The translations under genes were made by a program, and so were the position numbers. From the NCBI GenBank assembly GCA_964654405.1, contig CAZZJJ010000001.1, positions 1-39,862 of the forward strand: DNA of 39,862 bases. The letters are read 5' to 3'. Position 1 is the stretch's first letter. Every line of letters starts with the position of its first letter. Below, one piece after another: positions 1 to 39,862 of this stretch. This DNA is from an uncultured Treponemataceae bacterium. Its GTDB lineage: Bacteria > Spirochaetota > Spirochaetia > Treponematales > Rectinemataceae. The notes below the pieces were generated by a model. It saw nothing but the letters and a program-made list of their open reading frames with translations. It was not told the DNA's origin and searched no databases.

Positions 1-156
1 GTTCATATCATGTCGCAGGTCGAGTCGGGAAATCTGGGTGCGGCAGCGGCATATAGTGTTCTGCTGGTTGGAATTGTCGGGCTGGCGATAGTGTTTATCA
101 GAATGGTATTGAAAGCTCAGTATGGAAAACTTGGCGGAACAATGCTTCATTTCTAG
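1..156 (+). CDS. ABC transporter permease, C-terminal fragment (5' end outside window)
   Basis: Frame 1 is open from the window edge to TAG at 154-156. It has a hydrophobic C-terminal segment (AAAYSVLLVGIVGLAIVFI) and sits 15 nt upstream of an ABC ATPase gene. Confidence 0.5.
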   Translation, partial: VHIMSQVESGNLGAAAAYSVLLVGIVGLAIVFIRMVLKAQYGKLGGTMLHF

Positions 157-171
157 GGTCAGGGAGAAATC

Positions 172-1269
172 ATGAGTGTCAAATTAATACATATCAGCAA
201 AGAATTTCCGGATCTTGAGCGGGAAGACAGAAAAATGCTTGCGGTCAGGGATATGAATCTGGAAATCAATGAGGGCGAATTCGTCACCTTGCTTGGACCT
301 TCGGGCTGCGGCAAGACAACCACGCTCAGAATGGTTGCAGGCTTTGAAACGCCAACAACCGGAGAGATTTGGATTGGCGGTCGATGCGTGAATGACGACC
401 CGCCGAATAAACGTGATACAACGATGGTTTTCCAGAGTTACGCGATTTTTCCGCATCTGTCTGTCGAGCAGAATGTCGGCTTCGGCCTTGAATTGAAAGG
501 CCGGCCGAAAAACGAAATTAAAGATGAAGTGCGGAAAGTCATGGAAGTCATGGGTATCAGCGATTATGCCAAGCGAAGACCTGATCAGCTGTCAGGCGGT
601 CAACAGCAGCGGGTTGCTCTAGCGCGCGCAATTGTCAATAAGCCCGGTGTCCTTCTCTTTGACGAGCCGCTGTCCAATCTGGATGCGAAACTCCGTGAAA
701 CGATGCGAGTGGAAATCAGGCGAATTCAGCAAACCTTCGGCATAACAAGCATCTATGTAACCCATGATCAAGCTGAGGCTATGACGGTATCCGACCGAAT
801 CGTTGTCATGGAAAAAGGGAAAGTCATGCAAGTTGGGACGCCTTTTGAAATCTATTCACGTCCTGAAAATCGCTTTGTTGCAGATTTTATTGGACGAGTG
901 AACCTGTTCCCGGTCACAATAAAGAAGCTGGGTAAGGAAGACAGCGGCGGGACAGTCCTGAACAATAAAGGAAAGGAAGTTCGCGCTGCAAGCATAGCTT
1001 TAGGTTTGTGCGAAGGAGATGCGGCATTTATGATGGTTCGTCCGGAATCATTCGTGCTCGCTTCAAAAGAAACCGAGACAAGCTTCGGCAGCGGTGTTGT
1101 TACGAAAGCCGTCTATCTAGGGTCTGTGGTAGAATATGAATTGGATATCGGCGAAGACAAGCCGATTCTTGCGGTAACGCATGATCCCATCAATAATGGA
1201 TTTTACAGTAACAATGAACGGGTGTGGTTCAGCTTTACAGAACAAGCCTGTCATGTTTTGCCGCAGTAG
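172..1269 (+). CDS. ABC importer ATP-binding protein (PotA/FbpC/MalK-like, with C-terminal regulatory/TOBE-like extension)
   Basis: Walker A GPSGCGKTT, signature LSGGQQQRVALARA, Walker B LLFDEPLSNLD, H-loop YVTHDQ. GGGAGA Shine-Dalgarno upstream of the ATG. Confidence 0.9.
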   Translation: MSVKLIHISKEFPDLEREDRKMLAVRDMNLEINEGEFVTLLGPSGCGKTTTLRMVAGFETPTTGEIWIGGRCVNDDPPNKRDTTMVFQSYAIFPHLSVEQNVGFGLELKGRPKNEIKDEVRKVMEVMGISDYAKRRPDQLSGGQQQRVALARAIVNKPGVLLFDEPLSNLDAKLRETMRVEIRRIQQTFGITSIYVTHDQAEAMTVSDRIVVMEKGKVMQVGTPFEIYSRPENRFVADFIGRVNLFPVTIKKLGKEDSGGTVLNNKGKEVRAASIALGLCEGDAAFMMVRPESFVLASKETETSFGSGVVTKAVYLGSVVEYELDIGEDKPILAVTHDPINNGFYSNNERVWFSFTEQACHVLPQ

Positions 1270-1276
1270 ACAATGT

Positions 1277-1304
1277 CCGCCCCGAAACAAGCGGGGCGGT
1301 TTTT
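1277..1304 (+). terminator. Rho-independent terminator after the ABC operon
   Basis: Perfect 8-bp GC-rich stem CCGCCCCG (1277-1284) / CGGGGCGG (1292-1299), 7-nt loop, followed by TTTTT. Lies between convergent genes. Confidence 0.7.
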
Positions 1305-1323
1305 GTTTTAACGCAGGCAGAAA

Positions 1324-1782
1324 TCAGGGACTCTGGTTGATATAGCGCTCAAGCTGTCCGAGTTGGAACTCCTGCTCCGCAATAATGCTGTCCTGGTTGG
1401 CGCAATAAGCCTTGACTACATCACCGATTGAGATGATTCCCACCAGCTCACCCTTATCCATAACCGGCAGGTGTCTGATCTTTTTTTCGGTCATGAGCGT
1501 CATGCAATCATTGATAGTCGTCTCGGGATCAACATAAAGCACCTGAGTGGTCATGATTTCACCAACTGTGGTTTTTTCTCCATCCCGGCCTTTGATGATA
1601 ATCTTGCGGGCGAAATCACGCTCACTGAAAATTCCAGCCAGTTTGCCATTTTTATCGGTAACAAGGATGGCTCCGATATTTTTATCGGCCATGATTTCAA
1701 GCGCCTGATACAGGGTTGCGTCTGATTGAACGGTGAAAACAGCTTTCGGTTTCTTGGCGAGAATGTCTTTTACTTTGTTCAT
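1324..1782 (-). CDS. Stand-alone CBS-pair domain protein
   Basis: Two CBS-like repeats (GAILVTDKNGKLAGIFSERD; HLPVMDKGELVGIISIGDV). Start placed at MNKVKD because GAGGAGG lies just upstream. The ORF-track start at 1821 has no RBS. Confidence 0.85.
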   Translation of the reverse strand: MNKVKDILAKKPKAVFTVQSDATLYQALEIMADKNIGAILVTDKNGKLAGIFSERDFARKIIIKGRDGEKTTVGEIMTTQVLYVDPETTINDCMTLMTEKKIRHLPVMDKGELVGIISIGDVVKAYCANQDSIIAEQEFQLGQLERYINQSP

Positions 1783-1874
1783 AGGTGCCTCCTCTATAAA
1801 ATATAGGTTATATAGTAACACAAGGCAATATCAATTTCGCTTGCGCCAGGCTGCAATAAGCGTATACTTGTGAT

Positions 1875-2951
1875 ATGCAGATAAAGGCTGATGGACAGAC
1901 ATACGCGCCGAGGGGCATGGTATCTCCAGTCTGTGAACCGGGAACATTCAAGATAGGCGTAATCGGACTGGATCATGGGCATATCTATGGCATGTGCAAC
2001 GGGCTGGTTGAAGCTGGGGCAGAAATAGCATGCGTCTATGATAACGAAAGAATGAAAATGGATGCCTTTTGCAAGGTGTTCCCGGATGCAAAAAAGGCTG
2101 AGAGCGAACATGAGATTCTCGAAAATCCTGATATCGCGCTTGTCGCTTCTGCAATTCTTCCTGACAGACGCACAGAGCTCGGTATTCGCGTCATGAAAGC
2201 TGGAAAGGATTATTTCTGCGACAAACCGCCCTGCATCACAAAGCAAGATGTTTCCCAGGCGAGAAGAGCGGTCGAGGAAACTCAAAAAAAGTTTGCCGTG
2301 TATTACAGCGAGCGGCTCCATGTTGAAGCTTCTGTCTGTGCGGAAAAGCTCATTAAGGACGGCGCGATTGGGCGGGTAATTCATGTAGCGGGGTGGGGTC
2401 CTCATCGAATCAGTATTCCGCAGCGCCCGTCCTGGTTTTTTGATAAAGCGCGATATGGCGGAATTCTTGTCGATATTGGATGTCACCAAATAGAACAGCT
2501 GCTTTTTTTCTGCGGAGCTTCCGATGCCGTCATTTCTTCGAGCAGGGCCGGGAATTATAAATACAAGCAATATCCGCGCTTTGAAGATTTCGGTGACGCA
2601 GCCTTGCTGATGAACAACGGCACAACAGGATATTTCAGCGTCAACTGGTTTACACCTGATGGTCTTGGAGCTTGGGGCGACGGAAGGACTTTTATCCAGG
2701 GCACCGAAGGGTATATTGAATTGAGGAAGTATATAGATGTCGCAGCAGACCCGGAAGGAGATCATGTTATCCTGGTGAATAATAAAGGAGAACAGCATAT
2801 TCATGCTGCCGGAACTTGCGGTTTTCCGTTTTTCGGCAGGCTGATAAAGGACTGTCTTGAAAGGACATCGACAGCCTATGATCAGGAACTGACCTTCAGG
2901 GCGATTGAACTTGCCATTGAGGCAGAGACACAAGCGACAGCAGTGCAATGA
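1875..2951 (+). CDS. Gfo/Idh/MocA family NAD(P)-dependent oxidoreductase
   Basis: N-terminal Rossmann stretch KIGVIGLDHGHIYGM. Length and overall pattern fit the family. Start uncertain: ATG 1875 has no SD, and in-frame ATG 1917 follows GAGGGG too closely. Confidence 0.8.
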   Translation: MQIKADGQTYAPRGMVSPVCEPGTFKIGVIGLDHGHIYGMCNGLVEAGAEIACVYDNERMKMDAFCKVFPDAKKAESEHEILENPDIALVASAILPDRRTELGIRVMKAGKDYFCDKPPCITKQDVSQARRAVEETQKKFAVYYSERLHVEASVCAEKLIKDGAIGRVIHVAGWGPHRISIPQRPSWFFDKARYGGILVDIGCHQIEQLLFFCGASDAVISSSRAGNYKYKQYPRFEDFGDAALLMNNGTTGYFSVNWFTPDGLGAWGDGRTFIQGTEGYIELRKYIDVAADPEGDHVILVNNKGEQHIHAAGTCGFPFFGRLIKDCLERTSTAYDQELTFRAIELAIEAETQATAVQ

Positions 2952-4036
2952 AAGCAATTGAAAGAAACAAGCTGATTCGATTTTCAGCGCGCATTTTCAT
3001 GGCATGCGGGGTGCCGGAACAGCAAGCATTTGAGCAATCTATGGTCCTGGTGGCTGCCGATGCGCGAGGCATCCCATCGCATGGAATAGCCAGGCTTCCG
3101 CGTTATGTCGCTGGGCTCCAGCAGGGATCGATGATTCCAAACATCCAGCCTGAGGCAATAAAGGAAACACTGGTTTCCTTATTGGTTGACGCCAGAGGCG
3201 GACTTGGAGCGCCGGTCAGTATTGCAACCATGAAAAAAGTGATAGAAAAAGCTGAGCTGGCAGGAATGTCTTTTGCTGCTGTCAGAAACTCGAATCATTT
3301 CGGCATTGCAGGATATTACGCCATGATGGCGCTGCCGCATGACATGATTGGCATGGCCATGACCAATACCGCGGCGCTTGGAGTTCCGACACATGCAAGG
3401 CAGGTTATGTTCGGGACTAATCCTATCGCCTTTGCTGCTCCGGCGTTTGAAGAAAAGGCCTTTGTCCTGGATATGTCAACAACTGCGGTGACACGGGGAA
3501 AGATAGAGGTTTTTGCAAGGCTCGGAAAGCCCTTGCCGAGAGGCTGGGCAGTAGACCGGGATGGAGCTCCGGCGGGCAACGCGAACGCCTTGCTTGATGA
3601 TATGCTGCATCGAAGCGGCGGTGGGCTTGTCCCGCTCGGCGGTGATGATGAAATACATGCCGGATATAAAGGCTATGGTCTGGGTGTGATGGTCGATATT
3701 CTGACAGGAGTGTTGTCCGGAGGGCTTTTCGGACAGCAGGTCGCCGATACTGAAACGACTTCAGCCCGGGTGAGTCACTGCTTTGCAGCGATGAAAATCG
3801 ATATGTTTCAAAAGCCGGAAGAATTCAAAAAAAGCATGGATAGCATGCTGAAGGCGCTGCGTACCGCGGAGCCGGCGAGAGGCAAAGCCCGTGTCTATTA
3901 CGCGGGGCAGAAAGAGTATGAGGCTGAAGAAGAAGCCTCGAAATTCGGCATAAAGATTGATGACACAACCTTTCGCATTCTCACCGATCTCGGAAAAAAA
4001 TTCGATATAAACCCCGAGGATCTTTTGTTTCATTGA
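2948..4036 (+). CDS. Ldh_2 family (malate/L-lactate/sulfolactate/ureidoglycolate-type) 2-oxoacid oxidoreductase
   Basis: Family signatures GIPSHGIARLPRY, NSNHFG, FGTNPIAFAAP, GYKGYGL. ATGA overlap with the upstream gene. Confidence 0.85.
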   Translation: MKAIERNKLIRFSARIFMACGVPEQQAFEQSMVLVAADARGIPSHGIARLPRYVAGLQQGSMIPNIQPEAIKETLVSLLVDARGGLGAPVSIATMKKVIEKAELAGMSFAAVRNSNHFGIAGYYAMMALPHDMIGMAMTNTAALGVPTHARQVMFGTNPIAFAAPAFEEKAFVLDMSTTAVTRGKIEVFARLGKPLPRGWAVDRDGAPAGNANALLDDMLHRSGGGLVPLGGDDEIHAGYKGYGLGVMVDILTGVLSGGLFGQQVADTETTSARVSHCFAAMKIDMFQKPEEFKKSMDSMLKALRTAEPARGKARVYYAGQKEYEAEEEASKFGIKIDDTTFRILTDLGKKFDINPEDLLFH

Positions 4037-4067
4037 CTTCCCCGCCGCTGTATCCTACAGTAAAAAC

Positions 4068-4904
4068 ATGGATAGATTTAAATTGGCCGTCTGCAATGAG
4101 CTTTTTGGAAGCATGGATGCACGAACCTATATCCCGGTTGTTAAAAGATCTGGATATGAAGGAATAGAATTTGCTCCATATACTATCTTCCCTGATTTCA
4201 ATGTTCATCAAGCCAGAAAGAGGGCAGTGGAAATTCACGAGCTACTGAAAGGCGAGGGGCTGGCATTTTCTGGCTTTCATTGGCTTCTTGCATATCCGGA
4301 CGGGATGCATTTGCTCAGTGATAATAGTGATGCGCGGAGAAAAGCATGGGATCATCTGAAGCTTCTCTTTGAACTTTCTTTTGAATTCGGCGGGGGGACT
4401 TTGGTTCTCGGCTCACCCAGGCAAAGAACAATTCCTGATAACACGGAAAGAAATTCAGCGATACGCCGATTTATCGATGAAATGGTTTTTTTCATCGAAT
4501 CGATTGAGGGAAGTAAATCAATGCTGCTTATTGAAGCGCTGTCGCCCGATCAGACCAATTTTATCAACACTCTCCAAGAAGCCGCCGAACTGGTACAACA
4601 GATTGATTCCACATATTTTCAAACCATGTTCGATTTTCACAACGCAAGAGATGAGAAGCAGCCATGGGACAAACTGATCGAAGAGCATTTTAAATGTATC
4701 AAACATATTCATATCAACGAAATTGATGGCGGCGCCCCCGGTACTGGAAAATCAGAGTACCGGAACGCATTTTCAGCAATAAAAAAACTTCGGTATGAAG
4801 GCTGGATCAGCATGGAAGTTTTCACAACTCCTGCCGATCCGGAGCGATACATAAGCGCTGCGCTCCAATTTCAAAAAAAGATTTTTCATCTGGTTGAAGA
4901 ATAA
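4068..4904 (+). CDS. Sugar phosphate isomerase/epimerase, xylose-isomerase-like TIM barrel
   Basis: Pattern of putative metal ligands typical of the AP_endonuc_2 fold: LLIEAL, FDFHN, HIHINE, SMEVF. Confidence 0.8.
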   Translation: MDRFKLAVCNELFGSMDARTYIPVVKRSGYEGIEFAPYTIFPDFNVHQARKRAVEIHELLKGEGLAFSGFHWLLAYPDGMHLLSDNSDARRKAWDHLKLLFELSFEFGGGTLVLGSPRQRTIPDNTERNSAIRRFIDEMVFFIESIEGSKSMLLIEALSPDQTNFINTLQEAAELVQQIDSTYFQTMFDFHNARDEKQPWDKLIEEHFKCIKHIHINEIDGGAPGTGKSEYRNAFSAIKKLRYEGWISMEVFTTPADPERYISAALQFQKKIFHLVEE

Positions 4905-4918
4905 GGAGGAATAAAACT

Positions 4919-5962
4919 GTGAAATTCGGCATAATCGGTACTGGTCTCATTGCGGAATTCCATGCCAGGGCATTGTCAGAGATTAAAGGAGCCGAACTAG
5001 AAGCCTGTATGGATGTCAATTCTGAACGGGCAGCTGGTTTTGGGGCAAAGTATCACTGCACATCATATAACTCCATTGAGCATTTTTTGAAGCATCCAAG
5101 TCTTGAAATTGTCACGGTTTGTACGCCGTCAGGACTGCACCGCGATATGGCAGTAGCCGCTGCCCATGCAGGAAAACATGTAATCGTTGAAAAGCCACTT
5201 GAAATTTCGACGGAACGATGCCAGCAAATAATTGACGCCTGTAAAAAGAATAATGTTGTTCTTTCAGGTATTTTCCCATCTCGATTTTTCAGCGCTGCTT
5301 CAACGGTAAAGAAAGCCGTCGATGCTGGACGTTTTGGAAAACTAACCATGGGGACAGCTTCAGTAAAATGGTGGCGTGAACAAAGCTATTACAGTACGGG
5401 AGGATGGAAAGGGACGAGAAGCCTTGATGGAGGCGGAGCACTCATCAATCAATCTATTCATGCCATAGATCTGCTGCTCTGGTACATGGGCGATGCCGAA
5501 GAAGTGTACGCTTGCATGGATACAAGCGCCCACAGCGGAATCGAAGTTGAAGATAATGCCGTTGTTGCGGTGCGATTCAAAAATGGTGCTATCGGAACAA
5601 TCCATGGTTCGACTTCGGTCTGGCCGGGCTTTTTAAAGCGTCTGGAGATATCCGGTACCGCTGGAAGTGCCATTCTTGAAGAGGAAAATCTGACATTCTG
5701 GAAATTCAAAGAAGAAAATCCGGATGACGAATACGTGAGAAAGCAATTCGCTGGCGCGACACATACAGGCGGGGGAGCCTCCGATCCTGCGGCCATCAGC
5801 CACCACGGACATAAACTTCAGTTTCTGGATATCATCGACGCAATTCAGAATAACCGGGAACCATTGATAGACGGCGAAGAAGCCATGAAAGCGGTAAGGC
5901 TTATTGAAGCTGCTTACAGAAGCGCTGAGCTGGACAAGCCGGTTTCCCTAGGAGAAATGTAG
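4919..5962 (+). CDS. Gfo/Idh/MocA family oxidoreductase
   Basis: MKFGIIGTGLIAEFHARAL Rossmann start, VIVEKPL motif. GTG start preceded by AAGGAGG. Confidence 0.9.
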   Translation: MKFGIIGTGLIAEFHARALSEIKGAELEACMDVNSERAAGFGAKYHCTSYNSIEHFLKHPSLEIVTVCTPSGLHRDMAVAAAHAGKHVIVEKPLEISTERCQQIIDACKKNNVVLSGIFPSRFFSAASTVKKAVDAGRFGKLTMGTASVKWWREQSYYSTGGWKGTRSLDGGGALINQSIHAIDLLLWYMGDAEEVYACMDTSAHSGIEVEDNAVVAVRFKNGAIGTIHGSTSVWPGFLKRLEISGTAGSAILEEENLTFWKFKEENPDDEYVRKQFAGATHTGGGASDPAAISHHGHKLQFLDIIDAIQNNREPLIDGEEAMKAVRLIEAAYRSAELDKPVSLGEM

Positions 5963-5963
5963 C

Positions 5964-6866
5964 ATGATCCTCTCAGGTTTCGCCGACGAGGCTGGCGACA
6001 GCCTGGATGAACAGATAGCAGTAACGCGAGAGCTTGGCTGGCGCTATGTCGAGCTTCGCTCCATTGACAGAAAAAACGTTCTTGATCTTGACGACAAGGC
6101 CTTTAAGCAATGCGCAGACAAGTTGACAAAAGCAGGCATCAAGGTCAATTGCCTTGGCTCAAATATTGCCAATTGGGGAACTTCAATCAACGATGATTTT
6201 GCCGCGACAGAAAAGACCGTTGATCGGGCAATTAAAAGAATGAAGTTGCTCGGAACTGAAATGATCAGGATCATGAGCTATGCCATTCTTTTCGGATCGA
6301 ATGGAAAGCCGCTTGCCGATCAAAGAGCTGAAGAGCGAATCCGGAGACTTAAAATCATCTGTTCCAAGTTTGCAGATGCAGGAATAACCTGTGTGCATGA
6401 AAATTGCCTTAATTATGGCGGAATGAGTTTTTCCGCCACCCAGCAGCTGCTTGATGAGATTCCGCAGCTCATGCTGCTTTTCGATACCGGAAATCCCTGT
6501 CTGACTCCGGATTTTTCCAAGCCGGAACCTTGGCCTAATCAGAATCCTTTTGAGTTTTGGAAGCTTTTTTCTCCCCGCATACGGCATGTGCATATCAAGG
6601 ATGGTTGGCGCAATCCAACTACTGGCAAGGAAGAATATTTCATGCCTGGAGAAGGTCCCTGCAAGCTCGAACAAATTCTCGAGACGATACTCAAAGCTGG
6701 CTATCAAGGTGCTTTTACCATTGAACCTCACATAGCTGTGGTCTACCACAATCCTTCAGTGCAAAGTTCTTCAAAACAAAGGAAAACGATGTATATCGAA
6801 TTTGCACGAAAATTTGAAACAATGATGAGCAAGCTGGAATACCGGGAGGAACATGGAAGCCTGTAA
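5964..6866 (+). CDS. Sugar phosphate isomerase/epimerase, xylose-isomerase-like TIM barrel
   Basis: N-terminal LSGFADE, then VHENC, LFDTGN, HVHIKDG, FTIEPH ligand-like pattern. The start lies 1 nt after the upstream stop. Confidence 0.8.
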   Translation: MILSGFADEAGDSLDEQIAVTRELGWRYVELRSIDRKNVLDLDDKAFKQCADKLTKAGIKVNCLGSNIANWGTSINDDFAATEKTVDRAIKRMKLLGTEMIRIMSYAILFGSNGKPLADQRAEERIRRLKIICSKFADAGITCVHENCLNYGGMSFSATQQLLDEIPQLMLLFDTGNPCLTPDFSKPEPWPNQNPFEFWKLFSPRIRHVHIKDGWRNPTTGKEEYFMPGEGPCKLEQILETILKAGYQGAFTIEPHIAVVYHNPSVQSSSKQRKTMYIEFARKFETMMSKLEYREEHGSL

Positions 6867-8073
6867 AGACCTGAGGCTGACAAACTGCAAAATTCTGACT
6901 CCCTTTGAGATGCTGGAAGAGGGATCCATAACCATCACGGAAGGAAAAATTGCAGAGGTCAATCGGGGAATTAGCGAAGAATCCGGCAGCCTGAAAACTC
7001 TGGATATGCGCGGAGCATTGGTCATTCCCGGGTTTGTCGATCTGCACTGCCATGGCGCTCTTGGCGAAGATTTCATGAGCGCAAGCGAAGAAGCGGTGCA
7101 AAAGGCCGCCTGGTTTCACCTCCAGCATGGGACGACAAGCCTTCTTCCAACCTCACTTTCTGCCCCGCTTCCAGCCATCCTTTCAATGCTGAAAACCATG
7201 CAAAGTGCCATGCAAAAAGGAACGGTGCCGAATCTGGCCGGTGTCCATATCGAAGGCCCATATCTTTCTGAGCTTCAATGCGGCGCTCAGGATACCCGCT
7301 ACCTTAAAAATCCCGATCCAGAGGAATACTATAAAATACTCGAATTTTCTTCAATAATTCGGCGATGGACAATTGCCTGCGAGCTGCCCGGGGCTTTGGA
7401 ACTGGGGAGAATCCTTGCGCGGCTGGGTATACTTCCTTCGATTGGCCACAGCAATGCGCAGTATTCAGAAGTCGTCGAAGCGGTCTCTTCCGGATTCAGG
7501 CTCGTCACCCATCTATATTCAGGGACTTCTCTGGTGACGCGGAAACGCGGAATTCGCTATCCAGGGGTTGTGGAAAGTACCCTTCTGCTCGATACCCTCG
7601 CCGCCGAGATCATTGTCGATGGTATGCATCTTCCAGAAGCCCTGGTTCAGCTGGTGTTTAAAATCAAGGGCGCAGACAATGTCATCATGGTTACCGACGC
7701 GATGGCTGCCGCCGGCATGGGAGATGGTATATATCGACTTGGCGATGCTGAGTCCGGGCAGGATGTCAGCGTGCATGACGGTGTCGCATGGACATCTTCC
7801 GGGGAAGCTTTTGCGGGGAGCATAGCGACAGCTGATCATCTGCTGCGAAAGGCTGTGCTCTGGGCAGGGATATCTTTGAAAGATGCTGTCACCAGTCTTT
7901 CGGCAACGCCTGCGAAGCTTGCAGGAATTTATAAGCGGACTGGAAGCATAGAGCCGGGGAAAGACGCTGATATTTTAATTCTGGATGACAACCTTGAAAT
8001 TCTTATGGTTATCGCAAAAGGCCGCATCGTGGGTTCTGGAGGCTCCTATGGCAGTATATCCTCTTCATTTTGA
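6853..8073 (+). CDS. N-acetylglucosamine-6-phosphate deacetylase-like amidohydrolase (NagA family)
   Basis: GFVDLHCHG (HxH), HIEGPYL, IGHSNA, THLY, IIVDGMH, MVTDAMAAAG match the NagA ligand layout. GGGAGG RBS. 14-nt overlap with the upstream gene. Confidence 0.8.
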   Translation: MEACKDLRLTNCKILTPFEMLEEGSITITEGKIAEVNRGISEESGSLKTLDMRGALVIPGFVDLHCHGALGEDFMSASEEAVQKAAWFHLQHGTTSLLPTSLSAPLPAILSMLKTMQSAMQKGTVPNLAGVHIEGPYLSELQCGAQDTRYLKNPDPEEYYKILEFSSIIRRWTIACELPGALELGRILARLGILPSIGHSNAQYSEVVEAVSSGFRLVTHLYSGTSLVTRKRGIRYPGVVESTLLLDTLAAEIIVDGMHLPEALVQLVFKIKGADNVIMVTDAMAAAGMGDGIYRLGDAESGQDVSVHDGVAWTSSGEAFAGSIATADHLLRKAVLWAGISLKDAVTSLSATPAKLAGIYKRTGSIEPGKDADILILDDNLEILMVIAKGRIVGSGGSYGSISSSF

Positions 8074-9091
8074 TTCAGAAGATCAGCTTGAGGATTTCAT
8101 GGCAACTCCATCGCAAGAAGCGCTTGAGACTTTGTCGCAGCTTACTGGTGATATAGCAATACTTGGGATTGCCGGGAAAATTGGCGTGACGCTCGGCATG
8201 ATGATTCAGAAAAGCCTTGCTGCTCTTGGCTCAGCTCGGAAAATTTATGGCGTCTCGCGCTTTTCAGATTCTGAAGCAAGGAAAAAGCTGGACGTTGCTG
8301 GCATTATTACTATCCCCTGTGATTTGCTGAATGCAAAGGATGTTGCGAATCTGCCTGACGCCGAGCATGTAGTTTTCATGGCAGGGAGAAAATTCGGAAC
8401 AGCCGGCAATGAGGAACTTACCTGGGCAGTTAACACTATTGCTCCTCGTAATGCAGCAGAACGATATAAAACATCGAACATGGTTGTGTACTCAACCGGC
8501 TGCGTTTACCGACTGCTGTCACCAGAGACTGGGGGAGCTACGGAAGATTCTCTGCCTGATCCGATTGGCGATTACGCGCAATCAGCTCTTGGCCGCGAAA
8601 GGATATTTCAATATTTTTCAAAGATTTACGGCACTCGGGTTGCAATTCTGAGATTGAATTATGCTATCGATCTTCGGTACGGTGTCCTGCGCGACTTGGC
8701 TGACAAGATAATGAGTGAAACAATAATCGACAATCCTGACGGTGCTTTTAATTGTATCTGGCAAGGGGACGTTCTCAATCAGACGATCTGCTCCCTTGGA
8801 CAGACCTCATCCCCAGCAGCCATTATCAACATCACCGGACCTGAAACTGTTTCTATACGATGGGCAGCTGAAGAATTGGGTAAAAGATTGGGGAAGAGGC
8901 CGATTTTCAGAATCGATTCCGCCATGCCGGATCGCATATATCTGTCAAATGCAGCCAAAGCTGCCCAATTATTCGGGTATCCTGAAATACCCTTGCTTGC
9001 CATGATCGACATGACAGCTGATTGGGTGCTGCATGGCGGCAGGTCGCTGGGAAAGCCGACGCATTTTGAAACTACGGATGGCCGGTTTTAA
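8048..9091 (+). CDS. NAD-dependent epimerase/dehydratase-like (extended SDR) protein, atypical active-site motif
   Basis: Glycine-rich ILGIAGKIGVTLG, STGCVY, and PDPIGDYAQSALGRE where YxxSK is expected. Start chosen at ATG 8048 after GGAGG. The ORF extends upstream to 7985, and ATG 8099 is an alternative. Confidence 0.65.
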   Translation: MAVYPLHFDSEDQLEDFMATPSQEALETLSQLTGDIAILGIAGKIGVTLGMMIQKSLAALGSARKIYGVSRFSDSEARKKLDVAGIITIPCDLLNAKDVANLPDAEHVVFMAGRKFGTAGNEELTWAVNTIAPRNAAERYKTSNMVVYSTGCVYRLLSPETGGATEDSLPDPIGDYAQSALGRERIFQYFSKIYGTRVAILRLNYAIDLRYGVLRDLADKIMSETIIDNPDGAFNCIWQGDVLNQTICSLGQTSSPAAIINITGPETVSIRWAAEELGKRLGKRPIFRIDSAMPDRIYLSNAAKAAQLFGYPEIPLLAMIDMTADWVLHGGRSLGKPTHFETTDGRF

Positions 9092-9114
9092 TATCAAATG
9101 CAAGGAGAATACTT

Positions 9115-10188
9115 ATGGATACCGCCGCTCAAGCTAAGATAGCGTATGATCGATTTGCTGCAGGAACTGTCATTCCCGCCATCCCGCTTGCTTTGGATGA
9201 GCATCGGCATTTTGATGAGCGGCGACAGCGGGCCCTTATCCGGTATTATCTGGATTCAGGAGCGGGCGGCATTGCAGCAGGGGTTCATACTACCCAGTTT
9301 CAGATTCGGGACCCGGAATATAACCTGTTTGAACCGGTGCTTCGGTCGATTTCAGGATTCATCGACGACCATGTAAAAAAAACAGGAAAAGCAGTCATGA
9401 AAATTGGGGGAATTTGCGGCAAAACCGACCAGGCAGTCAGAGAAGCGAAATTTCTTTCGGCAGCAGGATATCACGCAGGTCTGGTCAGCCTCGCCGCAAT
9501 GAAGCATGAAACAATCGGCTCAATGTTAGAACACTGTGAAAGAATTGCCCGAGAGATACCAGTCATTGGCTTCTATTTGCAGCCGCTAGCAGGCGGCGTA
9601 GTGTTGCCGTATGAATTCTGGAAAAAATTCTGCTGCATCGAGAATGTCATTGGAATCAAGATTGCTCCGTTTAATAGATATAAGACGCTTGATGTTGTTC
9701 GAGCTGCTGCGGAATCGGGACGGCAGGGGAAAATAGCACTCTACACTGGCAATGATGATGCGATAGTCTATGATCTAGTTTCTACGTTTCGAATTCCGGT
9801 TGCAGGAGTTGAACACGTTCTTGAGATCAAAGGCGGATTGCTGGGGCAGTGGTCAGTTTGGACAAGCAAGGCTGTAGAAATTTTCGAAACTATCCGTACA
9901 ATCAAAAAGAACAAGGAATCGATTCCAAATTGGCTTTTTCAGTATGCCCAGGGGCTGACCGATGCCAATTCAGCCATTTTTGATGCTGCTCATGATTTTG
10001 CAGGCTGCATCCCCGGTATTCATGAAATTTTGCGCAGGCAGGGCCTTTTGGAAGGCACATGGTGCCTGCGCAAGGAAGAAATTCTAAGTCCTGGTCAGAA
10101 GGAAAATATTGATCGAATATGCGCTGCCTATCCTGAATTGCAGGATAATACATTTATCCAAGAGCATCTGTCATCGTGGCTGGCATGA
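9115..10188 (+). CDS. DapA/NanA-superfamily (class I aldolase-like) protein, long form
   Basis: VIPAIPLALDE...GAGGIAAGVHTTQF, PVIGFYLQP and VIGIKIAPF (candidate Schiff-base Lys) parallel the DapA motifs TPF/GTTGE, LYNVP and GIKD. AAGGAG RBS. Confidence 0.65.
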   Translation: MDTAAQAKIAYDRFAAGTVIPAIPLALDEHRHFDERRQRALIRYYLDSGAGGIAAGVHTTQFQIRDPEYNLFEPVLRSISGFIDDHVKKTGKAVMKIGGICGKTDQAVREAKFLSAAGYHAGLVSLAAMKHETIGSMLEHCERIAREIPVIGFYLQPLAGGVVLPYEFWKKFCCIENVIGIKIAPFNRYKTLDVVRAAAESGRQGKIALYTGNDDAIVYDLVSTFRIPVAGVEHVLEIKGGLLGQWSVWTSKAVEIFETIRTIKKNKESIPNWLFQYAQGLTDANSAIFDAAHDFAGCIPGIHEILRRQGLLEGTWCLRKEEILSPGQKENIDRICAAYPELQDNTFIQEHLSSWLA

Positions 10189-10196
10189 AATTTTCC

Positions 10197-11717
10197 TCAG
10201 GCTGCACGCTTGAGCGAGTTTTTCAGCTTCGCTAGCGCGGTTTTATACCATTTCGCCCGTGTCACTACAATCAGCAAGGTCAGTACAAAGAGAATGAGAC
10301 AGATAGGACGGGTAAAGAACGGCGCAATACTGCCATTTGACAATATGAGAGCTCTCCTGAGATTCTTATCCAGAATATCACCGAGAATGATGCCAAGTAC
10401 AAGCGGAGCCATTGGATAATCCATTTCTCGGAGAATGAAGCCTAATATTCCGAATACCAGCATCACCAGAACATCGAACAGCCTGGCTTGAAGGGCAAAG
10501 GAACCAATAACACACAGCAGGAAAATTACAGGCATCAGCTTCTGCCGTGGAACCATCAGCACTTTAACAAGCGGCCGTACAAGCGAAAGTCCCAAAACGA
10601 ACATCGCAATCGTAGCGAGGAGCACCATCGCGATGACTTCATAGATAAAAGTCGGGAACTCGATCATGATGAGAGGTCCGGGACGAACGCCATGGATCAG
10701 CATCGCGCCTAGCAATACAGCAGCAGGTGCGGAACCCGGGATGGCAAGCGTGAGCACAGGGATTATGGCGCCTGGAACACAGGCATTGTTGCCTGTCTCG
10801 GCAGCGAGCAATCCTTCTATTGAACCCTTTCCAAATTGCTCCTGATCTTCTTTTTTTGCGCTTCGCTTCGCTATGTCATAGGAAACCCATGCTGCAATAT
10901 CTTCACCAACTCCAGGAATTGCTCCAATAAAAGTGCCAATAATGCCTGAGCGCAGAATAGTCTTCCAGTATTTCAATACATCGCGCGGGCGGGGCAAAAC
11001 CCTCGAAATTTTTGTTTTGACAACCTCATAATGCTCGACACGCATGACAGAAATAATTTCAGCAAAACCAAAGGCTCCGACCATCGCCGGGATGAGCGAA
11101 ATGCCTCCAGAGAGATCGGTATTGCCAAAAGAAAAACGCACATAGGCATGGATTCCTTCCATACCGATCATGGCAATAAAGAGACCGAGAAAGCCTGAAA
11201 TCCATCCTTTGAGCGGATCCTTCGGCGCAGTCAGATTGCCGCAGATGATGATGCCAAAGATAGAGAACCAGACAAATTCGAATGATTGAAAGCTCAAGGC
11301 AACTGAGCCGATTAGCGGTGTAAAAATAGCGAGAGCGAGCATTCCGATGACAGAACCAAGAAATGAGCCTGTTGTGGCAATACCGATCGCTTCTCCAGCC
11401 CTTCCTTGCTTTGCAAGCGGGTATCCATCTACTGTTGTTGCAGCGTTCGCTGGTGTACCGGGGATGTTGAGCAGGATGGCGCTTCTGCTGCCGCCATAAA
11501 TAGCTCCGATATACATGCAAATGAGAATGAGAATAGCGTTATTGGGAGCCATGCTGAAGGTAAGGGTTGTGAGCAAAGCTACACCCATGGTAGCTGTCAA
11601 ACCAGGCAGCATCCCGATGATTATGCCAAGCTGTGTCGCCCATAATGCGTCAAATAAAGAGCGAGGATTGAGAAAACCAAGGAGCGCGTTTGAAAACATT
11701 TGCAGGCCTTGTAGCAT
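10197..11717 (-). CDS. tctA: Tripartite tricarboxylate transporter large permease (TctA family)
   Basis: 506-aa polytopic membrane protein with TctA-like blocks (GMLPGLTATMGVALL, IPGTPANAAT, GAIPGVGEDIAAW). AAGGAG RBS. Follows tctC and tctB. Confidence 0.9.
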   Translation of the reverse strand: MLQGLQMFSNALLGFLNPRSLFDALWATQLGIIIGMLPGLTATMGVALLTTLTFSMAPNNAILILICMYIGAIYGGSRSAILLNIPGTPANAATTVDGYPLAKQGRAGEAIGIATTGSFLGSVIGMLALAIFTPLIGSVALSFQSFEFVWFSIFGIIICGNLTAPKDPLKGWISGFLGLFIAMIGMEGIHAYVRFSFGNTDLSGGISLIPAMVGAFGFAEIISVMRVEHYEVVKTKISRVLPRPRDVLKYWKTILRSGIIGTFIGAIPGVGEDIAAWVSYDIAKRSAKKEDQEQFGKGSIEGLLAAETGNNACVPGAIIPVLTLAIPGSAPAAVLLGAMLIHGVRPGPLIMIEFPTFIYEVIAMVLLATIAMFVLGLSLVRPLVKVLMVPRQKLMPVIFLLCVIGSFALQARLFDVLVMLVFGILGFILREMDYPMAPLVLGIILGDILDKNLRRALILSNGSIAPFFTRPICLILFVLTLLIVVTRAKWYKTALAKLKNSLKRAA

Positions 11718-11727
11718 TGATTGCTCC

Positions 11728-12249
11728 TTATGGCAGATTCACGAGGAACACATAACGAAATGTTCCAGCAATTACAGCTGTCGCCACTACTGCGATAATG
11801 AAAGCGATAAAGATTTTCTTTAACTGTGATTGAAAGCTTTTTTGCCAATCAAATTCAAATGCGACAATAAAAAGGAAAATATAGATTACCGTAAGCGCGG
11901 GAAACCAGATTTTCCCGAGCAGCAGCGCATATCCAAGGCAGAGAGCCAGTGTAATTATGATTCTCCGTGTCGCGACATCACGGAAGAAATTAGAAAACGA
12001 TGATTTAGTTGGCAGCAAAGGGAGCCCTGTTTTTTTTATGCGGGCTACAGAACGTATTAGCATGAAAAAACTCAATACTGCGAGCACCGCTCCAATAAAT
12101 GCAGGCACTAGGCCTGGTGCGGAGTAGATAGTTGCCTCTTTTTCCGCCATGGTCGGCATCGAGAGTGAAATCGCTACTATCAGAATACCAAACACGATAA
12201 GGATGATTGAAGCGAAAAAATCGCTCTTCACCATGGTTTTTTCCTGCAT
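11728..12249 (-). CDS. tctB: Tripartite tricarboxylate transporter small permease (TctB family)
   Basis: 173-aa protein with four hydrophobic segments, positioned between the tctC and tctA homologs. GGAGAA RBS. Confidence 0.75.
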   Translation of the reverse strand: MQEKTMVKSDFFASIILIVFGILIVAISLSMPTMAEKEATIYSAPGLVPAFIGAVLAVLSFFMLIRSVARIKKTGLPLLPTKSSFSNFFRDVATRRIIITLALCLGYALLLGKIWFPALTVIYIFLFIVAFEFDWQKSFQSQLKKIFIAFIIAVVATAVIAGTFRYVFLVNLP

Positions 12250-12273
12250 GATGTTTCTCCGAAAGAATTGAGT

Positions 12274-12301
12274 AGGGGCTGCTGGAAAAGCGGCAGCCCC
12301 T
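12274..12301 (-). promoter_or_regulatory. Strong intercistronic stem-loop between tctC and tctB
   Basis: AGGGGCTGC (12274-12282) pairs perfectly with GCAGCCCCT (12293-12301), extendable by 2 bp, with a 6-nt loop. No clear U-tract on the minus strand. Confidence 0.5.
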
Positions 12302-12309
12302 GGTTGCTG

Positions 12310-13323
12310 CTATGGTTTCGGTATTCCAACAGTGTCCGGCGAGACTTTTGCTTTGCCTGCTTCATAATAGAGCCAGGCAACCGGTTGGTAATAGCTGAAA
12401 GCTCGATCTTGAGCTGTCTGTCCGTAGGATGGCGCGAACAATGCGCCGCGGCTGCGCGCGTATTCTTTTATTTTCTGTGAATTGAAAATGATTTTTTCCC
12501 ACAGAGCGCTGACCGTGTCGATCACTTCCTGCGGTACACCCTTTGGAATGAAAATTCCGAAATAATTCGGACCGCTCTTGAAATCCTTAATCCAGTTCGT
12601 GATTGGGGCGATTTCTCCATAACCTTCAAGATAGAGCGGTTTATCGGACAGAACTGCGAGAGGACGGATTTTCTTTCCTCGGATCATGTCTGCCTGTTCA
12701 ACAGCCAGCTGGGTAGTAACCTGCGCTTCTCCGGAAACAGTCGCAATAACTGCCGGGTTGCCGCCATCATAGGTAACGTGTTTGTATTCAATACCTGTGA
12801 ATTTTCTGATCATTTCTATCCCGATATGGCCGGCTGAGCTCTGGCCTGCTGTCGCGACCGCAATCTGTCCCGGTTTGGCCTTGAATGCGGCGAGCAGTTC
12901 ATCGATGGTTTTGTACGGTGTGTTGGCGTTGACTCCGACAATGCTGACATTTGCTACACTCAGGAAAATGTGCCAGTCTGTTCGGATATCGGTATCGAGC
13001 ATGCCTTGCACTTTATAGGTAGCAAGATCCGCAGCCGCACCAGCTGTCCATGTGTAGCCATCCTTTTTAGCGTCAAGCGTATTCTTCGTTCCGACTGAAC
13101 CGGAAGCGCCAGGCTGGTTTACGATGACTATCTTCTGGCCAAGAGCTGTTTCAAGTTCAGCTGCGGTTATGCGGGTAATCTGATCAGTTGAGCCTCCAGC
13201 TCCCCACGGCACGATAATAGTAATCGGCTTATTGGGTTTCCATGTTGCCTGTGCGCTGACACCAACGGTGATTATACACAGTGCGAGAATCGCGATGAGC
13301 AAAGAGCCTGCTGTCCTTCTCAT
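12310..13323 (-). CDS. tctC: Tripartite tricarboxylate transporter substrate-binding protein (TctC/Bug family)
   Basis: Signal peptide (LLIAILALCIITVGVSAQA). Bug-family block IIVPWGAGGSTDQITR. GGAGG RBS. Confidence 0.9.
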   Translation of the reverse strand: MRRTAGSLLIAILALCIITVGVSAQATWKPNKPITIIVPWGAGGSTDQITRITAAELETALGQKIVIVNQPGASGSVGTKNTLDAKKDGYTWTAGAAADLATYKVQGMLDTDIRTDWHIFLSVANVSIVGVNANTPYKTIDELLAAFKAKPGQIAVATAGQSSAGHIGIEMIRKFTGIEYKHVTYDGGNPAVIATVSGEAQVTTQLAVEQADMIRGKKIRPLAVLSDKPLYLEGYGEIAPITNWIKDFKSGPNYFGIFIPKGVPQEVIDTVSALWEKIIFNSQKIKEYARSRGALFAPSYGQTAQDRAFSYYQPVAWLYYEAGKAKVSPDTVGIPKP

Positions 13324-13388
13324 AGAATGCCTCCTTCAAAATACTTAGATAAAAAGAAGTATAGGAGCCGTGAATATTCGCTGTCAAG

Positions 13389-13421
13389 GAAAATATTTAC
13401 CATCTTGAGAAAAATATTTTC
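13389..13421. promoter_or_regulatory. Perfect 10-bp inverted repeat in the divergent tctC / SDR control region (candidate operator)
   Basis: GAAAATATTT (13389-13398) and AAATATTTTC (13412-13421) are exact reverse complements separated by 13 bp. Confidence 0.35.
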
Positions 13422-13441
13422 AACGTGAGCAAGGTGGTTTC

Positions 13442-14302
13442 TTGACAACTGCAGTGCAAGGAAGCATGCTTGATGTCATGGATGGAATGAATACGATGAC
13501 GATAAGTCCGCGGATAGCTCTTGTAACCGGCTCAAGCAGGGGCCTAGGCCGAGGTATTGCATTGGAGCTTTCAAGAAATGGGTATTCCGTAGCAATACAC
13601 TATTCCGAAAACAAGGATGCGGCGTTCGAAACGCTGCGTCTCTGCGGAATAAGCAAAATTAATTCACTGCAGAAGTTTGAAATATTCAAAGCGGACATAT
13701 CAAGCAAAAAAGATCGGCATCGCCTGATCGATGCTGTCCTTGAAGCAATGGGGTCAATCGATGTGCTGGTAAACAATGCCGGCCGCGCGCCGGACAAACG
13801 CGCTGATATCTTGATTGCTTCTGAAGAAAGTTTTGAAAAATTGCTGTCAGTCAACCTGGAGGGGCCATATTTTCTAACACAATATCTTGCGCAGCGGTGG
13901 ATGGAAAAAGCAAGCGATTTTGAAGCAACTCAATCTGAAAAGAATTGCAAAATAATCATCTTTGTAACGTCCATTTCCGCGGAGACAGCTTCAACGGGCA
14001 GAGGAGAATACTGCATTTCGAAAGCCGGACTTGCCATGGCAGCAAAACTTTGGGCTGCGCGGTTGGCAGAATCAGGAGTGCAGGTTTTTGAAATCAGACC
14101 AGGCATCATGGATACCGATATGACGAGAGCCGTGCATGATACCTATGAACTGCGTATCAGCCAGGGGTTGGTCCCGCAAAAGCGGTGGGGAATACCCGAG
14201 GATGTCGGAAAAGCAGTTGCTGCTTTGGCATCAGGGAACTTTGGTTTTTCTACCGGAAGCGTTATCCATGTTGATGGCGGTTTTCATATATCTCGGCTTT
14301 AG
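13442..14302 (+). CDS. Classical SDR family oxidoreductase (FabG/KduD-like)
   Basis: ALVTGSSRGLGRGIA (TGxxxGxG), NNAG, YCISKAG (YxxxK), PGIMDTDM. Start uncertain: TTG 13442, with in-frame ATGs at 13466, 13487 and 13496. Confidence 0.85.
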   Translation: MTTAVQGSMLDVMDGMNTMTISPRIALVTGSSRGLGRGIALELSRNGYSVAIHYSENKDAAFETLRLCGISKINSLQKFEIFKADISSKKDRHRLIDAVLEAMGSIDVLVNNAGRAPDKRADILIASEESFEKLLSVNLEGPYFLTQYLAQRWMEKASDFEATQSEKNCKIIIFVTSISAETASTGRGEYCISKAGLAMAAKLWAARLAESGVQVFEIRPGIMDTDMTRAVHDTYELRISQGLVPQKRWGIPEDVGKAVAALASGNFGFSTGSVIHVDGGFHISRL

Positions 14303-14310
14303 GGGGAGCG

Positions 14311-15717
14311 ATGATTTCAATTTCCTCGAATCATGACTTTTTACATTTAAAAGAAAAAATCCGGCGTTTTTTTGAAATGGCCGGAGTGAAAACATTGAAC
14401 CTGGCCGGACGGTGGGAAGGTATTCAGGGAGCCCCAGTCTATACTGTCAACGGCATCTATACTCAGCGCGGGTGGACAGATTGGACTGAAGGATTTCAAT
14501 ACGGCAATGCGATTCTTGTCTATGAATCAACTCATGATCCCCGGCTTCTCATGTACGCCCGCAGGAAAACCCGTGAAAAAATGGCGATTCATGTCAGCCA
14601 CACAGGAGTTCATGACCATGGATTCAACATCATGAGTACCTACGGGAACCTCCTCAGGCTGTCGCGCACAGGTTTGATAGATGCGGATGCATGGGAGAAA
14701 GAATATTATCTGCTTGCAATCAAACTATCGGGTGCAGTGCAGGCCAGCAGATGGACAAGCCTTCATGAGAAACTAGGTTATATTTACTCGTTCAACGGAC
14801 CTCATTCTCTTTTCGCGGATACAATTCGGTCGCTCAGAGTGCTTGGCGCAAGTCATCTTGCGGGGCATTACCTCAAAGCTGAGCAGGATGAGACAATAAA
14901 TCTTTTAGAACGATTGCTGGCCCATGCCGAAACAACCGCCCGATATATTGTGTTTGAAGGGAAAGGGCGAGATCGCTGGGATGTCAGAGGGCGGGTAGCC
15001 CATGAGGCGATTTTCAACCCGGTGAATGGAAGTTATAGATGCCCTTCTTCTCAGCAAGGCTATTCAGCTTTTACTACATGGACCCGGGCATTGGCATGGA
15101 TCATTCTCGGTTTTGCCGAAGAACTCGAGTTTGTTTCTATGCTTCACGAAGATGCCATTCAATCGCTCGAACTTCCTTTCGTAAAGACAAAGACCGAGAT
15201 TATTCAACGGTTTACGGAGGTCACTCGAGCATGCGCTGATTATTTTATTGAGAACACAGCGCCGAACGGCATCCCGTACTGGGATACCGGAGCTCCGAAT
15301 CTCCATAAGCTGGGCGATTATCTCATAAAAAATCCAGACCCCTATAACCCTTGGGAACCAGTCGATTCATCTGCAGCTGCTATTGCCGCCCAAGGCTTGC
15401 TTCGGCTTGGACTGTTTTTAAAAGAGCGGCAGCTTGCTGACGCTGAAAAATATCTTGGATGTGCAATCACCATATCACAAACCTTGTTCTCCGATGAATA
15501 TCTATCCTTGGATGAACAGCATGAAGGATTGCTCCTGCATGCGGTGTATCATGTTCCCAACAATTGGGACAACCCATCGAGCAAATCCTCTTTGCCAGCT
15601 GGCGAATCTTGCATGTGGGGAGATTATCATATTCTGGAACTGGCTCGATGTATTCAACAGATGAATTCCGGCATCAATCCATCACGCTTTTTTGATGGCA
15701 TTTTGGAGGCGGACTGA
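14311..15717 (+). CDS. GH88-like (unsaturated glucuronyl hydrolase family) alpha/alpha-barrel protein
   Basis: WTDWTEGFQYGNAIL, GVHDHGFN and ESCMWGDYHILELA resemble the WxxGFWxG, HDxGF (catalytic Asp) and DYYFLEA signatures I recall for GH88/GH105. GGGGGAG RBS. The protein is longer than the roughly 380-aa enzymes I remember. Confidence 0.6.
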   Translation: MISISSNHDFLHLKEKIRRFFEMAGVKTLNLAGRWEGIQGAPVYTVNGIYTQRGWTDWTEGFQYGNAILVYESTHDPRLLMYARRKTREKMAIHVSHTGVHDHGFNIMSTYGNLLRLSRTGLIDADAWEKEYYLLAIKLSGAVQASRWTSLHEKLGYIYSFNGPHSLFADTIRSLRVLGASHLAGHYLKAEQDETINLLERLLAHAETTARYIVFEGKGRDRWDVRGRVAHEAIFNPVNGSYRCPSSQQGYSAFTTWTRALAWIILGFAEELEFVSMLHEDAIQSLELPFVKTKTEIIQRFTEVTRACADYFIENTAPNGIPYWDTGAPNLHKLGDYLIKNPDPYNPWEPVDSSAAAIAAQGLLRLGLFLKERQLADAEKYLGCAITISQTLFSDEYLSLDEQHEGLLLHAVYHVPNNWDNPSSKSSLPAGESCMWGDYHILELARCIQQMNSGINPSRFFDGILEAD

Positions 15718-16535
15718 TGCGCGATCTTGCAGATATGGCTATCCACACAATAACAACGAAGCCTTGGAAGCTTGATACTGCATTGGAGAAATACGCACAA
15801 GCTGGCATTACGGGTGTCTCTGTATGGAAGGAATCGCTGGAAGGCTTTACGCTGCCGGAAGCCCGCTCATTGCTTGAAACTTCTGGGCTGAAAGTTGTCT
15901 CGTTGGTTCGCGGAGGGTTTTTCCCTGCGTCCAGCCTGGCTCAACGGATGAAAAAGGTTGAAGAAAACAAGCAGCTTATCGATACTGCGACAGCGATTGG
16001 CGCTCCTCTGATAGTATTAGTTTGCGGAGCTGATCCCGGTATTCCGCTCCAGGAGGCGCGAAAGCAGATAGAAGAAGGCATTGCCCAGATTCTTCCTTAT
16101 GCAGAAGATAAGCATATAAAGCTTGCCATTGAGCCGCTGCATCCCATGTATGCTGATGCACGCAGTGCCATCGTAACAATCAGGCAGGCGCATGAGCTGT
16201 GTATTAAATTCGATAGCAAAAGCCTTGGTATTGCCGTGGATGTGTATCATGTTTGGTGGGATCCAGATCTCGAATACCAGATTGAGAAGGCTGGAGAATC
16301 AAATTCGATTTTCGCCTTTCACGTCTGTGACTGGAAGACACCTACATTGGACATGTTGAATGATCGCGGGCTCATGGGAGAAGGGTGCATCCCAATCCGA
16401 ACTATCAGACAGTGGGTCCAAAAAGCCGGCTTCTCCGGATTCAATGAAGTGGAAATCTTTTCAAACCGTTATTGGAGCATGGATCAAGATCAGTATTTGT
16501 CAATGATAGTCAAAGCTTATGAGGAGCATGTATGA
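15717..16535 (+). CDS. Sugar phosphate isomerase/epimerase, xylose-isomerase-like TIM barrel
   Basis: AIEPLHPMY, VDVYHVWWD, FHVCDW, EVEIFS ligand-like pattern. TGATG overlap with the upstream gene. GGAGG RBS. Confidence 0.8.
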   Translation: MRDLADMAIHTITTKPWKLDTALEKYAQAGITGVSVWKESLEGFTLPEARSLLETSGLKVVSLVRGGFFPASSLAQRMKKVEENKQLIDTATAIGAPLIVLVCGADPGIPLQEARKQIEEGIAQILPYAEDKHIKLAIEPLHPMYADARSAIVTIRQAHELCIKFDSKSLGIAVDVYHVWWDPDLEYQIEKAGESNSIFAFHVCDWKTPTLDMLNDRGLMGEGCIPIRTIRQWVQKAGFSGFNEVEIFSNRYWSMDQDQYLSMIVKAYEEHV

Positions 16536-17689
16536 AAGAGACAACTATCGGAATAATCATGAATGGCGTCACAGGCAGAATGGGCACCAATCAGCATCTG
16601 GAACGTTCAATCATGGCGATACGAAAACAAGGCGGTATCCGTCTCGCAGACGGGAATTATCTTGTCCCTGAGCCAATATTGTGTGGCAGGGATGAAGGCA
16701 AACTTAAAAAACTCGCTGACACGTACGGAATTTCGAAGTATTCAACCCAGCTTGATACCGCGCTTTCTGATCCCTATTATAAAGTCTATTTTGATGCCCA
16801 GGTGACCAACCTTCGCCCTGAAGCATTGCAAAAAGCCATGAAAGCCGGCAAAGCGGTTTATTGCGAAAAACCTACTGCCGGGAGTACCAGGGAAGCTCTG
16901 CAGCTTGCGTCAATGGCTGAAAAGCTGGGGCTGAAGAATGGGGTGGTTCAGGACAAGCTTTGGCTTCCAGGCTTGCGAAAACTCAAATACCTTGCAGACA
17001 CAGGCTTTTTCGGCAGAATTCTTTCGGTGCGCGGGGAGTTCGGCTATTGGGTTTTTGATGGATTTTCGCAACCTGCCCAGCGTCCGTCATGGAATTACAG
17101 GAAGGAAGATGGCGGCGGTATTATCATGGACATGTTCTGCCATTGGCAGTATGTCATTGAGAATCTCTTTGGAAAGATTGACGCTCTTTCCGCGATTGGA
17201 GCTATCCATATTGACAAGCGTGTCGATGAAAACGGCCGGCAATATGCAGCAACAGCGGAAGATGCGGCATATGGTACATTTATGCTGGATAATGGAATAG
17301 TATGCCAATTCAATAGCTCGTGGGATGTCCGTGTCAGGCGTGATGATTTGCTTGTGATCCAGTTGGACGGAACCAGGGGGTCAGCTGTGGCTGGTCTACG
17401 AGAATGTTTTATTCAGGATGAAGCCATGACACCCAAGCCAGTATGGAATCCTGATATTCCCAGCAGTATTGATTATTTTGAAAACTGGGCACGAATGCCG
17501 GATCGACAGCACTACGATAACGCGTTTAAAGTTCAATGGGAAAAATTCCTGCTGCATGTCGCTCAGGATGAGCCGTTTCCCTGGACACTGCGGGAAGGAG
17601 CAAAAGGCGTGCAGCTTGCGGAACTCGGCATGCAGAGCTGGAAAGAAAAAAGGTGGCTATCAGTGCCATCTCTTGCAAGCGAGGAATGA
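16532..17689 (+). CDS. Gfo/Idh/MocA family oxidoreductase (long, about 385-aa subtype)
   Basis: IGIIMNGVTGRMGTNQH Rossmann start, VYCEKP motif. ATGA overlap with the upstream TIM-barrel gene. Confidence 0.85.
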   Translation: MKETTIGIIMNGVTGRMGTNQHLERSIMAIRKQGGIRLADGNYLVPEPILCGRDEGKLKKLADTYGISKYSTQLDTALSDPYYKVYFDAQVTNLRPEALQKAMKAGKAVYCEKPTAGSTREALQLASMAEKLGLKNGVVQDKLWLPGLRKLKYLADTGFFGRILSVRGEFGYWVFDGFSQPAQRPSWNYRKEDGGGIIMDMFCHWQYVIENLFGKIDALSAIGAIHIDKRVDENGRQYAATAEDAAYGTFMLDNGIVCQFNSSWDVRVRRDDLLVIQLDGTRGSAVAGLRECFIQDEAMTPKPVWNPDIPSSIDYFENWARMPDRQHYDNAFKVQWEKFLLHVAQDEPFPWTLREGAKGVQLAELGMQSWKEKRWLSVPSLASEE

Positions 17690-17728
17690 TTCGTTCCTAA
17701 TAATATGCAGCGGTATTGAGAAAAGTAA

Positions 17729-17800
17729 AGCGACCGATGGGAGTCGAACCCACGTCTCCAGCTTGGAAGGCTGGGGTAATAGCCGTTATACGACGGTCGC
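17729..17800 (-). tRNA. tRNA-Gly (anticodon UCC), CCA not encoded
   Basis: Folded by hand. Acceptor GCGACCG/CGGTCGC. Anticodon stem CCAGC/GCTGG with loop CTTCCAA (anticodon TCC). T arm GTGGG-TTCGACT-CCCAT. 72 nt. Confidence 0.9.
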
Positions 17801-17811
17801 GAACAGGCATA

Positions 17812-17841
17812 TTATTAACGTCCAACAGGCTTGAGTGTCAA
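17812..17841 (-). promoter_or_regulatory. Candidate sigma70-type promoter of tRNA-Gly
   Basis: Minus strand TTGACA (17841-17836), 17-18 nt spacer, TTAATA/TAATAA (17818-17812). This puts a start site a few nt upstream of the tRNA 5' end. Confidence 0.4.
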
Positions 17842-17883
17842 TACCATGATTGCATTTTAGATACTCGGCTAGATGGGTAGTGA

Positions 17884-17912
17884 TTGACCTTAGCCTGAAT
17901 CGATACTATAAA
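17884..17912 (+). promoter_or_regulatory. Candidate sigma70-type promoter of the V-ATPase operon
   Basis: TTGACC (17884-17889), 17-nt spacer, TATAAA (17907-17912), about 70 nt upstream of the ntpE ATG. Confidence 0.45.
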
Positions 17913-17982
17913 TATCGAAGATTGGACGCTCTGAGTTTCGCCAAGGCGCGCCGTCAGTATGAATTGAAACAAGGATACTATC

Positions 17983-18606
17983 ATGGAACTACAGGTTCAG
18001 GAACTTCTGGAACGGATTAAATCCGAAGGAATTGATTCTGCAAAGGCTGAAGCTGGCAGAATCATCGCTGAAGCTGAAGCAAAGGCAGCAGCCCTTTTGG
18101 AAGATGCTGAAAAAGCGGCTTCGGGAAGCGAAGAAGCTGCCCGGCTGCGTATCCAGAACATGGAAAATGCCTCACGCGTCGCGCTGGCGCAAGCTTCCAG
18201 GGACACGCTCCTGGCTCTCAAAGAGAGTGTTCAGACCTTCTTCGATAATTTGATTGTCGCTTCAACCGGTGAAGCCTTTGATGCCAATTTTGTTCAGAAA
18301 ATTCTTCCTGAAATTCTTAAAGAAATGGCGAAGAATTTGAATGGTGATTTTATTGTTTCGGTTCCTGAAAAAGTGCAGGCAAGCCTTGATCAGGCCCTCT
18401 CAGTCCGAATGAGCAAAGAGCTGTCACGGGGAGTTGAATTCAAGGTGTTCCCAGGCATAGACGCCGGTTTCCGTGTTTCAGGTAAGGATAGCACTATACA
18501 GTACGATTTTTCTGCTGAAGCTGTCGCTGCGATTATCTCAGCGCGTCTGAACGCCCGCCTTTCCGAGATTGTCAATGAGTCAGTCAAAGGGAGCCGGAAT
18601 CTGTGA
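17983..18606 (+). CDS. ntpE: V-type ATPase subunit E (peripheral stalk)
   Basis: Ala/Glu-rich coiled-coil N-terminus (AEAEAKAAALLEDAEKAA) and globular C-terminus. First gene of the V-ATPase operon. Confidence 0.8.
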   Translation: MELQVQELLERIKSEGIDSAKAEAGRIIAEAEAKAAALLEDAEKAASGSEEAARLRIQNMENASRVALAQASRDTLLALKESVQTFFDNLIVASTGEAFDANFVQKILPEILKEMAKNLNGDFIVSVPEKVQASLDQALSVRMSKELSRGVEFKVFPGIDAGFRVSGKDSTIQYDFSAEAVAAIISARLNARLSEIVNESVKGSRNL

Positions 18607-19142
18607 GCCGATACTGGTATTTCCCCGCTACACTCCCTGGTTTGATGTTCGGTTCTGCCTCGCCCATGACCGATGAGCAATTCATGGAGATGGCAAGACA
18701 GGCGCTTTCTCCTTCAGACTTTGCCGAACTTGAAACATGCTTGGATATATCCGACATAGGCGCGAAAGAAAAAACATACAACTCACGGCTTCTTGCTGAC
18801 TATCGCGCTTGGGAGCGGGCTTTCAGAAACGAGCTCGCGCGCCTTCGATCCAGAAAAGCCGGCATCGATGAAGAACAATATCTTCGGCAAGGGCCTTGCA
18901 AAGACGAGGCAGCCGCTGCTGCTCAGTCCTGCTTCACGTGCCAGGATCCGCTTGAAGCGGAACTTGCAGCCGAGCATGAACGCTGGCTCGCTGTTGAGCG
19001 ATATTCTGCGCTTTCTTCCTTCGATTTGGATTCAATAATTGCCTACAGAATCAAGCTCGGTATCGTCAACCGATTGAAAAACCTGGAAAAAGAAAGAGGA
19101 ATACTCGAGTATTCCAGATTGTATAAAGAAATAATGGAATAG
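18603..19142 (+). CDS. V-ATPase-operon protein, DUF2764-like (occupies the slot where subunit C/F genes would be)
   Basis: GTG start in a GTGA overlap with the ntpE stop. N-terminal YWYFPATLPGL resembles the YYYL..SLP motif I recall for DUF2764 proteins encoded between the E and A genes. Recollection, not searched. Confidence 0.55.
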   Translation: MSRYWYFPATLPGLMFGSASPMTDEQFMEMARQALSPSDFAELETCLDISDIGAKEKTYNSRLLADYRAWERAFRNELARLRSRKAGIDEEQYLRQGPCKDEAAAAAQSCFTCQDPLEAELAAEHERWLAVERYSALSSFDLDSIIAYRIKLGIVNRLKNLEKERGILEYSRLYKEIME

Positions 19143-19180
19143 GCAGCCTCGAGGGACGCCTATTCCCCGGGAGATGAAGA

Positions 19181-20950
19181 ATGATCCAGACGAACGGTCA
19201 TGTCATAGCAGTCAACGGCAACATGGTTTCCGTCCATGTCGAAGGCGTGGTTTCAATGAATGAAGTCGCCTACATACTATCAGGCGGCCGCCAACTGAAA
19301 AGCGAAGTGATCAGGATCCGAGGATCGGAAGTCCAGGTCCAGGTTTTTGAAATTACAAAAGGAATCCGGATAGGGGATTCAGTAAGTTTTTCCGGAGAAA
19401 TGCTCTCCGTTGAACTGGGTCCTGGCTTGCTCGGGCAGATTTATGACGGACTTCAGAACCCGCTCCCCGAAATTGCTGAGAAAACCGGCTATTTCCTGGA
19501 GCCGGGCATATATCTGAAAGCGCTGAACCGCAGCATCAAGTGGAGATTCACACCTGCGGCAAAACCAGGCGATGTGGTGAGACGCGGATATACCCTGGGG
19601 ACTGTTCCGGAACGGAATTTTATCCATTCCATCATGGTTCCTTTCAACATGTTTGGCGATTATACGGTTGCCAGCATTGCTCCCGAAGGGGACTACACGA
19701 TCGACGAGGAAATAGCGGTAGTAGAAGACAGCCGCGGGAATCGCAAAAGCCTCACGATGACATTCTTCTGGCCGGTCAAACGAGCGGTCGACTGCTATGC
19801 CGAACGGCTGAAACCTACGCAGCCGATGGTCACTAAAACCCGCATCATCGACACATTCTTCCCTGTCGCGAAAGGCGGCACCTATTGTATTCCTGGCCCA
19901 TTCGGCGCTGGTAAAACAGTACTTCAGCAGGTTACGAGCCGCAATGCCGATGTTGATATTGTCATAATCGCTGCTTGCGGCGAACGCGCCGGCGAAGTTG
20001 TGGAAACCCTGCAGGAATTCCCGGAAATCATTGACCCAAGAACTGGCCGCTCTCTAATGGAGAGAACAATAATAATCTGCAACACCTCAAGTATGCCGGT
20101 CGCAGCCCGTGAGGCTTCAGTGTATACCGCGGTAACCCTCGCCGAATATTACCGGCAGATGGGCCTGGATGTTCTCCTGCTGGCTGATTCGACCTCGCGG
20201 TGGGCACAGGCAATGCGGGAAATGTCAGGTCGCCTTGAAGAAATTCCCGGTGAAGAAGCTTTTCCAGCCTATCTTGAATCAGTTATTGCCGCGTTCTATG
20301 AACGCGCGGGTATTGTCAAGCTTTACAATGGAAAGAAAGGCTCGGTTACCATCGGCGGAACCGTTTCTCCAGCAGGCGGGAACTTTGAAGAGCCTGTAAC
20401 CCAGGCTACACTGAAAGTTGTCGGCGCCTTCCACGGGCTTTCCCGCGAGCGGTCCGACGCGCGAAAATACCCCGCGATCCATCCTTTGGACTCCTGGTCG
20501 AAATACCCTGGAATTCTGCCTGAAAAAGCTGTCTCATATGCCCATCATTACCTGGAGCGGAGTTCGGAAGTCGGCGCGATGATGAAAGTAGTCGGAGAAG
20601 AAGGAACCAGCCTTGATGATTATGTCATCTATCTCAAAGGCGAATTTCTCGATGCTGTCTATCTCCAGCAGAACTCTTTCGATCCAGTTGACGCAGCTGT
20701 CAGCCCTGAACGCCAGAAAACAATGTTTACGCTCATCATCCGCATTCTCGGTTCCAGGCTCGAGTTCAGCAATAAAGAAGAAGCCCGTTCCTGGTTCTAC
20801 GAACTGCGGCAGCTTTTCATCGATCTGAACGGCACAGCCCAAGATTCTGATCTCTATCAGCAATTCCTGGACAAAATCGAAAAAGCCCTCGAATCGAAAA
20901 AGCCGGTGCTGCAGCACGGTGCGAAAGCAGTTCTGTCCCTTCTGGAGTAA
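19181..20950 (+). CDS. ntpA: V-type ATPase catalytic subunit A
   Basis: Walker A GPFGAGKTV, LLADSTSRWAQAMRE, and the non-homologous insert typical of A subunits. 589 aa. Confidence 0.95.
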   Translation: MIQTNGHVIAVNGNMVSVHVEGVVSMNEVAYILSGGRQLKSEVIRIRGSEVQVQVFEITKGIRIGDSVSFSGEMLSVELGPGLLGQIYDGLQNPLPEIAEKTGYFLEPGIYLKALNRSIKWRFTPAAKPGDVVRRGYTLGTVPERNFIHSIMVPFNMFGDYTVASIAPEGDYTIDEEIAVVEDSRGNRKSLTMTFFWPVKRAVDCYAERLKPTQPMVTKTRIIDTFFPVAKGGTYCIPGPFGAGKTVLQQVTSRNADVDIVIIAACGERAGEVVETLQEFPEIIDPRTGRSLMERTIIICNTSSMPVAAREASVYTAVTLAEYYRQMGLDVLLLADSTSRWAQAMREMSGRLEEIPGEEAFPAYLESVIAAFYERAGIVKLYNGKKGSVTIGGTVSPAGGNFEEPVTQATLKVVGAFHGLSRERSDARKYPAIHPLDSWSKYPGILPEKAVSYAHHYLERSSEVGAMMKVVGEEGTSLDDYVIYLKGEFLDAVYLQQNSFDPVDAAVSPERQKTMFTLIIRILGSRLEFSNKEEARSWFYELRQLFIDLNGTAQDSDLYQQFLDKIEKALESKKPVLQHGAKAVLSLLE

Positions 20951-20953
20951 GTC

Positions 20954-22276
20954 ATGAACAAGATATATTCACGAATAGAATCCATCACCGGGAACGTTAT
21001 TTCAGTCAGAGCTGAAAACATTGCCTATGGCGAGCTTGCCGAAGTATCGACGCGATATGGGACATCGCTCGCTGAGACAATCCGATTGGATAAAGACCTC
21101 GTGTTTCTGCAGGTTTTCGCCGGCGGACGAGGCGTTTCAACCGGTGACGAGGTGCGGTTCCTCGGTCATCCCATGCAGGTCAGTTTTTCCGATAATCTCC
21201 TGGGGCGAATTTTTGACGGCGCCGGTGAGCCTCGAGACTCAGGCCCCGCACTGAAAGATCATCTGATTACCATTGCAGGCCCCTCGGTCAACCCCTATAA
21301 GCGAATCATTCCCCGCGAAATGATCCGCACCGGCATTCCTATGATCGACCTCTTCAATACCTTGGTCAAAAGCCAGAAACTGCCGATTTTTTCGGTTTCC
21401 GGCGAACCCTATAACCAGCTGCTCGCCCGCATCGCCATGCAGGCGGAAGTTGACCTCATCATCCTTGGCGGCATGGGCCTGAAATTTGATGACTATCTCT
21501 TCTTCAGGGACACGCTCGAAGAGGGCGGAGCGCTTTCCAAAACCATTATGTTTGTCCATACCGCAGCCGATCCGACAGTCGAATGTCTGATGGTTCCCGA
21601 TATAAGCCTCGCTGTCGCTGAACGCTTTGCGCTTAAAGGTAAGAATGTGCTTGTTCTGCTCACCGACATGACCAACTTTGCTGATTCTATGAAGGAAATC
21701 GCCATTACGCAGGAGCAGGTGCCTTCAAACCGCGGCTATCCCGGCGACCTGTACTCACAGCTGGCTTCCCGCTATGAAAAAGCGGTTGACTTCTCTGACG
21801 CGGGCTCTATAACCATTCTTGCAGTTACAACTATGCCGGGTGATGATGTTACCCATCCCATCCCAGACAACACAGGCTATATCACTGAAGGACAATTCTA
21901 CCTCCGAGGCGGCCATATCGAACCTTTCGGCTCCCTTTCACGACTGAAACAGATGGTTAACGGGAAAACTCGTGAAGATCACCGCGCCATCATGGATGGC
22001 ATGATCAAGCTGTTCGCCTCCTATCGTGATACGCTGGAAAAGAAGTCCATGGGCTTCCAGATGACCAGTTGGGACAAAAAACTGCTGAAATACGGCGAGC
22101 TTTTTGAATCGCGAATGATGGATCTTTCGGTCAATGTCCCCCTGGAGAAGGCGCTGGATGAAGGATGGGAGATTCTTGCAGCATGCTTTGAACCCCGTGA
22201 AACGGGTCTGCGTTCCGAGCTCATTCAGAAATTCTGGCCGGCTAGGGAAGGTGCTCTGAAATCCCAGGCTCAATAA
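20954..22276 (+). CDS. ntpB: V-type ATPase subunit B
   Basis: [51 protein letters not shown]. No P-loop, as expected for B. Confidence 0.95.
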
Positions 22277-22294
22277 AGCCCTGGAGCAAATACA

Positions 22295-22906
22295 ATGGCA
22301 AAGATCAAGCTGACAAAAAACGAGCTGAAGAAGAAAAAAGACGCGCTGAAAATGTATCGGCGCTATCTTCCGACACTTCAGCTTAAAAAACAGCAGTTAC
22401 AGATGGAAATTCGCGGGGTGGAAGCGCGGCTTGAACAGCTGCTCGCTCAAAAAGCTGCTTTTGAGAAAGCCTTTGAAGCCTGGATCGCTGTTTTTTCCGA
22501 GCCGCAATACACGCATGACCAGAACGGAATGCCGCTATTAAATATAAAGAAGACTATAGTCTCTGAAGGCAACATAGCCGGTGTTACTATCCCTGTCTTT
22601 GAGAGTGTTGAATTTGATCTTTCTGAATATGATTTGTTCCTGACACCGCTTTGGGTTGACAAGGCGCTTGAACTGATGAAAAACGTTCTGTCCGTCGATG
22701 TGGAATACTCGGTTGTGGAGAAGCAGAAGGATTTGCTCATGTCCGAACTGAGAACGACGACACAACGGGTTAACCTCTTTGAAAAGGTTAAAATTCCTGA
22801 AACGCTTGCAGACATCAAACGAATCAGTATCTATCTCGGTGATCAGCAGACAGCTCAGGTTGTGCGCGGCAAGATTGCGAAGAACAAAGTGGGAGGCCGT
22901 GAATGA
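22295..22906 (+). CDS. ntpD: V-type ATPase subunit D (central stalk)
   Basis: KLTKNELKKKKDALKMYRRYLPTLQLKKQQL coiled-coil start and RRVNLFEKVKIP-like C-terminal helix. Operon position. Confidence 0.9.
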   Translation: MAKIKLTKNELKKKKDALKMYRRYLPTLQLKKQQLQMEIRGVEARLEQLLAQKAAFEKAFEAWIAVFSEPQYTHDQNGMPLLNIKKTIVSEGNIAGVTIPVFESVEFDLSEYDLFLTPLWVDKALELMKNVLSVDVEYSVVEKQKDLLMSELRTTTQRVNLFEKVKIPETLADIKRISIYLGDQQTAQVVRGKIAKNKVGGRE

Positions 22907-24759
22907 TTGCTCCAATGAAACGGTTTACCATCGTTGTCACCAGCCATGATATAGATTCTGCTCCGCACTATCTGAGAAAACTCGGTATCGCCCACATTGA
23001 GCCGCTCGCTGGAGCAGGACAGCACTTCCAGAATCTTGAGCAGCGTAAAAAAGATGCGGAGCTGGCGAAAATCATTCTCGCTTCATATCGAAATAAAAAA
23101 CAAAAAACTGAAGCAGTGTCGCAGCTTTCAACCAAAGAGCTGATCTCCCGTGCTATCGAAGCCAATGCCTTGATTAATTCTTCGCGGGACACGATTGCCG
23201 ATGCTGAAAAAGAGCTTGAGAGAATCCGAAGCTGGGGCGAATTTTCACCTGATCTGTTTCAGCGTTTAAAAACAGATCGAATTCATATCAGACTCTTTGA
23301 AGGGCTTGAAAAAAACCTTTCCGAATTATCTTCTTCCGTTGAATACCTGAGACTTGCTGCCCCAAAGGGTAAAGTTCGAATTGCGGTTTTTAGCAATGAA
23401 GACGTGCCAGCAAGCTTCATGGAGTTCCACGTTCCTGAGGAGAACGCAGCAACGCTTCAGAATCGGATCGCTCAGGAAAAAGAAAAAAGCGCAAAAGCCG
23501 AAGCAGACCTGAGAGAGCTATCAAAAAGCATTGCGAGGGTTGAGCAGGAAATCCGCATAATCGACGCTGAAATAAAAATCGAGTCACTTCGTTCGGGCAT
23601 GCCGCGTGAGGAGCAGCTTGCCTATTTTTCCGGCTATGTGCCAGCCAGGGAATCAGAAAAGCTTAAAAAAGAAGCGAAAAAGCGAAAATGGGCGCTTCTT
23701 GTTGATGATCCGTCGGATGAAGAAACACCGCCGACAAAAATTGAAAACCCGCCGGCTGTCAAAATCATTCAGCCAGTTTTTGATTTTCTCGGAACTGTCC
23801 CCAATTATCGCGAATATGATATCAGCGCGTATTTCCTCGTCTTCTTCTCTCTCTTTTTCGCAATGATCTTCGGCGACGGCGGTTATGGCATGCTTCTTTT
23901 AGGCCTGGCGCTGTTCATGCTCCTAAGAACACGGGCTCAAAAAGCTCCGGTTGGAGATTCACTGAAACTGCTCTTTGTCCTGTCTGCGGTAACAATTGCC
24001 TGGGGTTTCGCAACCGCTTCATGGTTTGCCATTCCCTATGAAACCCTGCCTTCGCTGCTTCAAAAACTTTCTATCCCTGCAATTAGCAGCAACAATCCCA
24101 ATGCAGGCACAAACGTCAAGATTTTTTGTTTTATCCTCGGAACACTTCAGCTTTCCATCGCGCATATCAAGAATATCAAGCGGGATTTTCCAAACCCAAA
24201 GTTTCTCGCCCAGCTGGGATCTCTGTTGATGGTTGTAGGAATGTTCAATGCAGTTTTGAATCTTGTAATCGACTCCCGGCGTTTTCCCCTGCAGGACTGG
24301 GCGCTTGTCTTGATCGGCGGCGGATTCTTCTTGGTTTTTCTCTTTGGGAACTGGAACGGATCACTTGTGGGAAGCTTGATTGAAGGGCTTAAAGGCATTA
24401 TACCTACCTTTTTGGGGACGGTCAGTGTTTTTGCCGATATCACATCGTACATCCGTCTCTGGGCTGTCGGTCTTGCTGGTTTGGCGATTTCCCAGACAGT
24501 CAATGGAATGGTTGTGGGAATGTTCGGCCCATCAGGCCGGATCATATCCTTCATTATTGGAGCAGTGATGGGGCTTGTCCTTCTTTTCGTAGGACATGCC
24601 CTCAATATTGTAATGACGGTGTTGAGTGTGGTTGTCCACGGAATCCGTCTGAATGTACTCGAGTTTTCCAGCCATCTCGGTATGGAATGGTCAGGATATA
24701 AATACGAACCTCTCGGTGAGATCGCCGAGAATATAAATGAACAGGAGAAAGAATTATGA
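22903..24759 (+). CDS. ntpI: V-type ATPase subunit I (a-subunit, stator/ion channel)
   Basis: 618 aa. Cytoplasmic coiled-coil N-half and polytopic C-half with the conserved SYIRLWAVGLA arginine helix. ATGA overlap with ntpD. Confidence 0.85.
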   Translation: MIAPMKRFTIVVTSHDIDSAPHYLRKLGIAHIEPLAGAGQHFQNLEQRKKDAELAKIILASYRNKKQKTEAVSQLSTKELISRAIEANALINSSRDTIADAEKELERIRSWGEFSPDLFQRLKTDRIHIRLFEGLEKNLSELSSSVEYLRLAAPKGKVRIAVFSNEDVPASFMEFHVPEENAATLQNRIAQEKEKSAKAEADLRELSKSIARVEQEIRIIDAEIKIESLRSGMPREEQLAYFSGYVPARESEKLKKEAKKRKWALLVDDPSDEETPPTKIENPPAVKIIQPVFDFLGTVPNYREYDISAYFLVFFSLFFAMIFGDGGYGMLLLGLALFMLLRTRAQKAPVGDSLKLLFVLSAVTIAWGFATASWFAIPYETLPSLLQKLSIPAISSNNPNAGTNVKIFCFILGTLQLSIAHIKNIKRDFPNPKFLAQLGSLLMVVGMFNAVLNLVIDSRRFPLQDWALVLIGGGFFLVFLFGNWNGSLVGSLIEGLKGIIPTFLGTVSVFADITSYIRLWAVGLAGLAISQTVNGMVVGMFGPSGRIISFIIGAVMGLVLLFVGHALNIVMTVLSVVVHGIRLNVLEFSSHLGMEWSGYKYEPLGEIAENINEQEKEL

Positions 24760-25178
24760 ACATCGCAATGATTGGCGCCGCATGTGTTCTCGGTTTTTCC
24801 GCAGTTGGATCGGCGATTGGAGCTGGCCTGGCAGGTCAGGCAGCGATCGGGTCCTGGAAACGTTCCTATATGTCGAATAAGCAGGCATCATTCCTTCTGG
24901 TCGCTTTTGCAGGAGCTCCCTTAACCCAGACGATTTACGGCTTTATCCTCATGTCACGCATGATTGCTTCAACCAAGGACCCGCTACTTGTTCTTGCCGC
25001 AGGCATGGCCGGAGGTCTTGCCATCGGCATGTCAGCAGTCGCTCAGGGACAAGCTGCTGCAGCAAGCTGTGACGCATTCGGCGAGACTAAAAAAGGCTTC
25101 TCCAACTACATGATTGTCATAGGATTGTGTGAAACTGTCGCATTGTTCGTCATGGCGTTTACGTTCGGCGCAATCTGA
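24756..25178 (+). CDS. ntpK: V-type ATPase proteolipid subunit K (duplicated, four TM helices)
   Basis: 140 aa, Gly/Ala-rich helices, PLTQTIYGF, AVAQGQAAAA, LCETVALF. ATGA overlap with ntpI. Confidence 0.9.
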   Translation: MNIAMIGAACVLGFSAVGSAIGAGLAGQAAIGSWKRSYMSNKQASFLLVAFAGAPLTQTIYGFILMSRMIASTKDPLLVLAAGMAGGLAIGMSAVAQGQAAAASCDAFGETKKGFSNYMIVIGLCETVALFVMAFTFGAI

Positions 25179-25213
25179 TACAATCATTTTTAGGATTATT
25201 ACTGACATCTTGG

Positions 25214-25245
25214 CGGCGCAGGCGGTACTGTCTTGCGCCGTTTGC
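25214..25245 (+). terminator. Weak candidate terminator after ntpK
   Basis: CGGCGCA (25214-25220) pairs with TGCGCCG (25234-25240) across a 13-nt loop, followed by TTTGCATTT. The large loop lowers confidence. Confidence 0.3.
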
Positions 25246-25265
25246 ATTTGAAAAAGGGAAAGACA

Positions 25266-26333
25266 ATGGAGACAGAGACTGTCAAAGTTGGTTCGGTCAT
25301 GATGGGCGGCAGCTGGCCGGTCAGCATTCAGACAATGTGGAAAGAACCTTTGCCCGCGTTTTCCGGAACATCGGATCCCCGGCTTGCGGAAACGGCTGCG
25401 CGAATCAAGCAGCTTCATGAAATTGGATGCGACATCCTTCGGTTCGCCATTCCTGATGAGCGGAGTGTCGAATCTCTTGGTTTGCTTGCTGCAATGAGTC
25501 CAATCCCGCTTGTTGCGGACATCCATTTTGACTGGCGTCTGGCTCTTAAATGCCTTGATTTCCCGATTGCAAAAATCCGTATCAATCCGGGAAACATCGG
25601 GGCGCGGTGGAAAGTAGAAGAAGTTGTCAGAAAAGCGAAGGACAAAGATGTCCCAATTCGAATAGGTGTAAACGCAGGCTCTCTGCCGGAAGATCTGCGT
25701 TCCAATAAGGATACGGCCCATGCCTGCATACTCGCCGCAGAACGAGAAATCGAGGTTCTTGAAGAGCTCGATTACCACACGATTGTCGTTTCCATGAAAC
25801 TGAATGAACCCGCCGAAGTTCTCAAAGCCAACCGGGAATTTGCCTCGAGATTCTCCTATCCTCTCCACCTGGGAGTAACGGAAGCCGGACCCCTCATCAG
25901 CGGCATCATCAGGAATACCGCGGCACTGGTGCCGCTTCTGCAAGAGAAAATTGGAGCGACCATCAGGGTTTCACTGTCTGACAGCATGGAAGCGGAAATC
26001 CTGGCTGGAAGGGAAATTCTAGCGTGCGCAGGAGCACGGAATGCAGGCGCTCGGATTGTTTCCTGCCCGCGATGCGGACGAGCCAGCTTTGACACGCATG
26101 CCTTTATTGATAGATGGAGTGAACGCCTCTACCGAATACAAAAACCAATCACGATCGCTGTCATGGGCTGTGTCGTGAATGGGCCGGGTGAAGCAAAAAA
26201 CGCAGATATCGGCATTACCGGGGCAGGGGATTATGTGCTTATTTTCAGAAAAGACCGAGAGCCTCAAAAAATAAAGCCTGCGGAAGCCGACTCGGCATTC
26301 TCACAGGCTCTTGAAGAAATAATAAACGAGTAA
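25266..26333 (+). CDS. ispG: 4-hydroxy-3-methylbut-2-en-1-yl diphosphate synthase (IspG/GcpE)
   Basis: KIRINPGNIG, RIGVNAGSL, CPRCGR and MGCVVNGPGE (Fe-S cysteines). ATG 25266 is preferred over the TTG at 25233. Confidence 0.9.
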   Translation: METETVKVGSVMMGGSWPVSIQTMWKEPLPAFSGTSDPRLAETAARIKQLHEIGCDILRFAIPDERSVESLGLLAAMSPIPLVADIHFDWRLALKCLDFPIAKIRINPGNIGARWKVEEVVRKAKDKDVPIRIGVNAGSLPEDLRSNKDTAHACILAAEREIEVLEELDYHTIVVSMKLNEPAEVLKANREFASRFSYPLHLGVTEAGPLISGIIRNTAALVPLLQEKIGATIRVSLSDSMEAEILAGREILACAGARNAGARIVSCPRCGRASFDTHAFIDRWSERLYRIQKPITIAVMGCVVNGPGEAKNADIGITGAGDYVLIFRKDREPQKIKPAEADSAFSQALEEIINE

Positions 26334-26346
26334 CGCAATCGGAATT

Positions 26347-26703
26347 TTAAACCGGAGAAGTCGGTGTCTGCCGCTCATCCTCGTGGCCTGTTGCTGAATC
26401 TTCGATATTGCAAATGATGGATTCAACCAGTGATTTAATAAACGGATCTTTAATGGAATAGACACGGCGAGTTTTGACGACTTCCGAAGCGACGATGCCG
26501 GTTTTTTTCAGGATGGCCAGATGTTGTGATACGACTGGCTGCGGCTGGTTGAGACAGCGCCAGATATCTCCGACACAGGGAACATCCTGGTGCGCAATGA
26601 GACAGAGAATTTTAAGACGGACCGGATGACCTATGGCTTTGAATTTGGAAGCGTATGGCTCAAGATAACTTTCATCACAGGGGGAATTTAAATCACTGCT
26701 CAT
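26347..26703 (-). CDS. ArsR/SmtB family winged-helix transcriptional regulator
   Basis: HPVRLKILCLIA...VGDIWRCLNQPQPVVSQHLAILKKTGIV matches the ArsR HTH core. No obvious SD. Confidence 0.85.
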   Translation of the reverse strand: MSSDLNSPCDESYLEPYASKFKAIGHPVRLKILCLIAHQDVPCVGDIWRCLNQPQPVVSQHLAILKKTGIVASEVVKTRRVYSIKDPFIKSLVESIICNIEDSATGHEDERQTPTSPV

Positions 26704-26748
26704 AAAAGAAAAATATCATGATTCGATAAAAATAGCAACATAAAAAAA

Positions 26749-26760
26749 TGCATATATGCA
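26749..26760. promoter_or_regulatory. Perfect 12-bp palindrome TGCATATATGCA upstream of the ArsR-family gene (candidate operator)
   Basis: Exact self-complementary 12-mer in an AT-rich 87-bp spacer, about 45 bp upstream of the regulator start codon. Confidence 0.35.
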
Positions 26761-26790
26761 AAAAAAATTTAAGTTTTCAGCAATATAGTA

Positions 26791-27177
26791 TCATTCAGTG
26801 TCAGACACGGAGATATGCTTCGCTTGTGACGCCTGATCAAGACATGCACGGAACATGTTTTTATCAATTGAGCCAGTATATTCGAGCCAGGACATCTTGA
26901 GTTCTTTGAATTGTCTGAAGTTTTGCGGACAGGATGATGATGCGAGAATGACGGTCGTACCTGTCATCCCCAGCATCGAGATTTCTGCTGAGAGAACCTG
27001 CCAGTGAAGAGGAAAGTCCCGCCCATTGACGATAACGAGATCAGGAGCGAGCTCTGCGATATTGTCCGAAAGCTTAACCGGATCTCGGTAGCGAATGAGG
27101 TCATAGCCCTGCAATCGGAGCCGATGGCTCAATTGGCGGGAAAATGCATCATCATCGGCAACTAGAACGGCTATCAT
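26791..27177 (-). CDS. Stand-alone receiver (REC)-like domain protein lacking the phospho-acceptor Asp (pseudo-receiver)
   Basis: VLVADDDAFSR and APDLVIVNGRDFP align by eye with REC motifs (acidic pocket, then PDLxxxD). Codon 51 (27025-27027) is AAT, Asn. AAGGA RBS. Confidence 0.7.
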   Translation of the reverse strand: MIAVLVADDDAFSRQLSHRLRLQGYDLIRYRDPVKLSDNIAELAPDLVIVNGRDFPLHWQVLSAEISMLGMTGTTVILASSSCPQNFRQFKELKMSWLEYTGSIDKNMFRACLDQASQAKHISVSDTE

Positions 27178-27248
27178 TTTTAAAATCCTTACTGGAACAA
27201 AACCTGTGAGCCCGATATACTGAGCTGAGCAACGCAGGAAAGCATACG

Positions 27249-30200
27249 ATGAATAAAAAAGAACCGCAAGTACTTCTTGATTTTCTCAGACACTACGAAC
27301 CCTATACCGCACTCCGTCGTTTGCTTGAAAATGGCGAGAAAACCATAGATATAAAAGAAGCGGAACTGTCATTTCTCGCGATGATGGCTGCAGCGCTTCA
27401 CCGTTTTGAAAAAAAAAGACTTTGTGTCGTGGTTCCTACTGACCAGGATGCAGAAAACTTTATCCGTGATACTGGTTTTTTTGGTGCAAAAGCTGATGTG
27501 TTGCCCTGGTGGAAGACCGGGGCGTATCGCTCGGTATCGGTTCGGTCGCGCATATTCGGCGAACGTGTCAGGACACTAGCAGATCTACTGCATGGCAAGG
27601 CTTCTCTGGTTATCGCCAGCGCTCGCGCTTATATGACGCCGGTTCCTCCGCGCGACTATCTGCGTGAAAAACTCCTTGTTTTCAACCGCTTATCCAGATT
27701 CGATCCAGAGCGTATAGCAGACCGTCTTTCGCAGTATGGCTACCTGCGGGTTCCCCGTGTCAGCCTTCCTGGAGAATACGCCCTGCGCGGTGAAGTTCTG
27801 GATATTTTCATGCCTGGCGACAATACCGCGTTCAGAATCCAGTTTGAATTCGATATGATTGAAAAAATTACTGCATTTGATCCCATCACCCAGACTGCTT
27901 CGGGAAAATTGGATTCGATTCTTCTCCGCCCCATTAAAGAAGTCATGTGGGAACCTGAAACACTCAAAAGTGTTCAAGAGAAGGGCTCAGGTTATCCGCA
28001 ATGCAGGGAAAGGATGAATATCCTTGCGGATTCATTACAGCGTCAGGAAGATGGAAAGGCTGAAGAATACTGGTTTGGATCAGCGTTTGATTCTCCACAC
28101 TCGGTTGCTGAATATTTTGACTCGGACACAATAATCCTGTTTGCAAACATTGAACGGATTCTCGCCCAGCAGGAATCGGCAAGAAAAGAATATGCAGGCA
28201 TGTACCGGCAGGCTTTGAGATATGGAGCCGTGCCCCCGCCTGAGCGATGCCTTGTCGAATTCGGAACGGATTTTGACGGAATTCATACTATTGTACGAAG
28301 CTTTGCCCTGAAAGATGAAACGCAGATGGAAAGGCTGTCACTCGGTTCCGAGCCAGGGCATTCGTATTTTGGCAATATTGCCTATTTAAAAGAAGATATT
28401 TCGAATTTTGAAAAGGCGGGGTATCGCCAATATGTTGCGGCAGGAACCGATATCCAAGCCCAGCGCCTTGCAAGCCTCATCAGCAATGAAAACTGTGCTT
28501 TTCTGATTGGAGATCTTTCTGCGGGTTTTACTATTCCAGGCTTAAAATTGCGGGTTATCCAGGAACAGGAGATCTTTGGAAGAAAAAAAAGGACTCCCAA
28601 AAGCCTTGCCGCATCTCAGAGCAGCGCTATCGAGAATTTTGTCGAACTGGCACCGGGGGATTTTATTGTCCATGTCAATTACGGCATCGGCAAGTTTCTG
28701 AGCATCGAGCGGATGAAGGTGCTTGGCAACGAGCGGGATTATATAAAAATCGCCTATGCCGATGCGGAAACAGTGTTTGTACCAATAGAACAGGCAAATC
28801 TTGTCCAGCGATATATCGGTAATGAAGGTGAAGCTCCGCGTCTTGATTCCCTTGGCTCAAAGTCCTGGGAAAACAGAAAGAAAAAAGTTAGGAAAAGCGT
28901 CGAAGAACTGGCTGAACGCCTCATACGAATTTATGCCCGGAGGAAAGCGGCGAGAGGCTACGCCTTCCCGCGGGACAATGAATGGCAGACTGCTTTTGAA
29001 GCTTCTTTTCCCTACGATGAAACTATCGATCAGCTTCGATGCATTGATGAAATCAAAAAGGATATGGAATCTCCCCGGCCCATGGACAGGCTCGTGTGCG
29101 GCGATGTGGGGTATGGGAAAACGGAGATTGCCCTCCGCGCCTGTTTTAAGGCTATTGCGGCAGGCAAGCAAGTGGCTTTTCTGGCACCTACGACAATCCT
29201 TGCTGAGCAGCATTATGAGAATTTCAAAGAGCGGATCGAGCAGTATCCAGTGACGACAGCCATGTTATCCCGTCTCGTAGCGCCAAAGGTGCAGAAGAAA
29301 GTACTGAAAGGCCTTGCTGACGGCAGCATCGATATGGTAGTGGGAACACATAGAATTCTGCAGAAAGATGTTGTTTTCAAGGATCTCGGTTTGCTCGTCA
29401 TCGACGAGGAGCAGCGCTTCGGCGTCAAAGACAAGGAACGCCTCAAGGAGATGAAGGCGGGGATAGACTGCCTGACTCTAACCGCGACACCGATTCCCCG
29501 CACCCTGCACATGTCCTTGCTGAAAATCCGCGACATGTCCATTTTGCAGACACCTCCCGCTGAACGTCAGCCTATTGAAACCTTTGTAGAAGAGTACAAG
29601 CCAGAAGTTGTTGCGCGTGCTATCAGGAATGAAATAGAACGAGGCGGACAGGTCTTCTATCTTCATAATCGGATAGAAAGCCTTCAGGAGGTGGAGGCTT
29701 TTTTAAGAACAATTGTTCCTGAAGTGCTCACCGAGTCGGCTCATGGGCAGATGGAGCCGCGGGAGCTTGAAGACATCATGCACCGGTTTATCCATGGTGC
29801 GTTCCATGTCCTTGTTTCGACAACAATTATTGAGAATGGCATCGATATACCTAATGTCAACACCATTATCATCGACAGGGCGGATATGTATGGCGTATCC
29901 CAGCTCTACCAGCTGCGAGGCAGAGTCGGACGCTCTGACAGGCAGGCGTATGCCTATCTTCTCTATCCGGATAAGCGCGCTTTAACCGAAATAGCAATGA
30001 AACGGCTGCAGATCATCTCAGACTTCACGGAACTGGGTTCCGGTTTCAAGATTGCCATGAAAGATCTCGAAGTGCGAGGTGCCGGCAACCTGCTTGGCCG
30101 TGAGCAGTCAGGCGATATCTATTCCGTAGGCTTTGATATGTACTTAAAACTGCTGGATGACGCGGTCAACGCGCTTTCAGGCTTTGAACCTGAAGAAGAG

Positions 30201-30635
30201 CCATATCTGGAACTTGAATATTCTGGCTTCATTCCAGAAGACTATATCAATCAGCCGATGCTGAAAATGGAAATTTACAAGAAAATAGCTTCAGTCAGCC
30301 GTCAGCATGAACTTGATGCCTTGCAGGAAGAAATGGAAAACCGCTTCGGGCCGATGCCTGAGGAAGTGCAGTCCTTGCTGTCCCTTGCTGAGATCAGAGT
30401 TATATGCAGAAAGTTGTCAGTTGCCTCTTTGCGTGAAAAGAAGGGTATGGTTCATGTCGAATTCTCCAAGGTTTCCAAGATTTCAGTCGAACGGCTGGTC
30501 CGTCTCATTAAGGAATCCAATGGACGGATTCGCCTCGATCCTGAAAAACCCAATGCGATAATCCTGATGACTAAGGCAATCGGATTGCGGGAAAAGAGCG
30601 AATTTATCCGAGAGCGCCTTGCATCATTGCTATAA
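27249..30635 (+). CDS. mfd: Transcription-repair coupling factor Mfd
   Basis: 1128 aa. UvrB-homology N-terminus, RNAP-interaction region (GDFIVHVNYGIGKF), helicase motifs GDVGYGKTE and DEEQRFG, TRG motif region. Confidence 0.95.
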   Translation: MNKKEPQVLLDFLRHYEPYTALRRLLENGEKTIDIKEAELSFLAMMAAALHRFEKKRLCVVVPTDQDAENFIRDTGFFGAKADVLPWWKTGAYRSVSVRSRIFGERVRTLADLLHGKASLVIASARAYMTPVPPRDYLREKLLVFNRLSRFDPERIADRLSQYGYLRVPRVSLPGEYALRGEVLDIFMPGDNTAFRIQFEFDMIEKITAFDPITQTASGKLDSILLRPIKEVMWEPETLKSVQEKGSGYPQCRERMNILADSLQRQEDGKAEEYWFGSAFDSPHSVAEYFDSDTIILFANIERILAQQESARKEYAGMYRQALRYGAVPPPERCLVEFGTDFDGIHTIVRSFALKDETQMERLSLGSEPGHSYFGNIAYLKEDISNFEKAGYRQYVAAGTDIQAQRLASLISNENCAFLIGDLSAGFTIPGLKLRVIQEQEIFGRKKRTPKSLAASQSSAIENFVELAPGDFIVHVNYGIGKFLSIERMKVLGNERDYIKIAYADAETVFVPIEQANLVQRYIGNEGEAPRLDSLGSKSWENRKKKVRKSVEELAERLIRIYARRKAARGYAFPRDNEWQTAFEASFPYDETIDQLRCIDEIKKDMESPRPMDRLVCGDVGYGKTEIALRACFKAIAAGKQVAFLAPTTILAEQHYENFKERIEQYPVTTAMLSRLVAPKVQKKVLKGLADGSIDMVVGTHRILQKDVVFKDLGLLVIDEEQRFGVKDKERLKEMKAGIDCLTLTATPIPRTLHMSLLKIRDMSILQTPPAERQPIETFVEEYKPEVVARAIRNEIERGGQVFYLHNRIESLQEVEAFLRTIVPEVLTESAHGQMEPRELEDIMHRFIHGAFHVLVSTTIIENGIDIPNVNTIIIDRADMYGVSQLYQLRGRVGRSDRQAYAYLLYPDKRALTEIAMKRLQIISDFTELGSGFKIAMKDLEVRGAGNLLGREQSGDIYSVGFDMYLKLLDDAVNALSGFEPEEEPYLELEYSGFIPEDYINQPMLKMEIYKKIASVSRQHELDALQEEMENRFGPMPEEVQSLLSLAEIRVICRKLSVASLREKKGMVHVEFSKVSKISVERLVRLIKESNGRIRLDPEKPNAIILMTKAIGLREKSEFIRERLASLL

Positions 30636-30638
30636 GAT

Positions 30639-31406
30639 TCAGACGGTGTTTACCGGCTTTATGGTGGCGGGATAACCGATGACGAAAACCGCCGGTACCT
30701 TTGCCGGCATGGTGACTGTAAACGTTTTCCACTGGTCAACCGACTGGCTGATGATAAGCTGTTCAGAAGTGTCAAGGTTGGCTGCAAAGCAAAAATGCAT
30801 ATCTCCGGGCAGAAAGCGCAAAAGATCCTGAATCAGGGCGCGATTTCGGTATGGTGTTTCAATAAAGAGTCGGGTTATTCGATCTTTTGCTGTATCCTGA
30901 CCAATACGGCGGATTACATGCTTTCGCTGTACTGATTCCTGAGGAAGATACCCTAAAAAGCTGAACCGCTGCGCGTCAAGTCCAGAGGCAATAAGCGCTA
31001 AAATAATCGAGGATGGTCCGGAAATCGGTACGACGGTGATATTCTTTTTATGTGCTGCAGCTGTGAGGGCTGCTCCGGGATCAGCGATGCACGGAAGTCC
31101 TGCTTCTGAAAAAAAGCCTGCATCTTCGCCGTTTTCTAAAAGCCTGATAAAATTGAAAATATCCTCTTCCTTGCTATGCTCATCGAGTATGTTGATTGAC
31201 AGGCTGGCAAGATCCTCATTTGGTCTGATCGCTGACAGAAGCCGGTACGCAGTCTTTGAGGATTCAGTGATGAACGTGGATAATCTTCGATATTCAAAAA
31301 GCGCGCGGGCAGGAAGCGAAGATTCGAGGTTGGCCAGCGTCCAGGCATCTCTGCTGTATGGCTGAAGCGGTGCGGGAAGAAGCAAGAGTTTTCCTTTTGC
31401 GCTCAC
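30639..31406 (-). CDS. Tetrapyrrole-methylase-fold SAM-dependent methyltransferase (RsmI/YraL-like)
   Basis: FFSEAGLPCIADPGAALTAAAHKKNITVVPISGPSSIILALIASGL..RFSFLGYLP parallels the RsmI core. GTG start in a GTGA overlap with the upstream stop. Confidence 0.7.
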   Translation of the reverse strand: MSAKGKLLLLPAPLQPYSRDAWTLANLESSLPARALFEYRRLSTFITESSKTAYRLLSAIRPNEDLASLSINILDEHSKEEDIFNFIRLLENGEDAGFFSEAGLPCIADPGAALTAAAHKKNITVVPISGPSSIILALIASGLDAQRFSFLGYLPQESVQRKHVIRRIGQDTAKDRITRLFIETPYRNRALIQDLLRFLPGDMHFCFAANLDTSEQLIISQSVDQWKTFTVTMPAKVPAVFVIGYPATIKPVNTV

Positions 31407-32239
31407 ATGCTTGCTCCAAACAAGGTTTCGAATGCGTCGGTTACCAGAGATGAGAAAATGGCCGGTTTTAAAAAACCGCTGCGAGAAAATTCGCGGATAT
31501 ATTCCTGGCGCGCAAAAGCCAACTCTCTGGAATTATTGGTGATTTTCTTGGCAAACAGGGATAGCTCGACTTCCTGCAATCTGAACACCCTGGTGCCGGA
31601 AAAAACAAGCCGGAAACTCTCAATTTTATTCTGCTGGATCTCTGCCATGCAGACAAAGACCGCCGACTCATGATGTGGAAAGCCCTGGCCGCCGATTTTT
31701 CTATAAAAAACATTGCTATATTCGACAAGCGGGATTCTCACCCTAGTCAGTATACTTTTTTCTGGGAAAAAAGGTTTGCTGCTGCTATCAGCCAGATAAA
31801 ATAGGTTAGCCCAATGCGAGTTTGTTCGATTCCTTATTTCTACCTGAGCGTCCATGCAGACAAGAAAAGGCCAAAGATCCATGAATTGCCGTCTTGAGGC
31901 CAGGTTCCCGCCTAAAGTCGCAATGTTTCTGATTGTAGGGTTGCCAATAGATTGGATAGCTTGTGCAAGAGGGTGGGGCAGAATTCCCGGTCCGAGCGAA
32001 AGAAGACCTGTTAAGCTGGTACAGCTTCCAAACTCCATAAATTGCTCTGTTCTGGTGGTTTTTTTTAGTTCGGGAATTTTAGCGATGCAAGCGATTGATT
32101 GAGGAAACTGAAGAAAACGCGACACCTGGGCTCCAGCGATTTCTGTTCCGCCAGCCAGCAGAATTGTCTCCGGCTGTTCATCAAGCAGAGCCAGCGCGTC
32201 ATTTACCGAAGCGGGATAATGGATTTCACTTATCAGCAC
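31403..32239 (-). CDS. Xanthine-dehydrogenase-family FAD-binding subunit (CoxM/XdhB-like)
   Basis: YPASVNDALALLDEQPETILLAGGTEI and IRNIATLGGNLAS match the FAD_binding_5 pattern. GTG start after GGAGG. Confidence 0.8.
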   Translation of the reverse strand: MLISEIHYPASVNDALALLDEQPETILLAGGTEIAGAQVSRFLQFPQSIACIAKIPELKKTTRTEQFMEFGSCTSLTGLLSLGPGILPHPLAQAIQSIGNPTIRNIATLGGNLASRRQFMDLWPFLVCMDAQVEIRNRTNSHWANLFYLADSSSKPFFPEKSILTRVRIPLVEYSNVFYRKIGGQGFPHHESAVFVCMAEIQQNKIESFRLVFSGTRVFRLQEVELSLFAKKITNNSRELAFARQEYIREFSRSGFLKPAIFSSLVTDAFETLFGASM

Positions 32240-32717
32240 GATGGTATTTCCTCCGATTTTTCAAATCGGCAGCGAGAAAAACCGCTTTTTTGAGACTGAC
32301 GGGGTCAGTGCATGAGCAGGAAACAACTGACAGACTCTCTTCGATCTGGCTTTCGTTGGGGAGCGCAATACGATTGAGCAAATCCCAGATGACAAGAGTT
32401 TTGGCGTTTTTGCAGAAATTGCAGGGATGACAGTGGGCTTCCTGGAAACCTTTTTGGATATCGCGGATATCATCGGAATCGGACAAACCTTCTATAGTCG
32501 TGATTTCAGCGTCACGGGCACGGAATGCAGGAACCAGACAGGAGTAAACGAGGCGTTTGTCCATAATAACGAGGCACTTTCCGCAATGCCCCGAAAGACA
32601 ATCCGGAATAAGGCTTTTAATAGGCGGATGTTCCTGTGTTAAAATGGTGGAAAGGCGGTCCCCGCTTCGGATTTTTACGTTTTTTGTTATGCCATTCAAT
32701 TGGAAAGTAATAGTCAT
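32226..32717 (-). CDS. Xanthine-dehydrogenase-family [2Fe-2S] subunit (CoxS-like)
   Basis: CLSGHCGKC...SC (plant-type cluster motif) and CHPC...CSC (second cluster). Start set at MTITF (ATG 32717), preceded by GGGAGG and forming an ATGA overlap with the large-subunit stop. Confidence 0.85.
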   Translation of the reverse strand: MTITFQLNGITKNVKIRSGDRLSTILTQEHPPIKSLIPDCLSGHCGKCLVIMDKRLVYSCLVPAFRARDAEITTIEGLSDSDDIRDIQKGFQEAHCHPCNFCKNAKTLVIWDLLNRIALPNESQIEESLSVVSCSCTDPVSLKKAVFLAADLKNRRKYHRADK

Positions 32718-34804
32718 GTGGCCTCCCATATCCGCATGACATCATGAGGACTGGCTGGGATTGAGGGCAAATTGAGCCCCAACGCCTGCGATAGAGCGCC
32801 GTAATATGCCGAGGGGATTGTTGCAAACGGCAATTCTCCTATCCCGAGCGCTGAAGTTCTGTCCGAATCCATAAATTCTATGACAATATCGGGAATCTCA
32901 TTGAATGGCAATCTTTTTTTCGCGAGATAGCTGGACGAGTCGAGTGTTTCCGGCACCACATCATCAAGAAGGCATAATCGCAATGCATTGACAGCCTGAG
33001 CCCGCAGAGAGGATTCCGCAACAGGCTTATTGATGATTCTGCCGGCGTCGACAGCCATCCAAATTGTTAGCGGCTTTACCTGTCCGGTTATGGCGTCAAC
33101 TTCCAGTTCAATAATTGTACCGCACCAGCTGGCTGCGTCAAAAGCTTTTCCAGACAATCCATCTTCGGTCCATTGAATACTAGGATTGCACTGCATCTGC
33201 GATTTTACAGTAAGCGGAAGAGTTTCTCTGAAGCGTTTTTTCTGCAAGGCTCGGCAGGACCGCTCGATAAGTTTGTTGATTGCAAAGACGCCACGGGACA
33301 CAACCATTGGTCCGCATCTACTGTTTGAGTGAACACTTTCCTGAATGACATGTATTGAACGTTCAGGCAGAGACAGTATTTCGCTGACTGTTTTTTTCCA
33401 CATGAGCCTTGCATTTTCAGATGAAATGGCTGCTTCTGTTTTAATGACAATCGTGAGGTCTTTTTCAAGCTGTACTTCGACTGAATATCGATTCTTTTCG
33501 GGAATGTTTAAAAATGCGTCTCCTGTCAGATAACCAAAACTGCCTGCTATGCCCCGGATGATTCCCTTCCTGCTTGCCGGATCGCGCTTTCTGATAACTT
33601 CATAGCTTGCATGTTTACGCTGGAAGTCAGCCATGATTTCGAGCTTTTGCTGAATTTTGGAAAAAGGAATGACCGATGAAACCTGAACATCGCCATGAAC
33701 GGTCATTCCCTTTGCAATCATATTGATGGCTTTGATTTCCGCTGGTGATTTCTGACATTTCCGGGCAAGATGGTTTAAATGAGCGTCAAGGGCGAAAAAG
33801 CCATGAATTGAACCAAGATTGCCGAGAGCGCCGAGGGGAATAACATTTGATTGAACAGCAAAAGCATCAATGGAGACAACAGGGCAGGCATATATTCCAA
33901 GCAAAGAAAGCACCGCGTGATCGAGCAGCTCCTCAGCCAATGGATTGTATGCCCCAATGTTGATGACTAGGCGAATATCCAATGAGGCCAGGCGCCCCTG
34001 CTGGTCGGAAAGGGAGCTTATTGAGATGCAGCTGCGTGCTTGCTTCGGCGCGAAGCAGTAATCTTCGCCTCGCGTGTAAAGGATTTTAACCGGTTTATTG
34101 CACAGCCGGGCGGCACACGCGGCGTGACAGGCAATCAGAGAAGGAAACCAAATTCTGCCTTCGATGCTTTGTCCCAGATCTGTTGGCCGTATCAGAATGT
34201 CTTTCTGCGGAACTTTAAGTACCTCGGAAATTGAGCTTCGAACATGGTTTGGCCACTGAGAAGCGCAGTATATAACCAGTTTGTCATATTCCCAGACTGC
34301 AAGGGCAGATGAAGGTTCAGAGTACTCGTGGTCAAATGAACCAGTCCAATGTGTTGTCGTTTCCCACTGCTGATCTGATATGCCCTTCGGGGTTGACACT
34401 TCGGTTTTGCCGATCCGAATTCTTTTTCTTGCTGCGATACGCGATGAAGGAAATGTCGTCCAGCTGAAATTTGGTTCGGACTCGCGGTAGGCGACTTTTA
34501 CGTTTAAAGACAGGTTGTCGCAGAGCACGGGATCAGGTCCGACAATCAACCCAAGCGGCTCCCCCCGATATCGAATTGTATCGGTCGCAAAGAGCGGAAT
34601 TCCATCTGAAAATTCAAGTGACATGCCGTCTTTTACCATATCTTCAGGCAGAATCATTCTGTAGCCAAAAGGAAGCTGTGAACGCTGAACAGAAAACTCT
34701 TTTGCGTAAGCAACTGTTGAGCGGATAGTCGAAGCGAAAAGCATATCCCGGACTTCAAGAAGAGTAAGAATGGGCAGCTGCTCGCCCGGTTTCATGCTAC
34801 TCAT
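32714..34804 (-). CDS. Xanthine dehydrogenase/aldehyde oxidase-family large (molybdopterin-binding-type) subunit, divergent
   Basis: a/b-hammerhead-like N-terminus (DMLFASTIRSTVAYAKEFSV, IRYRGEPLGLIVGP), NKPVKILYTRGEDY, C-terminal ALGIGELPF. Several canonical glycine-rich motifs were not seen (see findings). Confidence 0.75.
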   Translation of the reverse strand: MSSMKPGEQLPILTLLEVRDMLFASTIRSTVAYAKEFSVQRSQLPFGYRMILPEDMVKDGMSLEFSDGIPLFATDTIRYRGEPLGLIVGPDPVLCDNLSLNVKVAYRESEPNFSWTTFPSSRIAARKRIRIGKTEVSTPKGISDQQWETTTHWTGSFDHEYSEPSSALAVWEYDKLVIYCASQWPNHVRSSISEVLKVPQKDILIRPTDLGQSIEGRIWFPSLIACHAACAARLCNKPVKILYTRGEDYCFAPKQARSCISISSLSDQQGRLASLDIRLVINIGAYNPLAEELLDHAVLSLLGIYACPVVSIDAFAVQSNVIPLGALGNLGSIHGFFALDAHLNHLARKCQKSPAEIKAINMIAKGMTVHGDVQVSSVIPFSKIQQKLEIMADFQRKHASYEVIRKRDPASRKGIIRGIAGSFGYLTGDAFLNIPEKNRYSVEVQLEKDLTIVIKTEAAISSENARLMWKKTVSEILSLPERSIHVIQESVHSNSRCGPMVVSRGVFAINKLIERSCRALQKKRFRETLPLTVKSQMQCNPSIQWTEDGLSGKAFDAASWCGTIIELEVDAITGQVKPLTIWMAVDAGRIINKPVAESSLRAQAVNALRLCLLDDVVPETLDSSSYLAKKRLPFNEIPDIVIEFMDSDRTSALGIGELPFATIPSAYYGALSQALGLNLPSIPASPHDVMRIWEAT

Positions 34805-35328
34805 GTTTTTACGGTCTCAACGGTTTCAAGTATGTCAAAACCAAGTACGATAGTCATCTGGGAATTGCAAATATCGAGCTGTATAGTAGCCCTCCGCTTT
34901 CTTTTATTTACCTTAACTATATTCCCTTCATAACCGGCAAGCGGACCATCTATAACCCGAATCTTGTTGTTCTCATCGAATACGACACGTGAATTGCCGA
35001 TTTCATGTCTGAAAGAGATGAAATGGCGGATTATTTCCGCATCCCTCTGACAAAGGGGCTGGATATTGTCAGTAGATGGAAGGATTCGCAGAAAATATTT
35101 CGTTTTTCGAATAGCCTGAACCAGTTCTGGGCTCAGGTGCTCATCATGGTACTGAAAAAAGAGATATCCCGGGAATAGGCTGGACTGAATTTTAACGGGT
35201 TTTCCTGCTTTTCTTGAGGAAGTTGTTTTGACAATGTGATGAATGGTGATGTCAGCCCTGTGGCGGAAGAGGAGTTCCTTATAGAGTGCCTCTCGGCCAG
35301 AAATTACCTGAATAGCAAAAAAATTCAT
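34801..35328 (-). CDS. Specialised NusG paralog (NGN + KOW domains)
   Basis: NGN-like FAIQVISGRE...LFPGYLFFQY...IRKTKYFLRIL and KOW-like VIDGPLAGYEGNIVKV. Start at ATG 35328 (MNFFAIQ). The longer ORF to 35451 would overrun the ligA start. ATGA overlap with the downstream large subunit. Confidence 0.75.
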   Translation of the reverse strand: MNFFAIQVISGREALYKELLFRHRADITIHHIVKTTSSRKAGKPVKIQSSLFPGYLFFQYHDEHLSPELVQAIRKTKYFLRILPSTDNIQPLCQRDAEIIRHFISFRHEIGNSRVVFDENNKIRVIDGPLAGYEGNIVKVNKRKRRATIQLDICNSQMTIVLGFDILETVETVKT

Positions 35329-35346
35329 GACGTACCTTTTAACGTA

Positions 35347-35375
35347 TTGATGATGTTCTGACAGCATTCTATGAT
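35347..35375 (+). promoter_or_regulatory. Candidate sigma70-type promoter of ligA
   Basis: TTGATG (35347-35352), 17-nt spacer, TATGAT (35370-35375). Confidence 0.4.
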
Positions 35376-35394
35376 TGCAGAGGAAATTTTGCAA
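35366..35394 (-). promoter_or_regulatory. Candidate sigma70-type promoter of the NusG-paralog operon
   Basis: Minus strand TTGCAA (35394-35389), 17-nt spacer, TAGAAT (35371-35366). The -10 overlaps the ligA -10 by 2 bp. Confidence 0.4.
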
Positions 35395-35426
35395 TCGTTT
35401 TTGAAAGCCCGAAAGGAGAAGGATGC

Positions 35427-37385
35427 ATGGAGCAGGATCAAACAGCGGCACGTGTCAGAGAACTCGAAATACTGATAAAAAAACATCAGGACTTGTATTA
35501 CAACGCCGAGCCTGAAATCAGCGATGAAGCGTTTGACGCTCTCTGGGATGAACTTGCGCGTCTTGATCCGAACAACAGCCTATTGAAAAAGGTTGGTGAG
35601 GATCGCCTTGATGGATGGCCAAAAGCCAGACACCTGATCCCAATGGGAAGCCAATCCAAGGCAGCGGATCCGGAGAGTTTTTCCTCATGGGCAATGAAAA
35701 ATCCTTCCAACCTGTATCTCGTGCAGTACAAGCTCGATGGGGCGAGCATAGAGCTGCAATATAAAAATGGCAGGCTTGAAAAAGCGGTTACGCGTGGAGA
35801 TGGAATTATCGGTGACGATATTACTCCCAACGCCCTGCGTATGATCGGTGTGACAGCCGAACTGCCCATACCCTTTACTGGCGGTGTCCGCGGCGAAGTA
35901 CTGATGTCACATGAAATCCATCGTACAAAATACGCTGACAAGGCCAACTGCAGAAATGCCGCGAATGGATTGATGAAGCGCAAGGACGGTACGGGTTCTG
36001 AAGACTTGCAGGTGATTTGCTACGACGCGGCTGGCATGGCTGCTGAGCAGGAAACAGCCGCTCCTGACATACGTGTACATCTTGATTTTAAAACCGAAAT
36101 GGACAAGCTTGGCTGGCTGGAAAAAATGGGGTTTACGACAGTGCCTTCTGTTTTGCTGAAAAGCCCGGAAGAAATTATAGAGTACCGAGGAAAAATCATG
36201 GCAATCCGCAAGGATTTACCCTTCGATATCGATGGACTTGTGATCAAACTGCCGGAAATTGATCCTGAAGATGCTGCCAAGCCAAGACCTGAAAAGCAGA
36301 TCGCATTCAAATTCAGCCTTGAAGAAGCGGTGACGACGCTTGTCGCGATAGAATGGAGCGAAAGCGGCGTCAATTATACACCAATAGGCATCGTCGAACC
36401 TGTACGGCTTGCCGGAACAACCGTTCAGCGCGCAAATCTCTGTAATCCGGACATGATACGAACCATGAGGCTTAAAATTGGCTCACGGGTGGTCATTGTC
36501 AAACGGGGGGAAATCATTCCCAAAATAGAAACACTGGTTGAAAACCCGCCTGACGCAGAGGAGATTGGACAGCCCGAGCACTGCTCACGATGCGGGACTG
36601 CTCTTGTTGATGAAGGAACCCGCTTGTATTGCCCCAATCCGGCTTGCCCCAAGCGCGCTCTGCACCGTATTGAAAAGTGGATTTCAACCTTGGATATCAG
36701 GGAACTTGGCGATGTGCTGATTCAAAAGCTTTTCGACGCGGGCAAACTCCGTTCCATAGCTGATCTGTACAGGCTTACTGCTGAGGATTTGGAGCGCCTA
36801 GAACGAATGGGTCCGGTTTTGGCTCGAAAGATAATCCGAAGTATTGAAGCAGTCAGAGAAATACCGCTTGAAGTATTTCTGGCTGGTCTCGACATTGAAG
36901 GAGTCGGTCCGCTGGTTGCCCGAAATCTGGTAGTTAATGGTTTCAATACCCTTGAAAAGCTGCTTTCCGCCCGGGAAGAGGATTTCCTGACTCTGGACGG
37001 CATCGGCCTCATTATGGCCAAGAGCATTGTTGGCGGGTTGAAGGAATGCAAAAATGAAATCGAAGAAATTCTCATGACTAGCAAAATCCGGATTCAGACG
37101 CACGTTGCAGATTCTGCAGAAGCTGTTTTGGCTGGTAAAAGCTTCTGCTTTACAGGTGAACTTGTCTCAATGAAGCGTCAGGAGGCTGAAAAGCTTGTAG
37201 CACGCTTTGGGGGTACAACAAAATCCTCGATAACCAAGGACCTTTCATACCTGGTTACCAATGAACCTGGATCAGGATCCGAAAAAAATAAAAAAGCACG
37301 GGAGTATGGCATTCCCGTTATAAATGAAACTGAGTTTCTAGCTCTTATCGATAATGCAAAAGAGCAAGCAGCTAAAAATGAATGA
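35427..37385 (+). CDS. ligA: NAD-dependent DNA ligase
   Basis: Adenylation motif YKLDGASIEL, OB fold, Zn finger CSRCGTALVDEGTRLYCPNPACP, HhH repeats, C-terminal BRCT (GKSFCFTGEL). AAGGAG RBS. Confidence 0.95.
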   Translation: MEQDQTAARVRELEILIKKHQDLYYNAEPEISDEAFDALWDELARLDPNNSLLKKVGEDRLDGWPKARHLIPMGSQSKAADPESFSSWAMKNPSNLYLVQYKLDGASIELQYKNGRLEKAVTRGDGIIGDDITPNALRMIGVTAELPIPFTGGVRGEVLMSHEIHRTKYADKANCRNAANGLMKRKDGTGSEDLQVICYDAAGMAAEQETAAPDIRVHLDFKTEMDKLGWLEKMGFTTVPSVLLKSPEEIIEYRGKIMAIRKDLPFDIDGLVIKLPEIDPEDAAKPRPEKQIAFKFSLEEAVTTLVAIEWSESGVNYTPIGIVEPVRLAGTTVQRANLCNPDMIRTMRLKIGSRVVIVKRGEIIPKIETLVENPPDAEEIGQPEHCSRCGTALVDEGTRLYCPNPACPKRALHRIEKWISTLDIRELGDVLIQKLFDAGKLRSIADLYRLTAEDLERLERMGPVLARKIIRSIEAVREIPLEVFLAGLDIEGVGPLVARNLVVNGFNTLEKLLSAREEDFLTLDGIGLIMAKSIVGGLKECKNEIEEILMTSKIRIQTHVADSAEAVLAGKSFCFTGELVSMKRQEAEKLVARFGGTTKSSITKDLSYLVTNEPGSGSEKNKKAREYGIPVINETEFLALIDNAKEQAAKNE

Positions 37386-37707
37386 TTTATCATACATAGT
37401 AAAGCAGGCAAGGGTATTCTTCCCTGTAACCGCTATTCCTAAGGCATCGCAAGACAAGGTGGATGGTATCAGAAATGAGGCTCTACTGATACGAATCCAG
37501 GCTGCCCCTGAAGATGGAAAGGCAAATACCGCGATTGTCAACGTTCTCTCAAAAGCTCTGAAACTTCCGAAATCAGAAATTCGAATTGAACATGGACATG
37601 CAAATCGGCATAAGATTATTTCCTTACCGCAAAACAGTTTCTCAAGCCTTCAGAAACTCTGCCTGATCAATCTTTCCGGAAAAGAACCCAGCGATTCATC
37701 GCCTTGA
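37378..37707 (+). CDS. DUF167 (YggU) family protein
   Basis: LIRIQAAPEDGKANTAIVNVLSKALKLPKSEIRIEHGHANRHKII matches the YggU pattern (GKAN...G..SR.K). ATG 37378 overlaps the ligA end by 8 nt. Confidence 0.7.
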   Translation: MNDLSYIVKQARVFFPVTAIPKASQDKVDGIRNEALLIRIQAAPEDGKANTAIVNVLSKALKLPKSEIRIEHGHANRHKIISLPQNSFSSLQKLCLINLSGKEPSDSSP

Positions 37708-37733
37708 TATTCATGCATGGTGAATAGTATTAT
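37704..37733 (+). promoter_or_regulatory. Possible promoter of argS
   Basis: TTGATA (37704-37709), 18-nt spacer, TATTAT (37728-37733). Overlaps the DUF167 stop. Confidence 0.3.
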
Positions 37734-37762
37734 GGTTCGATTTTTACAAGGAGCGTACCCGC

Positions 37763-39523
37763 ATGACCGAACTGAAAGCGGCCTGGAAACAGCGCGTCTA
37801 TGCTGCGCTGCGGAAATTTGCCCAATCGGGAAACCTGGCAATCGATACTCTATCCGAAGATATGATTGTTGCAGAATTTCCCCCGAAACCAGAACTTGGC
37901 GATATAGGATTTCCCATGTTCAGTTATGCAAAAATTTTCAGAATGAGTCCCGCGAACCTGGCATCCCAGGTTGCTGCCGCTCTTGAGCCTGCAAAAGGCG
38001 ATGATGGAGCAGATTTGGGTGCAGCCAAAGCAGTCGGCCCTTATCTCAATGTCTATTTCAACCGCGAAGCGCTGTCGAAGTACATTTTTCAAAATGGAAC
38101 AAGCTTTGCCCGAAGCCCGCTCGCCGGCCGCAAGGTCATGATCGAATTTTCCTGCCCGAACACGAACAAACCGCTTCATCTGGGTCATTTGCGCAACAAT
38201 GTTCTGGGTGAATCACTGTCCAGAATCATAAAAACTGCCGGTGCGGAGGTTCGGAAAGTCAATCTGATCAATGACCGCGGTATACATATTTGTAAATCCA
38301 TGCTTGCCTATCAGGTATATGGGGGAGGGCGAACGCCGGAAGACGAGGGTTTGAAAAGCGACCATTTTGTGGGCAAATACTACGTTCTTTTCAATACCCT
38401 GAAGAGCGAAGACCCCTCGGCCGAAGAAAAAGCGCAGGAACTTCTAAGAAAATGGGAAGCGGAAGACCCCGATGTTATGAATCTGTGGAAAAAAATGAAC
38501 ACCTGGGCAGTCGACGGCATCAAGGCTACCTATGCCCGCCAGGGAATCTCTTTTGACCAGTATTACTTTGAAAGCCAGACCTATATGAAAGGCAAGGAAG
38601 AAATTCTGGCCGGTCTTGAGCGGAATATTTTCTATCGCGAAGAAGATGGTTCAATTTGGGCAAATCTGGAAGATATCGGGCTTGATCGGAAAGTCCTGCT
38701 CCGCAAGGACGGCACCAGTCTCTATATTACCCAGGATATCGGCACCGCCATCTACCGGCATGTCGATTGGCCCTTTGACCAGCTGATTTATGTAGTTGCG
38801 AGTGAACAGCAATATCATTTCAGAGTTCTTTTTGAAATCTTGAAGCGGCTTGGCTATGCGTGGGCTAAAGACCTTTATCATTTATCCTATGGACTCGTCA
38901 ATCTTCCCTCGGGGCGAATGAAAACCCGTGAAGGCACGGTGGTCGATGCCGATGACCTGATCGACGAGCTCGCGTCACTGGCGCAGAAAGAAATAGCGGA
39001 ACGGGAGCGGGAATCGGCAATCGATGACGCGGCAAAAGTGGCGGAAAAAATAGCACTGGGCGCCCTTCATTATTATCTTTTGCAGACTTCACCCGTTAAA
39101 GACATGCTCTACAATCCGGAGCAATCGCTCTCGTTCACAGGAAATACTGGGCCCTATATACAATATATGGGCGCTCGCGCCTGCTCCATACTGAGAAAAT
39201 ACGACAAGGGCGAGGGCAATGCCGGAAAAGGAACGGTTACACCGGCAAAACTGTCCTCTGATGCTGACTGGATGCTCGTAAGACGTCTTCTGGCCCTGCA
39301 AGAGGCAGTAGAGCTTGCGGCGCGCAGCAAGGAGCCTTCTGTCGTCGCGGCCTATGCACATGACCTCGCTTCCGATTTTTCTTCCTGGTATCGGGACAAC
39401 CCTGTTCTTGCAAGCGAGGATCCAGATCTCTCAGCTACCCGTGTCGAGCTTGTAAAAGCTGTCAAGTCAGCGCTGCAGAACGTATGCTGGATGCTCTGCA
39501 TACCATTTCTCGAAGAGATGTAA
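37763..39523 (+). CDS. argS: Arginine--tRNA ligase
   Basis: Class I HIGH motif PLHLGHLRN. Length and DALR-type anticodon-binding C-terminus. AAGGAG RBS. Confidence 0.95.
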   Translation: MTELKAAWKQRVYAALRKFAQSGNLAIDTLSEDMIVAEFPPKPELGDIGFPMFSYAKIFRMSPANLASQVAAALEPAKGDDGADLGAAKAVGPYLNVYFNREALSKYIFQNGTSFARSPLAGRKVMIEFSCPNTNKPLHLGHLRNNVLGESLSRIIKTAGAEVRKVNLINDRGIHICKSMLAYQVYGGGRTPEDEGLKSDHFVGKYYVLFNTLKSEDPSAEEKAQELLRKWEAEDPDVMNLWKKMNTWAVDGIKATYARQGISFDQYYFESQTYMKGKEEILAGLERNIFYREEDGSIWANLEDIGLDRKVLLRKDGTSLYITQDIGTAIYRHVDWPFDQLIYVVASEQQYHFRVLFEILKRLGYAWAKDLYHLSYGLVNLPSGRMKTREGTVVDADDLIDELASLAQKEIAERERESAIDDAAKVAEKIALGALHYYLLQTSPVKDMLYNPEQSLSFTGNTGPYIQYMGARACSILRKYDKGEGNAGKGTVTPAKLSSDADWMLVRRLLALQEAVELAARSKEPSVVAAYAHDLASDFSSWYRDNPVLASEDPDLSATRVELVKAVKSALQNVCWMLCIPFLEEM

Positions 39524-39560
39524 TTCACGAAGCAGGATGACAGAAGTTTCCCCATACCCG

Positions 39561-39590
39561 TTGACAGTCATGGACATTACAGTGTATAAA
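39561..39590 (+). promoter_or_regulatory. Candidate sigma70-type promoter of rplU
   Basis: TTGACA (39561-39566), 18-nt spacer, TATAAA (39585-39590), about 40 nt upstream of the rplU ATG. Confidence 0.5.
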
Positions 39591-39629
39591 GCTTCGCCAC
39601 GCAAGGATTTTTAGTGAGGATAACCAATC

Positions 39630-39862
39630 ATGTACGCAATTGTTGAAATTAACGGAAAGCAATACCGGGCCGAACAGGGAAAAAAGCTTACGGTAGACCG
39701 CATTGAAGCTGATCAGGGCTCAAGCCTCTCTCTTGATAAAGTACTGCTTGTTTCCCGGGATGAAGCGGTTACTGTTGGCACCCCCTATGTTGCCGGCGTT
39801 ACTGTCAAGGCTGTTGTTGAAGAAGAAGTCAAGGGCGACAAGGTCATCGTTTTCAAGTACAA
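39630..39862 (+). CDS. rplU: 50S ribosomal protein L21, 3'-truncated by window edge
   Basis: MYAIVEINGKQYRAEQGKKL is the canonical L21 N-terminus. GTGAGGA RBS. Confidence 0.9.
   Translation, partial: MYAIVEINGKQYRAEQGKKLTVDRIEADQGSSLSLDKVLLVSRDEAVTVGTPYVAGVTVKAVVEEEVKGDKVIVFKY

Follow-up and report, generated by a model that had tools for sequence, protein, structure and literature searches.

The window (the whole stretch of DNA that was analysed, 39,862 nucleotides from an uncultured Spirochaetia bacterium) carries at positions 1875-17689 a set of 15 closely packed genes, one fewer than counted in the first-pass annotation. Neighboring genes within each strand block are separated by only -26 to +60 bp (gaps and overlaps), which fits its division into three operons. 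Domain content was read with Pfam and NCBIfam, and all the domains listed earlier were present at their places (Table 1). The kinases, PTS components, lyases, sulfatases and DNA-binding regulators previously reported as not seen were found by these models neither in the locus nor in the rest of the 39.9-kb contig. TctC has a signal peptide and the enzymes of the locus have none.

Table 1. Genes and candidate signals at positions 1875-17689 of the window.
Feature	Position	Strand	Length (aa)	Assignment and evidence
Gfo1	1875..2951	+	358	Gfo/Idh/MocA oxidoreductase, operon A gene 1; PF01408/PF22725
Ldh_2	2948..4036	+	362	Ldh_2-family 2-hydroxyacid/2-oxoacid dehydrogenase; PF02615, 372 bits
TIM1	4068..4904	+	278	Xylose-isomerase-like TIM barrel; PF01261
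Gfo2	4919..5962	+	347	Gfo/Idh/MocA oxidoreductase; Pfam
TIM2	5964..6866	+	300	Xylose-isomerase-like TIM barrel; PF01261
NagA	6853..8073	+	406	NagA-type N-acetylglucosamine-6-phosphate deacetylase; TIGR00221, 256 bits (cutoff 226)
Epim	8048..9091 (ORF listed from 7985)	+	~347	Atypical extended SDR (Epimerase-like); PF01370, E 5e-9
DHDPSl	9115..10188	+	357	Separate branch of DHDPS/NAL class I aldolase superfamily; PF00701, 27.5 bits (cutoff 22.1)
Hairpin	10196..10214			Terminator-like, between convergent DHDPSl and tctA; consensus scan, weak evidence
TctA	10197..11717	-		Large permease, tripartite tricarboxylate transporter (TTT); PF01970, 470 bits
TctB	11728..12249	-		Small membrane subunit; PF07331
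TctC	12310..13323	-		Periplasmic binding protein; PF03401, N-terminal signal-like sequence
Promoter candidate	13358..13387	-		Sigma-70-like, TTGACA-18-TATACT, 5' of tctC; consensus match alone, 11/12
SDR	13442..14302	+		Classical short-chain dehydrogenase, PRK12745 family; NF009386, 305 bits (cutoff 250)
GH88l	14311..15717	+	468	Predicted divergent GH88-type (alpha/alpha)6 enol-ether hydratase
TIM3	15717..16535	+	272	Xylose-isomerase-like TIM barrel; PF01261, 131 bits
Gfo3	16532..17689	+	385	Gfo/Idh/MocA oxidoreductase; Pfam

In the first part of operon A, Gfo1 gave no NCBIfam equivalog match; a 65% identical homologue lies immediately 5' of Epim-DHDPSl in loci L009 and L095, and a counterpart is missing from L008. 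The top NCBIfam model for Ldh_2 is L-sulfolactate dehydrogenase, below cutoff (220 vs. 500 bits). TIM1 is predicted to be of the keto-sugar epimerase/isomerase type: its NCBIfam match is IolO-like (90 bits, under cutoff), its closest PDB entries are TM0416, tagatose/psicose 3-epimerases and YcjR, and the TTT genes of L043, L094, and L175 are followed by a TIM1-like gene. Gfo2 is closest to the WlbA UDP-GlcNAcA 3-dehydrogenases 3q2k (E 5e-52) and 3q2i (E 2e-42), with DgpA and the glucuronide-3-dehydrogenase 8tdi as other near matches, and is probably a sugar secondary-alcohol (C3-type) dehydrogenase. TIM2 had weak NCBIfam matches and no others. The L008 counterparts of Gfo2 and TIM2 are 60 and 50% identical, respectively. 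Gfo1 recurs in only a few relatives, and Ldh_2 and NagA in the closest ones alone (Ldh_2 in L001, with a fragmented copy in L006; NagA in the window lineage, L001, and L006).

The GH88-like and DHDPS-like assignments were weak calls at first and are now stronger. GH88l scores under the Pfam GH88 threshold (22.6 vs. 26.6 bits), is ∼21% identical to unsaturated glucuronyl hydrolase (UGL) and is ∼90 residues longer; its family profile matches UGL at E 1e-17, and the top fold match of its AlphaFold model (pTM 0.92) is the UGL structure 1vd5 (target-normalised TM 0.83). UGL residues D88, D149, W42, H193, Q211, W219, R221, W225, Y338, and H339 correspond to GH88l D102, D170, W58, H231, Q249, W257, R259, W263, Y413, and H414, respectively, a mapping confirmed with two real annotated GH88 proteins. 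All ten catalytic and -1 subsite residues, including both catalytic Asp and the carboxylate-binding Arg (R221 equivalent), are invariant in the family alignment (n = 24 sequences). The adjacent SDR likely starts at ∼13466, judging from homologue lengths; it was rejected as a KduD orthologue (∼120-125 bits against the KduD models, cutoff 339). Among 53 metagenome loci, each 7 kb or longer, GH88l is adjacent to SDR in 42 and has Gfo3 and TIM3 as neighbors in 27 and 19. PfkB kinases occur in nine of these loci (the five scanned matched KDG/KDGal-kinase models best, with scores under the cutoffs) and Eda-like aldolases in three (both of the two scanned exceeded the TIGR01182 cutoff); in L120 the genes form one operon, PfkB-Eda-SDR-GH88l. 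Given the intact UGL active site and this linkage to KdgK-type kinases and Eda, the locus resembles the unsaturated-uronate (GAG/pectin) route more deeply than the two to four shared components originally credited to GAG routes would suggest.

TIM3 pairs with Gfo3 across phyla, and a 149-aa cupin replaces TIM3 in four loci. Gfo3, 56-73% identical across phyla, is partnered by GH88l/SDR, DUF993 or DHDPSl. The closest PDB entries of TIM3 (7vpf, 3qc0, and 3ju2; E ∼1e-68) have no published function that we could find, and that of Gfo3 (3oqb, E 3e-151) is a structural-genomics entry without function.

The Epim start adopted in Table 1 is most likely the true one, rather than that of the listed ORF, on the basis of homologue lengths. 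Epim keeps GxxGxxG, Ser149, and Tyr176; the YxxxK Lys is not kept and "RER" is conserved in its place. The DHDPSl counterparts of the Schiff-base Lys, catalytic Tyr, and Thr of DapA in the alignment, K182, Y154, and T60, are invariant; the DHDPSl AlphaFold model (pLDDT 90.6) confidently shows the NAL superfamily fold, equally distant from DapA, HOGA, and NanA. Two families of the locus were searched and each has at least 8000 database relatives; DHDPSl, with at least 8000 homologues, was found in at least 597 species genomes. In 76 of 88 loci the gene immediately 5' of DHDPSl is Epim. DHDPSl adjoins enolase-superfamily acid-sugar dehydratases in L005, L175, and L043 and a heparinase II/III-like lyase in L088. 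Most Epim-DHDPSl pairs, however, stand alone or in unrelated surroundings (GNAT, Nramp-like, and TetR genes), and their substrate may therefore be broader than a uronate product.

TctA is 79-84% identical to its counterparts in spirochaete loci and 59-66% to those in alphaproteobacterial loci where the partner genes are shared. For TctC the values are 72-84% and 43-53% (syntenic loci), and an unlinked paralogue in L007 reaches 32%. Judged by these identities, the TTT importers of the different phyla are orthologues. The promoter-like site 5' of tctC was the top-scoring one in the region in a consensus scan. There is a precedent for such a substrate: a TTT system in Vibrio sp. C42 is specific in its binding of unsaturated alginate oligosaccharides, and deleting it impairs growth on alginate (PMC13390454).

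Relatives that are 87 and 80% identical share the gene order, and 12-gene and 10-gene versions were found at ∼60% identity; the conservation of the neighborhood, proposed earlier as a check, thus shows that the arrangement is no chance juxtaposition. The cassettes co-occur in varied orders in Spirochaetota and Alphaproteobacteria: the same parts are rearranged in L119, L158, L095, L008, and L009, and operons of Sneathiella, Nitratireductor, and Paroceanicella read TctCAB-TIM1-enolase-like-Epim-DHDPSl and/or Gfo3-DUF993-TIM3. They also stand alone in hundreds of genomes, which contradicts the description of one unit built around a TTT transporter. The lack of a regulator is specific to this lineage; in other genomes the cassettes have AraC, LacI or TetR genes at their flanks. 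We concluded that the locus is a three-operon catabolic mosaic of independently conserved cassettes (Epim and DHDPSl, SDR and GH88l, TIM3 and Gfo3, TIM1, and the orthologous TctCBA) and no indivisible unit. These cassettes are widespread, yet uncharacterised, and we infer that they converge on a 4-deoxy-5-keto-uronate/2-keto-3-deoxy sugar acid.

Of the substrate first proposed, an acidic and possibly N-acetylated glycoside, the acidic part stands: the orthologous importer, the uronate-binding Arg of GH88l and partners elsewhere that handle 2-keto-3-deoxy acids make an acidic glycoside or sugar acid very probable. The N-acetylated part rests on the lineage-specific genes Gfo1, Ldh_2, and NagA. 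Our main reading, to which we give a probability somewhat below one half (about 0.45), is that the locus imports and breaks down a 4,5-unsaturated uronide and processes the resulting 2-keto-3-deoxy acid without phosphorylation. The proposed ligand of TctC is an oligosaccharide whose non-reducing end carries a 4,5-unsaturated uronic acid; it is probably a disaccharide, presumably supplied by lyases of other community members, and TctAB would import it. SSF or MFS transporters often adjoin the GH88l cassette in other genomes, which counts against this reading. Cytoplasmic GH88l would then hydrate the enol ether to 4-deoxy-5-hexosulose-uronate and the remaining sugar, and SDR, TIM3, and Gfo3 would turn the keto-uronate into a 2-keto-3-deoxy-hexonate (KDG/KDGal type) by reduction, isomerisation or both. 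It is possible that the Gfo/SDR enzymes instead drive the route by oxidation, as would suit Gfo3 and TIM3 as a classic "oxidise, then enolise" pair, but they may equally be reductases. In the non-phosphorylative route that we favor, the KdgK and Eda step would not follow; DHDPSl would form a Schiff base through the conserved K182 and cleave or dehydrate the 2-oxo acid, and Epim would reduce or oxidise the aldehyde product. The contig spans just 39.9 kb, so other parts of the genome could hold a kinase and Eda, and a KDG-kinase-like gene immediately before DHDPSl in L158 weakens the case for Epim-DHDPSl as a stand-in for the kinase route. Gfo1, Ldh_2, TIM1-Gfo2-TIM2, and NagA are lineage-specific additions that would carry the released, possibly N-acetylated sugar through 3-keto epimerisation and deacetylation.

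As first stated, no characterised pathway was found to match the locus gene for gene, and no published function was found for close homologues of its enzymes. Compared with the known KdgK and Eda route, the window's version would proceed with neither kinase nor Eda step. SDR, TIM3, and Gfo3 would do the job of KduI/DhuI and KduD/DhuD in known pathways, and the proposed DHDPSl and Epim step resembles one in fungal galacturonate breakdown, where an aldolase is paired with a glyceraldehyde reductase.

The locus at 1875-17689 comprises 15 genes in three strand blocks, rather than the 16 counted in the first-pass annotation; every domain named there was recovered with Pfam and NCBIfam. Intergenic spacing inside each block ranges from -26 to +60 bp (overlaps or gaps), the promoter-like site with the best score in the region precedes tctC, and a hairpin sits between the convergent genes for DHDPSl (a DHDPS-like protein) and TctA. 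The locus is flanked on one side by genes for an ABC ATPase and a CBS-pair protein and on the other by a tRNA-Gly gene and a V-type ATPase operon; the remainder of the 39,862-bp contig carries mostly housekeeping genes plus an operon for an XDH-family molybdoenzyme. No gene for a kinase, Eda, a lyase or a transcription factor was found anywhere on the contig, and an Rfam scan of the window for a riboswitch or leader replacing the missing regulator returned the tRNA-Gly only. In a locus without a transcription factor, the sole candidate for ligand-responsive control is the two-CBS-domain protein encoded upstream of operon A, whose position is kept in the relatives L001 and L006. An ORF antisense to Gfo1 consists of low-complexity, Cys/Arg-rich sequence and was dismissed as almost certainly an ORF-finding artefact.

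Positions of features in the window and in comparison loci from other genomes or metagenome contigs (L numbers). Gfo1-3, Gfo/Idh/MocA oxidoreductases; TIM1-3, xylose-isomerase-like TIM barrels; Epim, Epimerase-like atypical extended SDR; SDR, classical short-chain dehydrogenase; GH88l, GH88-like protein; TctC/TctB/TctA, tripartite tricarboxylate transporter (TTT)
Feature	Sequence	Position	Strand	Remarks
Two-CBS-domain protein	window	1324-1821	-	divergent from operon A
ORF antisense to Gfo1	window	1794-2957	-	387 aa
Operon A	window		+	Gfo1, Ldh_2, TIM1, Gfo2, TIM2, NagA, Epim, DHDPSl, in that order
Epim	window	8048-9091	+	
DHDPSl	window	9115-10188	+	
Operon B	window	10197-13323	-	TctC, TctB, TctA
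Operon C	window		+	SDR, GH88l, TIM3, Gfo3
SDR	window	13442-14302	+	
GH88l	window	14311-15717	+	
tRNA-Gly	window	17729-17800	-	anticodon TCC; directly beyond last locus gene, before V-type ATPase operon
XDH-family molybdoenzyme, three subunits	window	31403-34804, 34801-35451, 30639-31406	-	MoCoBD 696 aa, FAD_binding_5 278 aa, [2Fe-2S] 167 aa
Split Ldh_2	L006	3113-3572		fragments of 117 and 49 aa
Single-domain cupin, 149 aa	L121	6793-7239		between GH88l and Gfo3, at the position of TIM3
Same	L136	2608-3072		same
Same	L137	10478-10927		same
Same	L172	11316-11801		same
DUF993 protein	L093	12348-13514		PF06187; PGAP label, DHDPS family
Same	L094	10156-11334		same
Same	L059	1876-3042		same
OYE-like oxidoreductase	L131	2434-3921		example; also L099, L104, L109, L153, L162, L168
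GNAT near Epim-DHDPSl	L176	7011-7835		Tistrella
Same	L025	6282-7451		Paenibacillus
Same	L017, L049, L053, L055, L076			Acidobacteriota

GH88l scored 22.6 bits against Pfam PF07470, below the gathering threshold of 26.6; some of its homologues carry a precomputed PF07470 match, and PGAP annotates a homologue with 51% identity as 'glycoside hydrolase family 88 protein'. The family profile matched structures of unsaturated glucuronyl hydrolases (UGLs) with an E-value of 1e-17. The AlphaFold model (pLDDT 86, pTM 0.92) has an (alpha/alpha)6-barrel fold, and the top 11 matches in a PDB fold search were all UGLs (best 1vd5, E 8e-16, target-normalised TM 0.83), to which GH88l is ∼21% identical. The 24-member GH88l family was aligned with the UGL of Bacillus sp. 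GL1 and two annotated GH88 proteins (Paenibacillus, Agrobacterium vitis plasmids). The residue numbering and residue roles follow the UGL literature; the GL1 reference sequence used agrees with segments in the PDB profile alignment and with the expected length and numbering, and gives full-length matches to real GH88 genes. The catalytic D88 and D149 of UGL correspond to D102 and D170 of GH88l, invariant in the 24 members, and the HHD[IM]GF and IIDC motifs also occur in the two annotated GH88 proteins. The -1 subsite residues W42, H193, Q211, W219, R221, W225, Y338 and H339 correspond to invariant W58, H231, Q249, W257, R259, W263, Y413 and H414, of which R259 is the counterpart of R221, the uronate-carboxylate binder of UGL. 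Judged from alignment and model, a 4,5-unsaturated uronyl residue is the very probable substrate of GH88l, which would act on it as a true enol-ether hydratase. Its family has at least 8000 database relatives and occurs in at least 587 metagenome loci; among plasmids, GH88l found a single record, from Chondrinema.

The neighbours of GH88l were counted in 53 metagenome loci, each at least 7 kb long. The SDR gene was adjacent in 42 of them, Gfo3 was present in 27, TIM3 in 19 and a divergent AraC gene in 13. A PfkB kinase gene occurred in nine, and the five scanned matched KDG/KDGal-kinase models best, at scores below the cutoffs; an Eda-like aldolase gene occurred in three, and both of those scanned were above the TIGR01182 cutoff. 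SDR-GH88l is found with KdgK-type kinase and Eda genes and without any Gfo or TIM in L120, L108 and L109, the first of which is a single PfkB-Eda-SDR-GH88l operon. Since KDG/KDGal-type kinase and Eda genes accompany the cassette elsewhere, its product is most likely a KDG/KDGal-type acid. KduI/DhuI and KduD/DhuD were the only enzymes described for the keto-uronate conversion as of December 2025 (PMC12838403). Neither they nor KdgK or KdgA have orthologues in the window, which also has no KduI-type or other cupin, RpiB-like DhuI, PfkB or Eda; SDR scored 125 bits against the KduD model (cutoff 339) and is not a KduD orthologue. The small cupin that takes the place of TIM3 in four loci suggests, by analogy with the cupin isomerase KduI, that cupin and TIM3 are non-homologous isofunctional replacements. 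An OYE-like flavin oxidoreductase of ∼490 aa adjoins SDR-GH88l in seven loci, mostly directly downstream of GH88l; it is absent from the window and is perhaps an ene-reductase for an unsaturated keto-acid. PDB sequence searches with SDR, Gfo3 and TIM3 returned remote matches or structural-genomics entries without function, and literature searches on PDB 7VPF, 3OQB, 3QC0 and 3JU2, on SMc04130, on GH88 with Gfo and isomerase, and on the gene combination found nothing relevant.

DHDPSl has at least 8000 relatives in a protein search, and its profile found at least 597 species genomes from many phyla at 50-59% identity. Epim lies directly upstream in 76 of 88 loci, often in a bare two-gene operon. 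With a PF00701 score above threshold, a modeled TIM-barrel fold (pLDDT 90.6) equidistant from DapA, HOGA and NanA (target-normalised TM ∼0.8-0.88), and invariant K182, Y154 and T60 aligning with the Schiff-base Lys, catalytic Tyr and Thr of DapA, DHDPSl has the fold and catalytic residues of the DHDPS/NAL class I aldolase superfamily. At the equivalog level it does not match DapA or NanA proper: it hit no NCBIfam family, PDB phmmer E-values were 0.009 or worse, and VHTTQF stands in place of the GTTGE motif. In Proteobacteria the regular partner of Gfo3 and TIM3 is an uncharacterised DUF993 protein (576-618 bits), accompanied by TetR and TTT or MFS genes; a literature search for DUF993 found no mention. 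Hhalign found no similarity between DHDPSl and DUF993, so the two DHDPS-like partners of Gfo3 and TIM3 are not interchangeable orthologues. In Epim and 55 homologues (L005-L088) the GxxGxxG motif, catalytic Ser and Tyr are kept, the Lys of YxxxK is missing, and an Arg-Glu-Arg ('RER') motif is conserved seven residues past the Tyr; by these motifs Epim is an atypical extended SDR and a putative oxidoreductase. PDB sequence searches with Epim and DHDPSl gave only remote matches or function-less structural-genomics entries.

Kinase-free cleavage by NAL-superfamily enzymes operates in the fungal D-galacturonate pathway (2-keto-3-deoxy-L-galactonate aldolase and L-glyceraldehyde reductase), and the archaeal non-phosphorylative Entner-Doudoroff (ED) branch uses a KDG aldolase. 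By analogy with both, cleavage of a 2-keto-3-deoxy acid and subsequent handling of the aldehyde could be the task of the Epim-DHDPSl pair; a KdgD-like dehydratase/decarboxylase role for DHDPSl is equally possible. The XDH-family operon, preceded by a NusG paralogue and followed by a TP_methylase-like gene, has a subunit pattern resembling that of the glyceraldehyde oxidoreductase in the archaeal non-phosphorylative ED branch. This enzyme could oxidise the aldehyde from a kinase-free aldolase route, but the operon is 14 kb from the locus and separated from it by housekeeping genes. Elsewhere the pair lies near a heparinase II/III-like lyase and an ABC transporter (Paenibacillus), near a GH78 rhamnosidase and RhaA (a Lentisphaerae MAG), or near sulfatase, GNAT, Nramp-like and TetR genes. 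These contexts, though heterogeneous, fit uronate-containing glycans, and a neighbourhood census past the named cassettes found no other strongly recurrent partner. In several lineages a GNAT acetyltransferase gene lies directly upstream of, or within, the Epim-DHDPSl operon. This recurrence, which the model proposed below leaves unexplained, hints that in some lineages the pair may act on an acetylated compound or an amino compound.

Elsewhere in operon A, Gfo2 is nearest to WlbA UDP-GlcNAcA 3-dehydrogenases, DgpA (E 5e-31) and glucuronide 3-dehydrogenase (8tdi, E 3e-23), and is also similar to levoglucosan dehydrogenase. TIM1 is nearest to keto-sugar epimerases, including the 3-keto-glucoside 4-epimerase YcjR, and NagA scored 256 bits against the TIGR00221 equivalog (cutoff 225.65). 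These similarities suggest that the released sugar may be 3-keto-epimerised and deacetylated. Gfo1 is found in few relatives only, and Ldh_2 and NagA in the closest relatives only; because of this narrow distribution, no part of the reading is less secure than the epimerisation and deacetylation. In L006, a relative with 80% identity, Ldh_2 is split into two fragments, either as a pseudogene or through an assembly error, and in both cases this suggests that the locus can do without it.

We consider the best model, at a probability of about 0.45, to be the use of an unsaturated uronide by a variant route. TctCBA would import the uronide, GH88l would carry out a GH88-type ring opening, non-orthologous isomerase and reductases would act on its product, and Schiff-base processing would follow without a kinase. 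A broader claim, which we regard as doubtful, is that the whole textbook unsaturated-uronate pathway has been replaced non-orthologously across more than 10 phyla, with TTT import, a deep-branching GH88 clade and new later enzymes. The isomerase would then be a XI-like (xylose-isomerase-like) TIM barrel or mini-cupin, the reductases a Gfo/Idh/MocA protein and a PRK12745-type SDR, and the last step would fall to a new NAL-superfamily branch and a Lys-less atypical extended SDR, with no kinase.

A different chemistry was considered for a saturated acidic glycoside, which would be cleaved non-hydrolytically by oxidation, elimination, hydration and reduction. A Gfo protein would form the 3-keto-glycoside, a TIM-barrel lyase would expel the aglycone to leave a keto-glycal, GH88l would act as an enol-ether (glycal) hydratase replacing DUF1080, and SDR would reduce the keto-sugar. 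This logic is that of the levoglucosan (Lgd), C-glycoside (DgpA/BC) and Bacteroides/Alistipes AL/BT systems, whose pathway and enzyme classes are documented (10.1101/2024.03.25.586180; PMC10628242, PMC7676230). Each of the four steps has its own candidate enzyme in the four-gene cassette, Gfo and XI-like TIM proteins form three pairs in the locus, hydration of a ring enol ether by GH88 is the same reaction type as glycal hydration, and such a route would account for the absence of a lyase; the distant resemblance of Gfo2 to DgpA, levoglucosan dehydrogenase and the 8tdi glucuronide-3-dehydrogenase and that of TIM1 to YcjR point the same way. However, all curated models of these families are far below cutoff (all Gfo proteins against the NCBIfam LgdA and BT_2158/2159 models), TIM3 is not detectably close to any known eliminase and its PDB neighbours have no assigned function, and the known systems are periplasmic whereas the locus enzymes have no signal peptides. 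SDR-GH88l also often occurs without Gfo or TIM and directly with KdgK-type kinase and Eda genes. The full UGL -1 subsite of GH88l, including the carboxylate-binding Arg, favors a genuine 4,5-unsaturated uronyl substrate over a 1,2-glycal, and we consider the oxidative cleavage unlikely.

TctA, TctB and TctC are contiguous on the minus strand, and all scored above threshold (PF01970, PF07331 and PF03401, respectively). TTT systems usually carry small carboxylates. Three alphaproteobacterial groups have core parts of the locus in single operons: Sneathiella (TctC-TctA-TctB-TIM1-enolase-like-Epim-DHDPSl-Gfo3-DUF993-TIM3), Nitratireductor pOM-1 (TctC-TctA-Gfo-TctB-TIM1-'mandelate racemase'-Epim-TetR-DHDPSl) and Paroceanicella (TctCBA-TetR-TIM1-enolase-like-Gfo3-DUF993-TIM3). 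Compared with the window proteins, TctA of these groups is 59-66% and TctC 43-53% identical, as against 32% for an unlinked TctC paralogue; the transporter thus appears orthologous and its ligand probably related. The 'entry' position is taken by an enolase-superfamily protein in these operons, of a subtype not assignable with NCBIfam, and by SDR-GH88l in spirochaetes. GH88 enzymes and enolase-type acid-sugar dehydratases both yield 2-oxo-3-deoxy (4-deoxy-5-keto) sugar acids, and a product of this kind is the common denominator of the proposed model.

The same operons suggest a monomeric acid as a live alternative cargo. In that case TctCBA would import an aldarate, uronate or DEH/DHU rather than an oligosaccharide. 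The monomer pathway would be made up of TIM1, Epim, DHDPSl, Gfo3 and TIM3, on the pattern of the alphaproteobacterial operons, in which the 2-keto-3-deoxy acid would come from an enolase-superfamily dehydratase; SDR-GH88l would be a separate feeder that only meets it at a downstream intermediate or serves another substrate. The alphaproteobacterial operons lack GH88l and SDR, L003, L004 and L007 have Epim-DHDPSl and TctABC only, a genuine acid-sugar-dehydratase-type MR_MLE protein adjoins the pair in L005, and TTT systems, classically for small carboxylates, are cited for aldarate/glucarate transport (PMC13390454). On the other hand, the window has no enolase-type dehydratase, and in Spirochaetota the GH88l cassette invariably lies next to, or is transcribed divergently from, the same TTT genes (window, L006, L008, L009, L095, L119). 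Precedent also exists for unsaturated-uronide import: a TTT from Vibrio has nM affinity for unsaturated alginate oligosaccharides, and its deletion severely impaired growth on alginate (2026 study, PMC13390454). A purely monomeric cargo seems rather improbable to us, and under the uronide model the window TctCBA is a candidate second example of a TTT for oligosaccharides rather than small tricarboxylates.

The full gene order recurs in metagenome contigs at 87% (L001/L002) and 80% (L006) identity. At ∼60% identity, L008 has a 12-gene version without Gfo1, Ldh_2 and NagA, and L009 (a Treponemataceae MAG) and L095 have 10 genes (Gfo1-Epim-DHDPSl/TctABC/SDR-GH88l-TIM3-Gfo3). The same parts are reordered in L119 (SDR on the minus strand, GH88l-TIM3-Gfo3-TctC-TctB-TctA, then DHDPSl and Epim on the minus strand), and L158 has SDR-GH88l-TIM3-Gfo3 followed at a distance by PfkB-DHDPSl. 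The operon C cassette also stands by itself, behind an AraC or LacI gene (L090, L091). Each cassette is solitary in most genomes, DHDPSl accompanies GH88l in only three of the 53 loci, many of the 88 Epim-DHDPSl loci hold the bare pair, and Gfo1, Ldh_2 and NagA are gained or lost among relatives. These facts could mean that the three operons are independent sugar modules for unrelated substrates, juxtaposed by chance or loose selection, but the combination recurs in rearranged form at ∼60% identity, the core set is found with an orthologous transporter in Alphaproteobacteria, and in 9/88 loci no more than 10 kb separates Gfo3 from DHDPSl, far above expectation for two single-copy genes in multi-Mb genomes. 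Chance is therefore a poor explanation. We concluded that the locus is a mosaic of autonomous cassettes, because each piece also occurs alone, and the repeated co-occurrence in differing arrangements argues for a functional link between them. Together the DHDPSl and GH88l families span Spirochaetota, Planctomycetota, Verrucomicrobiota, Acidobacteriota, Bacteroidota, Bacillota, Alphaproteobacteria and even Bathyarchaeia, and the cassettes, none with an assigned function, represent conserved functional 'dark matter'. The single 16-gene unit of the first-pass annotation is not established.

Nor is its 'oxidation-driven' route, nor its 'N-acetylated' substrate; for the latter, NagA is absent from relatives below ∼78% identity. 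A cyclitol or amino-sugar-acid pathway (inosose chemistry by Gfo and TIM proteins, or an N-acetyl-hexosaminuronate or oxidised chitin product deacetylated by NagA), to which the sub-threshold best NCBIfam matches of several Gfo and TIM proteins (IolG, IolO, IolE), the likeness of Gfo2 to UDP-GlcNAcA 3-dehydrogenases and the place of NagA in the operon would point, is very improbable, with equivalents of IolD, IolB, IolC and IolJ absent from the window, all Iol scores far under cutoff (IolG at most 158 bits against 355), NagA so restricted, and the intact UGL site and KdgK/Eda linkage left unexplained. The description as a kinase-free locus for an acidic glycoside with no textbook match stands; the uronate routes had been credited with two to four shared components, and that likeness is real and closer than stated, given the intact UGL site and the KdgK/Eda linkage elsewhere.

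If the proposed chemistry is true, uronate-polymer scavenging (pectin, GAGs, alginate, ulvan) could be annotated in thousands of genomes, a kinase-free branch would enter carbon-flow models for sediments, digesters and guts, and new isomerases, reductases and aldolases acting on keto-deoxy sugar acids might serve biocatalysis. The broader replacement, if true, would add four to five new enzyme functions and a uronate-polymer route with a different ATP balance in anoxic habitats.

Several known pathways were rejected. Inositol catabolism lacks its downstream iol genes here; against the sialic acid or 2,7-anhydro-Neu5Ac route (NanA-YjhC), DHDPSl does not resemble NanA, and Gfo2 matches YjhC only distantly. 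The hydroxyproline (Pyr4H2C deaminase and Ldh_2-type reductase) and sulfolactate (ComC and TTT) routes were rejected because Ldh_2 is lineage-specific and the other genes are of sugar type, and the ComC score was under half of its cutoff. Anhydro-MurNAc or levoglucosan-like oxidation is chemically imaginable and was set aside for want of support in the locus data.

The oxidative uronate/aldarate pathway consists of Udh, Gci (enolase superfamily), KdgD (DHDPS family) and KGSADH. Extended-SDR-type and DHDPS-family proteins likewise occur together, joined in L005 and the alphaproteobacterial operons by an enolase-superfamily protein, but Epim is not detectably related to solved Udh, KdgD was not retrieved by the DHDPSl profile search of the PDB, and the locus has no aldehyde dehydrogenase. 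With the fungal galacturonate and archaeal ED routes the locus shares a DHDPS/NAL-fold enzyme with a Schiff-base Lys, an NAD(P)-binding oxidoreductase partner and the lack of a kinase, whereas DHDPSl forms a separate branch with no detectable specific similarity to solved KDG aldolases and its partner Epim lacks the YxxxK Lys. The LgdA/B1/B2/C, DgpA/B/C and AL/BT1-4 systems have in common with it repeated Gfo/Idh/MocA and XI-like TIM pairs and a redox-enolisation-hydration-redox logic; unlike them, the locus has no DUF1080, reaches no curated cutoff, is cytoplasmic rather than periplasmic and includes a GH88-type protein. The GAG/pectin unsaturated-uronate route (UGL/GH105, KduI/DhuI, KduD/DhuD, KdgK, KdgA/Eda) differs in its isomerase and reductase, in whose place there is a XI-like TIM (in some other loci a small cupin) and a Gfo/Idh/MocA protein, in the KduI/DhuI, kinase and Eda that the window lacks, in an SDR of which KduD is no orthologue, in import by PTS/ABC instead of TTT, and in a UGL to which GH88l is ∼21% identical, below the Pfam threshold. 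The likeness lies in a GH88-fold enzyme with complete UGL catalytic and -1 subsite residues next to an SDR, in the KDG/KDGal-type kinase and Eda genes that follow the cassette elsewhere, and in cytoplasmic, post-import enzymes. The TTT of Vibrio sp. C42 (PMC13390454), which binds unsaturated oligosaccharides and not small tricarboxylates, is a TctCBA-type importer within a uronate-polymer utilisation locus, a setting that the window would share under the uronide model; that locus has lyases and canonical downstream enzymes, and the window has no lyase. We concluded that the locus is a variant of a known pathway type, made of very widespread uncharacterised families.

Follow-up and report, generated by a model that had tools for sequence, protein, structure and literature searches.

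A LoaP-class NusG paralog heads a conserved operon for a remodelled xanthine-dehydrogenase-like enzyme in spirochaetes

Operon layout and junctions

Five genes on the minus strand occupy positions 30639-35328 of the 39,862-nucleotide stretch that was analysed as a whole (the window), and all open reading frames were confirmed at the positions given below. The locus is one operon with the NusG paralog gene first, transcribed from a conserved promoter of the sigma-70 type that lies directly before that gene.

35366..35394, minus strand: sigma-70-type promoter from a promoter scan (TTGCAA, 17 nt spacer, TAGAAT)
35329..35365, minus strand: short 5' UTR of ~30 nt with a weak AAAGG Shine-Dalgarno, the transcription start being placed by the promoter position
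30639-35328, minus strand: five-gene operon
34801..35328, minus strand: LoaP-class NusG paralog, 175 aa, first cistron (Pfam NusG and KOW)
32714..34804, minus strand: large subunit of a divergent member of the xanthine dehydrogenase (XDH)/molybdenum-hydroxylase family, 696 aa (MoCoBD_1 and MoCoBD_2)
32226..32717, minus strand: small subunit with two [2Fe-2S] sites, 163 aa (Fer2_2)
31403..32239, minus strand: FAD-binding medium subunit, 278 aa, GTG start (FAD_binding_5)
30639..31406, minus strand: RsmI-like methyltransferase of the TP-methylase fold, 255 aa, last cistron (TP_methylase)

An earlier note had described the five genes as chained by overlapping stop and start codons, and direct reading of the sequence bore this out at all four junctions. 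The paralog and large-subunit genes meet in ATGA (34801-34804), the large-subunit and Fe-S genes in a second ATGA (32714-32717), and the FAD and methyltransferase genes in GTGA (31403-31406), while the Fe-S and FAD genes overlap by 14 nt (32226-32239). The ATG at 32717 is the right start for the Fe-S gene because a GGGAGG Shine-Dalgarno lies 4 nt upstream, and it also fits the homolog lengths of 161-163 aa. The FAD and methyltransferase genes are preceded by GGAGG and GGAG, respectively. Such overlaps occur often in this genome (~6-7 of the ~17 other same-strand junctions of the window), and chaining of this kind is thus nothing unusual for an operon. The geometry recurs in relatives, whose junctions all overlap or are tight.

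The large-subunit start was the exception, with no Shine-Dalgarno in its upstream sequence (gagaccgtaaaaacATG), as had been noted before. Most relatives carry an AGGAG-type Shine-Dalgarno before this start, embedded in the final paralog codons, and only the window and its nearest relative lack it. Only for the window is it thus plausible that translation of the large subunit depends on coupling.

The end of the -10 element lies 37 nt from the paralog ATG. The pattern TTGCnn-N16-18-TAnnnT occurred at the same position in 23 of the 26 loci of the window's type, compared to ~2% of random 208-nt stretches, in agreement with the view that the paralog heads the operon.

The last gene matched TP_methylase with 29.5 bits and RsmI (TIGR00096) with 93 bits against a cutoff of 168. 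It was found in window-type loci and their sister group and was absent from Treponema primitia, loci L089 and L091, and many others. The domain and the GTGA overlap place a TP-methylase in this operon as claimed, but it is RsmI-like, occurs in only part of the family, and represents a lineage-specific tail gene outside the core module. Its stop codon (30639-30641) indeed lies 3 bp from that of the convergent mfd (30633-30635). The meaning attached to this distance did not hold up, as mfd reflects lineage synteny and is missing from many loci, among them that of T. primitia, L089, and L091.

The NusG paralog and the redox enzyme

The 175-aa protein belongs to the LoaP class of specialised NusG paralogs and is not the housekeeping NusG. 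Profile searches recovered NGN and KOW with LoaP scoring highest, as expected from the earlier assignment to the specialised paralogs. The best NCBIfam match was LoaP (NF033641) with 121.6 bits, 3.4 bits short of the cutoff of 125, while nusG (TIGR00922), UpxY, and RfaH reached 52.9, 43.5, and 37.2 bits, far under their cutoffs of 135.7, 100, and 144.5, respectively. LoaP was the best profile for 36/36 orthologs (lowest E-value 6.8e-46), and the L089 ortholog exceeded the LoaP cutoff with 146.6. FPGY, with which the NGN domain of NusG proteins contacts RNA polymerase, is kept in the orthologs together with a KRKxRAK-type basic KOW motif. The AF2 model (pLDDT 88.7, pTM 0.80) has an all-beta KOW domain, and its top full-length structural match was the LoaP-RNA complex 8F5G (TM 0.79, rmsd 3.3 A), whose chain is itself LoaP-class with 143 bits.

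[quoted passage not shown] The cargo differs: where LoaP operons encode a polyketide synthase or a large polysaccharide cluster, those described here carry a redox enzyme, in some loci together with two sugar-nucleotide enzymes. UpxY of Bacteroides capsule operons and the ops-dependent RfaH are likewise NusG paralogs dedicated to one or few operons, and UpxY, too, is encoded first in its operon. However, the gene after the window paralog is not UpxZ-like, and the KOW of RfaH is an autoinhibited alpha-hairpin whereas that of the window is predicted to be a beta-barrel.

The three enzyme genes (the trio) correspond to the L/S/M subunits of quinoline 2-oxidoreductase (1T3Q), nicotinate dehydrogenase (3HRD), XdhABC, PucCDE, and 4-hydroxybenzoyl-CoA reductase, with the first two and XDH being the nearest solved relatives of the large subunit. 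The trio shares with these enzymes two [2Fe-2S] sites and the FAD_binding_5 motifs, as well as the active-site Gln, and the window protein also has the catalytic Glu. Q183 of the large subunit does not vary among members, and E657 is found in 76 of 83, with Gln or Asp replacing the catalytic Glu in sister lineages. All eight cluster cysteines of the small subunit are kept in 79-81 of 84 members, and the AGGT and TxGGN FAD motifs of the medium subunit are conserved. The electron path from FAD to 2x[2Fe-2S] is intact.

In contrast, the GGGFGGK, (F/Y)RG(F/V)G, and (M/I)GQG signatures of these hydroxylases are replaced. GGGFGGK has become TDLGxxLDG(K/R)LWYP, FRGFG has become ALGxxG, and MGQG has become I(S/G)S, and the substitute motifs are themselves conserved. 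In the domain search, the a/b-hammerhead of the large subunit fell below the cutoff and CO_deh_flav_C of the medium subunit was undetected. Equivalog scores amounted to ~100-120 bits against cutoffs of 780-990, and no Moco-maturation gene lies near the trio, unlike the ordinary XDH of Hydrogenispora. The catalytic pocket is rebuilt, lacking the motifs that surround the molybdenum cofactor in ordinary members. Since these signatures are replaced, the trio is no ordinary xanthine dehydrogenase. It probably does not act as a xanthine dehydrogenase at all, and it may not use the canonical cofactor.

XDH-like L/FeS/FAD sets in other spirochaetes (Borrelia bb_0554-0556, Treponema pallidum TPASS_0079/TPASS_0081) resemble the trio by description and serve as a lead only. 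Borrelia burgdorferi bb_0554-0556 (proposed 'xdhACB') are co-transcribed, and the bacterium needs them to resist ROS and to survive in ticks and mice, their enzymatic activity never having been confirmed (PMC9993122). T. pallidum encodes a separate NusG-like hypothetical protein (PMC5951579).

Conservation and history of the linkage

Enzyme-bearing genome loci whose sequence reached 3.6 kb or more upstream numbered 66, and in 63 of them the paralog lay upstream on the same strand. The reverse survey, anchored on the paralog, found the trio in 37 of 44 metagenome loci, the remaining seven having sugar genes and no trio. The linkage that the earlier note put up for refutation by ortholog neighbourhoods is thus strongly conserved, and a published description of a NusG paralog paired with an XDH-family enzyme was not found, in line with its statement that none was known.

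It is scarcely credible that the adjacency is chance or lineage synteny without function, as for the neighbouring ligA and mfd. The first homologs examined did share the entire ligA-to-mfd neighbourhood and were hence not independent observations. However, the module recurs amid entirely different flanks in L089 (dnaE, recG), L091 (a class-II aminoacyl-tRNA synthetase gene), and T. primitia. The agreement of both search directions, the overlapping or tight junctions, and the strong purifying selection on the paralog (dN/dS 0.03-0.16) speak against chance as well.

Across all 70 surveyed genome loci, the paralog was directly adjacent to the trio in 27, and two sugar genes stood between them in 43. 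The widespread form, which T. primitia and distant spirochaetes with other flanks also have, runs from LoaP through a PseB/PglF-like sugar-nucleotide 4,6-dehydratase and a PseC-like aminotransferase to the L-FeS-FAD genes, and its sugar/polysaccharide setting is a typical LoaP context. LoaP genes of Spirochaetota are known from the vicinity of operons for polysaccharides or secondary metabolites, and they promote antitermination (PMC12691694). All 26 window-type loci form a single clade nested among sugar-gene loci, with sugar genes in both outgroups. Judged from this distribution, the form with both sugar genes is ancestral, and the direct fusion in the window is derived by their deletion, since the window clade is monophyletic and lost both. 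A divergently transcribed upstream pair (a SPOR-domain protein and a secreted ~170-aa protein) occurred in 35-39 other loci and in none of the 26 window-type loci. The joining of a NusG paralog to a redox enzyme therefore stands as a linkage, but not as a de novo marriage, as the ancestral operon has sugar genes in between. Under the purifying selection given above, the paralog has remained functional after the sugar-gene loss.

The earlier note had offered as an alternative that an NGN/KOW protein now serves as an enzyme-associated subunit, a reading that here takes in a stoichiometric subunit, an assembly factor, or a chaperone for the XDH-like complex. The overlapping large-subunit start without its own Shine-Dalgarno in the window, the fact that the paralog stayed with the trio when the sugar genes disappeared, and the lack of any nucleic-acid recruitment signal among those searched for would fit such a role. 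Against this stand the kept FPGY, the two-domain fold matching RNA-bound LoaP, and the independent Shine-Dalgarno in relatives. Two unrelated genes separate paralog and trio in most genomes, the same paralog heads sugar-gene loci that lack the trio, and in three loci the trio has no detectable paralog within 7 kb upstream. This alternative accordingly found little support and is considered very improbable.

Recruitment signals and proposed mode of action

The 5' UTR of the window contains no UNCG hairpin, no ops-like site, and no leader terminator, and at ~30 nt or less it differs from the long structured leaders of LoaP systems. A LoaP-type UNCG hairpin was found upstream of none of the loci and at no conserved position inside them, an ops-like element, on which RfaH depends, was absent from the operon, and many ancestral-type transcripts are nearly leaderless. 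Hairpins resembling intrinsic terminators were not enriched on the sense strand (45 sense and 56 antisense in 63 loci, 358 kb), and thus nothing obvious needs antitermination. The operons, with 4.7-6.7 kb, are short beside known NusG-paralog targets and not terminator-rich, unlike those of LoaP.

The explanation we favour, and hold to be probable, is a shortened LoaP-headed operon in which LoaP keeps the RNA polymerase of its own operon processive and the trio is a rebuilt redox enzyme. The clade ancestor lost two gene pairs, one on each side of the paralog, namely the two sugar genes downstream and the divergent SPOR-domain/~170-aa secreted pair upstream, leaving the paralog fused to the large-subunit gene through the ATGA overlap. 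LoaP would then bind the polymerase transcribing its own operon through the conserved NGN surface and keep it processive along the ~4.7-kb translationally coupled gene chain. As the transcript has hardly any leader and lacks a LoaP-type hairpin, recruitment would have to rely on an unrecognised signal or on simple proximity, the newly made protein then engaging the polymerase that is producing the very transcript it was translated from. The analysis shows the gene identities, the operon geometry, the conserved promoter and linkage, the direction of the deletion, the remodelled motifs, and the purifying selection, while antitermination, its action in cis, and the chemistry of the enzyme are what we infer here. 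The operon length, the window protein's score just under the curated LoaP cutoff, the near-leaderless transcripts, and the missing UNCG hairpin, ops-like element, and terminator excess are observations that count against this explanation.

Relatives of the paralog at 40-42% identity, outside the module, head ABC/Wzt-rml or epimerase clusters of the ordinary polysaccharide kind, which makes targets in trans elsewhere in the genome possible and counts against action in cis. The paralog could accordingly be a true LoaP-type factor acting in trans, for example on polysaccharide operons, with its place before the trio an inherited relic that supplies the promoter. Beside these closest relatives, the seven loci with sugar genes and no trio and the lack of a recruitment element and terminators in the operon are consistent with such a role, and purifying selection would fit it equally. 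We regard it as unlikely, as the paralog stays upstream of the trio in nearly all loci over deep divergence and differing flanks, and as it outlived deletions on both sides while still fused to the trio. In addition, the genes for LoaP, UpxY, and TaA are described as adjoining their target operons (PMC7819879).

The pairing of LoaP with a redox enzyme is thus conserved across spirochaetes, and the window presents its bare form, which arose when the sugar genes were deleted.

Layout of the operon and identity of its first gene

The operon consists of five consecutive minus-strand ORFs, which meet in the window as follows:

34801-35328 (-), NusG paralog of 175 aa, first cistron
32714-34804 (-), large subunit of the xanthine dehydrogenase (XDH)-like trio
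32226-32729 (-), Fe-S subunit of the trio, with its true start at 32717
31403-32239 (-), FAD subunit of the trio, 278 aa
30639-31406 (-), TP-methylase-fold gene, last cistron
34801-34804 (-), ATGA junction of the paralog and the large subunit
32714-32717 (-), ATGA junction of the large subunit and the Fe-S subunit
32226-32239 (-), 14-nt overlap of the Fe-S and FAD subunits
31403-31406 (-), GTGA junction of the FAD subunit and the methyltransferase

All four stop/start overlaps were verified by direct reading of the sequence, and Pfam and NCBIfam agreed on the domains of the five genes, confirming both the chaining and the domain assignments of the earlier note. Since overlapping same-strand junctions are common elsewhere in the window, the chaining represents ordinary operon architecture. 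The large-subunit start carries no Shine-Dalgarno sequence in the window; GGGAGG, GGAGG, and GGAG were found at the other three junctions. The idea that large-subunit translation depends on coupling to the paralog is plausible only for the window, as most relatives carry an AGGAG Shine-Dalgarno within the last codons of the paralog, which would make strict dependence particular to this sequence.

The last cistron was assigned the TP_methylase fold by Pfam with 29.5 bits (cutoff 27.8). It remained below the cutoffs for equivalogs of RsmI, the 16S rRNA C1402 2'-O-methyltransferase (TIGR00096, 93.3 vs. 167.9; PRK14994, 63.4 vs. 502), and is best described from these scores as RsmI-like. The final stop of the operon lies 3 bp from the stop of the convergent mfd, an adjacency that had been remarked on earlier. 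It reflects lineage synteny and lends no support to a connection with the operon; mfd was rejected as a component of the system, as was the rsmI-like gene, which is regarded as accessory.

Elsewhere in the window, a sugar or cyclitol-type catabolic cluster (1875-17689) contains several GFO/IDH/MocA oxidoreductases, xylose-isomerase-like TIM barrels, an Ldh_2 protein, an amidohydrolase, a TctABC transporter (-), and a 468-aa protein without Pfam match (14311-15717). It is followed by a tRNA gene at 17729-17800 (-; Rfam, 60.6 bits) and by what looks like a V/A-type ATPase operon at 17983-24759 (+), among whose genes are those for a DUF2764 protein and the catalytic A subunit.

The paralog exceeded the Pfam cutoffs for NusG (32.7 bits) and KOW (24.2 bits), and its AF2 model (pLDDT 88.7, pTM 0.80) comprised an alpha/beta NGN domain (residues 1-104) and a beta-barrel KOW domain (113-166). 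Among the class profiles, LoaP (NF033641) was the best match by ~70 bits, scoring 121.6 bits vs. a cutoff of 125, followed by nusG (TIGR00922, 52.9; cutoff 135.7), UpxY (NF033644, 43.5; cutoff 100), and RfaH (TIGR01955, 37.2; cutoff 144.5). LoaP was also the top profile for 36 of 36 collected orthologs, some of which scored well above the cutoff (best E-value 6.8e-46), including the ortholog at locus L089 with 146.6 bits. The gene lies outside the secE-nusG-rplK context, and it is distinct from the housekeeping NusG. FPGY, the motif through which the NGN domain of NusG proteins contacts RNAP, and a basic KRKxRAK-type KOW motif are invariant or nearly so among the orthologs.

Full-length Foldseek matches to the model were led by chains of 8F5G (TM 0.77-0.79 over 172-173 columns), while other NusG and RfaH structures superposed by one domain only. 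The 8F5G chain scored 143 bits on NF033641 and is thus itself LoaP-class. We take 8F5G to be the published LoaP-RNA complex, since LoaP, according to PMC12691694, is alone among bacterial NusG-like proteins in binding a specific RNA. LoaP is already known from Spirochaetota, where it adjoins polysaccharide or secondary-metabolite operons (PMC12691694).

Although its own score stays just under the LoaP cutoff, the paralog is best assigned to this known class, and the profile search bears out the specialised NusG paralog with NGN and KOW domains that the earlier note had proposed. With LoaP it shares the NGN and C-terminal KOW domains, in the predicted model also the fold and interdomain arrangement of the LoaP-RNA complex, and the position at the head of a biosynthetic operon, which in its ancestral form opens with sugar-nucleotide enzymes. 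It differs from RfaH, in which the KOW domain is alpha-helical and autoinhibited, by a KOW predicted to be all-beta, by a leader without ops, and by its profile score (37.2 vs. 144.5). It differs from UpxY by its score (43.5 vs. 100) and by a second gene encoding an XDH-like large subunit or a dehydratase rather than a UpxZ-like protein. At a further surveyed locus (L006, 1816-4936), a LoaP homolog with 40% identity is the head gene of a Wzm/Wzt ABC-transporter and rml cluster. Upstream of this homolog lie HEPN/nucleotidyltransferase and AbiEii genes, as well as a 176-aa gene without annotation that shares one base with the start of the homolog.

Linkage of the paralog and the trio

The first homologs (53-97% identity) showed the identical five genes within an identical ligA-to-mfd neighbourhood. 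As they were thus not independent, the survey was redone from the enzyme side with a large-subunit profile, covering 80 loci (30-82% identity) in reference genomes of Treponemataceae, Rectinemataceae, Breznakiellaceae, and Gracilinema. The paralog occurred upstream on the same strand in 63 of the 66 loci with at least 3.6 kb of upstream sequence, sustaining the proposed linkage of a dedicated NusG paralog, first in its operon, with an XDH-family enzyme. Among these 66 it was not detectable upstream of the trio in L066, L067, and L078 only, which belong to termite-gut Treponema MAGs and Spirochaetia MS502-93. TPR and TraB/GumN-family genes stand ahead of the trio in L066.

As in the window, the paralog lies directly against the large subunit in 27 of all surveyed loci. 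In 43 loci it is ~2.65 kb away, and the intervening stretch encodes a Polysacc_synt_2 (PseB/PglF-like) UDP-HexNAc 4,6-dehydratase and a DegT-family (PseC/ArnB-like) aminotransferase. The alternative that this NGN/KOW protein serves as a subunit of the enzyme was not supported, as these two sugar genes part it from the large subunit in all 43. The six-gene unit recurs with unrelated flanks in far more distant lineages, namely at L089 (26% identity), where it opens with the LoaP ORF of 146.6 bits and is followed by dnaE, yggT, and recG, at L091 (28% identity), where a class-II aminoacyl-tRNA synthetase gene follows, and in T. primitia. The module is thus present in the cultured Treponema primitia, and it was also found in a Gracilinema caldarium MAG.

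A second survey started from the paralog and covered 44 metagenome loci with at least 5.4 kb of downstream sequence.

Gene order downstream of the paralog in the 44 metagenome loci
Paralog, then the trio directly: 18/44
Paralog, dehydratase, aminotransferase, trio: 11/44
Paralog, dehydratase, trio: 8/44
Paralog, sugar genes only, no trio: 7/44

The association is real at the level of the module, which is combinatorial with LoaP as its constant head. Trio and sugar genes are separable, since the trio is missing from the last group and the clade of the window lacks the sugar genes. In L116, L124, L127, L131, L153, L166, L168, and L170, from termite-gut and other metagenomes, the trio stands right after the dehydratase and no DegT aminotransferase was detected; in L124 the large subunit begins at 8067, after a dehydratase that runs to 8022. 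The locus was also considered as part of a large glycan cluster, which was rejected on account of aroB and unrelated or unknown genes after the trio in loci of the ancestral type, i.e., with dehydratase and aminotransferase between paralog and trio.

A neighbour-joining tree of the large subunit without bootstrap, rooted on L089 and L091, placed all window-type loci (26/26) in one clade, which is nested among loci with sugar genes; both outgroups carry these genes as well. Upstream of the paralog, a divergent pair encoding a SPOR-domain protein and a ~170-aa secreted protein was found in 35-39 other loci and in 0 of the 26 window-type loci. Outgroup state and missing upstream pair together indicate that two gene pairs, one on either side of the paralog, disappeared from the lineage of the window. 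With monophyly and outgroup state as the basis of polarity, the bare LoaP-trio form is best read as a derived deletion variant, and the sugar-nucleotide setting of the ancestral operon is what one would expect of the LoaP class. The paralog and its promoter were retained and now lie between ligA and the trio. Within the window-type clade, dN/dS values of 0.03-0.16 point to strong purifying selection on the paralog. The divergent genes were located as follows:

L062, 3109-3582 and 1514-3085 (-), divergent upstream pair
L172, 1334-1840 and 48-1310 (-), divergent upstream pair
L034, 3099-3647 (-), divergent upstream gene

The product of the divergent gene (~160-180 aa) has an N-terminal hydrophobic signal-like segment and no Pfam match, and its partner is the SPOR-domain protein. 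That the window clade lost this pair together with the two sugar genes hints that all four form a single functional unit related to the envelope.

Active site of the trio enzyme

Pfam assigned MoCoBD_1 and MoCoBD_2 to the large, Fer2_2 to the small, and FAD_binding_5 to the medium subunit, while the a/b-hammerhead of the large subunit reached 20.7 bits vs. a cutoff of 31.3. CO_deh_flav_C was not detected in the FAD subunit (31403-32239, -), although its 278 aa are of usual length; the ordinary XDH of Hydrogenispora, which is adjoined by a MocA-like gene, differs in having this domain. The closest solved relatives were quinoline 2-oxidoreductase, nicotinate dehydrogenase, and xanthine dehydrogenases. 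No equivalog-level match to XdhABC or PucCDE was obtained, the best large-subunit scores of 99-122 bits being about one eighth of the cutoffs (780-995). By these comparisons, the trio is a divergent member of the xanthine oxidase/molybdenum hydroxylase family and probably not a xanthine dehydrogenase proper.

The eight cysteines for two [2Fe-2S] clusters are kept in 79-81 of 84 members and the FAD motifs AGGT and TxGGN in 68-78 of 78, so the electron path from FAD to [2Fe-2S] is predicted to be intact. The active-site Gln (Q183) occurs in 83 of 83 members and the catalytic Glu (E657) in 76 of 83. Three further signatures of the large subunit are replaced:

Signature motifs of the large subunit
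GGGFGGK in the ordinary family: TxLGxxLDG(K/R)LWYP in the trio clade
(F/Y)RG(F/V)G, e.g., FRGFG, in the ordinary family: (A/P)(F/M/L)GxxG in the trio clade
(M/I)GQG, e.g., MGQG, in the ordinary family: I(S/G)S in the trio clade

All three are retained by the ordinary homologs P0066-P0076, including the Hydrogenispora enzyme. As the replaced segments line the molybdenum-pterin site in structures of the family, the active site appears rebuilt, and canonical Moco use by the trio is doubtful. Since the replacement motifs are themselves strongly conserved, which argues against a dead protein, a pseudoenzyme was rejected. A scan of 25 ORFs of the window, from 1-20950 and the operon, revealed no Moco biosynthesis or maturation genes.

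In sister lineages of the superclade, the catalytic Glu position holds Gln (P0060, P0061, P0063) or Asp (P0062, P0065, P0068, P0069). The corresponding motifs are GGI(A/S)Q(I/L)PD in the Gln group and xGD(L/M)P in the Asp group, and sister large subunits include L089 3338-5392 and L091 7001-9043. Their GGGFGGK-equivalent loop is different again, with EPYHHTYDEKLILP in the Gln group.

The linkage to DegT suggested an E1/E3 arrangement, with an FAD/[2Fe-2S] reductase that supplies a PMP/[2Fe-2S] dehydrase, so that the FAD and Fe-S subunits would act as reductase for a DegT 3-dehydrase (cf. AscC/AscD, SpnQ). The linked DegT proteins keep the catalytic Lys (SFYATK, 50/50), lack an Fe-S cysteine motif, and score as PseC/ArnB-type aminotransferases (335-358 bits) rather than as RfbH (133-164 bits). 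The E1/E3 mechanism is thus unsupported and was rejected.

Promoter, proposed mode of action, and possible relatives in pathogens

One promoter was located ahead of the operon:

35394-35366 (-), sigma-70-type promoter TTGCAA-17 nt-TAGAAT, 37 nt ahead of the paralog ATG

Of 26 window-type loci, 23 have it at the equivalent position, compared with a background rate of ~2%, and its position gives a leader of ~30 nt or shorter. The extended -10 of ancestral-type loci often ends only 9-14 nt ahead of the ATG, so their transcripts would be nearly leaderless. Neither upstream of the 67 loci analyzed nor at a conserved position within them was a UNCG hairpin found; recurrent UNCG matches were rejected as a signal, being sited in the NAD-binding motif of the dehydratase and driven by coding sequence. 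Ops-like sites matched at chance level with none in the leader, and Rfam families in the window were limited to one tRNA, with none at the operon. Intrinsic-terminator-like hairpins showed no sense-strand excess (45 sense vs. 56 antisense over 358 kb), and a terminator-laden operon was accordingly not supported. The operon thus differs from known LoaP targets in having no UNCG-type hairpin and no intrinsic terminator in its short 5' leader.

A (C)TATCGG(C) motif lies ~90-130 nt upstream of the paralog ATG in many ancestral-type loci (L029, L034, L062, L068, L079), near where the divergent ~170-aa gene begins; its recurrence was noted without statistics. The Shine-Dalgarno region of the paralog reads AAGGCGGA, AAGGCAGA, or CAGGCGGG in many window-type loci, similar to how the ops core GGCGGT begins, and AAAGGTACG at the equivalent position of the window (35340-35352, -). 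It is probably just the ribosome-binding site.

The mechanism we consider most likely, and somewhat favour, is putative processivity or antitermination by the paralog acting in cis on its own transcript. Its main rival, a role of the paralog in trans, seems unlikely. Action in cis could proceed without a hairpin, e.g., on the polymerase of the nearly leaderless transcript itself. More tentatively, and with considerable doubt about the whole, the trio may be a spirochaete-wide redox complex on an XDH scaffold without the canonical molybdenum site, with expression hard-wired to a LoaP-type factor that works without the Bacillus RNA hairpin, and with enzymes making a 4-amino-4,6-dideoxy-hexosamine as ancestral partners. 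New are the finding of a conserved trio among the cargo of LoaP, the remodelling of the trio's active site, and the lack of all LoaP/RfaH recruitment features known so far.

Genes of two pathogens would match the module: T. pallidum TP0077 and TP0078, presumably Cap5D-like and SpsC-like, and B. burgdorferi BB_0552, which we take to be ligA. In B. burgdorferi, bb_0554-0556 form a co-transcribed XDH-like L/FeS/FAD set that is needed for ROS resistance and for survival in ticks and mice; its activity could not be confirmed biochemically by the authors, and the iron stores of the organism are extremely low (PMC9993122). TPASS_0079 and TPASS_0081 of T. pallidum have been labelled XDH-like and TPASS_1032 NusG-like by computation (PMC5951579). 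The module may include the Borrelia locus essential in ticks and mice.

A LoaP-class factor on a short operon without the known Bacillus recruitment and termination features provides a natural system in which to ask how factors of this kind locate their targets and what purpose they serve. The conserved spirochaete module links this NusG paralog to two sugar-nucleotide enzymes and an atypical XDH-like enzyme, and has been unstudied save for the work on the possibly related Borrelia trio. The remodelled motifs give a concrete reason to doubt the label "xanthine dehydrogenase" for the trio family. If this holds and bb_0554-0556 and TP0079-0081 are members, the Borrelia 'XdhACB', critical for virulence, would be no xanthine dehydrogenase but part of an envelope- or stress-related module.
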